A stretch of DNA of 64,000 nucleotides from Frankiales bacterium (GTDB lineage: Bacteria; Actinomycetota; Actinomycetes; Mycobacteriales; SCTD01): positions 590 through 64,589 of the forward strand of contig JAOPWV010000069.1 in assembly GCA_025965475.1 (NCBI GenBank), read 5' to 3'. The position numbers and the translations under genes are program-made. The notes below the pieces were generated by a model, which saw only the letters and a list, made by a program, of their open reading frames with translations, was not told the origin of the DNA and ran no database searches. Shown one piece after another: positions 1 through 64,000 of this stretch (positions within the stretch are counted from its first letter, which is position 1; every line of letters begins with the position of its first letter).

Positions 1-722
1 ACCTTGTGCGTCGCGACGACCAGGAGCTGGCAGGCGATCTCGCCCTCGGAGGTGCGGACCCCCCGGACGGCGCCGTTGGCGTCGCCGAGGATCTCCTCGA
101 GCTTGGTGTTGAAGTGCAGCTGGACGCCCATCTCGACCCAGGAGTCCTCGACGGGCTTCGCGATGTCGGGGTCGGTGGCCATCGACAGCGCCCACGGGGT
201 GGGGTCGACCAGATGGGTCTCGATCCCGCGATGCGCCAGCGCAGTCACCATCTCCAGCCCCAGCGGGCCGGCCTCCAGCACCACGGCGCTGCTCACGGAG
301 TCGAGGACCTTGTCCCACTCCATCGCCTCGCGGATGTTCTTCATGTAGTAGATGCCCGAGAGGTCGTTGCCGGGCACGTCGGGCTTGCCGTAGTTCCAGC
401 CGGTGCCGAGGACGAGGGCGTCGTAGTGCTCGGCACGACCGTCCACCGTGACGGTCTTGGCCGCGAAGTCGAGGTCGGTCACGACCGTCTCGTAGCGGAT
501 GTCGATCCCCTGGTCGGCGTACTGCTGCTTGGTCCCCAGGAACAGCCGCTCGAAGTCGGGGATCTCCTTGCCGTGCACGTAGGGGATGCCGCACGGGCTG
601 TACGCGGCGTCCTGGTACTCGGTGAAGACCGTGACCTCGGCGCCAGGGTCGGTGCCCTTTGCCGCGCCCGCAGCTCCGATGCCGGCCGCCCCTCCGCCGA
701 CGATCACGATGCGCTGGGCCAC
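1..722 (-). CDS. FAD-dependent pyridine nucleotide-disulfide oxidoreductase (NADH oxidase/CoA-disulfide reductase family), runs off window start
   Basis: Not in ORF track; read manually from GTG at 722 after GGAGA RBS: MAQRIVIVGGGAAGIGAAG (GxGxxG) ... AAYSPCGIPY (redox Cys motif) ... YDALVLGTG. Confidence 0.85.
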   Translation of the reverse strand, partial: MAQRIVIVGGGAAGIGAAGAAKGTDPGAEVTVFTEYQDAAYSPCGIPYVHGKEIPDFERLFLGTKQQYADQGIDIRYETVVTDLDFAAKTVTVDGRAEHYDALVLGTGWNYGKPDVPGNDLSGIYYMKNIREAMEWDKVLDSVSSAVVLEAGPLGLEMVTALAHRGIETHLVDPTPWALSMATDPDIAKPVEDSWVEMGVQLHFNTKLEEILGDANGAVRGVRTSEGEIACQLLVVATHK

Positions 723-1112
723 AGAGGGTCTCCTTCGGCGGGCATGACCCGCATGGACGTTGATTATGGAATATGAGACGTCCACTATGTTGGACAGACG
801 GGGTGCGTGGCGTCAAGCAGGGCACGCCGGAGTTTCTTCACGGCAGCATTGGATGACGCCCGCGGGACGCCCTCCCGGCGCGCTGCGCAACGCAGCCAAG
901 TCAGGACCAGGACCGGTCCGACCGCTCGCCCGACCTGGCGGCACCGACGTTGGGCACTCAGTCGCTCCAGGGTCGAAAGCCGTTGCGGATGGTCACCCAG
1001 ATCCTCGGCCCTCAGACCAGCACCAGTCGAACCTGAAGGTACAAACCAACATGTGCTCTGAGGTCGAGGGTCTTCTGGACCAGTTCTTCGGCGTCTCGGG
1101 CCTGCCCTTCGC

Positions 1113-2390
1113 CTATCCGACCGTGGGGAGAACCTCGGGCAGGTCGAGCAGGTGGCCCATCCGGTCCCGCTTGGTGCGCAGGTAGGAGACGTTCTCCGCG
1201 GTGACGTGGCTGGGTAGCGGCACCCGTCCGGCGATCGTGAGGCCGTAGCCCTCGAGTCCGGCACGCTTGGCCGGATTGTTGGTCAGCAGTCGCAGGGTGC
1301 GTACGCCCAGGTCGACCAGGATCTGCGCCCCGGTCCCGTAGTCGCGCGCGTCAGCGGGCAGGCCCAGGTACAGGTTGGCCTCGACCGTGTCCTGCCCGGC
1401 GTCCTGCAGTTGGTAGGCCTGCAGCTTGTGCAGCAGGCCGATGCCCCGGCCTTCGTGCCCGCGGATGTAGAGGACGACGCCGCGCCCCTCCTGCGCCACC
1501 GCACCCAGGGCGGCCTGCAGCTGCGGGCCGCAGTCGCAGCGCAGCGAGCCGAACACATCACCCGTGAGGCACTCGGAGTGCACCAGGACCAGGACGTCCT
1601 CGCCGTCGCCGATGTCGCCCATCACGAAGGCGACGTGCTCGCGCGCGTCGTACGAGGACCGGTAGCCGACGGCGGTGAACACGCCCGGGGTCAGCGGCAC
1701 GGTCGCCTCGGCGACCCGCTCGACCAGCGTGTCGAAGCGCCTGCGGTAGGCGATGAGGTCGGCGATGGAGATCAGGCAGAGGCCATGCTCACGGGCGAAC
1801 TCGCGCAGTTCCTCGCCGCGCGCCATGCCCGTCGGGTCCTGCTCGCTGACCAGCTCGCACAGCGTCCCGGAAGGGCGCAGCCCGGCGAGCACGGCGAGGT
1901 CGACGGCAGCTTCGGTGTGACCTGGCCGCCGCAGCACTCCCCCGTCCCGGGCGCGCAGTGGTACGACATGGCCTGGGCGCGCGAGGTCGACCGACATGGT
2001 CCCCTGGTCGGCGAGCAGCTGGATGGTGTGCGCCCGGTCCGCCGCCGAGATGCCGCTGGTCACGCCGTCGCGGGCGTCGACGGTGACGGTGTAGGCGGTG
2101 CCGCGACGGTCCTGGTTGACCCGGAACATCGGCGGCAGGTCGAGGCGGTCGGCATCGGCGTCGGTGACCGCGACGCAGATGTAGCCCGACGTATAGCGGA
2201 CCATGAACGCGACCAGCTCGGGGGTGGCCAGCTCTGAGGCGAAGATGAGATCGCCTTCGTTCTCGCGGTCCTCGTCATCCACGACGATGACGGGCCGGCC
2301 GCTCTTGATGGCGGCGATCGCGGCGTCGACCGACGCCCACTGCGGGCCGGTGTCCAGCTCCTCGACGTGCAGCTGCGGGTTGCCCGTCAT
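1113..2390 (-). CDS. ribBA: Bifunctional 3,4-dihydroxy-2-butanone-4-phosphate synthase / GTP cyclohydrolase II
   Basis: [43 protein letters not shown] and LTNNPAK motifs. Confidence 0.95.
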
Positions 2391-2884
2391 CAGCGGACCA
2401 GCGTCGTGAAGCCGGAGCGGTACCAGACGAGCGGCTGGTGCGCCATGTCGTCGTGCAACGCGAGCACGCGCAGGACGACGATGTCGTGGTCACCTGCTGC
2501 GTGGACGTTCTCCACGGAGCATTCGAGCAAGACGGGAGCCTCATCCAGGAAGACCGCGCCTGAGGGCACGGCGACGGAGGCGACCCCCGTCAGCCGGCCG
2601 TGGCGCTCCTTGCTCGCGAGCTGCCTCGCCTTCGGTGCGTGCGCCTCCCCCAGGACCGACACTCCCAGCGTCGGTGCCGTGGCGAGAACCGGCCAGGTGG
2701 TGGAGCTCCGCTGCACCGCGAACATGACCAGCGGCGGGTTCTGGGACACGCCGACGGTGAACGACGACACGACCATGACGGTCGGCGTGCCGTCGATGTC
2801 TGCGGCGACCGCCGCCACACCGGACGGGAAACCGGCGAACGCCTGCCGCAGAGCGGTCACGTCCGTGCCGACCGAAACGAGCAT
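2390..2884 (-). CDS. Flavin reductase family protein (reductase partner of a two-component monooxygenase)
   Basis: [33 protein letters not shown]; stop overlaps ribBA start. Confidence 0.9.
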
Positions 2885-2910
2885 GGTGACGACCTTTCGG
2901 GGCGGGGAGC

Positions 2911-3219
2911 CTAAGCCTGTGGTGCCGGCGCGAGTACTTCTCGGGTGACGCGTACGAGCTGCACGCCGGCCCCTGCGAAGTTCACGAGGTCCGCGGCGGC
3001 AGCCGAGCCTTCGGCAGAGGCGAAGGCGACGTCTGCATGCGCTTCGTCGGCGAAGGTCATGCGGGCCACCACGTGGGCCTCCGGGATGTCCCCGTAGCCC
3101 CAGCTGAACTCCGCGAGCCCCGGCATCGCCCGGGACAGGGGCACGTGGACGGTGCGGTAGCGCACGTCGAACGCCGACGCATCCTCCGGTGGGGCGTAGA
3201 TCGCAAAGACGTCGAACAC
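2911..3219 (-). CDS. EthD family reductase-like protein
   Basis: AFDVRYRTVHVPL..MPGL and SAEGSAAAADLVNFAG pattern, 102 aa. Confidence 0.85.
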   Translation of the reverse strand: MFDVFAIYAPPEDASAFDVRYRTVHVPLSRAMPGLAEFSWGYGDIPEAHVVARMTFADEAHADVAFASAEGSAAAADLVNFAGAGVQLVRVTREVLAPAPQA

Positions 3220-3446
3220 GGCGACCCCTTCTCGTCCGCGGGCGGAGTCCGATCGGCCTCGGATACCGCAGGGGGACCGTAGTCCGCGCTGTAACGGCTA
3301 TGCAAGACCTGATTCCGCTCTTTTCACGGGCGCCAGTGTCGTGTTACGTTCCGACGTGACGGGCGTCACTCCGCTGAGCGGGTGGCCCCACTGCCTCGTC
3401 TTCGTCAGCGCGTCTTCGTCAGATCCACTCCTCGAATGGAGCAGCT

Positions 3447-4931
3447 GTGACCGCGACCACTCCCCTTTCCGGTCTCCTCCCGGAAGCCGAGCGCTTCATC
3501 TCGCAGCCGGCGGTGCCGGCTGCAGCCGCGCACCACGACGGCCCGTGGATTCCTACACACGATCCGTCGACGGGACGGGAGATCACGCAGGTGGCCGCCT
3601 GTTCACCGCAGGAGGTCGACGCGGCCGTCCGCGCGGCGCACGACGCGTTCACCGTCTCGTGGGGGCGGATGTCGCCCGTTGCCCGGGAACGGGTGCTCCA
3701 CCGTCTGGCGGACCTGATCGAGGAGCACGCTCTCGAGCTCGCGCAGTACGACGCGTTGGAGAGCGGCAAGCCGGTGGCCTTCGTCCAGGCCATCGACATC
3801 GGCCTTGCGGTGGAGCAGTTCCGGTACTACGCCGGCTGGCCGACGAAGATCACCGGCACCGTCGTACCGGTCGCAGATCCTTCTGCGCACGTGTACACCA
3901 CGCGACGGCCGTACGGCGTCGTCGCCGCGATCACGCCGTGGAACTTCCCGTTGTGCCAGGCCGCCATCAAGATCGCCCCGGCCCTGGCGGCCGGAAACAC
4001 CGTCGTCCTCAAGCCCTCGGAGCTGACGTCGCTGTCGACGCTCCGGCTGGCGGAGCTGGCGCTCGAGGCGGGGCTGCCGGAGGGAACCCTGTCCGTGATC
4101 ACCGGCCCAGGGAGTGGGGCCGGAACGGCGCTGGTCACCCATGCGCTCGTGCCGGCGATCTCCTTCACCGGCTCGGAGGCGGTGGGCCGACACCTCGCGT
4201 CCCAGGCCGGCGCCGCGCTCAAGCACATCTCGCTCGAGCTGGGCGGAAAGAACCCGAACGTGATCTTTGCCGACGCCGACATCCAGGCGGCTGCGTCAGC
4301 GGCTGCCGCGACGGCCTTCTTCTACACCGGCCAGGTGTGTTTCGCCGGATCGCGGCTCCTGGTGCAGGAGAACGTCCTGGACGAGGTGCTGCAGGTGGTT
4401 CACGACCACGCCGCCGCGCTGGTGGTCGGACCCGGGCTGTCGGCCGACTCGACGATGGGGCCGCTGGTCTCCTCGGCGCATCGCGACAAGGTGCGCCGGT
4501 ACGTCGACGAGGCCGCCCGCGCCGGAGCCGACATCACCACCGGCGGACATGACATCGGCGGCGAGCTCGCCGGCGGCTTCTTCTTCGAACCGACGGTGGT
4601 GCTCAATCCGACGGACGATTCGCCGGTCGCCTCGGAGGAGGTATTCGGGCCGGTGCTCGTCGTGCAGACCTTCAGCGACGAGGACGAGCTGCTTCGGCGG
4701 GCGAACGCCACGCCGTACGGCCTGACGGCGGGGCTCTGGACGCGTGATGTCGGCCGGGCTCACGCTCTTGCCGACCGGCTCGAGGCCGGCACGGTGTGGG
4801 TGAACACGTATGGCGACTTCAGCGCGTCAGCCCCGTGGGGCGGAGCCAAGGCCTCCGGCCTCGGCCGGGACTGCGGGCCGGACGGGCTCAACAAGTACCT
4901 GGAGACCAAGAGCGTCTGGGTTGCGGGGTGA
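3447..4931 (+). CDS. NAD(P)-dependent aldehyde dehydrogenase
   Basis: ITPWNFP, LKPSE, FTGS, LELGGKNP (Glu), GQVCFAGSR (Cys), EEVFGP. Confidence 0.95.
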   Translation: MTATTPLSGLLPEAERFISQPAVPAAAAHHDGPWIPTHDPSTGREITQVAACSPQEVDAAVRAAHDAFTVSWGRMSPVARERVLHRLADLIEEHALELAQYDALESGKPVAFVQAIDIGLAVEQFRYYAGWPTKITGTVVPVADPSAHVYTTRRPYGVVAAITPWNFPLCQAAIKIAPALAAGNTVVLKPSELTSLSTLRLAELALEAGLPEGTLSVITGPGSGAGTALVTHALVPAISFTGSEAVGRHLASQAGAALKHISLELGGKNPNVIFADADIQAAASAAAATAFFYTGQVCFAGSRLLVQENVLDEVLQVVHDHAAALVVGPGLSADSTMGPLVSSAHRDKVRRYVDEAARAGADITTGGHDIGGELAGGFFFEPTVVLNPTDDSPVASEEVFGPVLVVQTFSDEDELLRRANATPYGLTAGLWTRDVGRAHALADRLEAGTVWVNTYGDFSASAPWGGAKASGLGRDCGPDGLNKYLETKSVWVAG

Positions 4932-4942
4932 GCCACCGCCGG

Positions 4943-5974
4943 TCAGGCCGGCTGGTACGGCAGCAGCGGCTTGTACAGCAGGTCCAGGTAGATGGACACG
5001 TCGACGGAGGCGACGCCGTCTATGGCGCGCACCTCGTTGTCGATGAGCGCCAGCAGGCTCTCGCGGTGCTCGCAGACCACCTCGGCCAGGACATCGCCCC
5101 GGCCGGCCGTGATCGCGACGTAGGAGACAGCGCCCAGCGCGGTCAGGCGTTCGGCGACATCGAGGGCTCGTGCTTCCGGAGCGAGCCGGATCGCGAGCCA
5201 GGCCGTTGCGGCGTACCCCAACGTGAGCGGGTTCGCGATGGACATGACCTTCACGACACCCGAGCTGGTCAGGCGCTGGAACCGCTGCCGGACCATCGTC
5301 TCCGAGACGCCCAGCCGCGCCGCTACGTCGCTGAAGGGGGTACGGCCGTCGAGGGCCAACTGCGTCACGATGGAGCGGTCGACCTCGTCCATGACGGTCG
5401 GCCGCACACCCGGCGTCGCCTTGAGACGCTCGGCATTGAAGCGGGCCTGCTGGTAGTGCAGCCGGAGATACGGCAGGACGTCCACGCCGGCTACGCCCGG
5501 CAGCGCACGGAACTTCGTGTCGACCAACGAGCGCAGCGCTGCGGAGTCCCGGCACAGCACCTCCACCTGCAGCGCAAACGGACCCGTCGTGACGGTGACG
5601 TAGTCGACCTCGGGCAGTTTCACGATCCGGGCCGCGAGCTCGTCAGTGCTCGCACCGTGGCCCAGGACCAGCCCCAGCAGGGCCATGGCGGCATAACCCA
5701 GCACTTCCGGATCCGTGACCGCAGCGATCTGCAGGACCCCGCGTTCCTGCAACCCCGCCACCTTGCGGCGGGCCGTCCGCTCGGTCACCCCGAGGCGCCG
5801 CGCCAACTCCGCGTAAGGGGCTCTGCCGTCCTCCTGGAGCAGGTCCACCAGCTGGAGCTCCACCGCGTCGAGCGCCGGTCCGGCGGGCGCAGTCCGCATG
5901 ACCGATGGCTGCACCGGCACCGGCTCCCCCAGCGCCTCTCCCGGACGCGACTGCTTAGCGGGCTGCGCTGACAC
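4943..5974 (-). CDS. Tandem (double) Lrp/AsnC family transcriptional regulator
   Basis: Two HTH-AsnC units (LQEDGRAPYAELARRLG; LALDGRTPFSDVAARLG); start may lie further downstream. Confidence 0.9.
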   Translation of the reverse strand: MSAQPAKQSRPGEALGEPVPVQPSVMRTAPAGPALDAVELQLVDLLQEDGRAPYAELARRLGVTERTARRKVAGLQERGVLQIAAVTDPEVLGYAAMALLGLVLGHGASTDELAARIVKLPEVDYVTVTTGPFALQVEVLCRDSAALRSLVDTKFRALPGVAGVDVLPYLRLHYQQARFNAERLKATPGVRPTVMDEVDRSIVTQLALDGRTPFSDVAARLGVSETMVRQRFQRLTSSGVVKVMSIANPLTLGYAATAWLAIRLAPEARALDVAERLTALGAVSYVAITAGRGDVLAEVVCEHRESLLALIDNEVRAIDGVASVDVSIYLDLLYKPLLPYQPA

Positions 5975-6072
5975 AGCCGCAATCTACAGCCAACGCGGAA
6001 TGGCACAGCGCGACGCCCGAACTGCCCCTGCGTGACCCGCGCGGGGCGCCTCGACCGAAGGAGACAACAGAC

Positions 6073-7146
6073 ATGCGCGTAGGCCTGCTTCAGGAAGGCG
6101 ACCTCGTTGGCACCGATGTCGCCAGCCGCTATCACCAGATGATCGAGGAGGTGCGCCTGGCCGACCGGATGGGCTTCAGCACCTGGGGAACTTCGGAGCA
6201 GCACTTCAGCCCGCCGCACTTCTCGGTCGCGGCCCCCGAGGTTCTCTACGCGGCCATTGCCGCCCAGACCGAGAACATCAAGCTGCGAACGATGGCCTCG
6301 GTACTGCTCAGCTGGAACCACCCCATCCTCATCGCGGAGCGCCTCGCCACTCTGGACATCGTCTCCCGGGGCCGCGCGGAGATCTGTACGGCCCGGAGCA
6401 ACAACCTGCACACGCTCGCGGCCTTCGGGGTCGATCCGTCGACGACCCGCGCGCAGTGGGAGGACGGCATGGACCTTCTGATGAAGGCGATCAGCCAGCC
6501 CGTGGTGGAACACGACGGGCCCGTGTGGAAGGTGCCCAGCCGCGAGATGATGCCCACTCCGGTCACCAAGCCGCACCCGCCCGTCTCCGTCGCTGCATCG
6601 AGCGTCCAGTCCCACGGCAATGCGGGTACGCGCGGGATCGGCGTGATCACGTTCGACAACTACTTCGGCTTCGAGTACCTCGACGAGTGCCTGTCCGAGT
6701 ACCGGACGACCTTCGACTCGAGCGACCACCAGCAGGTCATGGCACCGAACGACTACCGCGGCCTCTACGTCGCGACTGCGTTCTGCGCCCCCACCAAGGC
6801 TGAGGCGCTCGAGGTGGCCGGCGGCATCGCGAAGACCTATTTCGACTTCATCCTCGACCTCTACGTGCCGCTGGCCGACAACCCCGGCTACGAGTACCTC
6901 GAGCGCATCAAGCTGCTCATCGAGCACCGTGACGACATGGCGTGGCTGTGCGAGAACACCCCGGCTGTCATGATCGGCGATCCCGAGGACTTCATCCAGC
7001 GCATCAAGCAGCTGGAGTCGATGGGTATCGACGAGCTGCTGCTGCGCGTCGACGGCGTCGGGCACGACCAGATCATGCGCTGTCTCGAGCTGATCGGTCA
7101 CGAGGTCATTCCGGTGGTCGACCCGACGGCCGGAGCTGTCCGGTGA
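6073..7146 (+). CDS. LLM (luciferase-like) flavin-dependent monooxygenase
   Basis: ADRMGFSTWGTSEQHF, HPILIAERLATLDIVSRGR, PVTKPHPP, IGDPED; AAGGAG RBS. Confidence 0.9.
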   Translation: MRVGLLQEGDLVGTDVASRYHQMIEEVRLADRMGFSTWGTSEQHFSPPHFSVAAPEVLYAAIAAQTENIKLRTMASVLLSWNHPILIAERLATLDIVSRGRAEICTARSNNLHTLAAFGVDPSTTRAQWEDGMDLLMKAISQPVVEHDGPVWKVPSREMMPTPVTKPHPPVSVAASSVQSHGNAGTRGIGVITFDNYFGFEYLDECLSEYRTTFDSSDHQQVMAPNDYRGLYVATAFCAPTKAEALEVAGGIAKTYFDFILDLYVPLADNPGYEYLERIKLLIEHRDDMAWLCENTPAVMIGDPEDFIQRIKQLESMGIDELLLRVDGVGHDQIMRCLELIGHEVIPVVDPTAGAVR

Positions 7147-7373
7147 ACGCAGAGGACCGGCTCCACCGGGCCGGTGTCGACGGCGAACTCGACGGTCGGG
7201 CTGTGCTGGAGCACGACGCGGCGTCGGAGGCGACCGAACTGGCTCGCCGCTGCAGCTTGATCGAAGAACTGGACCTCCAAGGCCTGCCGCTGCTGCGGCG
7301 CGACTACGTGACTCTCGTCGTCGCGACCGTGCTCATCCCGATCGTCCTCATCATCGTTGGGAACCTGAAATGA
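7143..7373 (+). CDS. Small single-TM membrane protein (76 aa)
   Basis: GTGA overlap with LLM stop, ATGA overlap with permease start; C-terminal YVTLVVATVLIPIVLIIVG helix. Confidence 0.7.
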   Translation: MNAEDRLHRAGVDGELDGRAVLEHDAASEATELARRCSLIEELDLQGLPLLRRDYVTLVVATVLIPIVLIIVGNLK

Positions 7374-8875
7374 GCGCGCACGAGACCTCGGCCCAGCACG
7401 CGGCCCTGCAGAACGGCTGGCCGCAGACGCGTCAGGAGCGTCACTGGAGCGGCACGAACATCTTCGGGACAGCGATCGCCACCGCGATCGCGACCTGGTG
7501 CTTCATCATCGGCGGCTTCGTCAGTTTCTATCTTGCCGCCGCGCCGGGCACGCTCGCTGTCCTGGCCGGTTCGCTGATCGGCATGCTGTTCATCGTGCTG
7601 GCGCTGCTGCCCGTATGCGGCAAGTACGGGATCGACTCAGCGGTCTCGACCCGCCCGCAGTTCGGCGTGCGCGGCTCGCTCTTGTCCGTCGTCCTGATCT
7701 ACGGCTCGACGCTCGGCTGGAACATCATCCTGTTCATCTTCATGGGCCGCGCGACCAACTCGATCCTCAAGGGGTTCGGGGTGCATCCCCCCGGGTGGGT
7801 CACCGGCGCCGCCGGCGTGGCGGGCATCCTGCTCGCCCTGCTGGCCCTACGGCGAGGGCCCGAGTCGCTGAAGGACTTCGGGCCCCCGATCGCCGTTCTG
7901 ACTCTGGTGCTGGGCGTCGTGGTGATGTACCTGCTGGTCCACAAACTGGGCGTCCAGAAGCTGCTCCATGCTCATGCGGTGGCGCCTGCGGCATCGCGCC
8001 GGGTGAACTGGGCCAGTGGCGTCGAGGTACTCGTCGCCTCCAACCTGTCGTGGTGGGCGTACACCGGCGGCATCGTCCGGAACGGCCCGTCGGCCCGGAA
8101 GGCGATGTGGCCGCTGATCACCGGTCTGGGGCTCGGCGTGGGCGTCGGCTCGCTCGCCGGTTTCTACGCCGGCCTGGTGATCCCGACGTCGGGCGGTGAC
8201 CCCACCCAGTTCCTGATCCAGACGGGCGGCAACGTCATCGGGGTCATCCTGCTCGTCTTCGTGATCATCGCCGACTTGGGCACGGTGGTGGTGGGGGTCT
8301 ACTCGTCCGCCATCGGCTTGCGTCAGGTGGCCGGCGTGTCGAAGCTCTCGTGGAACGCGACGACGCTGCTGGCGGTCCTTCCTGCGTTCGTCATCGTCGG
8401 GATCTTCCCCGACCAGGTCTTCGACCGCTTCGGAACCTTCCTCGCCTTCCTCGGGGTGTGCTTCGGTCCGGTCTGCGGCATCCAGATCGCCGACTACTTC
8501 CTGCTTCGCCGTCAGACGCTGGATGCGCACGGCCTGTATGACCGGACGCGTGCCGGCGCCTACCGGTACTGGGCGGGCTTCAATCCGGTCGGCTTCGTGT
8601 CCTTCGCCGCGGGCGTCGTGGTGTATCTCTATCTGCTCGACCCGGTGACGTATTCGTCTCGCACGCCGTTCGAGTTCCTGGGGGCGTCGATCCCCTCGGT
8701 GTTCGTCGCCGGGCTCGTCTACTACGTCGGCACCCGGCTGGTCCTCGTTCCAGCGCGTCGCGGCGGTTACGAGCACCTCGAGCCTGCCGGCCGTGCGCTG
8801 CGCAGCCAGCGTCGTATCGGCCCGGACCCGCAACCGGGAGCGGCTTCCACGGCCACGGTGCCGGACACCCTGTGA
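7370..8875 (+). CDS. NCS1 purine/cytosine permease family transporter
   Basis: Many TM helices, KYGID..RPQFGVRGS, IADYFLLRRQ, YWAGFNP. Confidence 0.88.
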   Translation: MSAHETSAQHAALQNGWPQTRQERHWSGTNIFGTAIATAIATWCFIIGGFVSFYLAAAPGTLAVLAGSLIGMLFIVLALLPVCGKYGIDSAVSTRPQFGVRGSLLSVVLIYGSTLGWNIILFIFMGRATNSILKGFGVHPPGWVTGAAGVAGILLALLALRRGPESLKDFGPPIAVLTLVLGVVVMYLLVHKLGVQKLLHAHAVAPAASRRVNWASGVEVLVASNLSWWAYTGGIVRNGPSARKAMWPLITGLGLGVGVGSLAGFYAGLVIPTSGGDPTQFLIQTGGNVIGVILLVFVIIADLGTVVVGVYSSAIGLRQVAGVSKLSWNATTLLAVLPAFVIVGIFPDQVFDRFGTFLAFLGVCFGPVCGIQIADYFLLRRQTLDAHGLYDRTRAGAYRYWAGFNPVGFVSFAAGVVVYLYLLDPVTYSSRTPFEFLGASIPSVFVAGLVYYVGTRLVLVPARRGGYEHLEPAGRALRSQRRIGPDPQPGAASTATVPDTL

Positions 8876-10545
8876 GCTCCGGAGGGACCCCGGCCGACAC
8901 CGTCCTCGTCGGCCGGGCGATCACGATGAGCCCAGCTCATGACCGGCTGGGTCCCGTGGCGGTCGGCATACGGGACGGGCTCATCTCCGCCGTGGTGCCG
9001 GCCGAGCGGCGCGACACACTGATCGGGCCAGGGACGGCCGTGGTCGAGGCCGGCGATGGCGTGATCCTGCCGGGCTTCGTGGACCCGCACGTGCACTCCG
9101 AAGTCGCTGCTCGCACGCGCTCCCTGACGGTTGACTGCCGAGCCCCAGGGTGCCGAAGCATCGCCGACGTCCTCGACCTGCTCACGTCGGCCCTGCCGCA
9201 GGCGCGGGACGGCTGGCTCGTGGGCGAGGCGAACCTCTTCTTCGACCGCAAGCTGACCGATGGCAGATTTCCCACCCGCCAGGAACTCGACAGCGTGAGC
9301 CGGTCGGTGGCCATCGCGCTGCGCTGCGGTGGACACCTGAGCGTGTTGAACTCCAAGGCCCTGGAGCTGGCCGGCATCGACAGCTGCTATGAGGCGGCGA
9401 ACTACAGCATCACCGGTCTGCCTACGGTCGAGCGCGACTCCTCAGGGGCACCCACCGGCGTGGTCAAGGAGATGGACAATCTCTTGCCGTTGCCCGATCT
9501 CGACGCGGGAGAACTGCGACGCGCCATCGAAGAGGGCGTCACTGACCTCTTCACCCGCCACGGGGTGACCACGCTCGGAGAGATCTCCGAGACGGCGGCC
9601 GGTATCCGGTGTTACGACGCCGCCCTGGCGTCCGGAGCAGTTGCCGCCCGCATGCACTTCTACCTCTGGGTTCCCGGTACGACCACCCTCGACGAAGCCT
9701 GCCGGCACCCTGACTGGCTCACCTTCACGGTGGGGCGGGAGCTCGCCCGCATCCAGGGCGTCAAGATGTTCAGCGACGGCGGGTACTCCGCCGCCTCGGC
9801 CGCCATGAAACGTCCCTATGTGCTGCCCGAGCTCGGCCCGGACCATCACGGACACGTCGCGCTCAGCCGCGAGCAGTTGATCGACGCGCTACGGCGCACC
9901 GCAGCTGCCGGGCTGCAGCTCGCCGTACATGCCAACGGCGACCGGGCCCAGGAAGCGGTGTGCGACGCCTTTGCGGAGGTCTTGCCCGACGTACGGGGCG
10001 CGCAGCCAGCGCCCCGGATCGAGCACGCCGGCAACTTCATACCCGACTATGCCGGCACCACTGCCGCCTGGCGCCGGGCCGGCATCATCCCCTGTCCCCA
10101 GCCGGTCTTCATCCGGAACTTCGGGGAGTTCGTCCCCGGGTACGTCGGCGCCTACGCGCGCCGCGGCCAGTTCCCGTTCCGTCGGCTGCTCGACGACGGC
10201 TGGCCGATATCGGCCAGCTCAGACGTGTGGATCGGCTCGGACCAGGGGCAGACGAACCCGTTCCTCAGCATCGCCAGCTGCGTGGCGCGGGCCGACTTCC
10301 ACGGCAATCCCCTCGAGCCCGATCAGGCGATCACGGTCGATGAGGCCTTGAGAATGCACACGCTTCACGCGGCAGCCGCGCTCGGCGAGGAGGGCACGCG
10401 CGGATCGATCGAGCCCGGCAAGTTCGCGGACATCATCGTGGTCGACCGGGATCCTCGGACGTGCCCGCCGGAGGCACTGCCGGACGTGCGGGTCGAGCAG
10501 GTCTACCTGGGCGGCCGGCTCGTCCACCAACAGGCCACGGTCTGA
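8872..10545 (+). CDS. YtcJ-like metal amidohydrolase (N-substituted formamide deformylase NfdA family)
   Basis: LPGFVDPHVH, KMFSDG, VHANGD, RIEHAG, SSD, GSIEPGKFADI. Confidence 0.85.
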   Translation: MSSGGTPADTVLVGRAITMSPAHDRLGPVAVGIRDGLISAVVPAERRDTLIGPGTAVVEAGDGVILPGFVDPHVHSEVAARTRSLTVDCRAPGCRSIADVLDLLTSALPQARDGWLVGEANLFFDRKLTDGRFPTRQELDSVSRSVAIALRCGGHLSVLNSKALELAGIDSCYEAANYSITGLPTVERDSSGAPTGVVKEMDNLLPLPDLDAGELRRAIEEGVTDLFTRHGVTTLGEISETAAGIRCYDAALASGAVAARMHFYLWVPGTTTLDEACRHPDWLTFTVGRELARIQGVKMFSDGGYSAASAAMKRPYVLPELGPDHHGHVALSREQLIDALRRTAAAGLQLAVHANGDRAQEAVCDAFAEVLPDVRGAQPAPRIEHAGNFIPDYAGTTAAWRRAGIIPCPQPVFIRNFGEFVPGYVGAYARRGQFPFRRLLDDGWPISASSDVWIGSDQGQTNPFLSIASCVARADFHGNPLEPDQAITVDEALRMHTLHAAAALGEEGTRGSIEPGKFADIIVVDRDPRTCPPEALPDVRVEQVYLGGRLVHQQATV

Positions 10546-10570
10546 CGCGTACGCCATCGGCCGGGGTCCG

Positions 10571-11257
10571 TCAGACCTGGTCGGGAGGCAGTTCGCCGTA
10601 CGCCACGACGGAGAGGAACTTGATCGGGAGCCGCACCAACCGCTCGGGCCCGTGCACCCCCTCGCCGTCGAGCTGCAGCGCGTCGCCGGGCGACATCGGG
10701 TAGCTGCTGTCCCCATGCCCGTAGACCATCTCCCCTTCGAGCATGTACAGCAGCTCGGTCCCAGGGTGCTGGAACAGCGGGAACTCCTCACTCACCTCGG
10801 TCAGGGTGACCAGGTGCGCTTCCATGCGCTTGTGCGACCCGCGCAGCGCGCCCAGCAGGGTGTAGTCGTGCCCTACCCGGGTGCCTCGTTGGACGATCCG
10901 GGCCCCCGCACCGGCCGGCGTGTAGACAGCCTCACGGGCGGTGTCAGCGCCGCGGAACAGCGCGGTCACCGGCACTTCGAAGGCGTCCGCCAGCCTGGCG
11001 ACCGTCGTCAGACTGCAGGAGATGGAGGCGTTCTCGATCTTGGAGAGCATCGCCTTCGACACGCCGGTCCGGACCGCCAGGTCCGCCAACGTCAGACGCG
11101 ACGACAGGCGCAGGCGCCGCACCTCGTTCGCGATGGCCCGCTCGAGGCGACGTTCCTCGGGGGGGCGCTCCTCGATCTCGCGGGCGGCGGGGCCATGTCC
11201 GGTCGTCTGCTCGCGGTGCGGGGCCGCCTTCTCACGCGAGCCGCCCATGGAAGGCAT
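10571..11257 (-). CDS. XRE-family HTH + cupin transcriptional regulator
   Basis: LTLADLAVRTGVSKAMLSKIENA HTH; FQHPGTELLYMLEG cupin; start at ATG 11257 or 11248. Confidence 0.88.
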   Translation of the reverse strand: MPSMGGSREKAAPHREQTTGHGPAAREIEERPPEERRLERAIANEVRRLRLSSRLTLADLAVRTGVSKAMLSKIENASISCSLTTVARLADAFEVPVTALFRGADTAREAVYTPAGAGARIVQRGTRVGHDYTLLGALRGSHKRMEAHLVTLTEVSEEFPLFQHPGTELLYMLEGEMVYGHGDSSYPMSPGDALQLDGEGVHGPERLVRLPIKFLSVVAYGELPPDQV

Positions 11258-11330
11258 CGTAGAGCCAGGGCGTCCCTCGCGGTGACCGGCACGCGGAGCA
11301 ACGTCGGTTCGCCGGGGCTGACCCTTCGTG

Positions 11331-12584
11331 TCAGCCGCCGTCGGACACGAGAAGGGCCTCCAGACAGTCGGCCAGGGCAACCGCACCGCGTTCCGCGTCC
11401 TCGTCCTCGACGTACTCCTCAGGAGAATGCGATACACCGGTCGGGTTCCGTACGAAGAGCATGGCCGTCGGCACGTGCGGAGCGAGGACGCCGGCGTCGT
11501 GCCCTGCGCCCGTCTCGAGAACTGGAGCATGAGGTAGTACCGCGGACAGGCGCTGGCGCAACGGGCTGCTGAAGTGGACGGTCCCGCTGTACGACTCCTC
11601 GCTCAACGACGCCGTACAGCCCTCCTCGGCGGCGATGACCCGCGCCCGGGCGTGCAGGTCCTCGACGAGCGCAGCAGTCGCCGCGTCGTCCGGATGCCGG
11701 ACGTCCAACCAGAGGTCGACCCGCGAGGCGATCACGTTCGTGCCCCCTGGGACGGGCGCGACCCGCCCCACCGTGGCCCTCGCCCCCTTCTGGGCGGCTG
11801 CACCGTCACGGATGGCGACGATGGTTCGCGCAGCCGCGACCATGGGGTCGCGACGGTCGGCCATGAGCGTCGTTCCCGCGTGGTTCCCCTGGCCGGAGAC
11901 GGTGAGCTTCCACCGGCCATGACCAAGGATCGACGACCCGACAGCAACCGGCTCGCCGACATCGATGAGGCTGCGCCCCTGCTCCACGTGCAGCTCGACG
12001 AACGCCCCTATCCGTCGCAGGGCCTCGTCGTCACGACCCAGACGGTCGGGGTCGACACCCGACGCGGCGCAGACGTCGGCGAACGTGTCCCCCTGTTGAT
12101 CGCGAAGGTTCCGCGCGCGGTCCGGGTCGATCGCACCGGCCATCAGGCGCGAACCCAGGCAGGCGACGCCGAACCTCGAACCCTCTTCCTCGCCGAAGAC
12201 AGCGATGGCCAGCGCCCGGCGGGGGGTGGTGCCCCGCGTCACCAGGTGGTCCACGGCGGCGAGCGCGGAGGCGACTCCGAGAGGACCGTCGAACTGTCCG
12301 CCACCCGGTACGGAGTCGAGGTGGCTCCCCGTCACGACAGAACCCTCCAGGGGATGTCCCCGGGGATTCCACCAGGCCCAGATCGTCCCGTTGCGGTCGG
12401 TGGTGACCTCGAGGCCGCGCGCCGAGGCGGCTCCGGCAAACCACTGCCGGAGGTCCTGCTCGGCGGTCGAGAACACGGGCCGCGAGTAGCCACCGCGGAC
12501 CGGATCGATTCCGGTGGAGGCGATCTCCCGAAGAAGACCGGCCGCCGAGCCGGAGCCGGGCGCGCGGATCGGGCCCTCAGGCAT
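11331..12584 (-). CDS. M20 Zn amidohydrolase ('allantoate amidohydrolase', type found in actinobacterial hut clusters)
   Basis: GSHLDSVPGGGQFDGPLG, EEEGSRF, ELHVEQG, NHAGTT, GAGHDAG, GVSHSPEE. Confidence 0.88.
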   Translation of the reverse strand: MPEGPIRAPGSGSAAGLLREIASTGIDPVRGGYSRPVFSTAEQDLRQWFAGAASARGLEVTTDRNGTIWAWWNPRGHPLEGSVVTGSHLDSVPGGGQFDGPLGVASALAAVDHLVTRGTTPRRALAIAVFGEEEGSRFGVACLGSRLMAGAIDPDRARNLRDQQGDTFADVCAASGVDPDRLGRDDEALRRIGAFVELHVEQGRSLIDVGEPVAVGSSILGHGRWKLTVSGQGNHAGTTLMADRRDPMVAAARTIVAIRDGAAAQKGARATVGRVAPVPGGTNVIASRVDLWLDVRHPDDAATAALVEDLHARARVIAAEEGCTASLSEESYSGTVHFSSPLRQRLSAVLPHAPVLETGAGHDAGVLAPHVPTAMLFVRNPTGVSHSPEEYVEDEDAERGAVALADCLEALLVSDGG

Positions 12585-12684
12585 CGACGGTCACGTCCGG
12601 TTGCGGGGACCGCGAACTGCCGCCGTCCCCGCAGTTCTCTGGGAGGATGCGTACGTGCATCGCGCCGGGGACGAAGCGACTTCC

Positions 12685-13239
12685 ATGGTCCTTCCCTTCG
12701 AGCTGTTGACCCCGAGCGCCTGGCGCAACGGAGGTGGTGTCACACGTGAGGTCGTCGCCTCCCGGAAACCGGAGTGGCGGCTGAGCATCGCCTCCCTTCA
12801 GGAGAGCGGCCCCTTCTCGTTCTTCCCAGGCCTGGACCGCACCTTCCTCCTCGCGTCGGGCGGCGGGGTGACGCTCCACGTCGACGCGTCGGCACACCCT
12901 CTTGCCTTCGGGCAGTGCCTTGCCTTCGGAGGTGAATCCACGGTGGTCGCGGACGTTCCGCCGGAAGGTGGGGTCGGCGTGAACCTGATGGTTCGCCGCG
13001 ACCACGGCGTCGGGACCATCCGCGTGCTCCCCGTGGCGGGAAGCGCCGATATGGCCGCGCGCGGGCTCCGGGCTGTGGTTGTCCTGACGGGTGAGTTGGC
13101 ACTCGCTGACGGATCGCGACTGGCTCCGCTGCATTCGCTGGTCCACCTCCCGCCGTCGATCAGCCTCGTCGGCGAGGGGACGGTCGCGCAGGTGATCGTC
13201 AACGCATCTCACCGGCCCCCTCGTACGGATGCAGGCTGA
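12685..13239 (+). CDS. hutD: HutD/Ves family protein
   Basis: WRNGGGVTREV, WRLSIA, GPFSFFPGLDR, NLMVRR signature. Confidence 0.82.
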   Translation: MVLPFELLTPSAWRNGGGVTREVVASRKPEWRLSIASLQESGPFSFFPGLDRTFLLASGGGVTLHVDASAHPLAFGQCLAFGGESTVVADVPPEGGVGVNLMVRRDHGVGTIRVLPVAGSADMAARGLRAVVVLTGELALADGSRLAPLHSLVHLPPSISLVGEGTVAQVIVNASHRPPRTDAG

Positions 13240-14389
13240 TCAGCGGGTCGTTCTCCGCGAACCGGGAGTACCGAAAGTCGTCGGGATCGACGTTCGGCAG
13301 CTGCGTCGAACCCTCGAGCAGGAGGTCGGCGACGAGCGTGCCGACCGCCGGCGAGATCTTGAACCCGTGGCCCGAGAACCCGGTGGCCAGGAACAGGCCG
13401 GCGACCGGCGACGGGCCGATGATGGGGTTGTAGTCGGGCGTGACGTCGTACGCCCCGACGTAGGAGCTGGTGATCCGGGGGTCGGGCATGCTCGGCAACC
13501 GGTGCTCGAGTTTGCCGATGTTCTTCTCGATCGCCTTCTCGTCCGCGCGGTTGACGTAGTTGTCCGGGTCGATGTACTCCGGTGCGGCGTGATCGCTGTT
13601 TCCCACGAGCAGCTCACCGTTGGGCTCGCGGCAGAGGTACTGCAGACCAGCCAGATCCGACAGCACCGGTACCTCCGGCGTGGGCTCCCCCTGGTGGATC
13701 AGCACGAGCTGGGCGCGTTGCGCCTTGACGGGGATGTCGACGCCGACGCCGGCGGCCAGTTCAGGCGCCCACGGACCGGTCGCCAGGATGACGTGGTCGG
13801 CATGCACCTCGTCGCCGTTGGCCAGCACTGCTCCGTGGACCCAGCCGCCGGAGCCCTGGAGCAGGGACGCCACCCGGGCTCCCTGACGGATCTTGACGCC
13901 GAGCTTGCGAGCGGACGCAGCGAACGCCATTCCCGTGATGTAGGCCTCGCCACGCCCGGACAGCGGCTCGTACGCGAAGGCCGCGAAGTCATCGAGGTTC
14001 ATGCCGGGCCAGAGCTCGGCCATCTTGTCGTGGGCGATGAAGTCCACGGCGATACCGAGGTCCCGCTGCATGGCGACGTTCGCCTCGAGAGGTGCGACGT
14101 TGTTCTCCCCCACGCCCACGACGTAGCCGCACGGCCGGAACGCCATGTCGTCTCCGAAGATCTCGGTCGCCCGGGTGAAGACGTCGACGCCGTACCAGGA
14201 CATCGCGGCGAGCGACGGGGTGCCGTAGTGGCAACGGACGACGCCGCTGGACTTGCCGGTCATTCCCGAGCACAGCGTGCTGCGTTCGAGGACCAGGACG
14301 TCGGTCTCCCCGCGGTCGGCCAGCGACCAGGCGATGGCAAGGCCCTCGAGACCCCCGCCGATGATCAGGAACTTCGTCGTCTCAGCCAT
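13199..14389 (-). CDS. FAD-dependent oxidoreductase (DAO/sarcosine oxidase-like; putative N-methylglutamate oxidase/dehydrogenase)
   Basis: IIGGGLEG, MTGKSSG, YDVTPDYNPIIG, GFSGHGFK; directly after mgsC. Confidence 0.8.
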   Translation of the reverse strand: MAETTKFLIIGGGLEGLAIAWSLADRGETDVLVLERSTLCSGMTGKSSGVVRCHYGTPSLAAMSWYGVDVFTRATEIFGDDMAFRPCGYVVGVGENNVAPLEANVAMQRDLGIAVDFIAHDKMAELWPGMNLDDFAAFAYEPLSGRGEAYITGMAFAASARKLGVKIRQGARVASLLQGSGGWVHGAVLANGDEVHADHVILATGPWAPELAAGVGVDIPVKAQRAQLVLIHQGEPTPEVPVLSDLAGLQYLCREPNGELLVGNSDHAAPEYIDPDNYVNRADEKAIEKNIGKLEHRLPSMPDPRITSSYVGAYDVTPDYNPIIGPSPVAGLFLATGFSGHGFKISPAVGTLVADLLLEGSTQLPNVDPDDFRYSRFAENDPLISLHPYEGAGEMR

Positions 14390-14443
14390 GGTCTTCTCTC
14401 GTCGTTGCGTGTCCCGCGGGCCGAGGTGCTGCTGGGCCAGCCG

Positions 14444-15766
14444 TCACAGGCCCGCACCGGGAATCCAGCTGGTGCCCGCCAGCGGTACTCGTGCCATGGC
14501 AGCCGCCTCGATGGTGAGCGCGACCAGATCCTCGGGCTCGAGGTGCTGCAGGTGCGACTTCCCGCAGGCCCGGGCGATGGTCTGCGCCTCCATCGTCAGG
14601 ACGCGCAGGTAGTTCGCGACCCGGCGTCCGCCGGCGACGGGGTCGAGCCGGGCGGACAGCTCGGGGTCCTGCGTCGTGATACCGGCGGGGTCGCGACCGT
14701 CCTGAAAGTCGTCGTAGAAACCGGCAGCAGAGCCGAGAGCCGCGTACTCGGCGGCGTGGCGCGGATGGTTGTCCCCCAGTGCGATAAGGGCAGCCGTCCC
14801 GATCGCGACTGCGTCGGCCCCCAGCGCCATCGCCTTGGCGACGTCGGCGCCCGTCCGGATCCCCCCTGACACGATCAGCTGTACCTGCCGGTGCATGCCC
14901 AGCTCCTGCAGCGCCTGGACCGCCTGCGGGAGCGCGGCGAGCGTCGGAATGCCGACGTGCTCGATGAAGACGTCCTGCGTCGCCGCCGTACCGCCCTGCA
15001 TCCCGTCGACGACCACCACATCGGCTCCCGCCGCGACGGCGAGCTTGACGTCGTAGTACGTGCGCGTCGCACCGACCTTGACGTAGATCGGCTTCTCCCA
15101 GTCGGTGATCTCGCGCAGCTCGAGGATCTTGATCGCCAGGTCGTCGGGCCCCGTCCAGTCCGGGTGCCGGCAGGCGGAGCGCTGGTCGATGCCTGGCGGC
15201 AGCGTCCGCATGGCCGCGACCCGGTCCGAGATCTTCTGGCCGAGCAGCATCCCGCCGCCGCCGGGCTTCGCGCCCTGGCCGAGGACGACCTCGATGGCGT
15301 CGGCCTTGCGCAGGTCGGTCGGGTTCATGCCGTAGCGGGACGGGAGGTACTGGTACACAAGGTGTTTCGACTGGCCGCGCTCCTCCGGGGTCATCCCACC
15401 GTCGCCGGTGGTCGTCGAGGTACCGACCTCGCTGGCGCCTCGCCCCAACGCCTCCTTCGCCTGGGCGGACAGCGCGCCGAAGCTCATTCCGGCGATCGTG
15501 ACGGGCGTCGCGAGCCGCAGCGGGTACTTCGCGTGGCGGTCGCCCAGGGTGACGTCGGTGCCGCACCTCTCGCGGTAGCCCTCGAGCGGGTAGCGGGACA
15601 TGGACGCACCGAGGAACAGCAGGTCGTCGAAGTGGGGCAACCGGCGTTTGGCGCCCCACCCGCGGATGTCGTACACCCCGGTCTCGGCAGCCCGCTGGAT
15701 GCCGGCGATCGTGGCGCGGTCAAAGGTCGCCGACTCGCGGAGGCCGAGGACGCTGGGGTCGGTCAC
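14444..15766 (-). CDS. mgsC: N-methylglutamate synthase FMN subunit (glutamate synthase FMN domain, GlxD)
   Basis: MSFGALS, TTTGDGG, GQGAKPGGGG, SACRHPDWTGPDDL, DGMQGGT; GTG start with AGGAG RBS. Confidence 0.9.
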   Translation of the reverse strand: MTDPSVLGLRESATFDRATIAGIQRAAETGVYDIRGWGAKRRLPHFDDLLFLGASMSRYPLEGYRERCGTDVTLGDRHAKYPLRLATPVTIAGMSFGALSAQAKEALGRGASEVGTSTTTGDGGMTPEERGQSKHLVYQYLPSRYGMNPTDLRKADAIEVVLGQGAKPGGGGMLLGQKISDRVAAMRTLPPGIDQRSACRHPDWTGPDDLAIKILELREITDWEKPIYVKVGATRTYYDVKLAVAAGADVVVVDGMQGGTAATQDVFIEHVGIPTLAALPQAVQALQELGMHRQVQLIVSGGIRTGADVAKAMALGADAVAIGTAALIALGDNHPRHAAEYAALGSAAGFYDDFQDGRDPAGITTQDPELSARLDPVAGGRRVANYLRVLTMEAQTIARACGKSHLQHLEPEDLVALTIEAAAMARVPLAGTSWIPGAGL

Positions 15767-15774
15767 GAAGGCTC

Positions 15775-16509
15775 CTAGTACGCGGCGGAGTTGTGGGCGG
15801 CGAAGTGGTAGAGGGTGCGGCCGGAGCCGTAGCGCCGGAAGGCGCGGGGGTCGTGGTCCAGCCGCGCGGCCGTCAGGAGCGCCGCCAGCTCTGCCAGGTG
15901 CTCGTCGCGCATGGGCTTCTCGATGCAGTCGGCGCCCAGGGCGCCGACCTTGCCGCGCACGTAGATGCGGGCCTCGTACACGGAGTCCCCCAGGTCGTCG
16001 CCCGCGTCGCCGCAGACGACCAGCCGTCCCGCCTGTGCCATGAAGGCGCTCATCGGGCCGATGTCGCCTCCGACGACGATGTCGATGCCCTTCATCGAGA
16101 TCCCGCAACGCATGGACGCGGAGCCCTCGATGACCAACAGCCCGCCGTGTCCGGTGGCCCCGGCCGACTGTGAGGCGTCCCCGCGGATGCGGACACTGCC
16201 GGACATCATGTTCTCCGCAACGCCCGTGCCCACGTTGCCGTGCACGACGATCTGCCCGCCGTCGTTCATCCCGGCGCAGTAGTAGCCGGCGTGTCCGCGG
16301 ATGTCGACGGTCAGTGCCTGGTCGATGCCTGCTGCGATGGCATGGGCCCCTTGCGGCTGCAGCACCTCGTACGCCGCCGCGCTCGGGTGGTGCAGTTCGT
16401 TGTTGAGAGCACGCACCGTCGCGACGGACACGTCGATGGACACGAGTCGCTCCAGCGGAGGCGGGCCGGCGTGGTTCGGCGGTGTGGCGTCCGTTGTCAG
16501 CGGTTCCAT
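15775..16509 (-). CDS. mgsB: N-methylglutamate synthase subunit B (GXGXG beta-helix, GlxC)
   Basis: GHAGYYCAGMN, GVAENMMSG, RCGISMKG, LGDSVYEA. Confidence 0.9.
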   Translation of the reverse strand: MEPLTTDATPPNHAGPPPLERLVSIDVSVATVRALNNELHHPSAAAYEVLQPQGAHAIAAGIDQALTVDIRGHAGYYCAGMNDGGQIVVHGNVGTGVAENMMSGSVRIRGDASQSAGATGHGGLLVIEGSASMRCGISMKGIDIVVGGDIGPMSAFMAQAGRLVVCGDAGDDLGDSVYEARIYVRGKVGALGADCIEKPMRDEHLAELAALLTAARLDHDPRAFRRYGSGRTLYHFAAHNSAAY

Positions 16510-17390
16510 GCGTAGACCTTCTCGGGCTCGGGCTCGTAGATGCGGGCGTGGTCGATGCCGGGAAGGTCTGCAAGGGCACGGAACTCGGACGCCATCGCCA
16601 CCCAGGCATCGGTCTCCGCGATGACCGCGGGCTTGCAGGCGATCGCGTCGCGCACGACGGCGAACCCGTCCTTGCTGGTCACGAGAAGGGTGTAGAAGCC
16701 GTCGAAGCGTTCGCAGAGCAACCGGAGCGCCTCGTCCAGGTCGTCGCCCTGCGCCAGTCGTGAGGCGACGAACCGCGCGCCGACCTCGGAGTCGTTCTCG
16801 GAGTCGAAGGACGCCCCGTCCGCGATCAGCTCGCGGCGGATCGTCGCGTGGTTGGCGAAGGAACCGTTGTGCACGAGGCACTGGTCCGGACCGACCGAGA
16901 ACGGGTGGCAGCCCTGCGGCGTCACGGCGGACTCGGTCGCCATCCGGGTATGGGCCAGGCCCTGCCAGCCTTGCGCGTGAGCCAGGTCGTAGGTCTTCGC
17001 CAGTGCCCGGGGGTGGCCGATGCCCTTGTAGACCGTCAGGTCCGTACCCGAGCCGACCACCAGGGCAGCGGGTGCGGCGACGCGCACCGCCGCAACCAGC
17101 TCGTCCACACTGACCGGCGCAGCGAGCACGGTGGTGTCGCCCGCCTCTGTCGACATCACGTCCGGCTGTCCGGCCAGAAGCTTCCGCAGCGCCTCGGGCA
17201 GGCCCAGCGGCGCGCCGAGGAGGCTGACAGCGGCGTACCCCTCCGGACAGCGGCGCTGGTCGCCGTACACGGCCACACCGGCCGAGTCGGGACCGCGTTC
17301 GACGACCTGACAGAGCATCGTCTCCAGCAGGCCGCCGAGACGGGGGTAGAGCGCGGGGTCGCGTAGGTGCAGACCGACGATGCCGCACAC
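16497..17390 (-). CDS. mgsA: N-methylglutamate synthase subunit A (class II glutamine amidotransferase, GlxB)
   Basis: N-terminal (M)CGIVG, ERGPDSAG, HTRMATES, HNGS, ENDSE. Confidence 0.9.
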   Translation of the reverse strand: MCGIVGLHLRDPALYPRLGGLLETMLCQVVERGPDSAGVAVYGDQRRCPEGYAAVSLLGAPLGLPEALRKLLAGQPDVMSTEAGDTTVLAAPVSVDELVAAVRVAAPAALVVGSGTDLTVYKGIGHPRALAKTYDLAHAQGWQGLAHTRMATESAVTPQGCHPFSVGPDQCLVHNGSFANHATIRRELIADGASFDSENDSEVGARFVASRLAQGDDLDEALRLLCERFDGFYTLLVTSKDGFAVVRDAIACKPAVIAETDAWVAMASEFRALADLPGIDHARIYEPEPEKVYAWNR

Positions 17391-17449
17391 GGGCCGGCTC
17401 CTTTCTTCTCTTCGTGAGCGATCTCGGGCGAGCGCGATGTCCGGCGCGG

Positions 17450-18829
17450 TCAGAACGCAGTCAGGTATCGGTCGTGCTCCCACGTGCCGACGGTGGCGTG
17501 CCAGGCGAAGAACTCCTCGCGCTTGAGTGCGACGAAGTAGTCCGCGATCCCGGGCCCGGCGCAGTCCAGGGCACCGCTGACGACGGCGTCGGCGCCCAGC
17601 GCGTCGACCGCGTGCAGGAGGGTCGGAGGGAGCTCCGGGCGCTGTGGTGCGTCGGGTCCCGTTCCGGGCGTGCCGGGGTTGAGGCGACGCTCGATGCCGT
17701 CCATGCCGGCGGCGAGGGTCGCAGCGAGCGCGAGATACGGGTTCGCGGAACCGTCGCCGCCGCGGAGCTCGATGCGGTGGTGGTCCGGGATCCTCACGTA
17801 GTGCGTGCGGTCGTTGCCGCCGAAGCTCGCCCGGCGAGGTGACCAGGTCGCCCCGGAGCGCGTGGACGTTGCGCCGGTGCGCTTGTAGGAGTTGACGGTC
17901 GGCGCGAGCACGGATTGAAGTCCGGGCGCGTGGTCCAGGATCCCCGCCATGAACTGGTAGGCGATTTCCGAGAGACCGAAACCGTGCTCGTCGGCATCCG
18001 TTGCAGGAAACAGGCTGGCCCCGTCCCGCCACAGCGACAGGTGGAAGTGCATCCCGGACCCGGTGCGGTCGGCGAACGGCTTGGGCATGTACGTCGCCGT
18101 CATGCCGCGCTGCTCAGCGAGCATCGAGATCAGGTAGCGCGCGGTGATGACCCGGTCGGCCGTCGTCAGGGCGTCCGCGTAGGCGAAGTTCTGCTCGAAC
18201 TGACCGTTGGCGTCTTCGTGATCGTTCGCGTAGTTGCCCCAGCCGAGGGCGTTCATCGCGCTGGAGACGGCGGTCAGGTGTTCGTACATCCGGGTCAGCC
18301 CGCGCGCGTCGTAGCAGGGGCGCTCGGCGACATCGAGTGCATCGGCAGGCACGAGCTTGCCCTGCGCGTCCCGCGACACCAGGAAGTACTCCACCTCGGC
18401 GCCGGCGAACAGCTCCAGCTGCGCCGCCCGTGCCTTCGCGAGCATCGACTTGAGGATCACCCGCGGGGCAAACGGCCAAGGCCGGCCCTCCACGTGCGGG
18501 TCGCAGTGCACCAGCGCAAGACCGTCCCGGACCCACGGGATCGGCGTGTAGCTCCCGAGGTCGGGCATCGCGACCAGATCCGGATCACTGGGCTGCTGGC
18601 CGATCGCACCGACCGCATAGCCGGCGAATCCGACGCCCGCCTCCTGCAGCTCGGCTGCGGCTTCGACCGGGACGAGCTTGGCGCACGGCTTCCCGGTCAG
18701 ATCGACGAACACCGCCAGCAGGAAGCGGACCCCGTCCTTCTTGGCCCGCGTCGCGAGGTCGTCCTGCGCCGAGGTCAGGGATGAGCGATCGGTGGTGCCC
18801 GGTGACAGAGCCGCCGCGTCAATCGTCAT
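17450..18829 (-). CDS. glnT: Type III glutamate-ammonia ligase / gamma-glutamylmethylamide synthetase (GmaS)
   Basis: KPCAKLVP, GFAGYA, DHEDANGQFE, MPKPF..TGSGMHFH, NPYLA; first gene before mgsABC. Confidence 0.9.
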   Translation of the reverse strand: MTIDAAALSPGTTDRSSLTSAQDDLATRAKKDGVRFLLAVFVDLTGKPCAKLVPVEAAAELQEAGVGFAGYAVGAIGQQPSDPDLVAMPDLGSYTPIPWVRDGLALVHCDPHVEGRPWPFAPRVILKSMLAKARAAQLELFAGAEVEYFLVSRDAQGKLVPADALDVAERPCYDARGLTRMYEHLTAVSSAMNALGWGNYANDHEDANGQFEQNFAYADALTTADRVITARYLISMLAEQRGMTATYMPKPFADRTGSGMHFHLSLWRDGASLFPATDADEHGFGLSEIAYQFMAGILDHAPGLQSVLAPTVNSYKRTGATSTRSGATWSPRRASFGGNDRTHYVRIPDHHRIELRGGDGSANPYLALAATLAAGMDGIERRLNPGTPGTGPDAPQRPELPPTLLHAVDALGADAVVSGALDCAGPGIADYFVALKREEFFAWHATVGTWEHDRYLTAF

Positions 18830-18944
18830 GTGCATCCTTCGGCCGGTCAGTGAGGGAGACGACGGGTCACGCAGCGAGCCGACGGTTCGGGCTGCGGTAC
18901 GCACCGCCCTGCCCTCCCGACGGTCATATCCTGGTGCGAAACAC

Positions 18945-18963
18945 TGTCTCTGGTCAAGAGACA
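18945..18963. promoter_or_regulatory. Inverted repeat TGTCTCT-N5-AGAGACA, putative operator upstream of glnT
   Basis: Perfect 7-bp arms in the divergent intergenic region. Confidence 0.5.
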
Positions 18964-19113
18964 ACGCGCGTCGGCCTGCTGACGCCCCTGACGGCGCAGC
19001 CTGCCGGGAGCCGAGGCCCCTGGCGACGCAGATTCGGGATTTGACGGCCATTTCAACCGCAGGTACTGGTCGACAGGTGACAAAGAGCAGCATCTGCGGA
19101 TACGGTTCCGGTC

Positions 19114-19524
19114 ATGCAAGTGTTCCGGATCAGCGAGGCCGCCACGCTGCTCGGCGTCAGCGACGACACCCTGCGCCGCTGGGCGGACGCCGGGCGGGTG
19201 CCCACCACGCAGGACGCATCGGGCCGGCGGGCGATCGACGGCCCCGCACTGGCCCGGTTCGCGGAGGAGATCGCCGCCGTCACCGAGCGGGCGCCCGCAC
19301 GGCCGGTCGTGTCCGAGTCGGCCCGCAACCGCTTCCTCGGCCTGGTCACCAACGTCAAGCGGGACACCGTGATGGCGCAGGTGGAGATCCAGGCCGGCCC
19401 GCACCGCATCGTCTCGCTGATGAGCCGCGAGGCCGCCGACGAGCTCGGCCTGGAGCCAGGGGTGCTGGCGGTCGCGGCCGTGAAGTCGACCAGCGTGGTC
19501 GTCGAAGTCCCCGCCCCGTCCTGA
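19114..19524 (+). CDS. MerR/excisionase-type HTH + TOBE molybdate-responsive regulator
   Basis: FRISEAATLLGVSDDTLRRW; SARNRF..G; AAVKST; first gene of the mod operon. Confidence 0.88.
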   Translation: MQVFRISEAATLLGVSDDTLRRWADAGRVPTTQDASGRRAIDGPALARFAEEIAAVTERAPARPVVSESARNRFLGLVTNVKRDTVMAQVEIQAGPHRIVSLMSREAADELGLEPGVLAVAAVKSTSVVVEVPAPS

Positions 19525-19553
19525 CGTTCCCGACCATCCCGCAGGAGAAGACC

Positions 19554-20345
19554 GTGCGCCGCCTTTCCGTACCGCTCACCGCTCTCGCCGCCGCCGCCGG
19601 GCTGCTCGCCGGCTGCGGTGGATCCACCGGCTCGCAGGCGACGAGCAAACCGGCGAACGCGTCGGCATCGGTGACGGGCACCGTCAACGTGTTCGCGGCG
19701 GCGTCGCTGCAGAAGGCGTTCACGAAGCTGGGCGCCCAGTTCGAGGCGGCCCACCCGGGTACGAAGGTGGTCTTCAACTTCGGCCCGAGCTCCGGGCTGG
19801 CCCAGCAGATCGGTCAGGGCGCCCCGGCGGACGTGTTCGCCTCGGCGAGCACCAAGAACATGGACCAGGTCGTGTCCGGCGGCGAGGCGGCGAAGCCGAC
19901 GAACTTCGTGGCGAACAGGATGCAGATCGCGGTGCCGCCGAAGAACCCCGCGGGCATCACCACGGTCGCCGACCTGGCCGAGAAGGGCGTCAAGGTCGCG
20001 CTGTGCCAGGCACAGGTGCCGTGCGGAGCGACGGCGCTCAAGGTGTTCGACAAGGCGAAGGTCACGGTCACCCCGGTCACCCAGGAGGTCGATGTGAAGG
20101 CGACCCTGAGCAAGGTCAGCCTCGGCGAGGTGGACGCCGGAGTCGTCTACGTCACCGACGTCCTGTCCGCCGGCGACAAGGTCAAGGGCATCGCGATCCC
20201 GGACGACGTCAACGCCTCGACCATCTACCCGATCGCGACGCTGACCGGGTCGAAGAACGCCGCCACCGCGCAGGCGTTCGTCGACTACGTCCTGTCCCCC
20301 GACGGGCTCGCGGTGCTGACCGCCGCCGGGTTCGCCAAGCCGTAA
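19554..20345 (+). CDS. modA: Molybdate ABC transporter substrate-binding lipoprotein
   Basis: Lipobox LAGC, VFAAASL, GPSSGL, ADVFASA, VPCG, VYVTD. Confidence 0.93.
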   Translation: MRRLSVPLTALAAAAGLLAGCGGSTGSQATSKPANASASVTGTVNVFAAASLQKAFTKLGAQFEAAHPGTKVVFNFGPSSGLAQQIGQGAPADVFASASTKNMDQVVSGGEAAKPTNFVANRMQIAVPPKNPAGITTVADLAEKGVKVALCQAQVPCGATALKVFDKAKVTVTPVTQEVDVKATLSKVSLGEVDAGVVYVTDVLSAGDKVKGIAIPDDVNASTIYPIATLTGSKNAATAQAFVDYVLSPDGLAVLTAAGFAKP

Positions 20346-20392
20346 CCGGGTTCGAGCGAGGTACCGCACGACGACCAGGCAGGCTGTCCGGC

Positions 20393-21264
20393 ATGAGCGC
20401 ACGACCCGACCGCACCCGGGCCACACCGTCCGGCGCACCGCGGCCCAGGGATCCACGGCGGGTCGCCGACCCGTCGCAGCGGGGCGGGGTCCCGTGGCCC
20501 CTCGGGCTGCCCGCGCTGGTCACCGTCGCGTTCCTGCTGCTGCCCCTGGCCGGACTGCTGGTCCGCGCCCCGTGGCGCAGCCTCGGCCGGCTCCTCGTCG
20601 AGAGCCAGGTCGTCGACGCCCTGCGTCTGTCCCTCATCTGCGCCAGCGCCGCGACTGTCCTGTCCCTGCTGTTCGGGGTGCCGCTGGCATGGGTGCTGGC
20701 CCGGGCCACCTTCCGCGGCCGAGGGCTGCTGCGGGCTGCGGTCACGCTGCCGCTGGTGCTGCCGCCCGTCGTCGGCGGTGTCGCCCTGCTGCTCGCGTTC
20801 GGCCGGCGCGGCATCGTCGGGCAGTACCTCGACTCCTGGTTCGGGATCACCCTTCCGTTCAGCACGGTGGGCGTCGTGATCGCCGAGACGTTCGTCGCGA
20901 TGCCCTTCCTCATCGTCACGGTCGAGGGCGCCTTCCGTACCGCCGATCGCGGCTACGAGGAGGCAGCCGCGACCCTGGGTGCGTCCCGGCTGACCGTGTT
21001 CCGGCGCGTCACCCTGCCTCTCATCGGCCCGTCGCTGGTGGCCGGCTCGGTGCTGTGCTGGGCCCGGGCGCTGGGTGAGTTCGGGGCCACCATCACCTTC
21101 GCCGGCAACTTCCCCGGCCGCACCCAGACGATGCCGATCGCGGTGTACCTCGCGCTCGAGAGCGATCCGGAGGCGGCCATCGCCCTGTCCCTGGTCCTGC
21201 TCGCCGTCTCCATCGCCGTGCTGGTCGGGCTGCGTGACCGTTGGCTGAACACGGGGACCGCGGC

Positions 21265-21268
<4 letters not shown>
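20393..21268 (+). CDS. modB: Molybdate ABC transporter permease
   Basis: LPLVLPPVVGG, EEAAATLGA, ARALGEFGAT. Confidence 0.93.
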
Positions 21269-22416
<1,148 letters not shown>

Positions 22417-22500
22417 AGCTCCGCCTGACGACACAGGCCGCGCCGGACACCTCGACGTGAGGGTCGGCGCGGCCTGAGTGTCAGGGCTGGCGGTGGAGGC

Positions 22501-23697
22501 TCAGACGTCCGGGCCGTAGAGACCGAAGTGCAGCGCCGGGTCCGCGGGGTCCCAGGTGTTGTGCTGCTGCGCGCGGGCGCCCATGTCGCGCACCCGGTCC
22601 AGCAAGGCGTGGCCCAGCTGCAGCTGACCGGGCTCCCATGCCTTGAGGCCGATCGGCACGTCGCCGGCGGAGGCCCGCAAGGCGTCGGCGAGCGCCCACG
22701 CGTCGGACGCGACCTTGGCGGTACCGGCCGCGGCGTGCGGACGCGCCGCGAAGGCGGCATCGCCGATGAGGGCGACCCGGCCGAAGGCCATCCGGTCGAT
22801 CTCGATGTCGAGCACCGGCTGGATGTACGGCTCGGCGGTGCGCCGGACCAGCTCGGCGGCGGCCGGCGACAGCTCGGTCAGCGCGGCCTCCTTCAGCTCC
22901 GCGACGTACCGGTCCTGCACCTGACCGGGGTGGACCGAGACCGCGGCCGGGAAGCCCCGCTTGTCGGTGAGCATCTCGTCGAGCTCCGGGCCGCCGGTCA
23001 CGTTGCGGTACCAGACGTAGTTGAGCAGGCGCTTCCCACGCTCGAGTTCCCCGCCGAGGCCGGGGATCGGGTACATGCAGATGTGCGTGGACGGACCGAC
23101 GGTGTAGCTCAGCGCGTCGTCGAGCAGGGCATGCGTCTCAGCGGACACCTCGGTCTCCGGGACGGTGCCGCGCCAGCCGACGTAGCCGGAGTAGACCGGT
23201 GCCACCTCGGGCAGCATCCGGCGACGGCCGGTGGAGGAGATGCCGTCGGCGAAGACGACCAGGTCGGCGCGCTCGGTGCGGCCGCTGACGAAGCGCAGGT
23301 CCACGCCGTCGACGTCCTGGTCCAGGCCGGCAGCGACCTCACCGAGGTGGTAGTGCTCGGTTCCGAAGTCCTCGAGCAGGAAGCGGTAGAGCGTCGTCCA
23401 GGAGGTGAACCGCCACTGGGCCGGCTCCTCGTGCACGATCGCGTTGCCCGCGCCGATGTAGCGCAGCTTCGAGGAACCGGTGCTCACCGCCTCCACCGAG
23501 ACGTCGGTACGGCGCTCGGTCAGCCAGCGGACCGTGTCCGGCTGCAGCACGATGCCGGCGCCGCGACCGTCGAGAACGGTCGGTGTGCGCTCGAAGACGT
23601 CGACGCGGAAGCCCAGGTCACGCAGCAGGAGTGCGGCGGTCAACCCGCCGATGGACCCGCCGACCACAATGGCCCGCTGCTCGTCGAACGCCGGCAT
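22501..23697 (-). CDS. dhpH: 2,6-dihydroxypyridine 3-monooxygenase-like flavoprotein hydroxylase
   Basis: VVGGSIGGLTAALLLRD, GIVLQP, WRFTS, YSGYVGWRG, YPIPG, WYRNV, RPHAAAGTAK: collinear with recalled Arthrobacter DhpH. Confidence 0.75.
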   Translation of the reverse strand: MPAFDEQRAIVVGGSIGGLTAALLLRDLGFRVDVFERTPTVLDGRGAGIVLQPDTVRWLTERRTDVSVEAVSTGSSKLRYIGAGNAIVHEEPAQWRFTSWTTLYRFLLEDFGTEHYHLGEVAAGLDQDVDGVDLRFVSGRTERADLVVFADGISSTGRRRMLPEVAPVYSGYVGWRGTVPETEVSAETHALLDDALSYTVGPSTHICMYPIPGLGGELERGKRLLNYVWYRNVTGGPELDEMLTDKRGFPAAVSVHPGQVQDRYVAELKEAALTELSPAAAELVRRTAEPYIQPVLDIEIDRMAFGRVALIGDAAFAARPHAAAGTAKVASDAWALADALRASAGDVPIGLKAWEPGQLQLGHALLDRVRDMGARAQQHNTWDPADPALHFGLYGPDV

Positions 23698-23719
23698 CCG
23701 GGTCCTCCCTGAAACTGGT

Positions 23720-23744
23720 GACAGCGACGCCGATCGTCGCTGTC
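23720..23744. promoter_or_regulatory. Perfect 10-bp stem hairpin in the dhpH 5' leader
   Basis: GACAGCGACG-CCGAT-CGTCGCTGTC. Confidence 0.5.
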
Positions 23745-23824
23745 TGTCGGGTTCCAGCCTGACCGCACGGGACACCTGGACCTATGGGAGCTGACACACC
23801 GTTCTGCCAGATCCCTGTTGCAGC

Positions 23825-25006
23825 TCACATCCGCCGGGCGGCACTGGAACGCGCCGCGACGACCGCCGCAAGCTCCTCCAGACTGGCCACGTTGTGCCCA
23901 GGCAGGAACACGTCGAGGTGCGGCAGCGCGGCTGCCATACCCCGGGCCAGCGGCTGGTAGCGCGGATCGCCCTTGAGTGGGTTGAGCCACACGAGCCGGT
24001 GCGCGAGCCGGGCCAGCCGGGCGGTCGCCGCGCCCAGCAGCTCGGGGTCGTCGCGGTCCAGACCGTCCGAGCAGACGACGACGATCGCGCCGCGTAGGGC
24101 CGCGTGCCCCCGGCGAGCCGCCAGCAGCTGGGTCAGGGACGTCGCCAGGCGGGTGCCACCGTCCCAGTCCGCCACCTGCCGGCCCACCTGGGCCAGCGCC
24201 CGGTCGGCGTTGTCGTGCCGCAGCGCGTCGGTGACCCGGCTCAGCCGAACGCCGACCGTGAACACCTCGACGCGGTGCCCCGCGTGCAGCAGGGCGTGCC
24301 CGAAGCGCAGCAGTGCCACGGCGTACGGGGTCATGGAGCCGGAGACGTCCACGATCAGGGTGACCGGCCGTTGCCGGACCCGACGGCGCCGCCGGCCCAG
24401 CCGGGCCGGTTCCCCGTCCGTGGCCAGCGACCGGCGCAACGTCGTGCGCATGTCCAGGTACCGGCCGCTGGACGCGGCCCGGCGCCGCCGGCTCAGCCGG
24501 CGGGGCAGCCGGACGCGCAGCCGGCGGATGAGCAGCGCAGCGGACCGGCGCTCCTCGTTCGTCATCCGGGCGAACGACTTCTCCCGGAGCCGCTCCGCCT
24601 CGCTGGCGACGACCCGGGCCTCCTCCGGGACCTCCTGCAGCTCCTCGGCTACCGCGACGTCCATGGCCGCGCGGGCGAGGGTCTCGCTGTCGCGGTCCAG
24701 CACGGTCGTCGGCGGGTGCGGTGGCGCGGCCGGGAGCAGGTCGGTGTCGTCGCTGAAGGCGAAGAACTCCGCGAAGGCGCGGGCGTAGGCCGGCAGCACC
24801 GCGACATCGGTCGCCAGCACCGCCTGCCCCGCGCGGTAGAACTCGCCGGCGGTCGGGGCGCCGAGCAGGTACAGCGCCTGAAGGAAGGCCACCGTCTGCG
24901 CCGGCCCGACCGGGACGCCGCGGCGCCGCAGCAGGTCGGTGAAGTCCGCGCAGGTCTTGGCGAGGTCGGCCCCGTCCTGCCGCCCGGCCACCCCCTGCTC
25001 GGTCAC
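23825..25006 (-). CDS. coxE: CoxE-like VWA domain protein
   Basis: DVSGSM MIDAS, WDGGTR, SDGLD, WLNPL. Confidence 0.88.
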   Translation of the reverse strand: MTEQGVAGRQDGADLAKTCADFTDLLRRRGVPVGPAQTVAFLQALYLLGAPTAGEFYRAGQAVLATDVAVLPAYARAFAEFFAFSDDTDLLPAAPPHPPTTVLDRDSETLARAAMDVAVAEELQEVPEEARVVASEAERLREKSFARMTNEERRSAALLIRRLRVRLPRRLSRRRRAASSGRYLDMRTTLRRSLATDGEPARLGRRRRRVRQRPVTLIVDVSGSMTPYAVALLRFGHALLHAGHRVEVFTVGVRLSRVTDALRHDNADRALAQVGRQVADWDGGTRLATSLTQLLAARRGHAALRGAIVVVCSDGLDRDDPELLGAATARLARLAHRLVWLNPLKGDPRYQPLARGMAAALPHLDVFLPGHNVASLEELAAVVAARSSAARRM

Positions 25007-25013
25007 GGGACCC

Positions 25014-25898
25014 TCAGGCCGTGTCGGGAACGACGTCGTCGATCGCCTCGACGACGGCCTGCTGGTCGTCGACGTCCTTGATCAGCGCGGCGAGCGTGTC
25101 CAAGGCGGTCTGCCGGTCCAGCTTGGCCAGCCCGAGCATGTGCAGGGCGCTGGCCCAGTCCACCGCCTCGCCGACCCCGGGCCGGTTGACCAGGTCCAGC
25201 CCGCGGATGCGGGCGACGGCGCCGGCGACCTCGGCGGCCAGCGCCTCGGGCACCTGGGGGGCCCGCAGCCGCAGGATCTCCAGTTCCCGCCGGGCGTCGG
25301 GGTGCGCCACCCAGCTGTACAGGCAGCGTCGCCGGACCGCGTTGTGCAGGTCACGTGTCCGGTTGGAGGTCAGCACGACCAGGGGCCGGGTGGGCGCCTG
25401 GATCCGGCCCAGCTCGGGGATCGTGACGGAGAAGTCCGACAGCAGCTCCAGCAGGAACGCCTCGAACTCGTCGTCGGCACGGTCCAGCTCGTCGATGAGC
25501 AGCACCGCCCTGGACCCGAGTTCCAGGGCGGACAGCAGCGGCCGCGGCAGCAGGAACTCCCGGGTGAACACGTCCGCGTGCGCCTGGCCCTCACGCACCG
25601 CCAGCAGCTGGCGGGCGTAGTGCCAGTCGTAGAGCGCCTGACTGGTGTCGATGCCTTCGTAGCACTGCAACCGGACCAGCTCCCGGCCCAGCAGCTGGGC
25701 CAGCGCCAGGGCGATCTCCGTCTTGCCGACCCCGTTCTCCCCCTCCAGCAGCAGCGGGCGGCCCATCCGCAGGGCGAGGAACGCCGCCATCGCCAGGCTG
25801 TCGTCGGCGAGGTAGTCGACACTGGCCAGGCCCCGCTGCAGGTCCGCGACCGTGCTGAACCCGGCCGCCGCCTCGCTGGAGGGGGAGGTGGTGCTCAT
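25014..25898 (-). CDS. coxD: CoxD-like MoxR AAA+ ATPase
   Basis: LLEGENGVGKT, RLQCYEG, LIDELDRADDEFE, TSNRTR. Confidence 0.9.
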   Translation of the reverse strand: MSTTSPSSEAAAGFSTVADLQRGLASVDYLADDSLAMAAFLALRMGRPLLLEGENGVGKTEIALALAQLLGRELVRLQCYEGIDTSQALYDWHYARQLLAVREGQAHADVFTREFLLPRPLLSALELGSRAVLLIDELDRADDEFEAFLLELLSDFSVTIPELGRIQAPTRPLVVLTSNRTRDLHNAVRRRCLYSWVAHPDARRELEILRLRAPQVPEALAAEVAGAVARIRGLDLVNRPGVGEAVDWASALHMLGLAKLDRQTALDTLAALIKDVDDQQAVVEAIDDVVPDTA

Positions 25899-26578
25899 GC
25901 CGCGTCCACGACCCGCTTCCGGCGCCCGGTGACCAGCTGGCCGAACCGTCGGACGAACCCGGCGAGGATGACCAGGGCGATCCGGAAGCCGGACAGGCCG
26001 GCGTCCTGCTCCGGCGGTGTCACGACCCGCGGCGCGGCGGCAACCGGGGCCGCCGCGGTGGCGGCCACCTGCTCCGGGCCCTGCGGCCTGGCAGCCGGGC
26101 CGGCCACCTGTGCCGGGACGTCCCGACCCGCGGTCAGCCGGGCTTCGAGACGGTCGGCGAACTGCTTGGTCATGGTCTTCGAGACGTCGGCGATCATGCC
26201 GCGGCCGAAGGAGGCGATCTGTCCGGCGACCTTGAGGTCCTGGACGATCTCCACCGTCGTCGTACCGGGCTCCGCGCCGGCCAGCACCGCGACCGCGATG
26301 TCGGCGGTCGCGCTCCCCCGGCCCGACTTGTCCTTGCCGGCGCCCTGCAGCCGCAGCCGCCGGCCGGCGTCGTCGCGCTCGACCATGGCGACGTCCCCGG
26401 CGAAGGCCAGCGCCACCGGACCGAACTTGATCTTCAGACGACCACGCCAGTGCGTGTCGTCGACAGTCTCCAGCAACTCCGCGCCCGGCATGCAGGGCAC
26501 CAGGTTCTCGACCGCGAGCAGGTACTCCCATACCTGCGCGGGGTCGCCGGAGACGGTGAACGAGTTCTGCAGTTCCAT
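25895..26578 (-). CDS. coxG: CoxG-like SRPBCC protein with C-terminal anchor
   Basis: MELQNSFTV, PCMPGA, GQIASFGRGMI. Confidence 0.88.
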   Translation of the reverse strand: MELQNSFTVSGDPAQVWEYLLAVENLVPCMPGAELLETVDDTHWRGRLKIKFGPVALAFAGDVAMVERDDAGRRLRLQGAGKDKSGRGSATADIAVAVLAGAEPGTTTVEIVQDLKVAGQIASFGRGMIADVSKTMTKQFADRLEARLTAGRDVPAQVAGPAARPQGPEQVAATAAAPVAAAPRVVTPPEQDAGLSGFRIALVILAGFVRRFGQLVTGRRKRVVDAA

Positions 26579-29071
26579 TTAGCTGCGCTGCTCCTTCTGC
26601 TGCTCCCGTGCTGCGAGCACGGTCGCCACGATGTCCGACGGCTTGACCGGCAGGTTCTGCACGTGCATACCGAACTCGCGCAACGCGTCGTCGATGGCTG
26701 CCGAGATGACGCCGGGCGTCGCCATGCGGCCACCCTCGCCGCCACCCTTGATGCCGTACTCGGTGTACGGCGACGGGGTCTCGACGTGGCCGAGCTTCAT
26801 GGCCGGGATCTCGTTGGCCGTCGGGATGAGGTAGTCCAGGAAGGTCGAGGACTTGAACTGCCCGTCCTCGTCGTAGGCCAACTCCTCGAGCAGGGCTGTA
26901 CCCACACCCTGCGCCGTTCCACCCGTGACGTGACCGCCCAGGGTGATCGGGTTGACGATCGTCCCGGCGTCATGGACGGCGACGTAGTCCAGCCACGTCG
27001 TCATGCCGGTGTCCGGGTCGACCTCCATGACCGCGATGTGGCAGTTGTGGCCCATGATCGGGTAGAAGATGCCCAGATCGCTGCGGTCCGGCGAGGGCAG
27101 CGTGGTGAGCGGGTGGTCGTACGTGTGCTGCTCCTCCAGGCCGCTGGTCATGCCCGGGGGCAGGTTCAGCGCGAAGAAGTACGCCGTGGCGGCCACCTCG
27201 CCAAGGCTGAGGCCGACCTCGGGGGCGCCCTTCACCTGCACCCGCGCGTCGGTGATCTCCATGTCCTCCGGCGGCACCTCGAGGGTGTGCGCGGCGATCT
27301 CGATGATCTTCTTCTGCAGTTTCTTCGCCGCGCCCCGGATCGCGCCGGTCACCATGACGGTGAAGCGGCTGCCGCCGGGGCCGGTGCCGGGCAGGGCGTG
27401 CGCCGAGTCGGCGTACCGGATATTGACCTTGTCCGGCTCGACGCCGAACTCCTCGGCCACGACCATCGCCGCGACCGTCTCCGGGCTGTTGCCCCACATG
27501 GCCTGCGAGTGCAGCAGCACCTGGAACTCGCCCGAGGGGTCGATCGTGATCGTCGCGCTCTCCGGGCTGGAGGTGATCGGGAACGCCGGCTCGTCGAACC
27601 AGTACCAGAACTCGGTGGAGCTGAAGACGCTGCGCTCCTGGGTGGTGACCAGGCCGATGCCGATGTAGCGGTTCTCCTCCTCGCGCAGGCGCTTCTTCTC
27701 CTTGCGCCAGTGCTCGAGGTCGATCATCGACAGTGCCTTGTCCAGCACGGCCTCGTAGTCGCCGCTGTCGTAGAGGTTCCCGCCCGGGATCTTGTGCGGG
27801 AACTGCTCCGGCTGGATGAAGTTCTTCCGGCGGATGACCTCGGGGGCCATGCCCAGCTTCTCGGCGGCCTGGTCGACCAGCCGCTCGAGCACCCAGTTGT
27901 GCACCTCGGAGCCGAAGCCGCGGTAGGCGCCCTGCTGGCACTTGTTGGTGAGCACCGCGCGCAGGTGGTAGCGCAGGTTGTTGAAGTTGTACGGGCCGAC
28001 GCCCTGCGACAGCGCGTTGCCGTGCGTGCCCACGCCGAACTGCAGGTACGCGCCGTAGTCGTCGACGACGTCGACGTCCATGCCGACGATGGTGCCGTCG
28101 CACGTGAGCGCCAGCTTCGCCTCGTAGTAGCGATCCGACGCGTGGTGGTCGGAGTTCATCAGGTGGTCGAGCCGGTCCTCGACGTACGACACCGGGCGGT
28201 TGACCTGCAGCGCCAGGAAGCCGGCCAGGGTCGGCACCTTGTGTGCGGTGAACTTGCTGCCGAAGCTGCCGCCCGCTGGGACGGGGTTGATCGTCACCCG
28301 GTTGCTGGGCAGCTTGAGAGCGGTCGCGATCAGCCACACGAAGTAGCTGAAGTTCATCGAGTTGCAGTAGATCTCGAGCACGCCGTTGAGGCCGGGCTTG
28401 CCGATCGCCCCGGTGGTCTCCAGCGGCATGCCCGCCGAGCGACCCCAGTGCAGGGTGTCGGAGACGACGAGGTCGGCGCGCTCGAACGCCTCGTCCACCT
28501 CACCGAACGTGAAGCTCCGCTCGTAGGCCAGGTTGCTGCCGTGTCCCTCGTGCAGCAGGGCCGCGTCCGCCTCGAGCGCCTTGAACGGGTTCACCACCGG
28601 CGGGAGCTCCTCGAACTCCACGTCGAGCGCGTCCACGCCGTCCTCGGCGAGGTACCGGGTGTCGGCGATGACGGCGACGACGGCCTCGCCGACGTACCGG
28701 ACCTTGTCCACCGCGAGCGGGTACTGGGGGATCGTCGACGGACCGAAGTTCATGCAGGGGTTCATCTTCGCCCTGCAGTCCTCACCGGTGACCACGGCGA
28801 TGACGCCGGGGATGGCGAGGGCGGCAGTGGCGTCGATGGAGACGATCCGGCCGTGCGCGACCGGGCTGCGGAAGATGGCGGCGTGCGTGAGGCCGGCGAT
28901 CTTCTGGTCGGCGATGAAGCCACCGCGACCGGTGAGCAGCCGCGGGTCCTCGACCCGCTTCATGCTGCGGCCGATGTACTTGCGCTTGACCTGCCCACCG
29001 GAGGGGGCAGCGGCCTCGGCGGCGCGGGCCAAGGCGTCGTTGAAGGCGTCATTGGTCGTGTCGGAGGTCAT
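26579..29071 (-). CDS. Xanthine dehydrogenase family molybdopterin-binding large subunit (heterocycle hydroxylase)
   Basis: RVEDPRLLTG, GGSFGSK, AYRGFG, GPGGSR, KGGGEG. Confidence 0.92.
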   Translation of the reverse strand: MTSDTTNDAFNDALARAAEAAAPSGGQVKRKYIGRSMKRVEDPRLLTGRGGFIADQKIAGLTHAAIFRSPVAHGRIVSIDATAALAIPGVIAVVTGEDCRAKMNPCMNFGPSTIPQYPLAVDKVRYVGEAVVAVIADTRYLAEDGVDALDVEFEELPPVVNPFKALEADAALLHEGHGSNLAYERSFTFGEVDEAFERADLVVSDTLHWGRSAGMPLETTGAIGKPGLNGVLEIYCNSMNFSYFVWLIATALKLPSNRVTINPVPAGGSFGSKFTAHKVPTLAGFLALQVNRPVSYVEDRLDHLMNSDHHASDRYYEAKLALTCDGTIVGMDVDVVDDYGAYLQFGVGTHGNALSQGVGPYNFNNLRYHLRAVLTNKCQQGAYRGFGSEVHNWVLERLVDQAAEKLGMAPEVIRRKNFIQPEQFPHKIPGGNLYDSGDYEAVLDKALSMIDLEHWRKEKKRLREEENRYIGIGLVTTQERSVFSSTEFWYWFDEPAFPITSSPESATITIDPSGEFQVLLHSQAMWGNSPETVAAMVVAEEFGVEPDKVNIRYADSAHALPGTGPGGSRFTVMVTGAIRGAAKKLQKKIIEIAAHTLEVPPEDMEITDARVQVKGAPEVGLSLGEVAATAYFFALNLPPGMTSGLEEQHTYDHPLTTLPSPDRSDLGIFYPIMGHNCHIAVMEVDPDTGMTTWLDYVAVHDAGTIVNPITLGGHVTGGTAQGVGTALLEELAYDEDGQFKSSTFLDYLIPTANEIPAMKLGHVETPSPYTEYGIKGGGEGGRMATPGVISAAIDDALREFGMHVQNLPVKPSDIVATVLAAREQQKEQRS

Positions 29072-29075
29072 CGCG

Positions 29076-29651
29076 TCAGGCTCCCGGGTTCTGGTCGGAG
29101 GAGCCGCCGGTACCGGTACCCGCGGCGATCGGTGCCGGGGAGCCGGCACGGAGCTTGCGGGCCGCGCACTGCACCGAGTTGATGATGTTCTGGTAGCCCG
29201 TGCAGCGGCAGAGGATCCCGGAGATATCCTGGCGGACCTCCTCGTCGGTCCGTTCGCGGCCGTCGGCCAGGATCTCCTTGGTACGCAGGACCATGGCCGG
29301 TGTACAGAAGCCGCACTGCAGGCCGTGCTCCTCCTGGAAGGCCTCCTGGATCGGGTGCAGTTTGGTCTGGTCGCTCGACAGGCTCTCCACCGTCTCGACG
29401 TCCCGGCCGTTGACCTGCGCGGCCAGCATCAGGCAGGCACGCACCGACTGGCCGTCGAGCAGGATCGTGCAGCATCCGCACACGCCGTGCTCGCAGCCGA
29501 GATGAACGCTGACCAGGTCGAGCTCGTCGCGCAGCCAGTCGGCGAGGGTGGTGCGGGTGTCCACCACGCCGGACACGTCCCGCCCGTTCACGCGCGCGGT
29601 GATCGTGCGCTGCAGCGTCGGATCCACGCCGCCCTGGGTCTGGATCGTCAT
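29076..29651 (-). CDS. Molybdo-hydroxylase 2x[2Fe-2S] small subunit
   Basis: GCEHGVCGCCT, QCGFCTP, LCRCTGY. Confidence 0.93.
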   Translation of the reverse strand: MTIQTQGGVDPTLQRTITARVNGRDVSGVVDTRTTLADWLRDELDLVSVHLGCEHGVCGCCTILLDGQSVRACLMLAAQVNGRDVETVESLSSDQTKLHPIQEAFQEEHGLQCGFCTPAMVLRTKEILADGRERTDEEVRQDISGILCRCTGYQNIINSVQCAARKLRAGSPAPIAAGTGTGGSSDQNPGA

Positions 29652-30529
29652 GAACGGTTTCCTTCCTGCGCGCGGCCGACTGCCTCGAGAACGGCGCGCT
29701 GGGTGACGGTGGCGGCGAGGTGCCGGCGGTAGCTGTGGGTGGCGTGCATGTCGTCGGAAGCGGTCACCTGCTCCTCGATGGCGCGGGCCGCGACGGCGAC
29801 CGCGTCCGCAGTCGGCAGCTGGCCGAGCAGCTGCGCCTCGACCTCGGTGGCGCGCAGCGGGCGGTCGCTGATGCTGGCGAGGCCGATGGCGATCTCGGAG
29901 ACCCGACCGGCCTCGTCAAGGCGCAGCTGCGCCGCGGCGGCGGCGAGCGCGAAGTCGCCCTCACGGCGGGCCACCTCGACGAACCCCCAGCCGGCGTCGG
30001 CGGGCGTGATCGGGAAGCGGACGGCGACAAGCAACTCGTCGGGCGCGATGGTGCTGGTCATCCAGCCGGCGAAGAAGTCCCGGGCCGCCTCGACGCGACG
30101 GCCGGCGGGGCCCTCGATCACCATCTCGGCGTCGAGCGTGACCGCGGCAGTGGGCAGCTCGGCTGCGGAGTCCGCGTGCGCGAGGCTGCCGCCGACCGTG
30201 CCGCGGTGCCGGTTCTCCACGTGCCCGATGTAGTGGGTCACCGCGGCGAGCAGCGGGACGTTGCGCGCGACGAGCGGGTCGGTCTCGAGCTGGTACTGGC
30301 GGACCAGCGCACCGAACTCCACGTGGGTCGGGCCGACCTCGAGCTGCTGCAGCGAGGAGATCCGGTTGATGTCCAGCAGCGCGTCGGGCTTGGCCAGCCG
30401 GGTGGCGAGCATCGGCACGAGGCTCTGGCCACCGGCGAGCACGACGGCGTCGGTCTCGAACCGGGCCTTGAGCTCGACGGCCTCGGCGACGGTGTCCGGG
30501 TCGTAGTAGGCGAAACGGGGCGGCTTCAT
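29648..30529 (-). CDS. Molybdo-hydroxylase FAD-binding medium subunit
   Basis: MKPPRFAY, LAGGQSL, RHRGTVGGS, RREGDFA; TAAGGAG RBS. Confidence 0.93.
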   Translation of the reverse strand: MKPPRFAYYDPDTVAEAVELKARFETDAVVLAGGQSLVPMLATRLAKPDALLDINRISSLQQLEVGPTHVEFGALVRQYQLETDPLVARNVPLLAAVTHYIGHVENRHRGTVGGSLAHADSAAELPTAAVTLDAEMVIEGPAGRRVEAARDFFAGWMTSTIAPDELLVAVRFPITPADAGWGFVEVARREGDFALAAAAAQLRLDEAGRVSEIAIGLASISDRPLRATEVEAQLLGQLPTADAVAVAARAIEEQVTASDDMHATHSYRRHLAATVTQRAVLEAVGRAQEGNRS

Positions 30530-30591
30530 CGCGCTCCTTAGCGCTGCACCGCGCGGCAGAACCACACGGCTGGCGGGTACGGGGGGTGGGT

Positions 30592-31002
30592 TCAGTGCTG
30601 GTGCGGCGCGAAGGGGTGGTCCTCCAGGTTGACCACGATCGCGTCCTGGGTGCTGCGCGCGACGATCATCTGCACCGGCTCGGTGTGACTGGCGTTCTCC
30701 TCCCAGTGCACCACGTTCGGCGGGATGAAGACGAAGTCCCCAGGGTGCGCCTCCCGCTTGGCGTCGAGGCGGTCCCCCACCCACCAGCGGCCGACGCCGC
30801 TGAGGATGTAGAGCGCCGTCTCGGACTGCCCGTGATGGTGCACGCCGGTCTTGCCGCCGGGCGGGAGCACCGACAGTCCCATCCACAGTTCGGTGGACCC
30901 GAGACGCGCGGCCGATACGGCCTCGAAACGCTGCAGACCGGCCGTCTGAGCGGTCTGGTCACTGAGCTCGTCAGCACGGACGACCTGGACGTCAAGCTCC
31001 AC
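30592..31002 (-). CDS. Cupin domain protein
   Basis: GVHHHGQSE and PGDFVFIPPNVVHWE metal motifs; GAGGAG RBS before GTG. Confidence 0.88.
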   Translation of the reverse strand: MELDVQVVRADELSDQTAQTAGLQRFEAVSAARLGSTELWMGLSVLPPGGKTGVHHHGQSETALYILSGVGRWWVGDRLDAKREAHPGDFVFIPPNVVHWEENASHTEPVQMIVARSTQDAIVVNLEDHPFAPHQH

Positions 31003-31070
31003 GGCACTCCTCGGGGTCTGCGGTCGGTGGGGCGACACTGACTGCCACCCCGGCGTGACCTTCGCGTCAC

Positions 31071-31144
31071 TGTGCAGCAACACGACCACCGCTCCCAATG
31101 GGAGCCGCCACTACATCCGGGCCGACCGCTGTGGCGTGGCACAG
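31071..31144. promoter_or_regulatory. Two TGTG-N6-CAC(A) boxes, putative PucR-type operators
   Basis: TGTGcagcaaCACG at 31071 and CTGTGgcgtggCACAG at 31129 between divergent cupin and regulator genes. Confidence 0.5.
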
Positions 31145-31151
31145 TGGGGCG

Positions 31152-33077
31152 ATGACCGCACTGCCGACCGTCGCCGGAGCCCGGCCCGCCGCCTCTGTTC
31201 CCACGGCACCCACGGCGCAGCGGATGTCCCGGACCGACGAACGACACGTCGAGCTGCAGCGGTGGCTGGCCGGGATCGCCCGGATCGCCGCCGCCGTGAA
31301 CGCGCCCGTGTCGCTGGCCGAGCTGTTGGACCTGGTCAGCCGGACGGCGTGCGAGCTGATGGACTACCGGGTCTGTGCGGTCACCCTCGCCGACACCGAG
31401 CGGGGGGTGCTGGTCATCGAGGGCTCGCACGGGCTGTCCGCGGAGTACATCGCCGGCGTGAACGCCGACCACCCGATCGCCCTGCGGCCCGGGGACCCCG
31501 ACCAGGCGCCGTCCAGCCGGGCGTTCACGACAGGTCAGGCGGTGCAGCTGGCCGACATCTCGGTGGAGCCCACCTTCCGACCATGGGGCGGCGTCGCGGC
31601 GGACCAGGGGTTCCGGTCCATGATCGCCGTACCGCTGCTCGTCTCCGGTCGTGCGTTCGGCACGCTGAACTGCTACCGCCGCGAGGTCCACGAGTTCGGG
31701 CCCGACGAGACCGACCTGCTCACCACGCTGGCCGCCCAGGCGGCCATCGCCATCGAGACGGCCCGCCTGCGGGACCGCGAGGCCACCACCATCGCGGACC
31801 TGCGGGCGCTCAACCGCTCGCTGGCCGAGCAGCACGCGCTGCTGCAGCAGGGCGAGCAGATCCACCGCGAACTCACCGAGGTGGCGCTCCGGGCCGGCGG
31901 GATCACCTCGGTCGCCGTGGCACTGGCCACCCTGCTGCGCCGCCCGGTTCTGGTGCAGGACCCGGCGGGGGTCACCCTGGCCGCCGGGAAGTACGCGGGG
32001 CGCAGCGTGGACGCGCCGCTCCAGGACGAGTCGGCGGTCTCCGGTGGTGACTCCTTGGCAGAGGGACCCACCGAGGTTCCGGCCTGGCCGGGAGCGGCGC
32101 TGCCCGGACCGCGCGTGACGACCCCGGTGCTGCTCGGCGGCGACCTCGTCGCCCGGATCTGGCTGCCCGGGCCGCTGTCCGATCTGAGCCCGCTCGATCA
32201 CCGGGCCCTCGAGCACGCCGCGACCATTTCCGCACTGGAACTGCTGCGCTCACGTACCGCGCTGGAGGTCGAGTGGCGCCTGTCCGGAGAGCTTGTCAGC
32301 GACCTGCTGTCGGGCAACCCGACGGCGCTGGCCACCATCACCTCGCGGGCGGCCCGGCTCGGCCACGACCTGCGCCGGCCGCACGCCGTCCTGGTCGTGA
32401 AGGCCGACCCCGGCAGCCCCGCCGACGTCCAGGCGGTGCTCGCGACGGTCCGTTCGGTGTCCGGTCCGGTCCGCCCCCGTCCGCTGGTGACCGCGCTGGC
32501 CGACTACGTCGTGGCCCTGTGGCCGGAATCGGACGAGGAGACCGCGGCGGCCCTGCCCAGCGCCGACGCGGTACGCCGGGCCGTCCGCGTCCAGACCGGC
32601 ACCACCGCCTCGGTCGCGGTGACCCGGCCCTGCAGCAGCCTGCAGGACCACCCCGCCATGTTCCGGATCGCCCGAGGAATGGTCGAGCTGTCCCAGCTGC
32701 GCGGCACAAGGGACGTCTCGGTGACCCTGCCGGACCTGGGCATCTACGGTCTGCTCCTGCAGCTGGACGACACCCGCGAACTGGTGCGCTATGCCGAGGG
32801 TCTGCTCCGCCCGCTGCGTGAGCATGACGCCGGCAGAGGCACGGCGCTGCTGGAGACGGTCGCCGCCCACCTCCGCCACGGCCTGAGCACGGCGGCGACC
32901 GCCGCTGCCCTGTATGTCCATCCCAACACCGTGGGCCTGCGGATCCGGCGGGCCGAGGAGTTGCTCGGGCTGTCCTTGTCCGACGTCGAATCGCTGGCCC
33001 AGGTCAAGGTCGCACTCATGGCCGACGACGTGCTGGCCTTCTCCGCCTCCCCCGCCGAACCCGGCACGCCCCCCTGA
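31152..33077 (+). CDS. GAF domain PucR/CdaR family transcriptional regulator
   Basis: GAF (SMIAVPL..GTLNCY); C-terminal TAAALYVHPNTVGLRIRR HTH. Confidence 0.9.
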   Translation: MTALPTVAGARPAASVPTAPTAQRMSRTDERHVELQRWLAGIARIAAAVNAPVSLAELLDLVSRTACELMDYRVCAVTLADTERGVLVIEGSHGLSAEYIAGVNADHPIALRPGDPDQAPSSRAFTTGQAVQLADISVEPTFRPWGGVAADQGFRSMIAVPLLVSGRAFGTLNCYRREVHEFGPDETDLLTTLAAQAAIAIETARLRDREATTIADLRALNRSLAEQHALLQQGEQIHRELTEVALRAGGITSVAVALATLLRRPVLVQDPAGVTLAAGKYAGRSVDAPLQDESAVSGGDSLAEGPTEVPAWPGAALPGPRVTTPVLLGGDLVARIWLPGPLSDLSPLDHRALEHAATISALELLRSRTALEVEWRLSGELVSDLLSGNPTALATITSRAARLGHDLRRPHAVLVVKADPGSPADVQAVLATVRSVSGPVRPRPLVTALADYVVALWPESDEETAAALPSADAVRRAVRVQTGTTASVAVTRPCSSLQDHPAMFRIARGMVELSQLRGTRDVSVTLPDLGIYGLLLQLDDTRELVRYAEGLLRPLREHDAGRGTALLETVAAHLRHGLSTAATAAALYVHPNTVGLRIRRAEELLGLSLSDVESLAQVKVALMADDVLAFSASPAEPGTPP

Positions 33078-33093
33078 CCGGCGGAGGGACGGA

Positions 33094-34293
33094 TCAGCCG
33101 GTCGCGCGGAGCCGTCGGCCCAGGGAGCGCGGCAGCGCCAGCAGCGGTACGAGCCAGAGCACCGCGACGACGAGCAGTCCCGCGGTGCTCAGCTGCCGCT
33201 GGATCGCCGCCCCCAGCAACGGCGCGCCGAGCATCACGAGCGTGTTGGCCTGCAGGTTCATGACGCCGACCGCCGCGGCCGGCCGGTCCGCGCGCCGGGC
33301 CTGCGCGGCGGCGAGCACCGCGGCGAAGGGCAAACCGGGCGCGACCCCCAGCACGAACACCGCCAGCGCCGCGACGGGCACGCTCGAGGGAACCGCGAGG
33401 GTCGCCGTCGCCGCGGCCGAGGCGACCAGGGCGCCGACGACCATGATCCTGGTGTCCTCCGGCCGGCGTCGGCCGAGGTAGCCGCCCAGCGGCCGGCTCG
33501 CGATCGCCAGCCCCAGGACCATCGAGCCCAACAGCGCGGACAGGCCCGACCCCAGGCCCCAGACCCGCTCGAGGACGACGGCAACCCAGTTGCTGAGCAC
33601 CACGCCCAGCCCGAGCGTCACGGCGTGGATGGATGCGAGCCGGTGCAGCTCGGCGTCGCGGAGCACCGACGCGTGCCCCTGCCCGGGGACAGGTGGCCGC
33701 GCCGCCGCCGAGGTGGCCGCGGGCACCAGCGCGACGGCCACCAGGGCCACCAGCGACATGGCCATCGACGTGGCCCACGCCGAGCGCCAGCCCAGCAGCC
33801 CCTCGGCCAGGGGCACGCCGAGGACGGCCGCGCCGCCGGTGGCGATGGCGACTCCCCCGAAGATGCCCAGCCCGGTCGGGCCGGTCCGGGACGTCCTGGC
33901 GAAGTCGGCGCCGGCCGCGAAGCACACCGCGCTGCCCACACCGACCACGATCCGCGCGGTCAGCGCCAGGGCGGGAACCGGCGCCACGAGCGCGCCGAGG
34001 TAGGCGACGACCACCAGGACCAGGCCCAGCAGCGCCGTCGCCCGTGCGCCCCATCGGTCCACGAGAGAGCCGCCGCTCAGCTGCAGCAGCGCATACGGCA
34101 CGGCCATCGCCGTCGTGAACAGCCCGATGACCACGAGGTCCACGCCATAGGCGGCCTCGAGCGCTGTCGTCCCGGCGCCGGCCGCGGTCAGCGACCAGCC
34201 GGCCGCGCCACCCACCAGGCAGCCGGCCACCAGCGCGCGAACGGACCGGCCGGGCTGGGCAGCGTTGCCCGGGCTCCCGGGAACGTCCGCCAC
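33094..34293 (-). CDS. MFS transporter
   Basis: GSLVDRWGAR motif A, about 12 hydrophobic segments. Confidence 0.8.
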   Translation of the reverse strand: MADVPGSPGNAAQPGRSVRALVAGCLVGGAAGWSLTAAGAGTTALEAAYGVDLVVIGLFTTAMAVPYALLQLSGGSLVDRWGARATALLGLVLVVVAYLGALVAPVPALALTARIVVGVGSAVCFAAGADFARTSRTGPTGLGIFGGVAIATGGAAVLGVPLAEGLLGWRSAWATSMAMSLVALVAVALVPAATSAAARPPVPGQGHASVLRDAELHRLASIHAVTLGLGVVLSNWVAVVLERVWGLGSGLSALLGSMVLGLAIASRPLGGYLGRRRPEDTRIMVVGALVASAAATATLAVPSSVPVAALAVFVLGVAPGLPFAAVLAAAQARRADRPAAAVGVMNLQANTLVMLGAPLLGAAIQRQLSTAGLLVVAVLWLVPLLALPRSLGRRLRATG

Positions 34294-34369
34294 GCTCGGA
34301 CCTCGTGTGCCGTTCGGAACCACAGACCACCTCCGGTACGGCGCGTCGGGCAACCCGGACCGGTTAGAA

Positions 34370-34393
34370 ATGCGACGCGACGTCGCGTCGCAT
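34370..34393. promoter_or_regulatory. Perfect 24-bp palindrome, putative TetR operator
   Basis: ATGCGACGCGACGTCGCGTCGCAT between divergent MFS and TetR genes. Confidence 0.75.
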
Positions 34394-34410
34394 ACTGGCA
34401 TACTGGTCGC

Positions 34411-35010
34411 GTGCCAGCAGCGAGTACGCGGCCCGGTGAGGGGGACCCGGCGGGTCCCCGGGACAGGCACGCCATCCTGACGGCCACCCTGGACGCCCTC
34501 GGTGAGCACGGCTACCAGCGGATGACCGTGGAGGGTGTGGCCACCCGGGCCGGCGTGCACAAGGCGACCCTCTACCGCTGGTGGGCATCGAAGGGGTCGC
34601 TCGTCGGCTGGGCGCTGGGCGCCGGACTGCCGACGGGGCCGGTGCCCGACACGGGGAACACCCGGGACGACCTCGTCGCCTGGCTGCGCGGAACGATCGA
34701 CAACTACACCTCGACCCCCGCCGAGTCCGCGCTGCCCGCGCTGCTCAGCGACCTGGCCTCCGAGCCGGGGACGCTCGAGGGGTTCCGCCGCTCGTTCCTC
34801 GACGCCCGGCGGTCCCACTGCGCCGCTACCGTCACCCGGGGAATCGCGCGGGGTGACATCCCCGCCGATGTCGACGTCGGTCTGCTCATGGATGTGCTGG
34901 CCGGGACGGTGTTCTACCGGCAGCTGGTCAGCGGCGAGCCGCTCGACGAGGGCATCGCCGAGCGACTGGTCGACCTGGTCCTGGCCGGCACCGTGCCGCG
35001 ACTGCCCTGA
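34411..35010 (+). CDS. TetR/AcrR family regulator
   Basis: MTVEGVATRAGVHKATLYRWWASK; PDTGNTRDDL. Confidence 0.9.
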   Translation: MPAASTRPGEGDPAGPRDRHAILTATLDALGEHGYQRMTVEGVATRAGVHKATLYRWWASKGSLVGWALGAGLPTGPVPDTGNTRDDLVAWLRGTIDNYTSTPAESALPALLSDLASEPGTLEGFRRSFLDARRSHCAATVTRGIARGDIPADVDVGLLMDVLAGTVFYRQLVSGEPLDEGIAERLVDLVLAGTVPRLP

Positions 35011-35037
35011 CGACCTGACGACCTGACGACCTGACGA
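35006..35037. repeat. Tandem repeat (CCTGACGA)x4
   Basis: Directly visible at the TetR stop codon. Confidence 0.85.
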
Positions 35038-35066
35038 CCATCTTGGTCCGAGACCCCCGCGCCGCT

Positions 35067-35290
35067 CTAGCCGCGGCTCGCGCAGGCGATGCACCGGGTG
35101 GCCGACGGCAGCAGCTCCAGACGGTCCGCTCCATCCGGTCCACCGCGATGGTCGTGCCGTCCCCGACCCGCTTGCCGAAGCCGATGCCGATGCCGATGCC
35201 GACGATGTTCGGGTCGACGGCGCTGAGCCGCACCATCTCGCTCTCGAGTTCCTCCCGCATGGCGGCGAGACGAACACCGACGTCGGCCAT
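35067..35290 (-). pseudogene. TraR/DksA C4 zinc-finger protein with internal deletion and frameshift
   Basis: N-part FGKRVGDGTTIAVDRM, then in another frame DRLELLPSATRCIACA*; middle coiled coil and first CxxC are missing. Confidence 0.75.
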
Positions 35291-35326
35291 CGCGGGTCTC
35301 CTTCGTCCTCCAAGGCTCGGCGTGCC

Positions 35327-36622
35327 CTACCGACCTCGCCGAGCGTTCACCGCCGGGCGGGTCCGGTCGGCGGCGAGCAGGGAGAAAGCCGTGAGCAAGG
35401 CGCAGGCGGCGACGGCCGTGAACGCCGCGCCGTAGCCTGCCGTACTGATCAGCAGGCCTGCGGAGACCGGGGTGGCGACGCGCGCCATGTTGACGGCGAG
35501 TGCCTGACCACCCGAGACGGAGGCGAAGACCCTGGCGGGGACATAGCTGCCGAGCAGCGCGGCGCGGGAGATCGACATCACCCCGAACCCCGCACCGAAC
35601 AGCACCACGAAGACCGGCAGTGCCGCGGGCCGGGGCAGCCAGAACAGAGCGGCGACGCCGGCTGCCTGGCCGGCCACCATAGCGGCGGTGAGCCGCGCCA
35701 GGCCGACGCGGGACGCCAGTGACGTGAGCACGAGCCGCCCGATCACCTGCAGGACGCCGATCGCCCCAGCCGTCACGGCCGCCAGCGTGGCACCGGCGCC
35801 GGTGTCCCGCAGGTACGCGAGCAGGTACACGCCGACGACGGTGATGGCGAGCCACTCCAGGACGTCCGCCAGTGTCAGCCAGCGCACCGCGGGCAGCCGC
35901 CAGGCGGCGCGGACGCTCAGGTCGGCTCCCCCTGTCACGTCCGCCTGACCGACGTCCACCATCTGGTCCCAAGGGCGACCGTCGATGGGCAGCCCGAAGT
36001 CGTGGGGGTGGCGGCGAAGCAGCAGGGCGTGGGGCACCGCACAGCAGGCGAGCAGGGCGGCCAGCACCAGCAGCGCGGAACGCCAGCCGAGCGCATCGAC
36101 GAGGGCCTGCGACGTCGGCAGGAAGATCGTCGAGGAGAAGCCGGCGATGACGGTGAGGGTGACCAGCGCCGCGGTGCGGTCCCGCTCGAACCAGCTGTTG
36201 ATGAGCGCGAAGGCGGGCTCGTAGAACACAGCCGCGCCGGCCAGGCCCACCCCGACGAACACCAGGTACAGCTGCGGCAGGGTCCGCACCTGGGACCAGC
36301 CGACCACGGAGAGAGCCCCGACCACCGATCCGGCGGTCATCAGGGCTCGCGGGCCGTGGTCGTCCAGCCACCGCCCCGCGTACACGCCGGCCACGCCGGT
36401 CGTGGCGATGCCCAGGGACATCGCGCCGGACAGCTCAGTCGTGCTCGCGTGCAGGGTCTCGCGCATCGGCACGAGGAACACCGCGAAGCTGTAGTACAGG
36501 ACGCCGTACCCGACCGCCTCGGTCAGACCCAGGGCCCAGACCATGCGCCAGCCCGGGTAGTCACGGCGCCGCATCGGCTGCACGGTGACGGCCCGCGTGC
36601 TGGTGTCGGCGTCACCGGTCAT
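35327..36622 (-). CDS. MFS transporter
   Basis: GYGVLYYSF, GRWLDDHGPR, FYEPAFA; start at 36622 or 36574. Confidence 0.88.
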   Translation of the reverse strand: MTGDADTSTRAVTVQPMRRRDYPGWRMVWALGLTEAVGYGVLYYSFAVFLVPMRETLHASTTELSGAMSLGIATTGVAGVYAGRWLDDHGPRALMTAGSVVGALSVVGWSQVRTLPQLYLVFVGVGLAGAAVFYEPAFALINSWFERDRTAALVTLTVIAGFSSTIFLPTSQALVDALGWRSALLVLAALLACCAVPHALLLRRHPHDFGLPIDGRPWDQMVDVGQADVTGGADLSVRAAWRLPAVRWLTLADVLEWLAITVVGVYLLAYLRDTGAGATLAAVTAGAIGVLQVIGRLVLTSLASRVGLARLTAAMVAGQAAGVAALFWLPRPAALPVFVVLFGAGFGVMSISRAALLGSYVPARVFASVSGGQALAVNMARVATPVSAGLLISTAGYGAAFTAVAACALLTAFSLLAADRTRPAVNARRGR

Positions 36623-36727
36623 CCCGGCAGCATCCTCCGGCCCGGCCACAGAAGTCTCCCCGGCGTCTGACAGCCTGACACCGGCCCCCTGGTCCTGCGG
36701 CCCTGAGGAGACGAGAGGTACCCACGC

Positions 36728-37762
36728 GTGCGCACAGGCTCGGTGGACCCGGCGCGGCTGTTCAAGGAGTTCTCCCCCCAGGCCGGCGACCTGGACGCCG
36801 GGCGCCGGGACGTACGGGACGGGATCCACTGGCTCGGGCGCCAGGGGTTCCTGCGGTCCCCCGACGCCACCGCCGCGCGGGCTCCGCTGCCGTACCTCGT
36901 GAGCCTGGTGCGCGCGCTGGCGGCCGCGTCGCTGTCGACCGCCTTCTCGGTCTGGTCGCAATGCATGGTCCTCGAGTACCTGACCCTCTCCGAGCCCACC
37001 AGCGAGACCGAGCCGCTCCTCGAGGCGCTGCGGTCCGGACGCGTGATGGGAGCCACCGCCCTGGCCCCGGCGATCCCCGCCGTCGGCGACTCCGCCCCGC
37101 TGCCGGTGTCCGCGGAACTGTCCGGTGGTGGCTACCTGCTCAAGGGCACCATCGGCTGGGCGAGCAACCTGTTCGACAGTGCCGTCGTGGTGACACCGGC
37201 CGACACCGCGGAGGGCCGGATCGTCGCGGTGTTCCGCCTTGCTTCCCCCGGTGTCCAGGTGGCGGCGCCCGCACCTCTGCTGGCGCTCAACGGCACCGGG
37301 TCCTCCTCGGTCACGCTCGACGGTGTGCGGGTCGCCGAGGCGGCCGTGCTCAGCTGGGACCTGCCGGGTTTCCTGGCCGCCTGCCGGCCCACCATGCTCC
37401 TGCTGCAGACCGCGCTGGCCGTGGGAGTGACCGACGCCTGCCTGGCCGCCATCGGCGCGGACAGCCGGGTGCCACCCCACTGCCCGGAGTTGGACGGCCG
37501 CCATCAGCGGGTGGCCGCGACGCTGTCCGGTTACGCGGAGGCTCCGGGTTCCGCCGGGCCGGGCGGGTTGGCGCAGTTGCGCGTCGACGCGATGTCGGTC
37601 GCGCATGCAGCGGCCGGCCTCGAGATGGCGGCCGGCGGCGGGAAGGCCTTCCAGGCAGGCAGCGCGAGCAGCCGCCGCGTACGCGAGGCCGCCTTCCTCC
37701 CGGTGCAGGCACCGACGCTCGAGCACCTGCGCCGCGAGATCGCCCGTACCGCCTCGGCCTGA
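36728..37762 (+). CDS. Acyl-CoA dehydrogenase family flavoprotein
   Basis: LKGTIGWASNL, LNGTGS, RRVREAAFLPVQAP. Confidence 0.75.
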   Translation: MRTGSVDPARLFKEFSPQAGDLDAGRRDVRDGIHWLGRQGFLRSPDATAARAPLPYLVSLVRALAAASLSTAFSVWSQCMVLEYLTLSEPTSETEPLLEALRSGRVMGATALAPAIPAVGDSAPLPVSAELSGGGYLLKGTIGWASNLFDSAVVVTPADTAEGRIVAVFRLASPGVQVAAPAPLLALNGTGSSSVTLDGVRVAEAAVLSWDLPGFLAACRPTMLLLQTALAVGVTDACLAAIGADSRVPPHCPELDGRHQRVAATLSGYAEAPGSAGPGGLAQLRVDAMSVAHAAAGLEMAAGGGKAFQAGSASSRRVREAAFLPVQAPTLEHLRREIARTASA

Positions 37763-37824
37763 GCGCAACGAGAAGGTGCAGCTCGTCCTCGACCGGCACG
37801 TGCAGCAGTCGCCGAAGACGCCCT

Positions 37825-38103
37825 TTAGCTGACGCCGTCTGCCGTGGCCGACAACGCGTCGCGCGCGTCCTCGGTCGCCTCCTGGACCTGCTCGTCCTGC
37901 TTGACCTCCACCCGGGCAGCCTGCCAGGAGGAGAAGTGGCCGACGAAGTTCGCCCACACCGACATCAGGGCGATCCAGATGATGCTGCCCTTGAGCCCGG
38001 TGAACACGGTGACCGGAATCAGCAATCCCCAGGACAGGGTCATCCAGCCGTGGAAGGCGCGAAGGAACTCCGGACGCCCGAACAGAGCCTGGGACCGGCC
38101 CAC
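37825..38103 (-). CDS. Small membrane hypothetical protein
   Basis: Two hydrophobic segments, SVWANFVGHFSSWQAAR, GC3-biased codons. Confidence 0.65.
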   Translation of the reverse strand: MGRSQALFGRPEFLRAFHGWMTLSWGLLIPVTVFTGLKGSIIWIALMSVWANFVGHFSSWQAARVEVKQDEQVQEATEDARDALSATADGVS

Positions 38104-38212
38104 CGCTCACCCCTACCTGTATCGGCCGCGCGAACACGCTGCCGTGAGACACCTTCCTTGCAGTGAGCGGGCGCACACGCCCTGTGAGGTAAACGTCTGG
38201 CCAGAAGGAGGC

Positions 38213-38767
38213 TCAATACCAGTTGTGCGCCTGCGAGTGAGCCCAGGCCGCGCAGGGCGAGCCGTAGCGGCCCTCGATGTAGCGCAGCCCCCACCGGATC
38301 TGCGTCCCCGCATTGGTGCGCCAGTCCGCGCCGACCTCGGCCAGTTTCGACGCGGGCAGCGCCTGCGGGATCCCGTAGGCCCCGCTGGAGGTGTTCGTCG
38401 CCGTGACGGACCAGTTGCTCTCGCGGGTCCACAGGTCGTCGAGGCAGCTGAACTGCCCCGACCAGTCGTAGTCGGCGAGCATGCTGCGGGCGACGTCCTG
38501 CGGCGCGACCTCTGCCGGTGCGGCCACGGGACGGTCGCGGCTCGCGCGGACGGACCCGGGCCGGGCGGGGGCCGGCGGGAACGTCGCGGCGACGATGCGC
38601 TCAGGGGGCCGGACCGCCTGCGCGACGACCGTCGCGGTGCGGCTGGATTCCGCATCGGCCTTGCGCGGGCGGTCAGCCTCGGCGATCACCGCGATCCCGG
38701 TGGCCGCGATCCCGGTGGCCGCCAGTCCCGTGGCGGCGTAGAGCAGCCCGCGTCGCGCACAGGACAT
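38213..38767 (-). CDS. Secreted lytic transglycosylase (aggregation-promoting factor/SLT-like)
   Basis: CLDDLWTRESNW, SGAYGIPQALP, TQIRWGLRYI..RYGSPC..W; N-terminal TM. Confidence 0.88.
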   Translation of the reverse strand: MSCARRGLLYAATGLAATGIAATGIAVIAEADRPRKADAESSRTATVVAQAVRPPERIVAATFPPAPARPGSVRASRDRPVAAPAEVAPQDVARSMLADYDWSGQFSCLDDLWTRESNWSVTATNTSSGAYGIPQALPASKLAEVGADWRTNAGTQIRWGLRYIEGRYGSPCAAWAHSQAHNWY

Positions 38768-38924
38768 GGACAAGACCTCCGGGGCAGGCTGCGTGCCGCC
38801 CCGCGGACTGCGGGCGGCGTCGAGCGGGGCACCTGCCCGGGTGCTTGCGGGGTGAAACGAGGTCCGGGAGCCTCGATCACCGGGATACGGACACCGGCTG
38901 ACGAATCACCGCACCCGGTGGTTC

Positions 38925-39893
38925 TCAGGCGCGCACGGACAGCGACAGTGCGAAGTCGCCCGCCGGATCCGTCCACCAACGGAGCATCCGCAGGCCGGCC
39001 TCGGCGAGCTCCGCCTCCACGCCCGCCCGGCGGAACTTCGCCGAGATCTCCGTGCGCATCTCCTCGCCCGCGGCGAAGGGCACCACGAGGTTCAGCGTCG
39101 GCACCTGGACGCGCTGCGCCTTCACCGACCTCAGTCGCATCTCGATCCAGGCCCGGTCCGCGTCCCACAGCGCCACATGGTCGAACGCGGCCGGATCGAA
39201 GTCGGCGCCCAGCTCACGGTTGATCACGGCCAGCACGTTGCGGTTGAACGCTGTCGTCACACCAGCCGGGTCGTCGTACGCCGCGATGAGCCGGTCCGGG
39301 TCCTTGACCAGATCCGTGCCGAGCAGGAACGCGTCGCCCGGCTCGAGCGCGTCCCGCACCGCGGCCAGGAACCGCCCGCGGGCCCCCGGTTCGAAGTTGC
39401 CGATGGTCGAGCCGAGAAACCCCACGAGCCGCCGGCCGTCGCGCGGCAGCATGCCCAGGTGCCGTTCGAAGTCGCCCACGACAGGGCTGACCTCGAGCGC
39501 CGGGTACTCGTCCGCGAGGGCGGCCCCGGCCCGGCTGAGCACCGCGCCGTCCACGTCGAAGGGCACGAACCGGCGCAGAGTGCCGGCGTCGCGCATGGCG
39601 TCCAGCAGGAGCCTGGTCTTCTCGGACGTCCCGCTGCCGAGCTCCACCAGCGTCTCCCCGCCGGTGAGCTCGGCGATCTCGGCGGCGTGGGCCGCGAGCA
39701 GGCCGCGTTCCGTGCGCGTCGGGTAGTACTCCGGCAGGCGGGTGATCTCGTCGAACAGCTCGCTGCCGCGCTCGTCGTAGAAGTACTTCGGGGGGAGCGA
39801 TTTCGGTGAGCGGGTGAGGCCGGCCAGCACGTCGCTGCGCAGCGCCTCGGTGTACGCGGACGGGGGCAGGTAGGTCGCGACGGGGCCGGGCAT
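38925..39893 (-). CDS. egtD: L-histidine N-alpha-trimethyltransferase
   Basis: [39 protein letters not shown]. Confidence 0.95.
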
Positions 39894-39934
39894 CTGCAGG
39901 ACTCCTTGCTCAGAAGGTCAGGGCCGCTCGGAGG

Positions 39935-41203
39935 TCACGGGTCCCAGGCCAGGCGCACCCCCGCGAAGATCTGCCGCCGGATCGGCAGGTCCCAGTTGCG
40001 GAACGACGGCCGGACGGCGCCTCCAGCCGTGGCCCACGACCCGCCCCGGAGCACCCGGAAGTCGCCCCCGAAGAAGGGCGCGCTGTACGTGGCGTACAGC
40101 ATCGGTGTGAAGCCGGGCCACGGCCGGAACTCCGACGAGGTCCACTCCCAGACGTCGCCGACCATCTGCTCGACGCCGTACGCCGACGGGCCCGCCGGAT
40201 AGGCACCGACCGGGGCGGGCCGCAGGGCGTCTCCCCCGAGGTTCGCGCGGTCCCGCGTCGGCGGCCCGTCACCCCAGGGCCAGCGGCGCCGGCGACCGGC
40301 GACCGGATCCCATGCGCATGCCTTCTCCCATTCGATCTCGCTGGGCAAGCGGGCCCCCGCCCACGCGGCGAAGGCCTGCGCCTCGAAGTAGCAGACGTGC
40401 TGCACCGGCTCGTCCCACGGGATGTTCTCGACGATGCCGAAGCGGAGCCGGGCACCGTCCCGCGTCCAGAACAGGGGGCGCTCCAGACCCGCCTCCGCGA
40501 CGTGCCACCAGCCCCGGGCCGACCACCATTGCGGCTTCGCGTAGCCGCCGTCGTCGACGAAGGCCTGCCACTGGGCGTTGGTCACCGGGACGCGGCCGAT
40601 GCGGAAGGCCGGTACGTCGACGACGTGCGCGGGTCGCTCGTTGTCGAGGGACGACGGTTCGGTCGCCCCGTCGACGCCGACGAGGCACTCGCCGGCCGGC
40701 ACGAGCAGGGCATCGGGCAGACCGCCGGTCGTCGCGTCGCCGCTCGGCAGAACCACGCCCGGGCCGAGCAGCGCCGGACCGCGTCGGAGCTGGTGGGTCG
40801 CGAGCATCGTCTCGTCGTGCTGCTGCTCGTGCTGCTCGACCATCGCGTACGGGAACAGGTCCTCGGCGCGATCCAGACCGTCGAGGACGCGACCGCGCAC
40901 CTCCGCGAGGAAGCCCCGGGACTGCGTCGGCGAGAGCAGCGGCAGCGACGGCCGCTCCGCCCGCGGGTGCTGGAAGGCGTCGTACAGCCCGTCGATCTCG
41001 GCAGGCAGGACCCCCTCCCGCCGGGCGTCGCCCTGGCGCAAGAGCCAGAGGTCCTCCTGCTGACCGACGTGCGCCAGGTCCCACACGAGCGGGCTCATCA
41101 GCGGGCTGTGCTGCCGGAGGAGCTCCGGCTCGTCGAAGCAGGTCAGTCCCAGCGTGCGTTCCCTGGCCCGCTCCAGACCCGCCGCGATCTCCTCACCACG
41201 CAT
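39935..41203 (-). CDS. egtB: Ergothioneine sulfoxide synthase (type I)
   Basis: [23 protein letters not shown] domain, [13 protein letters not shown]. Confidence 0.95.
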
Positions 41204-42455
41204 GCGCTGCCGCCTCCAGTACCGCGAGCGGCCCGTGCCGGTCCGCCTGCTCGCGCACCTCATCTCCCGGGCTTCGGCCTCGCGTCACCAGTTCGGCGTA
41301 CTCCTCGACCTCGCGCCGGAGATCCACGGGGCAGCGTTGGGCGGCCAGCTCGACACACCGACGGGCGGCGCGCGCGACCCGCGGATCGTCCAGTCCGTCA
41401 CGGGCAGCGACCGACCAGGCGCCCGCGAGCGGTTCGCACGCTTCAGCCGCCCCGTCCGCCACCACCGCGTCGTCGAGCAGGGTGACGGTGAGCGCCGCGA
41501 GCCCCGGCCACCAGCGGTCGGGCACGGCGTCCAGGCACCGGAGCTCCACGAATCCGCGCAGGCGGACCGGCGGGAAGAGCGTCGACAGGTGGTAGTCCAG
41601 GTCGGCCACCGTGGGCATCCGTCCGGCGAGCGCGCGCTCCTCGGAGAGCCAGGCGAGGAACGGGACCCGGTCGGTCACCGGCACGGCCTCACCGGTGTCC
41701 GGGTCGCGCACCAGCATCACCGGCGCTGCCATCGCGTAGGACGCCCAGTCCTGCCTGGGATCGGTGCCCTCAGGGGCCGGGCCGCACCGCGCCTGATCAA
41801 GCTGGCCCCAGACCTGCTGACGCATCGACCGCCAGCCGGTCCGGCGGCCACCCAGGACCGGGGAGCACGCCGAGATCGCCACCAGGACGGGGCCGAGCCG
41901 GTTCAGGTGCCGCATCCGCGACGACCAGCAGCTGGCGGGCCCGGCATCCACGTTGATCTGGAGCGCGGCGGTCGCGCACATCATGGCCCGCGCCGCGGTA
42001 CCGCAGCCGGCCGCATCGAAGTGCCTTTCCATCGCGGCGTACCGGCTCGCCGGGTTGACCCGCTGGGCCGGCCGGGCGGGGTCGGTGCCCAGCGACGCCA
42101 GACCGAGCCGGCTCGCGGCCAACGCGGCGGACAGGGCCGTCCTGTCCTCCCGCAGAACCCGTACGGCCGAGCGCACGTCGGGCATGGGCAACGTGGAGAG
42201 TTCGAGCTGACCGCCCGGTTCGACGGTGATCCGGCTGCCGCCGGGCATCACCGGCACCCTCGCCAGCAGCCCGCTGACCTCCGGCCATTCAAGGCGCCGT
42301 CCCGGGCGCTGAAGGTCGACAAGATGGAACTCCAGCTCCAGCCCGACACGGCCGTGCGGCGTGGGGCTCAGGGCCCGGGCCTCCGCGTGGGCCCGCGCTT
42401 CCTGCTCCGAGGCGAGGGCCACGCAGGCATCGGCGACGGCGAGTTGAGCGGCCAT
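41193..42455 (-). CDS. egtA: Glutamate-cysteine ligase for ergothioneine synthesis
   Basis: [44 protein letters not shown]. Confidence 0.92.
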
Positions 42456-42611
42456 CCGCCCCCTCCAGGTCCGGACCGGTCGCACAACGGCACGACCGCG
42501 GGTCGGTGCGGGGAGCGGCCGGGCGAGGCCGTCCTCGACACCATGCTCACCCCGGCTCCAGACCCTGGCAACCCCACCGGCCGCATCCGCCGGACCCTGT
42601 CGCGGACCCCG

Positions 42612-43361
42612 TCAACGCGGATCACGGAAGGGCGGGGCGACCGGCTTCTGGCCGCTGGTCGCCGTCACGAGCGCCGCCGCGACCTCCCAGAGCTTGCGGT
42701 TGCTGTCCTGTGACGTCTTGCGCAGCAGGGCGAACGCCGCCGCGGGGGTGCAGCCTTCCTGGGCGATGAGGATGCCGATGGCCTGATCGATGACGCTGCG
42801 CGTGCTGAGCGCCTGGCGCAACTGGTCGGTCAGCTCGGCCTGGTGAGCCTGACGCATCACGATGTCGAGCAATTTCGCGGCGAAGCGGGCCAGGCCGCGG
42901 GCCCGGCTCAGCGTGTCGGCCTCGTCGAAGGCGTGCGGACGGACGCTGTAGTGGTTCATCGCCCCCAGCGTGCGCCCGTCCACCGTCAAGGGCAGGGAGA
43001 GCGAGCTTCGGACACCGCGATCCTCCGCGAAGGTCGGGTAGCCGCCCCAGCGGGTCTCGGCCGCGACATCGGGCACCGCGACCTCCCGGCCGCTCTTCAG
43101 CGCCTGGAGGCAGGGCCCATCCCCCGCTTGGTACTGCACCTCGTCGACCGCCGCGGCGAAGGCGTCACTGCTGGCCACCGTCAACGAGCCGCCGACCTCG
43201 CGCACCGTGACCCCACACGAGGCCGGCTGCACACCCATGCCCGCCGCCGCGACCGTGAGCTCATGAAGGAAGCCCTCGACGCCGGACGTGCTCAGGAGCA
43301 ACCCCACCAGCTCAGTCAGCGCCACGTCGTCCCCGTCCGGCCCGAACGAGTTGCTGTCCAT
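42612..43361 (-). CDS. GAF-ANTAR domain RNA-binding regulator
   Basis: QYQAGDGPCL, SSLSLPL; ALSTRSVIDQAIGIL..AFALLRKTSQDSNRKL. Confidence 0.92.
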   Translation of the reverse strand: MDSNSFGPDGDDVALTELVGLLLSTSGVEGFLHELTVAAAGMGVQPASCGVTVREVGGSLTVASSDAFAAAVDEVQYQAGDGPCLQALKSGREVAVPDVAAETRWGGYPTFAEDRGVRSSLSLPLTVDGRTLGAMNHYSVRPHAFDEADTLSRARGLARFAAKLLDIVMRQAHQAELTDQLRQALSTRSVIDQAIGILIAQEGCTPAAAFALLRKTSQDSNRKLWEVAAALVTATSGQKPVAPPFRDPR

Positions 43362-43479
43362 CGTGGCCACCGTCCAGGACCGGCAGAGCCGCAGTCGACG
43401 GAGCCGCCGGCTCCGGCGGGCCACGACTCGAGGAAAGCCTCGACGGGACGGTACGACCGCCGCGGCGCTCTGCCTACCC

Positions 43480-43672
43480 TCCGGCAGCTGCCGTCGGGCG
43501 CCCGCTCGTACCGGGGCAGCACCCCCACCCGCCGGAAGCCCACGCTCTCGTACGCCCGGAGCACGACCTCGTCACCCTCGCCGCGGATCGTCTGCGGGGC
43601 GGCGGCGTCCGCGGGCAGCCCCGGACGCAGGGCGATGCCTTCCGCGGAGATCCCGGGTGACGTGCGGTCCAC
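43480..43672 (-). pseudogene. GNAT acetyltransferase remnant (central deletion)
   Basis: GGAGGAG RBS + GTG, N-terminal LRP..ADAAA..IR joined to C-terminal RAYESVGFRRVGVLPRYERAPDG. Confidence 0.6.
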
Positions 43673-43865
43673 GGTGATCTCCTCCGCCGGCGCTGACGAT
43701 GCTGGCAGGTCCCGACCGGCTTGCGCCACCGCATTCACGCAGGACACCAGCGCCACCGCCCGAGCGTTGATCCCGGGGGGCGACCCGGGTCCGGGCGGGA
43801 CCGAAGGCGGCCGTAGAATGGTTAGCGAAAGCAACGACTTCGTGTGATCCGACCTTGGAGGACTC

Positions 43866-44117
43866 TTGCCGACCCACGCTCGCGACGAGGTGACCGACCG
43901 CCTCACCGCCGAGTACGCCGACCGCTTCAGCTCTGACGAGGTGGCACAGCTGGTGGATCGCTGCTGGCAGGACCTGGCCGCGGGTGGCGGGAGTCCTACC
44001 GTGGGCCTGCTGGGCCGGATGGCCCGGCGCCAGCTGGAGGACATCGGGCTGCGCAGCCGGGTCGGCCGCGCGACGTTCGGCATCACGGCCAGTCGCGGGC
44101 GCACCGTCCTGCACTAA
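43866..44117 (+). CDS. Small three-helix-bundle-type hypothetical protein
   Basis: GGAGGA RBS, TAGAAT -10 at 43814, VTDRLTAEYA..VAQLV..L..MARRQL pattern. Confidence 0.65.
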   Translation: MPTHARDEVTDRLTAEYADRFSSDEVAQLVDRCWQDLAAGGGSPTVGLLGRMARRQLEDIGLRSRVGRATFGITASRGRTVLH

Positions 44118-44279
44118 GCGCGGCACGGTGGCCGGCTGACCGGCGCCTGCTGACGACGTCCCACCTGGCCAGGAACGCCAGGAAGCGGAGCGATGACACA
44201 CGGGGTCTCCCGCCGTACTTTCAGTGCGGGCCCCGTCGCGTCCGCTCCCGTGCGGAACCCGGCTGAGGTAGGGACGCCG

Positions 44280-45932
44280 ATGACAGCAGCGACTCGCGCC
44301 GGCACGTCCAGCGACGAAACCGGGCTGCGCAGAAGCATCGGCCTCTGGGGCCTGATGTTCGTCTCACTCGGCTCGATCATCGGCTCCGGCTGGCTGCTGG
44401 GTGCCCTCGGGGCGGCCAAGTCCGCGGGACCGGCCTCCCTGCTCTCCTGGCTACTCGCCGGCGCCATGCTCGGGGTACTCGCTCTCATCCATGCCGAGCT
44501 CGGGGCGGCGTACCCGGTGGCGGGCGGTACGGCGCGGTTCCCGTACTTCGCCTTCGGCGCCCTGGCCGGTTTCACCGCGGGCTGGGCCGCATGGCTCCAG
44601 GCCGTGACGATCGCACCGATCGAGGTCGAGGCGAGCATCCAGTATCTCAGCAACACGAGCTGGGCGAAGCAGCATCTGGTGATGCTGCACCCCAACGGCA
44701 CCCTGAACCTGACCGGCCTGCTCGTCGCCACCGTGCTCATGCTGCTGTTCACGATCATCAACCTGGCCGGCGCCAAGCTGCTGTCCGACAGCAACGCGGC
44801 GATGGTCATCTGGAAGACCGCGGTGCCGGTCCTCACCATCGTGGTGCTGCTGACCCTGTCATTCCACGCCTCGAACTTCCACGCGGGCGGCGGGTTCGCT
44901 CCCTATGGTGCGCACGGGATCTTCGCGGCCCTTCCGGCCGGCGTGGTCTTCGCCCTCCAGGGCTTCGAGCAGGCCATCCAGATGGGCGGCGAGGCACGCA
45001 ACCCCCAGCGCGACATCTCCCGGGCGGTCATCAGCGCCATGCTGATCGGCACCGCCATCTACATCCTGCTCGAGGTGGCGTTCATCGCCGGCCTCTCGCC
45101 GGCGAACCTCACCCACGGGTGGGCGAACCCCGTTCAGCCCGGCGACTTCGGCCCGTACGCCACCATCGCCGCCGCGGCCGGTGCGGCCTGGTTGGCCAGC
45201 CTGCTCTACATCGACGCCTTCATCTCGCCCGCCGGGACGGGCCTGGTCTACGTCGGCACGTCGGCCCGCCTCTCCTACGCCCTCGGCGAGGAGGAGGTTC
45301 TCCCGGAAGCACTGACCAAGCTCAACAGGCGCGGCGTCCCGGTGTACTCGATCCTGCTGGCCTTCGTCGTCGGCGAACTCGCCTTCCTGCCGTTCCCCAG
45401 CTGGCAGTCCCTGGTCGGCCTCGTCACCTCCGCGACCGCGATCATGTATGCCTTCGCCCCGGTCTCCCTGGCCGCCCTGAACCTGCGCGACCCGGACCGG
45501 CCGCGTCCCTACCGGATGCCCTTCCCCCGGGTCCTGGCGCCGGTGGGCTTCGTCTCGGCGAACCTGATCATCTACTGGAGCGGCTTCGAGGCCACCTGGA
45601 AGATCCTGGCCGCCATCTTCGTCGGACGGGTCCTTTTCGAGATCGCGCTGCACCAGCAGCATGACGTGCGGCGCAAGGACGTCGACTGGCGCGCGGCGTC
45701 CTGGATCTGGCCGTGGCTCATCGGCCTGATGCTGATCGGCCTCATCGGCCGGTACGGCCGCGGCTCGGAGCACGTCCTGCCGAACTGGATCGACCTCGTC
45801 GTCGTCGTCGTGTTCGCCGTCGTCATCTTCTACTACGCCGTCAGCGTCGCGATGAGTCCGGAACAGGTCGGCCACGCGGTCGCGGTGGAGGAACGCCGGT
45901 TGGCCGAGGCGCCCGCGATCACGACCGCCTAG
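44280..45932 (+). CDS. APC family amino acid permease
   Basis: GSIIGSGWL, AELG, FALQGFE, GEARNPQR. Confidence 0.92.
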   Translation: MTAATRAGTSSDETGLRRSIGLWGLMFVSLGSIIGSGWLLGALGAAKSAGPASLLSWLLAGAMLGVLALIHAELGAAYPVAGGTARFPYFAFGALAGFTAGWAAWLQAVTIAPIEVEASIQYLSNTSWAKQHLVMLHPNGTLNLTGLLVATVLMLLFTIINLAGAKLLSDSNAAMVIWKTAVPVLTIVVLLTLSFHASNFHAGGGFAPYGAHGIFAALPAGVVFALQGFEQAIQMGGEARNPQRDISRAVISAMLIGTAIYILLEVAFIAGLSPANLTHGWANPVQPGDFGPYATIAAAAGAAWLASLLYIDAFISPAGTGLVYVGTSARLSYALGEEEVLPEALTKLNRRGVPVYSILLAFVVGELAFLPFPSWQSLVGLVTSATAIMYAFAPVSLAALNLRDPDRPRPYRMPFPRVLAPVGFVSANLIIYWSGFEATWKILAAIFVGRVLFEIALHQQHDVRRKDVDWRAASWIWPWLIGLMLIGLIGRYGRGSEHVLPNWIDLVVVVVFAVVIFYYAVSVAMSPEQVGHAVAVEERRLAEAPAITTA

Positions 45933-45967
45933 GGCGTTCCGATGCAACCGGTGAGGCTCACCGGGCG

Positions 45968-46813
45968 TCAGGGGCGACGCGCCGCCCAGGCGGTCCGGCT
46001 GCCGCGGACCGTCAGGTCGCGGCGGCGCATGAGGCCGTCCTGGTTGTCGTCCGCCAGGAGGTGGTCGAGGGTGATCCGGTCCTCGGCGGTCAGCCGGCCG
46101 TCGAGGGCGGAGCGCAGGTGACTCAGGTAGGCATGCGCGTAGCGCCCGGTGCTCGGCGCCGGGCTCACCTCGAGGGCGAAGGTGCGCTGCTCCACGATCG
46201 CGAACCCGGCTCGCTCCAGGTGCGGCCGCCAGTCCGGGTGCACGTTCCCGTTCGCCTGCCCCGCGGCCCCATGGAGACGTGACTCCAGGCCGGGTCGGCC
46301 CAGCCCGACGTCGTCGGGCAGGAAGCGTGGGAGGGCGTCCATCTCGATGACCACCAGCAGGCCGCCTGGATCGAGCGCGGCGTAGATGTCGCGGAACACG
46401 CGGTCCGGGTCGGTGACCTCGTGCAACGACAGCGCCGCCCACACGATGTCCACCCCACCGTCCACCGGGCCGATCTCGGGCCATGCGTCGTCCAGGTCGG
46501 CCTGCACGACGCGCAGCCGGTCAGCCAGCCCCTGCTCGAGCGCTGCCGCCCGGATGCGCTCGAGCATCAACGCCGACCGGTCGATCGCGACCACGTCGGA
46601 GGCCGGGAACCGACGCGCGAGCGCGCGGCTGCCGGTCCCCGTTCCCGCGCCCACGTCGACGACCGTGCGCGGAACGACCCGAGCGTGCTCCGCGGCCCAC
46701 CCGGTCATCTGGTCCAGGTACGAGCCGAGCACCTCAGCGTCGAGGTCCAGCAGCTCCACCAGCACCGCCTCGTCCTGGTGTGCCTGCGCGCCGTGGTGCG
46801 GGTGCTCTGTCAT
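45968..46813 (-). CDS. Class I SAM-dependent methyltransferase
   Basis: VVDVGAGTGTG, LHEVTDP, LDPGGLL. Confidence 0.9.
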   Translation of the reverse strand: MTEHPHHGAQAHQDEAVLVELLDLDAEVLGSYLDQMTGWAAEHARVVPRTVVDVGAGTGTGSRALARRFPASDVVAIDRSALMLERIRAAALEQGLADRLRVVQADLDDAWPEIGPVDGGVDIVWAALSLHEVTDPDRVFRDIYAALDPGGLLVVIEMDALPRFLPDDVGLGRPGLESRLHGAAGQANGNVHPDWRPHLERAGFAIVEQRTFALEVSPAPSTGRYAHAYLSHLRSALDGRLTAEDRITLDHLLADDNQDGLMRRRDLTVRGSRTAWAARRP

Positions 46814-46852
46814 GCCGCCACGCTAGGCCTTCCATGCGTACAAGACATAGAC

Positions 46853-46871
46853 TCTTGCGCATGACGCAAGA
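46853..46871. promoter_or_regulatory. TCTTGCG-N5-CGCAAGA inverted repeat over the XRE start codon
   Basis: Perfect 7-bp arms at the end of a 47-bp divergent spacer. Confidence 0.6.
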
Positions 46872-47448
46872 ACTCGCCCTGGACAGCCTGATCCGCCAGC
46901 GCATCCGCGGGTTGCGCCTGGCTCGCGGCTGGTCGCTGGAGTCGCTGGCCGCCCGCTGCTTTCTCAGCGCTTCCACTCTGAGCCGCATCGAGACCGGGCA
47001 CCGCAGGATCGCTCTCGATCAGCTGGTCCCCATCGCCCGGGCCCTCGGCACCACGCTCGATCAACTCGTCGAGTCGGCCGACGACGAGGACGTGGTGATC
47101 CGGCCGCAGCCCGAGCACATGCGGGGGCTGACGACCTGGCTCCTGTCTCGCGAAGGCGCTGTCCATGGCGTGACCGTGGCGAAGATGCGCATCACCGCCG
47201 AACGACCGACCGGACCGGAACAGCGGGGGGTGCACCCCGGCCGTGACTGGTTCACCGTTCTGTCCGGCACAGCGCGCCTGCACCTGGGCGAGCGGACCAT
47301 CCTGGTCCGGCCGGGCGACGCGGCCGAGTTCTCGACCATGGTCCCGCACACCATCGGAGCTCACGACGGTCCGGTGGAGATACTCACGATCCTCGACCAC
47401 GACGGCGACCGAGCCCACCTGCACGCCATGGACGCTCTCCAGCCTTGA
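46861..47448 (+). CDS. XRE-family HTH + cupin regulator
   Basis: WSLESLAARCFLSASTLSRIETG; HPGRDWFTVLSG. Confidence 0.9.
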   Translation: MTQELALDSLIRQRIRGLRLARGWSLESLAARCFLSASTLSRIETGHRRIALDQLVPIARALGTTLDQLVESADDEDVVIRPQPEHMRGLTTWLLSREGAVHGVTVAKMRITAERPTGPEQRGVHPGRDWFTVLSGTARLHLGERTILVRPGDAAEFSTMVPHTIGAHDGPVEILTILDHDGDRAHLHAMDALQP

Positions 47449-47531
47449 TGCCGGTCGGCAGCAGCTGGACGCCGGTTTCGGCACGTCGGCCCTCCGCTGT
47501 TCGGTGGACCTCCGGCGGGTAACCGGCTGAC

Positions 47532-47837
47532 ATGGCAGACAACGGCACGAGCAAGACGACGACCGACCACGACGAGATCCGCCGCTGGGTCGAGGAGCGG
47601 GGCGGCCGACCGGCACGGGTGAAGGGCACCGACCGCGGCGGCGACGACGTGGGCATCCTGCGGATCGACTTCCCCGGGGTGGGCGCCGAGGAGGAGTCCC
47701 TGGACCCGATCTCGTGGGACGAGTTCTTCAAGGAGTTCGACGAGAAGCAGCTGGCGTTCCTGTATCAGGAGCGGACGGCCGACGGTCAGATAAGCCGGTT
47801 CAACAAGTTCGTGAGGCGGGACGCCGCGAAGAGTTGA
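47532..47837 (+). CDS. Conserved hypothetical protein
   Basis: TTTDHDEIRRWVEERGGRPA..LRIDFPG..ISWDEFF..FNKFV pattern. Confidence 0.75.
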   Translation: MADNGTSKTTTDHDEIRRWVEERGGRPARVKGTDRGGDDVGILRIDFPGVGAEEESLDPISWDEFFKEFDEKQLAFLYQERTADGQISRFNKFVRRDAAKS

Positions 47838-47847
47838 TGCGGCCGGC

Positions 47848-50800
47848 TCAGGACCCCTGCGGGTCCGCGGCACCCGCGGGCACCCCCGTCGCCAGCGTGA
47901 CGTGGGCGCGACGGCGATAGCCGGCGACGTACTCCAGGAGCGCCGGGCCACGGGGACGACGGCCGGGCCGGACGTCACAGGTGAGGACCTTGGTGTCCTG
48001 GATCAGCACGTTCGGCTCGAGCGCGATCCCGAACAGGTCGTTGACGACGTCGCCGGTCACCAGGCCGGTGTGGCCCCAGTGGTACGGCATCCAGATCTGG
48101 TGCACGACCCGGTCCTGCACCCGCAGCGGCACGAGGCGGTCGGTGACGACCACGCGCGCCTCCACCGCGGTCCGGCTCGTCACCACATGGCCCCAGCCCA
48201 GGTGCTGCAGCCCCCGCTCCGCGGCCAGTTCGGGCGAGACCTCCATGAACAGCTGCGGCTGGAGCTCCGACAGGTACGGCAGCCACCGGCTCATCCCGCC
48301 TGCCGTGTGGTGCTCGGTCAGCCGGGAGGTCGTCATCACGTAGGGGAAGACATCCCCGAACGGCTCGGGCGGCGACGGGTTCGACGGGTTGTCCGGCCGG
48401 GGGTAGACGATGCGCGTCGGGTTGCTCTGCTGTCCGTAGAGGAGGTTACGGACCGGCGACTCGTGCGGCTCGTAGTGCGTCGGCATCGGTCCGTCCAGCA
48501 GGCCTCGCGGCGCGAACAGCCAGCCCTTGCCGTCCGCCTGCATGATGAACGGGTCGTCGCCCCGCAGCGCCGCCGGCCCCACGGCGTCCGGGGGCGGTAC
48601 GTACGTCGGCGGCTTGGTGCGCTCGAAGTCCGGCACGTCCTCCCCGGTCCACTCCCCGCGCTCCTCGTCCCACCAGACGCAGGCCTTGCCCTCACTCCAC
48701 GGCCTGCCCTGCGGGTCCGCCGAGGCCCGGTTGTAGAGGATCCGTCGGTTGTACGGCCAGACCCACCCCCACTCGAGGGCGTAGAAGGTCTGCTCGTCGC
48801 GTGGCCGGCGCCGTGCCGCCTGGTTGACCCCGCCGGCGTAGACGCCGCTGTAGATCCAGCATCCGCACGAGGTCGACCCGTCCGCCTTGAGGTCCATGTA
48901 GCCGTCGACGAGCCGGCCCGTGGTGAGGTCCGAACCGTTGATGTGCCGCAGGACGTCCTGCCCGGAGGGCTCGTCCCCGTCCACCTCGTAGTCCCAGGCG
49001 AGGTCGAGCAGCGGACGGTCGCGGTCGTCCGTCGAGGCGGCCAGCCGATCCTTCAGGAGCCGTCCCAGGTGGTAGAAGAACCACAGCTCCGAGCGCTGGT
49101 CCCCCTTGGGCTCGAGCGCCTTGTCCCGCCACTGCAGCATCCGCTGCGTGTTGGTGAACGTGCCCTCTTTCTCGACGTGCGAGGCAGCCGGGAAGAAGAA
49201 GACCTCGGTGCGGCACTGCTCCGGCACAAGCTCGCCGGTCTCCACCTCGGGCCCGTCCTTCCAGAACTCCGCGCTCTCGATCATCGCGAGATCGCGCACC
49301 ACGAGCCAGTCGAGGTTCGCCATGCCGAGCCGCTGGAGCCGGCCGTTCGCCGAGCCGACAGCCGGGTTCTGCCCGAGCAGGAAGTAGCCGTAGACCGTCC
49401 CGTCGACCATGTCCATCGCGGTCCGGTACGTCCCGTGGTCGCCGGTGATCTTCGGGAGGTAGTCGAAGCAGAAGTCGTTGTCCTTGGTCGCGGCATCCCC
49501 CCAGTACTCCTTGAGCAGGGAGACGATGTAGGTGTCGGCGTTGCGCCAGAACCCCTTCTGCTTGTCCGCACGGATGCTGTCGATGTAGCTGGTGAGGTCC
49601 CTGTGCGACGTCCCGACCGGCATCGGCAGATACCCGGGCAGCAGGTTGTAGAGCGTCGGAATGTCCGTGGAGCCCTGGATGCTGGCGTGGCCGCGCATCG
49701 CCATGATCCCGCCGCCCGGCCGGCCGATCTGCCCGAGGAGCAGTTGGATGATCGACGCGGCGCGGATGAACTGCGCACCCAGGCTGTGCTGCGTCCAGCC
49801 CACCGCGTACACGACCGCCGACGTCCGCTCCCGCCCCGAGTTGCGGGTCCACGCCTCACAGACCTGGGCGAACAATTCCGGAGGCGTGCCGCAGATCTGC
49901 TCCACCACCTCGGGCGTGTACCGCGCGAAGTGCCGCTTGAGCACCTGGTAGACGCAGCGTGGATCCTGCAGCGTCGGATCGGCCGGAATGTCGCCGGTCA
50001 CGTCCTCCAGCACCGGTCCGCCGGCTCCGTGCTGGTGGCCGGTGGCCAGCTCCCGCGCCTCCTCCGGCGAGGTGTCCCCGACGTCCGCTGCCGGGACGCC
50101 CGCGTACTGCCAGGTCGCCGTGTCGTACGCCCTCGTCTGCGGATCGAAGCCGCTGAACAGCCCGTCGAGATCCTCGGTGTCCCGGTAGTCCTCGTTCAGC
50201 AGGAACGACGCGTTCGTGTACGGCAGCACGTACTCGCGGAAGGCGAGGTCGTTGGTCAGGATGTGGTTGATCACCCCGCCGAGGAACGCGATGTCGGTGC
50301 CGGCGCGCAGCGGGACGAACTGATGGGCCAGTGCGCTGGTACGGGTGAACCGCGGATCGATGTGGATGACGGTGGCGCCGCGGTTCTTCGCCTCCACGAC
50401 CCACTGGAAGCCGACCGGGTGCGCCTCGGCCATGTTCGAGCCCATGATGATGATGCAGTCGGACTTCGACAGGTCCTGCTGGTAGTCGGTGGCGCCGCCG
50501 CGCCCGAACGAGGTGCCCAGACCGGGCACGGTGGCGGAGTGTCATATGCGCGCCTGGTTCTCGATCTGCACGGCGCCCAGCGCGGTGAACAACTTCTTGA
50601 TGAGGTAGTTCTCCTCGTTGTCCAGGGTGGCTCCGCCGAGGCTGGCTATGCCCATCGTCCGGCGCACCCGGTGGCCGTGCTCGTCGATGTCCTGCCACCC
50701 CTTGCGCCGGGCGTCGAGGACCCGGTCGGCGACCATGCCCATGGCGTCGTCGAGACCGAGTTCGCGCCAGGAAGTGCCGTACGGCGGCCGGTACAGCACT

Positions 50801-51111
50801 TTCTGCTCGCGCTGCGGGCCGGTCACCAGCTGCTTGCTCGCCGAGCCCTTCGGGCACAGGCGCCCGCGGGAGATCGGGCTCTCGGGGTTGCCCTCGATCT
50901 GGATGACCTGCTCGTCCCGGACGAAGACCCGCTGGGCGCAGCCGACCGCGCAGTACGGGCAGACGGAGCCGGCCTCGATGTCCGCGGTCGCGATGCGGGG
51001 CCGCACCCCGGCGTAGCGCGGCGACTGCACTGCCCGTCCGCGGGCCAGTGGGTCGGGTGAGGTGAGCTGCCGGTAGACCGGCCACCGCTCGACCCACTCC
51101 CGAACGCCCAC
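47848..51111 (-). CDS. Selenocysteine-containing Mo/W-bisPGD formate dehydrogenase alpha subunit (FdnG-like)
   Basis: CPYCAVGC..C Fe-S motif; ENQARI-TGA-HSATVPGLG in frame (TGA 50542-50544) joins two ORF-track ORFs; GSNMAEAHP, RGHASIQG. Confidence 0.92.
50513..50529 (-). promoter_or_regulatory. Bacterial SECIS hairpin
   Basis: GTGCCC-GGTCT-GGGCAC starting 12 nt after the in-frame UGA. Confidence 0.8.
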
Positions 51112-51192
51112 GCCGCACCTCCGTCCTCCGGCGCTACCCCCGTCGACGTGACACAACCGGCGCTGTCCGAGGCGTGATCACAGGCCTAGCGT

Positions 51193-52173
51193 GTGACCGT
51201 GGACGACGACGGCCGGGACGCTCCGCCCGACCTGCAGGCCGCGAGCAGCCGCACGATCATCGTCGCCGGCGCGGCCAACCTGGCCATCGCTGTGGCGAAG
51301 ATGATCGCCGCCGTCATCAGCGGCTCGGCGGCGATGCTGTCGGAGGCGGCGCACTCGCTGGCGGACACGGTGACCGAGATACTGCTGTACGTCGCCCTGC
51401 GCCGGGGGCATCGGCCCGCCGATGACCGGCACCCCCTCGGCCACGGCCGGGAGGCGTACCTGTGGGCGCTGCTGGCCGCCTTGGCCACCTTCACCTTGGG
51501 CGCCGGGGTCTCGATATCCCAGGGCATCGCGAAGCTGAGGGAGCACGCCGAGGCCGGCGACCCGACGATCGCGTTCGTCGTCCTCGCGGTTGCCTTCGTC
51601 ATCGAGAGCGTGTCCCTGACCCAGGCGGTGACGCAGATCCGCCGCAGATCGAGGCGCTGGCGGATGAGCCCGTTGACGTACCTGCGGGTGACGACGGACA
51701 CCACGGTCAAGGCCGTCGCCTTCGAGGACAGCGCGGCTCTGGTCGGTCTCCTGCTGGCGGCCGCCGGCCTGTCCCTGACCCACGCGACCGGCAGCCCCGT
51801 GTGGGACGGCCTGGCCTCCATCGGGATCGGGCTGCTGCTCGTCGTCGTCGCCGTGGCGCTGGTCATGGCGAACTCGGCACTGCTGGTCGGGCGATCCGCG
51901 CTGCCCCAGATCGAACAGGCCCTGCGGGCGGACCTGGAGGCGCTGCCCGAGGTCCTCAGCGTCCCGCTGCTCCTGACCAGTGTGCTGGGACCCGAACAGC
52001 TGATGGTCGGGGCGAAGGTCGAGTTCGCCGACCACCTCACGGCGGACGACATCGAGCGGGTCGCCGACGAGGCCGAACGGCAGTTCACCAGCCGGTACCC
52101 GGGGATCAAGCTGGTCTTCCTGGACCCCACGCGGCGCCGCTCCACCGCGCGGCCGGACGGTCCGTGCGCGTAA
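51193..52173 (+). CDS. Cation diffusion facilitator transporter
   Basis: SEAAHSLAD, HPLGHGRE, FEDSAA. Confidence 0.9.
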   Translation: MTVDDDGRDAPPDLQAASSRTIIVAGAANLAIAVAKMIAAVISGSAAMLSEAAHSLADTVTEILLYVALRRGHRPADDRHPLGHGREAYLWALLAALATFTLGAGVSISQGIAKLREHAEAGDPTIAFVVLAVAFVIESVSLTQAVTQIRRRSRRWRMSPLTYLRVTTDTTVKAVAFEDSAALVGLLLAAAGLSLTHATGSPVWDGLASIGIGLLLVVVAVALVMANSALLVGRSALPQIEQALRADLEALPEVLSVPLLLTSVLGPEQLMVGAKVEFADHLTADDIERVADEAERQFTSRYPGIKLVFLDPTRRRSTARPDGPCA

Positions 52174-52242
52174 CCGCTGGTGTGACGGACCATCACGGCG
52201 CATACTCGGACGCACCAAAATCCGCCGCTGTGGGGGCGCCCC

Positions 52243-52941
52243 ATGTCGAGCTACGACATCCACCCGCCCGAGCTGGTCCCGATCCTCTCGCGAGGCAAGC
52301 ATCGCAATCCCCGCAAGGGGGCGTGCTTCATGGAGATGGCCTCGTACCTCGCCGGTGAGCGCTGGAGCGATCATCCGGCGTGTACGCATCCGCTGCTCGG
52401 TGCGGTCGCACGTCACGTCAACGACCGGACCACCGATGAAGGCCGTCAACGGCTCGTGGAGCTGATCCCGTCGGTGATCGGCCTCACCAGCAACGACCTG
52501 CATGTCGACGCCGCGATCGCTCTGCGCTGCGCGACGACGGCACTGCCCGTCGTCGCGGCCGAGCGCCAGCGGATCATGGCCGCCGCCGTCCTCGGGGCGA
52601 TGCGCGTGCTCGCCGACCTCGACGGGCGGACCTCGGCCGCCATCGAGGAGCGGGGCCGCACGGCGCTGGCACAGGTGCCGCAGGCCGCCCGCTGGGCGCG
52701 GGACTTCACGTTCGAGATCAGAACCTCTCCCGTGGTGTTCCGCCGCGTCTCCGCGCCGACGATCGCGCACTACGCCGTCGAGGGCATCGCGCAGGCGTGT
52801 GTGCCCGAGCCGGACGAACTCCTGCGGGCTCTGCTCATCGGAGCCATCGCGGACGTCCGCGCGTGGGTGCAGACGGAGGACGTGCCCGCCGGGCCGCCCG
52901 TCCCGGCGCAGCCGGACCTCAGGGCGCGCGCGGCCCGCTGA
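52243..52941 (+). CDS. Conserved actinobacterial hypothetical protein
   Basis: LSRGKH..GACFMEMASYLAGERWSDHPACTHP. Confidence 0.75.
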   Translation: MSSYDIHPPELVPILSRGKHRNPRKGACFMEMASYLAGERWSDHPACTHPLLGAVARHVNDRTTDEGRQRLVELIPSVIGLTSNDLHVDAAIALRCATTALPVVAAERQRIMAAAVLGAMRVLADLDGRTSAAIEERGRTALAQVPQAARWARDFTFEIRTSPVVFRRVSAPTIAHYAVEGIAQACVPEPDELLRALLIGAIADVRAWVQTEDVPAGPPVPAQPDLRARAAR

Positions 52942-52979
52942 GCAGGGCCCGGCACCCGGCCTCGAGCCCGGAGTCCGTG

Positions 52980-53357
52980 ATGGCGGTGACGCTGCACCGG
53001 CCCGGGTACGACCATGCCCGGCGGGTGATCGCTGCGGGCCGGGTGGTGCTCGACGACAGGGATGCATGGAGCGAGCATCAGCCGACCGCCGCTCAGGAGA
53101 ACGCCTACCTCGAGGAGCACGGCTTCGCGGCGTACGGCAGGTGGCACCTGGGCGTCGACGACGCCGCCGCCGAGGACACCAAGGCGCGGTACCGCTTCCC
53201 GTACGGGGACTTCGAAGCGGTGCACCGGTGCGGCGTGCTCGCCGCCGAGGTCCGCGCGGGGCAGTACAAGCACGCGGACATCCAGGTCGCCGCCGCCCAC
53301 CTGCACGGGATGCTCGACGAGCTGATGGCGGCGAGACCGGGTTCAGGCGGCGGCTGA
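52980..53357 (+). CDS. Conserved hypothetical protein
   Basis: WSEHQP..EN..YGRWHLG..TKARYRFPYGDF..VHR; GGAG RBS. Confidence 0.75.
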   Translation: MAVTLHRPGYDHARRVIAAGRVVLDDRDAWSEHQPTAAQENAYLEEHGFAAYGRWHLGVDDAAAEDTKARYRFPYGDFEAVHRCGVLAAEVRAGQYKHADIQVAAAHLHGMLDELMAARPGSGGG

Positions 53358-53449
53358 CCGGCGGGTTGACGCCACCGAGGCCGGGAAAGGACCGTCGCAC
53401 CTGAGAGGACCGGAACCCTCGGAGCCCCGAGGGCCTCCAAGGAGGCGCA

Positions 53450-54061
53450 GTGCACGTCCGCCTCAATCTCGTGACGGCCGACCCGGCCAAGCTCTACGAC
53501 GTCGTGGACTACGTCCGGCACGACGTGCGCGCGATGCTGGAAGGCCGGCCGGGGAACATGGGCATGTCCCTGCTGGTGAACGATCCGCTGGGCATCGCCA
53601 TCGTCGAGTCGTACTGGTTCTCCGGCGACGCGATGCGGGAGAGCGAGCACAGCGTCGCGGCCAGCCGGGCCCAGGCGGTCCGCCGTGGGGCCGCCACGGT
53701 CTCCGTCGAGCGATTCGTCGTCGCCAGCTCGACCCGCACACGACGGCCCGAGGCGGGTGCAGGGGTCCGCCTGACCAGGGTGGAGGGCGATGCCAAGGCC
53801 GTCGACCGGATCGCTACGGCCTACGAGGACATCGCCCTGCCGTGGTTGACGGATACCGACGGCTTCTGTGGCGCGACGCTCTACGAGGACCGGGCGACCG
53901 GCCGGGGAATCCGGCAGACCTACTGGCGGGATCCGGTGGCCCTCAGCGCGAGCCGGGGCGCCGCAGCCGGAGTACGCGCGGAGGTGGTCGCCGCGGCGGA
54001 CGGCTCGATCCGCGCGCTCGAGGAGTACAGCCTCGTCTTCACGTCCGGCTGGCCGGAGTGA
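53450..54061 (+). CDS. Tandem ABM-like (dimeric alpha/beta barrel) protein
   Basis: Two similar halves (PGNMGMSLLVN..SYW; DGFCGATLYEDR..TYW); AAGGAGG RBS. Confidence 0.7.
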   Translation: MHVRLNLVTADPAKLYDVVDYVRHDVRAMLEGRPGNMGMSLLVNDPLGIAIVESYWFSGDAMRESEHSVAASRAQAVRRGAATVSVERFVVASSTRTRRPEAGAGVRLTRVEGDAKAVDRIATAYEDIALPWLTDTDGFCGATLYEDRATGRGIRQTYWRDPVALSASRGAAAGVRAEVVAAADGSIRALEEYSLVFTSGWPE

Positions 54062-54077
54062 TGCCCGTTACCGGCGG

Positions 54078-54728
54078 TCAGCGGTCGAGCAGCCTGCGTA
54101 CCTGGCCGGTCGTCGTCTGCTTGAAGTCGGCGTAGTACCTGCTCACCGCACCGAACCCGTCCGGCGCATGAAGGCACAGCACGAGGTCGGCCACCTCGTC
54201 GAGCGCGCGGCAGCTGTCGGGGGCACCGACCGGTACGGCGACCACGACGCGGCCTGCGCCGGACGCGCGCGCCGCCTCGACGGCGGCCCGCATGGACATG
54301 CCGGTGGCCAGCCCGTCGTCGACGAGGACCACGGTGCGGCCCGTCAGGTCCTGCGCCGGCCGGTCGCCCCGGCACTCGCGCTCCCGGCGGGTCAGTTCGC
54401 GGCCCTCCCTGACCGCCACGGCCTCGATCTCCGCCGGGGAGATGCGGAAGCGGCGTACGACGGCCCCGTTCAGGACGCGCACACGGCCGCTCGCGATCGC
54501 GCCCATCGCCAGCTCGGGCTGTCCTGGGGCACCCAATTTGCGCACCACGGCCACGTCCAGCGGCGCGCCCAACGCGACCGCCACCTCGGCGGCGACGGGC
54601 ACACCGCCCCGTGCCAGACCGAGGACGACGAGGTCGGCCTCGGGCGGCGCCGCATCGGACAGCACATCGGCCAGCCGGGCCGCCAGCTCCCGGCCGGCAC
54701 TGCTCCGATCCTTGAACAGCACGGACAT
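54078..54728 (-). CDS. Phosphoribosyltransferase family protein
   Basis: FKDRSSAG, LARGGVPV, VLVDDGLATG. Confidence 0.9.
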   Translation of the reverse strand: MSVLFKDRSSAGRELAARLADVLSDAAPPEADLVVLGLARGGVPVAAEVAVALGAPLDVAVVRKLGAPGQPELAMGAIASGRVRVLNGAVVRRFRISPAEIEAVAVREGRELTRRERECRGDRPAQDLTGRTVVLVDDGLATGMSMRAAVEAARASGAGRVVVAVPVGAPDSCRALDEVADLVLCLHAPDGFGAVSRYYADFKQTTTGQVRRLLDR

Positions 54729-54806
54729 CCCGGCACCACTCACGCGCTGCCCTTGCGCACCTGGCGCAAACGCCCCACGGGTGCGCGCGCACAGCTGGGG
54801 TACGGG

Positions 54807-55088
54807 ATGCGCATGACGGACGAGGAGGTGGCGCGGGCGCTGGAACAACTGCCCGGCTGGACCGGCGACGCCCGGCGCCTGAGCCGCACGCTCGAGGTGC
54901 CGGCGGACCGGCAGCAGACGATGCTCGACGCGATCCGCGAGGTCCAGCGTGAGCTCGATCATCATGCGGTGATCGCCGAGGAGCCCGGCCGCCTGACCCT
55001 CACGCTGTGGACCCACACCCGCGACGAGGTCACCCGGCGCGACCTCGAGCTGGCCGGCCGCATCAACGAGATCGCTGCCCGCTTCTGA
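54807..55088 (+). CDS. Pterin-4-alpha-carbinolamine dehydratase family protein
   Basis: LPGW, DHHA, LWTH, VTRRDLELA. Confidence 0.8.
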   Translation: MRMTDEEVARALEQLPGWTGDARRLSRTLEVPADRQQTMLDAIREVQRELDHHAVIAEEPGRLTLTLWTHTRDEVTRRDLELAGRINEIAARF

Positions 55089-55165
55089 TCCGGCGGTCAG
55101 GCGTCAGCGGGGTACGAGCGGGCACAGCACGGTTGCCGGCCCCGCTGCCGGCACGGAGGTCGGTC

Positions 55166-55783
55166 ATGCGCGTCGCCGTCGTCGGCACCGGCCGGCTCGC
55201 CCGCAGCCTCGTCGTCCGGCTGAAGCGGGCGGGCTACGACGTCGTCGTCACAGAGCTGCCCGGACAGGAGCCACCGGCCGGCCTCGCTGTCGACGCGGGG
55301 GCGGAGGCGGAGCCGCTGGACGAGGCGGTCGCGGGGGCTGACGTGGTGTTCCTCGCGATCCCGTTCGGGCGGTTCCGGGACCTGCCCGCCGAGACCTTCG
55401 CCGGCAAGGTCGTGGTCGACGCCACGGACTACGACGCGGCTGACGACGGACCCATGCCGGAGCTGGAGGCGACACCGTCCAGCCAGCTGCTGGCCCGCCA
55501 CCTGGCCGGAGCCAGGGTCGTGAAGGCGCTCAACACGCTGAACCTGCTGACCCTCGGCGAGACCGGCCTGCTCGCAGGTGACGTACCTCGACCTGCTGTG
55601 CCCGCGGCCGGGGACGATCCGAAGGCCAAGGCCGTCGTGTCCGACATCCTGGTCGACCTCGGCTTCGATCCGGTCGACGCCGGAGCGCTCGCCGACAGTT
55701 GGCGGCTCCAGCCCGGCATGCCGGTGCACGGACTGCTGACCGACATCGACGACGTACGCGCCAAGCTGGCCCTCACGTCCTGA
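55166..55783 (+). CDS. NADPH-dependent F420 reductase/NADP oxidoreductase family
   Basis: VVGTGRLA, VFLAIP, VVDAT, VVKALNT, AGDD, GFDPVDAG. Confidence 0.85.
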   Translation: MRVAVVGTGRLARSLVVRLKRAGYDVVVTELPGQEPPAGLAVDAGAEAEPLDEAVAGADVVFLAIPFGRFRDLPAETFAGKVVVDATDYDAADDGPMPELEATPSSQLLARHLAGARVVKALNTLNLLTLGETGLLAGDVPRPAVPAAGDDPKAKAVVSDILVDLGFDPVDAGALADSWRLQPGMPVHGLLTDIDDVRAKLALTS

Positions 55784-55794
55784 CGCGAAACCGT

Positions 55795-56202
55795 CTAGGC
55801 CGCCAGCGGGACGTAGACGCTGCTGCCGTCCGCGAGGGTGCCGCCGACCAGCCGCAGGCCGGTGGCGTTCTGGGACGGCGCGGGCCCGAAGGTCAGGTAC
55901 TGCGTCCACCAGCGGCCGTCACCGCCGGAACCGCCACCCATCAGGCGGTACGGCGTGTCGGCATCGTCGACCATGCTGAAGACGGGCAACGCGCGCCCGA
56001 CCACGGGGCGCGGCGGCGGGGGGAACTGCGCGAGGTTCCACTTGATGCGGTCGCCCCACAGTTCGACGGACGCCACCACGAGGCGGCCGCCCTCGGTCGC
56101 CGGGCGCTCCTGGGCGACCGGCAGGACCCGGTGCAGCGTCGGCACCTCGCCCAGCCAGCGCTCGAAATCGTCACTCAACACGGACAGCACTCCCTCATTC
56201 AC
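55795..56202 (-). CDS. Hypothetical protein
   Basis: ORF filling the gap; VASVELW..DDADTPY..GGSGG..FGPAP. Confidence 0.55.
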   Translation of the reverse strand: MNEGVLSVLSDDFERWLGEVPTLHRVLPVAQERPATEGGRLVVASVELWGDRIKWNLAQFPPPPRPVVGRALPVFSMVDDADTPYRLMGGGSGGDGRWWTQYLTFGPAPSQNATGLRLVGGTLADGSSVYVPLAA

Positions 56203-56297
56203 CGAGCGTCATCCCCCGCAGCCACGGTAGTCCCGACACCGATGATGTTGGGCTGCGGCAGGCGGTTCCGTCGGCCCCTGCCGGGTAGCGGCGCGCC

Positions 56298-56786
56298 ATG
56301 GGAAGCGGTCCCATCGTCATCGGGTACGACGGCACGGCGACTGCCGAGCAGGCGCTGCTGCAGGCAGCGGCGTTGATGGCCCCGCGGCAGGCCCTGGTCG
56401 TCGTCGTGTGGGAACCGGATCGGGTCTTCGAGGTCATGGCCTGGCCGGCGGCGACCGCCGGCATCCCACTGGCGCCGCTCGACATCCGCGCAGCCCTGGA
56501 GGTCCAGCAGAAGGAGGCGGAGCGGGTCCAGGAACTGGCCGCGCGGGCCGCGGACCGGGCCCGGGAGGCCGGCCTGGAGGCGGACGGCCTGGCCGTCGCG
56601 GACGACCGCACCGTCGCCGAGACCCTGGTGCGGATCGCGCGCGAGCAGGACAGCCGCGCGCTCGTCATCGGTGCGCGACCGCACCCATCCCTCGGGGAGT
56701 TGGTCCTCGGCAGCACCGAACGCGACGTGGTCCGCACCGCGCCGTGCGCCGTCCTGATGGTGCGCGGCCAGGATCAGGCCGGCTGA
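56298..56786 (+). CDS. Universal stress protein
   Basis: IVIGYDG, LVIGAR..LGST..VV..APCAVLMV. Confidence 0.9.
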   Translation: MGSGPIVIGYDGTATAEQALLQAAALMAPRQALVVVVWEPDRVFEVMAWPAATAGIPLAPLDIRAALEVQQKEAERVQELAARAADRAREAGLEADGLAVADDRTVAETLVRIAREQDSRALVIGARPHPSLGELVLGSTERDVVRTAPCAVLMVRGQDQAG

Positions 56787-57148
56787 GCCGGCAACCGGCC
56801 CAGCAACCACCCCGGCCCGACGACCGACCCGCCGGTGCCCCGCACCCGCTCCCCGAGGCCCCGGTCGGCCGACACGAGCGTGACGGGCTCGTCGGCCTCA
56901 GCGGCGACGGCGGCGAGGGTGTCGTCGCCTTCCCCCCTGGCGTGTACGACGCGCACCCCGTCCTCGGTGCTCTCCTCGACGCCTCTACGCGCCTGCCCCT
57001 CCAGGACCAGCACCACAGGCAACGGCAGGCTGCCGTCCCGCGCGGCCGCGCGTACCCGGTCGTACAGGGCCCGCGCGGCGCCAGGACGGTCCCGCCACCA
57101 GCCGGTGGGGCGCGAGCCGACCACGTTGGCGGCGTCGATGAGCAGCAC
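56774..57148 (-). CDS. NYN/PIN-like small protein
   Basis: IDAANVVGSRP.GWWRDR, GDD, VSADRGL. Confidence 0.75.
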   Translation of the reverse strand: MLLIDAANVVGSRPTGWWRDRPGAARALYDRVRAAARDGSLPLPVVLVLEGQARRGVEESTEDGVRVVHARGEGDDTLAAVAAEADEPVTLVSADRGLGERVRGTGGSVVGPGWLLGRLPAQPA

Positions 57149-57183
57149 CAGTCCGTCCTCCCCGCTCCGCGTCCACCTGAGCG

Positions 57184-58611
57184 TCAGCCGGGGACGCCTC
57201 GGCCTGCGGTGCGTAGCGCGACGTCGCGCGCCTCGCCGTACGCCGCCCGGACCCGCTGCCCGGACGCGACGTCCGTGGGCTCCAGCACGACCAGTCCCGG
57301 CAGCGTCCAGTCCGGCGGGGCCGCGCCGCCCGCCAGGACCCACGCGGCCTGCCGGGCGGCGCCCCGGGCGACGTACTCCTCCGGCTCCGGCACGGCCACC
57401 TGGGTGCCGAACAGCGACGGGGCGACAGTGCGTACCGCGCCCGACCGGGCGGCGCCACCGATGAGCAGCAGCCGCCGCGGGGCGACGCCCTGTCGGGTGA
57501 GTGCCTCGACCGCGTCGGCCAGCCCGCAGAGCATCCCCTCGACCGCGGCGCGGGCGAGATTCGCCGGCGTCATCGACGCCCGGGTGAGCCCGGACAGGCT
57601 GCCGGTCGCGTCCGGCAGGTCCGGCGTGCGCTCCCCGTCGAGGTACGGCAGCAGCACCAGTCCGCCGGCACCCGGCTCGCCCTTCAGGGCGAGCGCGTCA
57701 AGGCCGGCCAGGTCGGTGCCCAGCAGCTGCGCGGTGGCGGTGAGGACGCGCGCGGCGTTGAGCGTGGCCACGAGCGGCAGGAAGCGTCCCGTTGCGTCGG
57801 CGAAGCCCGCGACGGTCCCGGTCGCGTCGCCGACGGGGGCGTCGTGCACCGCGAACGCCGTGCCGCTCGTCCCCAGCGACACGATCACGTCCCCGGCCAC
57901 GGCGCCCAGACCCAGCGCCGCGCCCATGTTGTCGCCGGTACCCGCTGCCACCACGACGCCGTCGGCGGTCTCGCCGGCGCGCTCGTCAGGGCCGAGCACC
58001 CGGGGGGTCTCGATCGCGCGGCCGAAGGCCAGCGCCAGCAGGTCCTGGCGGTACGTCCCGGTCGAGGGCGCCCAGTAGCCGGTTCCGGACGCGTCGCCGC
58101 GGTCCGTGACGAGGTCGGCGGCCGACCCGGTCGGCCGCTCCAGCAACCGCGACGTCAGCCAGTCATGCGGCAGGAGCACGCTCTGCACCCGGCCCGCCGA
58201 ATCCGGCTCGTGCTCGGCCAGCCAGCGCAGCTTGGTGACCGTGAAGCTGGCCACCGGGACGCTGCCGACGGCCTCGGCCCAGGCGGCCGCACCGCCGCGC
58301 TCCGCGATCAGGTCGCGCGCGGCACCTGCCGAGCGCACGTCGTTCCAGAGCAGAGCCGGCCGGACGACGGAGCGGTCCGCATCCAGGACGACCATGCCGT
58401 GCTGCTGTCCGGCGACGGCCATGGCGGACACGCCGTCGAGCAGCCCGCCGGAAGCCGCCTGCTGCAGGGCCTGCCACCAGGCCCCCGGGTCCACCTCAGT
58501 CCCGTCCGGATGGGGCGCCTGCCCGCGGCGTACCACCTCACCCGTCGCCGCGTCACAGACGACGATCTTCGTGGACTGCGTCGAGGAGTCGATCCCGGCA
58601 ACGAGGGTCAT
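57184..58611 (-). CDS. xylB: Xylulokinase
   Basis: [32 protein letters not shown]. Confidence 0.92.
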
Positions 58612-59828
58612 GCGCCAGCTTTCTGGAGGGCCGGTGCCAGGCGGGCGAGGGCACCGAGCGGATCGTCGAGCAACGGTGCAAAGGCGAGTTCGGCGGCCCC
58701 GACCGCGATCGAGTCGTCGCCCAGGCCGGGGAGCTCGAGCCGCACGTGCTCGCGCGGCGCGGCCAGCGCTCCCCCCAGCGCCTCCCGGACCAACGGCTCC
58801 GTCGCCGTGAAGATGTGCCGGCTGACCCCGCCGAACAGGATCAGCTCAGGGTTGAAAACGTTGACCAGGTTCGCCACCCCCACTCCGAGTGACCGGCCTA
58901 CCCGCCGCATCCCGGCCTGCGGCCACCGCTCCCCCGCGGCGTACGCCTCGAGGACTCCGGCCAGGGTCATGCCGGCCGGTGCCCCCGTCGCCAGCAGGAC
59001 CGCCTGGTCGCCGACCTCGGTCTCCCAGCACCCGCGCCGGCCGCAGCGGCACAGCCGGCCCCGCGGGTCGATGCTCATGTGCCCGATCTCGCCGCCGTAC
59101 CCGCCGGAACCCCGCATAGGCCGGCCTTCGAGGATGAAGCCGCCGCCGATGCCCACCTCGCCGGAGATGTAGACCATGTCGGACAACCCGACACCGGCAC
59201 CACGCCGGTGCTCGGCCATAGCACCCAGGTCGCCGTCGTTGCCGACGTCGATCTGCAGCGAGGTCCCGAGCCGTTCGGCCAGCAACTCCCGCAGCGGCAC
59301 GTCCACCCAGCCCAGGTTGGGCGCGAAGCGCACCGCGCCGTCGTCCGAGCTCACCACGCCGCAGACGCCGACGCCGATCCCGACGCAGACCGCGTACGGC
59401 GGAGCCCCGGCGAACATGGCGCCGGCGAGCGCGTCGAGCCGCCCGAGCGTGCGCGCGACGTCGTAGTCGCCGAGGGACTGGCCGAGGTCGGTGCGGTCCA
59501 GAACGACACCACCGAGACCCACCCGGACCGCGGTCAGGTGCTCGACGCCGACATCGAGCGCGAGCACGTAGAAGCGCTCGGACTCCGGCTCCACCGTGAT
59601 GGAGGGGCGACCGGCGCCGGCGCCGCCCCGGCCCACCGGTGCTGCCTCACGGACCAGGCCGGCCTGCACCAGGTCGGCGGTGAGGGCCTTGATCGTGCTG
59701 CGGTTCAGGCCGGTGAGGGCCGTGAGATCCGAACGCGACGTCGCCCCGTGGACATGCACCAGCCGCAGCAGGCTGCCGAGGTTGTGGCGGCGAACCTCGT
59801 CCTGCGTCGCGGCAGACCGTCTGTCCAC
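58608..59828 (-). CDS. ROK family transcriptional regulator
   Basis: [15 protein letters not shown]; [15 protein letters not shown]. Confidence 0.9.
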
Positions 59829-59847
59829 GTGGAGGTCTGGGTCCCGC

Positions 59848-61116
59848 TCAGACGCGCCCGGTGGCGGCCGCGCGACGACGCGAGATCGCATCCACGCTGG
59901 CCGCGACGAGCAGGACGACGCCGGTGACCATGTAGACGACGCTGGACGGTTGGTTGAGCAGCCCCATCCCGTTGATGATGATCGCGATCACGAGGCCACC
60001 GAGCACGGCGTCCATCATCTTGCCCTTGCCGCCGAACAGGCTGGTCCCGCCGATGACGGCAGCGCCGACGGCGTACAGCAGCGTCTCGGCGCCACCGGTC
60101 GTCGGGGAGATGGAGTTGTCGCGGCTGGCCAGCAGGAAGCCGCCGATCGCCGCCAGCGTCGAGCAGAGCACGAAGCACAGCAGCTTGACGCGCTGCACGT
60201 TGATGCCCGCGCGGCGGGCCGCCTCGGCGTTGCCGCCGACCGCATAGACGTGCCGGCCGAAGGCCGTCCTGCCGAGCAGGAAGTTCAGCAGCACCAGCAG
60301 GGCGACGAGCAGCACGATGACCTCCGGGACGCCCTTGATCGACGTCACGGCGGGGTTGCGGCTGCGCTCGGTGCTCAGGTACCAGGTCGCCGCACCCAGC
60401 AGGACCGCCAGCACCGCCACCTTCGCCAGCACGACCTCGATCGCGTCGGCGTGCAGCCCGTCGGCCCGACGGGCCGCGGCACGCCGCAGCGACACGTAGG
60501 CGTACGCCCCGACGACGACCGCGAAGAGCACCCAGCCCAGCCAGACCGGCAGGTTGTTGTTGTTGAGCGCGAGCAGCACCGGGTCGCGGACCGAGATGGT
60601 GCCACCCTCCCCGATGAGCTTGAGCAGAACGCCCTGCAGCCCCAGGAAGGCCGCCAGGGTGACGACGAACGACGGGATCCCGAGCCGCGCGACGAGCATG
60701 CCGATGCACGTTCCGATGACGGCTCCCGTCACCAGTCCGGCGATGATGGCGAGCCACCAGGGATGTCCCTGGCGGGTCAGCACGATGCCCATGATCGATG
60801 CCGCGGTGCCTGCCGAGAAGCCCGCGGACAGGTCGATCTCACCGAGCAGCAGGACGAAGACCAGCCCCATCGCGATGACGATCAGGGCGGCGCTCTGGTT
60901 GATGAGGTTCGCGAAGTTGAAGGCGTTGGTGAACGTCGACGGACGCAGGATCGAGAAGACCAGGGTCAGGACGACCAGCCCGAGGACGGCCGGTAGCGCG
61001 CCGACGTCGCCACCGCGTACGGCCGAGACGTACGCACGGATCGCGGTTCCCAGCCCGGGACGGGGGCGCCCCTCGTCAGCCGCGGGGGCCTCGGGCGCGA
61101 GTGTGCTCGAGGTCAT
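59848..61116 (-). CDS. Sugar (xylose-type) ABC permease
   Basis: GEIDLS, IPSFVVTL, YAVGGN, AVIGGTSLFGG. Confidence 0.9.
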   Translation of the reverse strand: MTSSTLAPEAPAADEGRPRPGLGTAIRAYVSAVRGGDVGALPAVLGLVVLTLVFSILRPSTFTNAFNFANLINQSAALIVIAMGLVFVLLLGEIDLSAGFSAGTAASIMGIVLTRQGHPWWLAIIAGLVTGAVIGTCIGMLVARLGIPSFVVTLAAFLGLQGVLLKLIGEGGTISVRDPVLLALNNNNLPVWLGWVLFAVVVGAYAYVSLRRAAARRADGLHADAIEVVLAKVAVLAVLLGAATWYLSTERSRNPAVTSIKGVPEVIVLLVALLVLLNFLLGRTAFGRHVYAVGGNAEAARRAGINVQRVKLLCFVLCSTLAAIGGFLLASRDNSISPTTGGAETLLYAVGAAVIGGTSLFGGKGKMMDAVLGGLVIAIIINGMGLLNQPSSVVYMVTGVVLLVAASVDAISRRRAAATGRV

Positions 61117-61979
61117 GATGCCTCCGCATTGGTCAGCGGGCCGGTGGGTTCGGTGCCGTCGGCGGGTCCGGCGGTCAGGGCCGCGGCGCCCAGGCCGAGG
61201 GCGCCGGACCGGCCCGAGGTGATCAGTTCGACGACCTGGTTCCGCGTGACGTCCGCGGAGCGCACCTGCGCAGCCATGCGGCCCAGATAGAGCACCGAGA
61301 TGTTGTCGGCGACCTCGAACACGTCGTTGAGGTTGTGGCTGATGAGGACCACGGCGAGCCCGTTGTCCGCGAGCCGGCGTACCAGTTTCAGGACCTGTTC
61401 GGTCTGGGCGACACCCAGCGCGGCGGTCGGCTCGTCGAGGATGACCACCCGGGAGTTCCAGATGACGGACCGGGCGATCGCGACCGTCTGGCGCTGGCCG
61501 CCGGACAGACTCGCGACCAGCTGCCGGATCGACTTCACGGTGCGCACGGACAGGCCGGCCAGCGTCTCGGCGGCGCGGCGTTCCATCGCCGCCTCGTCGA
61601 GGCGGCCGCCCTTCGTGATCTCCCGGCCCAGGAAGAGGTTGTGCACGATGTCGAGGTTGTCGCAGAGCGCGAGGTCCTGGTAGACGACCTCGATGCCCAG
61701 CGCGTTGGCCTGCTTCGGGTTGGTCACCGTGACGCGGTGACCGTCGAAGGTGTACATCCCGGAGTCGAACCCGTAGATGCCGGCGATGCCCTTGATGAGG
61801 GTGCTCTTGCCGGCGCCGTTGTCCCCGACGAGCGCGGTCACCTGCCCGGCGTAGGTGTCGAAGTCGACGTCCTGCAGGACGTGCACCGCCCCGAAACTCT
61901 TGTTGACGCCGCGCAACTGCAGCAGCGCCTCAGGTGCCGGGTCGGCGGACGGGGCATCGGTCGTACTCGGCATCGTCAT
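61113..61979 (-). CDS. Sugar ABC ATP-binding protein
   Basis: GDNGAGKS, LSGGQRQ, LDEPTAALG. Confidence 0.92.
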   Translation of the reverse strand: MTMPSTTDAPSADPAPEALLQLRGVNKSFGAVHVLQDVDFDTYAGQVTALVGDNGAGKSTLIKGIAGIYGFDSGMYTFDGHRVTVTNPKQANALGIEVVYQDLALCDNLDIVHNLFLGREITKGGRLDEAAMERRAAETLAGLSVRTVKSIRQLVASLSGGQRQTVAIARSVIWNSRVVILDEPTAALGVAQTEQVLKLVRRLADNGLAVVLISHNLNDVFEVADNISVLYLGRMAAQVRSADVTRNQVVELITSGRSGALGLGAAALTAGPADGTEPTGPLTNAEAS

Positions 61980-62028
61980 GGGGACCTCGCAGGTGGCGCC
62001 GGTGTGGTGTGGGGATCGAACAGGGTCG

Positions 62029-62066
62029 GGCTGGCGGCCCGGCTCAGAGAGCGCGGGCCGCCAGCC
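62029..62066. terminator. GC-rich stem-loop after the binding-protein gene (attenuator or mRNA stabiliser)
   Basis: GGCTGGCGGCCC...GGGCCGCCAGCC arms. Confidence 0.65.
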
Positions 62067-62073
62067 TGCCTGG

Positions 62074-63195
62074 TTACTGGATTCCTGCAGCCTTACAGGC
62101 GGCGGCGTAGTCGGCGGTGCAGATGTCCGACGCCTTCCAGAAGCCATCGGTGATGACGTCCTTGACGTTCGCCTTGTAGATGGCCTGCGGGATCTCGAGC
62201 GCCGACGGGACGTCCTTCTTCAGGACGGTGTCGGTGACCTTGCCGGTCGCGATGCTCGAGGCATCCTTGCCCTGGATGAGGGCGATCGCGAGCTGGGAGG
62301 CCGCGTCGGCCTCCTTCTTGATGGCCTTGTAGACGGTCATGCACTGGTCACCCGAGAGGATGGCCTGCAGCCCGGCGACGCTCGCGTCCTGGCCGGTGAC
62401 GGGCACCTTGCCGTTCAGCTTGTTGGCCTTGAGGCGGGCGATGATGCCGCCGGCCATCGTGTCGTTGGCGGACACGACACCGTCGACCTTGCCGTTGTTC
62501 TGGGTGTACAGCTGCTCGAACGCGGTGCCCGCGATCTTCGCGTCCCACTTGCCGGTCTGGTCACCCACGAGCTTGTACTTGCCGTCGAGGGGCTTGAGGG
62601 CCTCGACGTAGCCCTGCTTGAACAGAGCGGCGTTGTTGTCGGTCGGGTCGCCGTTGATCTGGACGTAGTTGACGTTGGACGTCTTGCCCATGTCCGTGAG
62701 GCACTTCTGCAGGCCCTCACCCATGAGCTTGCCGACCGCCACGTTGTCGAACGACACGTAGTAGGACGCACCGCCGCCGAGGGTCAGGCGGTCGTAGTCG
62801 ATCGTCTTGATGCCGGCGCCCTGGGCCTTCTTGAGGCAGGCGGAACCGGAGTCGGAGTCGAGGTTGACGATGAGCAGGACCTTGACACCGGCGTTGATCA
62901 TGCCGTCGCAGATGGTGCCGAACTTCGACTTGTCGCCGTTGGCGTTCTGGATGTCGGCGCCGACGCCGGCGGCCTGGAACGCGGCCGCGAGCAGGGGCCG
63001 GTCGTTGGCCTCCCAGCGCGGCGACGTGGCGGCGTCGGGGAGGATCACGCCGACCTTTCCGGTCGCGGCGGCGGCGCTGCTGGCGCCACCGGTCGCGCCG
63101 GCCGTCGTCGAGCTGGAGCTCGAACCGCCGCACCCGGTGACGGCGAGGGCGATCGCGGCGACTGCGGCGATCCCCCACAGGGACTGCTTGCGCAT
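62074..63195 (-). CDS. Xylose-type sugar ABC substrate-binding lipoprotein (XylF/ChvE-like)
   Basis: Lipobox VTGC, RWEAND, YDRL, SFDN, GDPTDNNA, ANDTMA, TGQDA. Confidence 0.9.
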   Translation of the reverse strand: MRKQSLWGIAAVAAIALAVTGCGGSSSSSTTAGATGGASSAAAATGKVGVILPDAATSPRWEANDRPLLAAAFQAAGVGADIQNANGDKSKFGTICDGMINAGVKVLLIVNLDSDSGSACLKKAQGAGIKTIDYDRLTLGGGASYYVSFDNVAVGKLMGEGLQKCLTDMGKTSNVNYVQINGDPTDNNAALFKQGYVEALKPLDGKYKLVGDQTGKWDAKIAGTAFEQLYTQNNGKVDGVVSANDTMAGGIIARLKANKLNGKVPVTGQDASVAGLQAILSGDQCMTVYKAIKKEADAASQLAIALIQGKDASSIATGKVTDTVLKKDVPSALEIPQAIYKANVKDVITDGFWKASDICTADYAAACKAAGIQ

Positions 63196-63406
63196 GCTGG
63201 TCCTTTCGTGGCTGGAGTCGTGCACCGGGCAGGCCCTGCTGGCTGGCCCCCGACTATGGCTGAGCATCCGTGCGGGGCAGGCGCACCGACGGTCCGCACA
63301 CCCATTTGTTGTGGCCCGCAACTTATGCATGATCGGTGCGCCCGACAAGGGTTTCAGGCCTGTTGCTTGAGCCCACCGGCGTAACGATTACGTGACGGTG
63401 ACCGCA

Positions 63407-64000
63407 TCACGCACGCAACGTCCCCCGGCCGAGCCAGGTCGCGGGATCGGCGAGGACCCCGGACACCACGGACGTGGCGGCGCCGAGGACCGCGGACTCG
63501 GGCCCCTTCGTCGCGATCCGGACCCGCGGGGGCGCCCAGGCCGACCACAGGACGCGGGCGGCCAGCTCCGCCTCCACGGCGGGCTGGATCCAGGGGGCCA
63601 GCGGACCGTAGATGCCGCCGAGCACCACGGTGCCGACGTCCAGGAGGTTGACCATGCCGGCCACGACGACGCCGAGGGCGTTCGCCGCGTCGGCGAGGGC
63701 GGCGAGCAGATCGGCGTCACCGTCGGCCGCCCGCTGCACCAGCAGCCGGATCGTCGGCTCGCCGCCCAGCGAGGTGGCCGCGCTGCCACTCAGGCCGGCC
63801 CGCCGCAGGATCGCCTCCTGCCCGGCGTACTGCTCCAGGCAGCCCCGGGCGCCGCAACTGCACGGCGGGCCGGCCGGGTCGACGGTGACGTGGCCGATCT
63901 CCCCACCCCAGCCGCGACTGCCCCGGAAGAGCCGGCCGCCGAGCACGATCCCGGCCCCGATCCCGACCTCTCCGGACAGGTGGACGAAGTCAGGGGCGTC
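63407..64000 (-). CDS. ROK family regulator/kinase (5' end outside window)
   Basis: GEIGHV, CSCGARGCLE, VVLGG. Confidence 0.85.
   Translation of the reverse strand, partial: DAPDFVHLSGEVGIGAGIVLGGRLFRGSRGWGGEIGHVTVDPAGPPCSCGARGCLEQYAGQEAILRRAGLSGSAATSLGGEPTIRLLVQRAADGDADLLAALADAANALGVVVAGMVNLLDVGTVVLGGIYGPLAPWIQPAVEAELAARVLWSAWAPPRVRIATKGPESAVLGAATSVVSGVLADPATWLGRGTLRA

Follow-up and report, generated by a model that had tools for sequence, protein, structure and literature searches.

A widely conserved flavin monooxygenase cluster adjoins N-methylglutamate pathway genes in a Frankiales bacterium and may degrade an N-methylated compound

In a 64,000-nucleotide stretch of a Frankiales bacterium genome (the window), we found a catabolic gene cluster with a luciferase-like flavin monooxygenase (LLM) beside the genes of an N-methylglutamate pathway. 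This gene set for degrading a nitrogen-containing, probably N-methylated, small molecule is widely conserved yet uncharacterized, and it points to a nutrient still without a name, perhaps one common to soil actinobacteria, methylotrophs and marine bacteria. Recurrence of the cluster in 78 related loci from several phyla argues against a chance arrangement. An earlier sequence-only reading proposed oxygenolysis of an N-methylated substrate with release of methylamine; such cleavage, of an N-methylated heterocycle or a betaine, is plausible, with the balance of the evidence close to even. Only part of that proposal is supported, because methylamine genes adjoin the cluster in a minority of related loci (3 of 78), confined to one actinobacterial subclade.

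Two gene units and a proposed route

The genes form two tail-to-tail units (Table 1). A catabolic cluster under tandem Lrp control makes up unit 1 (1113-10545); unit 2 (10571-18796) encodes the N-methylglutamate pathway in its actinobacterial form. Pfam and NCBIfam profile searches recovered every gene named in the sequence-only reading. Its placement of the cluster next to gmaS-mgsABC stands insofar as the two units adjoin, but XRE-cupin, M20 amidase, HutD and DAO genes lie between the amidohydrolase gene and mgsC (10571-14389).

Table 1. Genes of the two units, with profile-search evidence
Product	Coordinates	Strand	Evidence
ribBA, bifunctional DHBP synthase / GTP cyclohydrolase II	1113..2390	-	NF006803 682 bits (cut-off 569)
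NAD(P)H:flavin reductase, HpaC/RutF type, LLM partner	2390..2884	-	PF01613 99.8 bits
EthD-family small alpha+beta barrel protein	2911..3219	-	TIGR02118 62 bits (cut-off 30.5)
ALDH, NAD(P)-dependent aldehyde dehydrogenase	3447..4931	+	PF00171 558 bits
Tandem (double) Lrp/AsnC regulator	4943..5974	-	two HTH_AsnC and two ligand-binding stretches (Pfam)
LLM, luciferase-like flavin monooxygenase, oxygenase component	6073..7146	+	PF00296 131 bits
NCS1-family permease, presumed substrate uptake	7370..8875	+	PF02133 100 bits
Amidohydro_3 (YtcJ-like) metal-dependent amidohydrolase	8872..10545	+	PF07969 215 bits
XRE-HTH + cupin regulator	10571..11257 (start estimated)	-	HTH_31/HTH_3 and Cupin_2
M20 amidase, hydantoinase/carbamoylase family	11331..12584	-	NF006770 599 bits (cut-off 372); TIGR01879 304 bits (cut-off 204)
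HutD/Ves-family protein	12685..13239 (start estimated)	+	PF05962 94 bits (cut-off 25), scored on ORF 12514-13239
DAO-family FAD oxidoreductase, SoxB / N-methyltryptophan oxidase-like	13199..14389	-	PF01266 204 bits
mgsC, FMN glutamate-synthase-like subunit of N-methylglutamate synthase	14444..15790 (start approximate)	-	PF01645 310 bits
mgsB, GXGXG subunit	15775..16485 (start approximate)	-	PF01493 30.8 bits (just below cut-off 32.5)
mgsA, class-II (Ntn) glutamine amidotransferase-like subunit	16497..17388	-	glmS/purF N-terminal domain matches, E 3e-25
gmaS/GlnT, candidate gamma-glutamylmethylamide synthetase	17450..18796 (start approximate)	-	TIGR03105 589 bits (cut-off 469.6)

The LLM gene, preceded by a GGAG ribosome-binding site, is divergent from the tandem Lrp gene. 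With the PF01613 reductase encoded in the same cluster, its product is predicted to form a two-component monooxygenase. The reductase gene belongs to an EthD-reductase-ribBA operon, whose last gene, ribBA, overlaps it by 1 nt. This ribBA had been read as dedicated to the cluster, and it is indeed an extra copy: another, 69% identical, lies elsewhere in the genome (G000:C33). The ALDH reaches the cut-off of no NCBIfam equivalog, and the permease weakly matches NCBIfam models for nucleobase, hydantoin and vitamin transporters. An HxH motif is present in the Amidohydro_3 enzyme, presumably a deformylase or amide hydrolase; its closest solved structures (3icj, 3igh) are uncharacterized YtcJ-like hydrolases.

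The XRE-cupin gene, found with 17 of the 18 actinobacterial gmaS-mgs units examined, marks the boundary of unit 2. The M20 amidase is a variable member, encoded also at L004/L122 and L098. A minus-strand 211-aa ORF (12577-13212) was rejected as spurious: it matches no family, has atypical codon-position GC and overlaps the plus-strand HutD gene. In 10 of the 18 units a DAO gene follows mgsC (identity at least 49%); the window's DAO protein, which reaches no NCBIfam cut-off, probably oxidizes N-methylglutamate. The genome search gave no SoxD family match, but its control search gave none either. Across actinobacterial units, mgsC is 82-93% identical and the position of mgsB, which also matches the FwdC-like TIGR03122 (49 bits), is conserved; the MgsA N-terminus reads V-CGIVG. 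TIGR03105 is named for type III glutamine synthetase, and the methylamine role of gmaS is that of a candidate. Beyond both units, at 22.5-33 kb, the window carries a molybdenum hydroxylase, FAD monooxygenase and PucR module.

We propose that the permease imports a polar N-heterocycle, for which an N-methylated pyridinium-type compound or a betaine is the likeliest candidate. The LLM, drawing reduced flavin from the reductase and from a flavin supply boosted by the extra ribBA, would open the ring oxidatively beside the nitrogen without prior hydroxylation, giving an N-formyl (N-methylformamido) enamine aldehyde. The ALDH would oxidize the aldehyde end of this product, perhaps assisted by EthD, which we infer to be a helper. 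Removal of the formyl or acyl group by the Amidohydro_3 enzyme would then yield formate, methylamine and a small acid destined for central metabolism. GmaS would ligate methylamine to glutamate, MgsABC would produce N-methylglutamate, and the single DAO oxidase would return glutamate and a C1 unit.

The LLM clade and the conservation of its cluster

Relatives of the window LLM are encoded in at least 375 species genomes. The enzyme belongs to its own tight clade (support 98/96) and reaches no NCBIfam subfamily cut-off: SsuD scored 31 bits (cut-off 518), SfnG 39 bits (383) and the NtaA/DmoA family 31 bits (280), and RutA is absent among the NCBIfam matches listed. Membership of a characterized clade acting on an unrelated substrate, such as a sulfur compound, would have told against the sequence-only reading; tree and profiles both place the LLM apart. 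A partial literature check, with the study of Arthrobacter sp. NyZ413 outside its coverage, found no characterized member in the clade. That study is said to concern arecoline catabolism, and plasmid pAre of the same strain carries a window-type cluster.

The motifs GTSEQHF (residues 39-45) and ARSNN (107-111), singled out earlier as atypical, proved to be a clade signature, invariant or nearly so among 16 family members. The longer form is WGTSEQHF...TARSNN, compared with WGCSEQH/TARSNN in PyrA-like and WIGEHH/LARGAY in TgnB-like LLMs. The window LLM shares 36% identity with its counterpart in a pyridine-type cluster (plasmid p2MP), 38-39% with the one in a tetramethylpyrazine-type cluster (on a Rhodococcus pyridinivorans plasmid) and 22-23% with the family named TgnB by JGI. 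More distant LLMs adjoin amide hydrolases (creatininase, amidase, gamma-glutamyltransferase).

What recurs across the 78 related loci is a set of LLM, double Lrp, ALDH, flavin reductase, EthD, a hydrolase and a transporter. By ORF clustering, which uses 79 loci as denominator, the tandem Lrp is present in 67, ALDH in 51, the reductase in 48 and EthD in 32, with more EthD genes detected by tblastn. A ribBA lies less than 9 kb from the LLM gene in six loci, a RibB-only gene accompanies it in four further loci, and ribBA is present on pYKAM101 too. Forty-one loci encode Amidohydro_3, 21 an alpha/beta hydrolase, none both and 17 neither, a pattern suggesting that the pathway requires a hydrolase step. 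The transporter is likewise exchanged: NCS1 is found in 36 of 79 loci, and seven others, all without NCS1, adjoin an OpuAC/ProW-type ABC transporter (a ProX/ChoW-type betaine system; OpuAC-type binding protein, PF04069, 162 bits; ChoW/ProW-like permease, 316 bits). This replacement would support an N-methylated or betaine substrate. Sixteen of the 78 loci come from the facultative methylotrophs Hyphomicrobium, Methyloligella, Hansschlegelia, Xanthobacter or Ancylobacter; close to those of Hyphomicrobium lie genes for polyamine-type ABC transporters and a DMGDH-like DAO-FAO_M gene.

Linkage to methylamine genes and competing readings

Besides the window, gmaS-mgsABC adjoins the cluster at L004, L009 and L021, with the extensions of L004 and L021 verified at 100% overlap; at L066, some 12 kb separate a paralogous LLM cluster from a gmaS gene. 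Of 50 carrier genomes, 39 have a TIGR03105 match above cut-off, so the two gene sets do co-occur, as the sequence-only reading needed them to. Such a match is present in 10 of 20 actinobacterial carriers, compared with 31 of 301 genomes in the window's order and only 2 of 41 in its family; these backgrounds cover the window's own lineage, so the 29 of 30 alphaproteobacterial carriers are uninformative. Window-type LLMs are themselves scarce in the lineage: two of 301 genomes in the order have one, and none was found among 32 genomes of the same family or four of the same genus. Both units are thus rare there, yet adjacent in the window. All gmaS-adjacent loci fall with the window into one eight-row actinobacterial subclade and two are from sister mycobacteria, so independent adjacency events are few. 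TgnB-type clusters also directly adjoin mgsC-B-A-gmaS, in Pseudomonas (L101), Arthrobacter (L102) and genome G199 (L098), and a TgnB-like LLM gene lies 2.2 kb from gmaS in M. litorale (L124); by analogy, this supports an N-methylated or betaine substrate.

NCS1 permeases show no specificity for methylated compounds, which counts against the N-methyl reading. A non-methylated N-heterocycle (pyridine, pyridone, pyrimidine or a vitamin-derived ring) might instead be degraded with release of ammonia, the position of gmaS-mgs reflecting accessory nitrogen-gene co-transfer or chance. The weak transporter matches to nucleobase, hydantoin and vitamin models would fit, as would the module at 22.5-33 kb and the p2MP cluster, the nearest analogue in composition (LLM, reductase, Amidohydro_3-type amidohydrolase, aldehyde dehydrogenase). 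Moreover, gmaS-mgs is not nearby in 75 of 78 loci, and 11 of 50 carriers, including Arthrobacter, Leucobacter, Nocardioides PD653 and Sphingobium, have no TIGR03105 match above cut-off, though in three of the 11 the matches are cut at contig ends. We nevertheless judge this alternative unlikely, given the betaine-type transporters replacing NCS1 in seven loci, the enrichment of methylotroph genera among carriers, the similar gmaS-mgs neighborhood of TgnB-type clusters, and adjacency in four genomes of 4-6 Mb, far above random placement (<1% per genome by our own estimate).

The substrate could also be that of TgnAB, with the cluster encoding an isofunctional second trigonelline pathway that uses a different oxygenase clade, hydrolase and helper protein. 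Logic and number of steps agree (reductase, LLM, ALDH, hydrolase, small helper), NCS1 permeases and the gmaS-mgs neighborhood are common to both cluster types, and the Atlas cluster nearest to it in features (score 0.97) bears the automatic name TgnB, which we take as no more than a lead. The window's genome lacks DUF1185 and hence a canonical tgn cluster. Against this, the LLM is in a separate clade at low identity to the TgnB-named family; JGI's name "trigonelline monooxygenase" is on 4 of the 120 matches listed for the TgnB-type family and on none of the 120 listed in either window-type search; just one of the 79 window-type loci has DUF1185; and the coexistence of both cluster types in at least three genomes (G006, G032, G048) argues for different substrates. 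We consider a second trigonelline pathway quite doubtful. Least probable, and very much so, is an LLM that opens no ring and instead oxygenates or dealkylates an acyclic amine, amide or lactam, by NtaA/EmoA-type C-N cleavage or Baeyer-Villiger chemistry, with amidohydrolase and ALDH processing the fragments. The superfamily is chemically diverse, the low-scoring PDB relatives of the LLM are luciferases and Baeyer-Villiger-type enzymes, and the genes near the Hyphomicrobium loci would suit such a role; but the NtaA/DmoA score is far below its cut-off and the closest LLM homologs all reside in clusters resembling heteroaromatic ring-cleavage pathways.

Comparison with known systems

The analogy drawn earlier with Tgn- and Tpd-type pathways holds in composition, and a pyr-like cluster is closer still. 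The TgnA-F trigonelline pathway of Acinetobacter baylyi ADP1 served as comparison system, as outlined in excerpts of PMC8269262, PMC13236597 and PMC7913881. There, as proposed for the window, the first step falls to an LLM paired with a flavin reductase and later ones to an aldehyde dehydrogenase, a hydrolase and a small helper; an NCS1-type permease is part of both clusters. TgnB-type clusters combine the LLM, ALDH and NCS1 with DUF1185, an alpha/beta hydrolase and GntR; the window has EthD in place of DUF1185/TgnF, Amidohydro_3 in place of the alpha/beta hydrolase and tandem Lrp in place of GntR. The TgnA-F pathway was reportedly described by Perchat et al. in 2018.

The pyr genes on plasmid p2MP of Arthrobacter sp. 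68b are said to encode a pyridine pathway (Casaite et al., 2020). In the p2MP record, the LLM gene adjoins genes for a flavin reductase, a 569-aa amidohydrolase (27% identical to the window's over its full length), succinate-semialdehyde dehydrogenase and riboflavin kinase. The SEQH...TARSNN signature is common to both LLMs, although the window's lies in its separate tight clade. A pyr-like cluster thus appears to be the closest analogue by composition; it would release ammonia, not methylamine. The window differs in having ribBA rather than riboflavin kinase, and a permease, EthD and tandem Lrp, and the links of window-type clusters to methylamine genes and betaine transporters suggest that the substrate is charged and methylated, unlike pyridine. 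TpdABC reportedly constitutes the tetramethylpyrazine pathway of Rhodococcus jostii TMP1. A tpd-like cluster on a plasmid of Rhodococcus pyridinivorans SB3094 likewise pairs its LLM with an amide hydrolase acting after ring opening, but the hydrolase is of the amidase-signature type, the regulator is LuxR, the partners are an SDR and a SnoaL-like protein, and ALDH, EthD and permease are lacking.

Unit 2 shares the canonical order gmaS, mgsA, mgsB, mgsC with the N-methylglutamate pathway of methylotrophic Proteobacteria. This unit, conserved in Actinobacteria, lacks the four-subunit MgdABCD-type dehydrogenase of those bacteria and is completed by a single DAO-family oxidase and the XRE-cupin regulator. 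For the hydrolytic step, NfdA of Arthrobacter pascens, reportedly an N-substituted formamide deformylase, offers a precedent: it and the window amidohydrolase are both Amidohydro_3 in Pfam, a likeness of family rather than of aligned sequence, and formyl removal from an N-substituted formamide is the type of reaction proposed here.

Gene content of the cluster and of the adjoining methylamine unit

Genes in this DNA, which has a G+C content of about 70%, were called from codon-position G+C and then checked with Pfam and NCBIfam. The sequence-only reading had proposed, for positions 1113-18829, the oxygenolysis of an N-methylated compound by a luciferase-like flavin monooxygenase (LLM), coupled to methylamine assimilation. 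The gene set it named is borne out; to it we add four genes, and we strike one phantom. By these calls, the stretch 1113-10545 forms three transcription units: one of EthD, flavin reductase and ribBA, one of the ALDH, and one in which the tandem Lrp regulator diverges from LLM, NCS1 permease and the Amidohydro_3 hydrolase. A minus-strand ORF of 211 codons (12577-13212) is spurious and overlaps the plus-strand HutD-family gene. Because another ribBA lies on contig C33 of the same genome, the copy in the window is an extra one.

Features of the window and of TgnB-type loci. Loci are counts out of 79 (the window and 78 related loci), obtained by clustering conservatively called ORFs within 9 kb of the LLM.
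Feature	Position	Strand	Loci (of 79)	Observation
EthD protein		minus	32	more EthD genes by tblastn than by ORF clustering
Flavin reductase	2390-2884	minus	48	PF01613; overlaps ribBA by one base
RibBA		minus
ALDH	within 1113-10545	plus	51
Tandem Lrp/AsnC regulator			67	divergent from LLM, NCS1 permease and AH3
LLM	6073-7146	plus	71	PF00296, 131 bits, residues 15-320
NCS1 permease			36
Amidohydro_3 amidohydrolase (AH3)	8872-10545	plus	41	HxH motif present
BD-FAE/Abhydrolase_3 hydrolase			21
gmaS, mgsA, mgsB, mgsC, DAO-family oxidase, M20 amidase, XRE-cupin regulator	18796 down to 10571	minus
M20 amidase	11331-12584	minus		NCBIfam 'allantoate amidohydrolase' model, 599 bits vs 372
HutD/Ves-family gene	12514-13239	plus		PF05962, 94 bits; between the minus-strand DAO and M20 genes
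ModE-like gene and modABC, next to gmaS; then FAD monooxygenase, CoxE (VWA), CoxG, molybdenum hydroxylase large subunit, cupin, GAF-PucR regulator	19114-33077			large subunit of the xanthine-dehydrogenase family
Methyltransf_33 histidine-specific methyltransferase, FGE-sulfatase/DinB protein, GCS2 ligase	38925-42485	minus
Molybdopterin oxidoreductase	47848-51156	minus		two same-frame ORFs split by a single TGA (...NQARI-TGA-HSATVPG...)
TgnB-type cluster, Pseudomonas sp. MN1F	L101:2049-19776			beside mgsC-mgsB-mgsA-gmaS, ammonium-transporter gene in between
TgnB-type cluster, Arthrobacter sp. NyZ413 chromosome	L102:5115-19542			beside mgsC-mgsB-mgsA-gmaS
TgnB-type cluster, actinobacterium G199	L098:2884-19906			beside mgsC-mgsB-mgsA-gmaS
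TgnB-like LLM and gmaS, M. litorale	L124:1270-5753			only these two seen, about 2.2 kb apart

The methylamine unit carries a gmaS candidate that scores 589 bits against the TIGR03105 cut-off of 469.6. Three adjacent genes encode MgsA (amidotransferase), MgsB (GXGXG) and MgsC (FMN domain), the MgsB Pfam score of 30.8 falling just below its cut-off of 32.5. We found no heterotetrameric N-methylglutamate dehydrogenase (MgdABCD) in the window; a single DAO gene follows mgsC instead. The SoxD family had no match in the window's genome, in a search whose control was also silent. We surveyed 20 TIGR03105 genes in 19 genomes of the window's order. Genes for gmaS, mgsB and mgsC were present in 18 of these 20 loci, mgsA was matched in 17, and the mgs gene order was kept in 18 of the 20 fetched loci. 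Among the 18 gmaS-mgs units, 17 include the XRE-cupin regulator, 10 a DAO gene that is at least 49% identical, and one the M20 gene. The recurrence of this gene set within the order therefore marks it as a self-standing actinobacterial unit.

Other features of the window deserve mention. The M20 amidase lies inside a gmaS-mgs unit in three genomes (the window, L122:11-1168 and L098:3759-5021) and is absent from the other 17 mgs-bearing units examined; it may act in purine catabolism or hydrolyse an N-acyl or N-carbamoyl amine. The molybdenum hydroxylase region beyond gmaS could be a purine or N-heterocycle hydroxylation module. Farther along, the in-frame TGA of the molybdopterin oxidoreductase looks like the selenocysteine codon of a formate-dehydrogenase-type alpha subunit, and the methyltransferase, FGE-sulfatase/DinB and GCS2 genes resemble egtD, egtB and egtA, pointing to predicted ergothioneine biosynthesis. 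In window positions 1-24000, no Rfam family, riboswitch or other RNA, reached its gathering score. A promoter scan returned no promoter-like sites, and a terminator scan returned five terminator-like sites against 4.6 expected. The contig begins 589 bases before the window. In a comparison of the island borders with five genomes of the same genus, the mod genes were only 40-57% identical and the flanks were not syntenic.

The LLM clade and the composition of its clusters

A Bac_luciferase TIM-barrel domain spans the whole LLM, whose relatives in the PDB are other LLMs and luciferases, all distant (best 2i7g, E 1e-24). This domain and the separate NAD(P)H:flavin reductase gene of the cluster are both features of two-component LLMs. 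In NCBIfam the protein stays under the cut-off of every LLM subfamily. SsuD gives 31 bits against 518, SfnG 39 against 383, and the best of the F420-LLM models, all under cut-off, 80 against 167 (TIGR03619); RutA has no match among those listed. On these scores the LLM is not assigned to the RutA, sulfonate or F420 families; it may use reduced FMN instead of F420. The best 120 of 673 homologues are 60-88% identical, save one 225-residue fragment identical to the query, and all are generically named; they come from Geodermatophilus, Nocardioides, Streptomyces, Microbacterium, Mycobacterium, Rhodococcus and marine Alphaproteobacteria. With one genome counted per species, at least 375 genomes encode an LLM relative; the carriers include soil actinobacteria, Roseovarius, and sponge-associated and marine Alphaproteobacteria.

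Phylogeny, proposed earlier as a check on the pathway, placed this enzyme in a clade of its own. Among 37 LLMs compared by maximum likelihood, the window-type proteins group in a clade of 27 rows (support 98/96), and the p2MP, TpdA-like and TgnB-type LLMs all fall outside it. The p2MP LLM, from a pyridine-type cluster on an Arthrobacter sp. 68b plasmid, is weakly supported as its sister (87/29); the tetramethylpyrazine-type enzyme, TpdA-like and from a Rhodococcus pyridinivorans plasmid, also lies outside, and a remote clade (100/99) holds the three LLMs of DUF1185-containing clusters. Aligned globally with the window LLM, the PyrA-like enzyme is 36% identical, the TpdA-like one 38% and the DUF1185-type ones 22-23%. 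The GTSEQHF and ARSNN motifs singled out in the sequence-only reading are real: G39-F45 and R108-N111 are invariant and A107 nearly so in 16 family members. The longer pattern WGTSEQHF...TARSNN marks the window-type clade, is shared in part by the p2MP enzyme and is missing from the DUF1185-type LLMs. The window-type family is 58-89% identical across phyla and common in Proteobacteria. Several genomes hold two or three paralogous window-type clusters with LLMs 51-60% identical to the window LLM (L053, L060 and L064 on one Hyphomicrobium contig; L009 and L071; L011 and L066), which suggests a family of related substrates.

The 78 related loci were taken from the best 80 of 375 stretches encoding an LLM relative, and 16 of them come from Hyphomicrobium, Methyloligella, Hansschlegelia, Xanthobacter or Ancylobacter, all methylotroph genera. 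None of the 79 loci has both AH3 and the alpha/beta hydrolase (17 have neither), and both types are scattered over the LLM tree; this mutual exclusion and scatter argue that the pathway needs to hydrolyse an amide or ester and that the enzyme for this step has been replaced repeatedly. Uptake also varies. An ABC system is present in seven loci that are free of NCS1 (L050, L060, L061, L065, L067, L070 and L072), with an OpuAC-domain binding protein (162 bits; ProX and choline-binding models matched below their cut-offs) and a permease that scores 316 bits with ChoW (cut-off 363) and 285 with ProW (cut-off 439). Flavin-supply genes are neighbours in several cases (ribBA in six loci, RibB alone in four), and comparable genes occur elsewhere, namely ribBA on pYKAM101, riboflavin kinase on p2MP and GTP cyclohydrolase II in L098. 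A SnoaL protein neighbours the cluster in nine of the 79 loci. So does a CobW/COG0523-type GTPase in nine (L020, L027, L032, L035, L040, L050, L060, L061 and L070, for example L070:8911-9867), which may supply metal to AH3 as a chaperone. The window-type LLM clade is large and uncharacterised, and its clusters are modular in their components.

Linkage to the N-methylglutamate pathway and a proposed route

Window-type clusters do adjoin gmaS and mgs genes, as the earlier pathway proposal needed them to. Besides the window, this holds for Nocardioides sp. IC4_145 (L004), Mycobacterium sp. SMC-4 (L009) and M. palustre (L021). The L004 and L021 extensions, whose overlap with the original loci is 100% identical, contain complete gmaS-mgs units. 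All adjacent cases belong to one eight-row subclade of the LLM tree, two of them being sister mycobacteria. M. litorale has a paralogous window-type cluster with a gmaS (65% identical) and a TgnB-like LLM at a distance of about 9-12 kb. TIGR03105 exceeds its cut-off in 39 of 50 carrier genomes, a count that ignores kinship, and in 10 of 20 actinobacterial carriers, where three further matches are cut by contig ends. For comparison, the figure is 31 of 301 across the window's order and 2 of 41 in its family. Of the 301 genomes of the order, two contain the LLM itself, which was found in none of 32 of the family and in none of four of the genus. Two accessory units that are both rare in this lineage thus lie next to each other in the window. 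DAO-type genes near the LLM (9 of 78 loci, six of them near-identical Hyphomicrobium loci) carry little weight as evidence.

The same arrangement recurs with the other cluster type: in three genomes, TgnB-type clusters lie directly beside mgsC-mgsB-mgsA-gmaS. If trigonelline catabolism releases methylamine, this adjacency would reflect the same hand-over as proposed for the window. Neither a trigonelline-type linkage to the N-methylglutamate pathway, in open-access and bioRxiv literature, nor a window-type cluster linked to gmaS, in the main texts of open-access and bioRxiv papers, was found. Taken together, gene neighbourhoods lend moderate comparative support to a coupling of the window-type cluster to this pathway.

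We infer every chemical step of the proposed route by analogy with the pyr, tpd and tgn systems. The reductase and LLM would open a heteroaromatic ring beside the nitrogen, giving an N-formyl enamine aldehyde, and the ALDH would oxidise the resulting aldehyde. AH3, whose Pfam family also contains N-substituted formamide deformylase, would then cleave off the formyl group, and the enamine would break down into an amine and a carbonyl acid. If the substrate carries an N-methyl group, this amine would be methylamine, which GmaS, MgsABC and the DAO protein would convert to glutamate and a C1 unit. We judge it about as likely as not that an N-methylated substrate is used and methylamine released from it; leaving trigonelline and homarine aside, our best guess is a betaine or cation of the pyridinium type. 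Distinctly less probable, and offered tentatively, is the fuller picture: a third route, separate from tgn and hom, that serves some widespread heteroaromatic compound, an N-methylated betaine or cation, from which restricted methylotrophs such as Hyphomicrobium gain C1 (methylamine, formate), with the amide-hydrolase step swapped several times between two unrelated folds.

One lead to the substrate is plasmid pAre of an arecoline-degrading Arthrobacter, which carries a window-type cluster among IS elements (LLM 74% identical, G006:C2:145770-146825), with a flavin amine oxidase at about 28 kb and an alpha/beta hydrolase at about 23 kb from it. The same region (L112 and L113, G006:C2:116000-176600) also encodes an ornithine-cyclodeaminase-family protein, amino-acid permeases and PntAB.

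Plants, algae and animals contain N-methylated pyridinium compounds and related betaines in abundance. Open-access and bioRxiv literature yielded two bacterial routes for such compounds, for trigonelline (2018) and homarine (2026), and no description of the window-type cluster, so far a large, highly conserved and unannotated family. Culturable carriers exist, including Arthrobacter crystallopoietes DSM 20117 (plasmid pLDW-10), Xanthobacter autotrophicus DSM 431, Hyphomicrobium facile DSM 1565, Methyloligella sp. GL2 and Mycobacterium palustre DSM 44572; the substrate can therefore be sought directly at the bench. Should the link to methylamine prove right, heterocycle turnover would be tied to methylotrophy and to the cycling of nitrogen and C1 units, and the clusters would show how, in nature, the hydrolase and transporter of a pathway can be exchanged repeatedly for non-orthologous ones.

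Comparison with trigonelline, homarine and pyridine systems

In a protein Atlas, the cluster nearest the window LLM by features (0.97) is auto-named TgnB, but these features do not separate LLM subfamilies, and the reciprocal query did not discriminate. A firmer reference is L101 of Pseudomonas sp. MN1F, with NCS1, flavin reductase, a 346-aa LLM, DUF1185, alpha/beta hydrolase (best PDB match, 3-oxoadipate enol-lactonase), ALDH and GntR genes in that order. The JGI name 'flavin-dependent trigonelline monooxygenase, oxygenase component' is borne by four of the 120 listed homologues of its LLM (75-80% identical) and by none of the 120 listed in either of two window-type searches; the L101 type is therefore taken as TgnB. 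At 22-23% identity to this JGI TgnB-named family, and in a separate clade, the window LLM is rejected as a TgnB orthologue. The hydrolases differ as well: TgnD is an alpha/beta-fold enzyme, whereas the window has an Amidohydro_3 protein and 21 related loci a BD-FAE/Abhydrolase_3 protein.

In published accounts, TgnA/TgnB open the trigonelline ring (PMC8269262; PMC13236597), and TgnF, itself homologous to DUF1185 proteins, has a stimulating effect on TgnE, the semialdehyde dehydrogenase (PMC7913881). DUF1185 (PF06684) had no match in the window's whole genome, in a search whose control was also silent, and appears in one of the 79 window-type loci. That single case, in Pseudonocardia acidicola (L003:~18206), lies about 7 kb downstream of the LLM, where a TgnB-type cluster may abut the window-type locus. 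By LLM orthology, DUF1185 and hydrolase fold, the window locus lies outside the tgn group. Three genomes (G006, G032 and G048) hold both cluster types, which argues for different substrates.

Identity with the homarine operon homABCDER is rejected on its description: in the text of that paper, HomA is FAD-binding, HomB unannotated and HomC a peptidase, and the word 'luciferase' is absent (PMC13236597). Against p2MP, which shares a reductase with the window cluster, identities are 36% for the LLM, 27% for the amidohydrolase and 34% for the ALDH. The window LLM is not in the orthologous group of the p2MP LLM, so that a common substrate is not implied. By analogy, the window locus would work like the known LLM ring-cleavage pathways, yet it stands outside both the tgn and the pyr groups.
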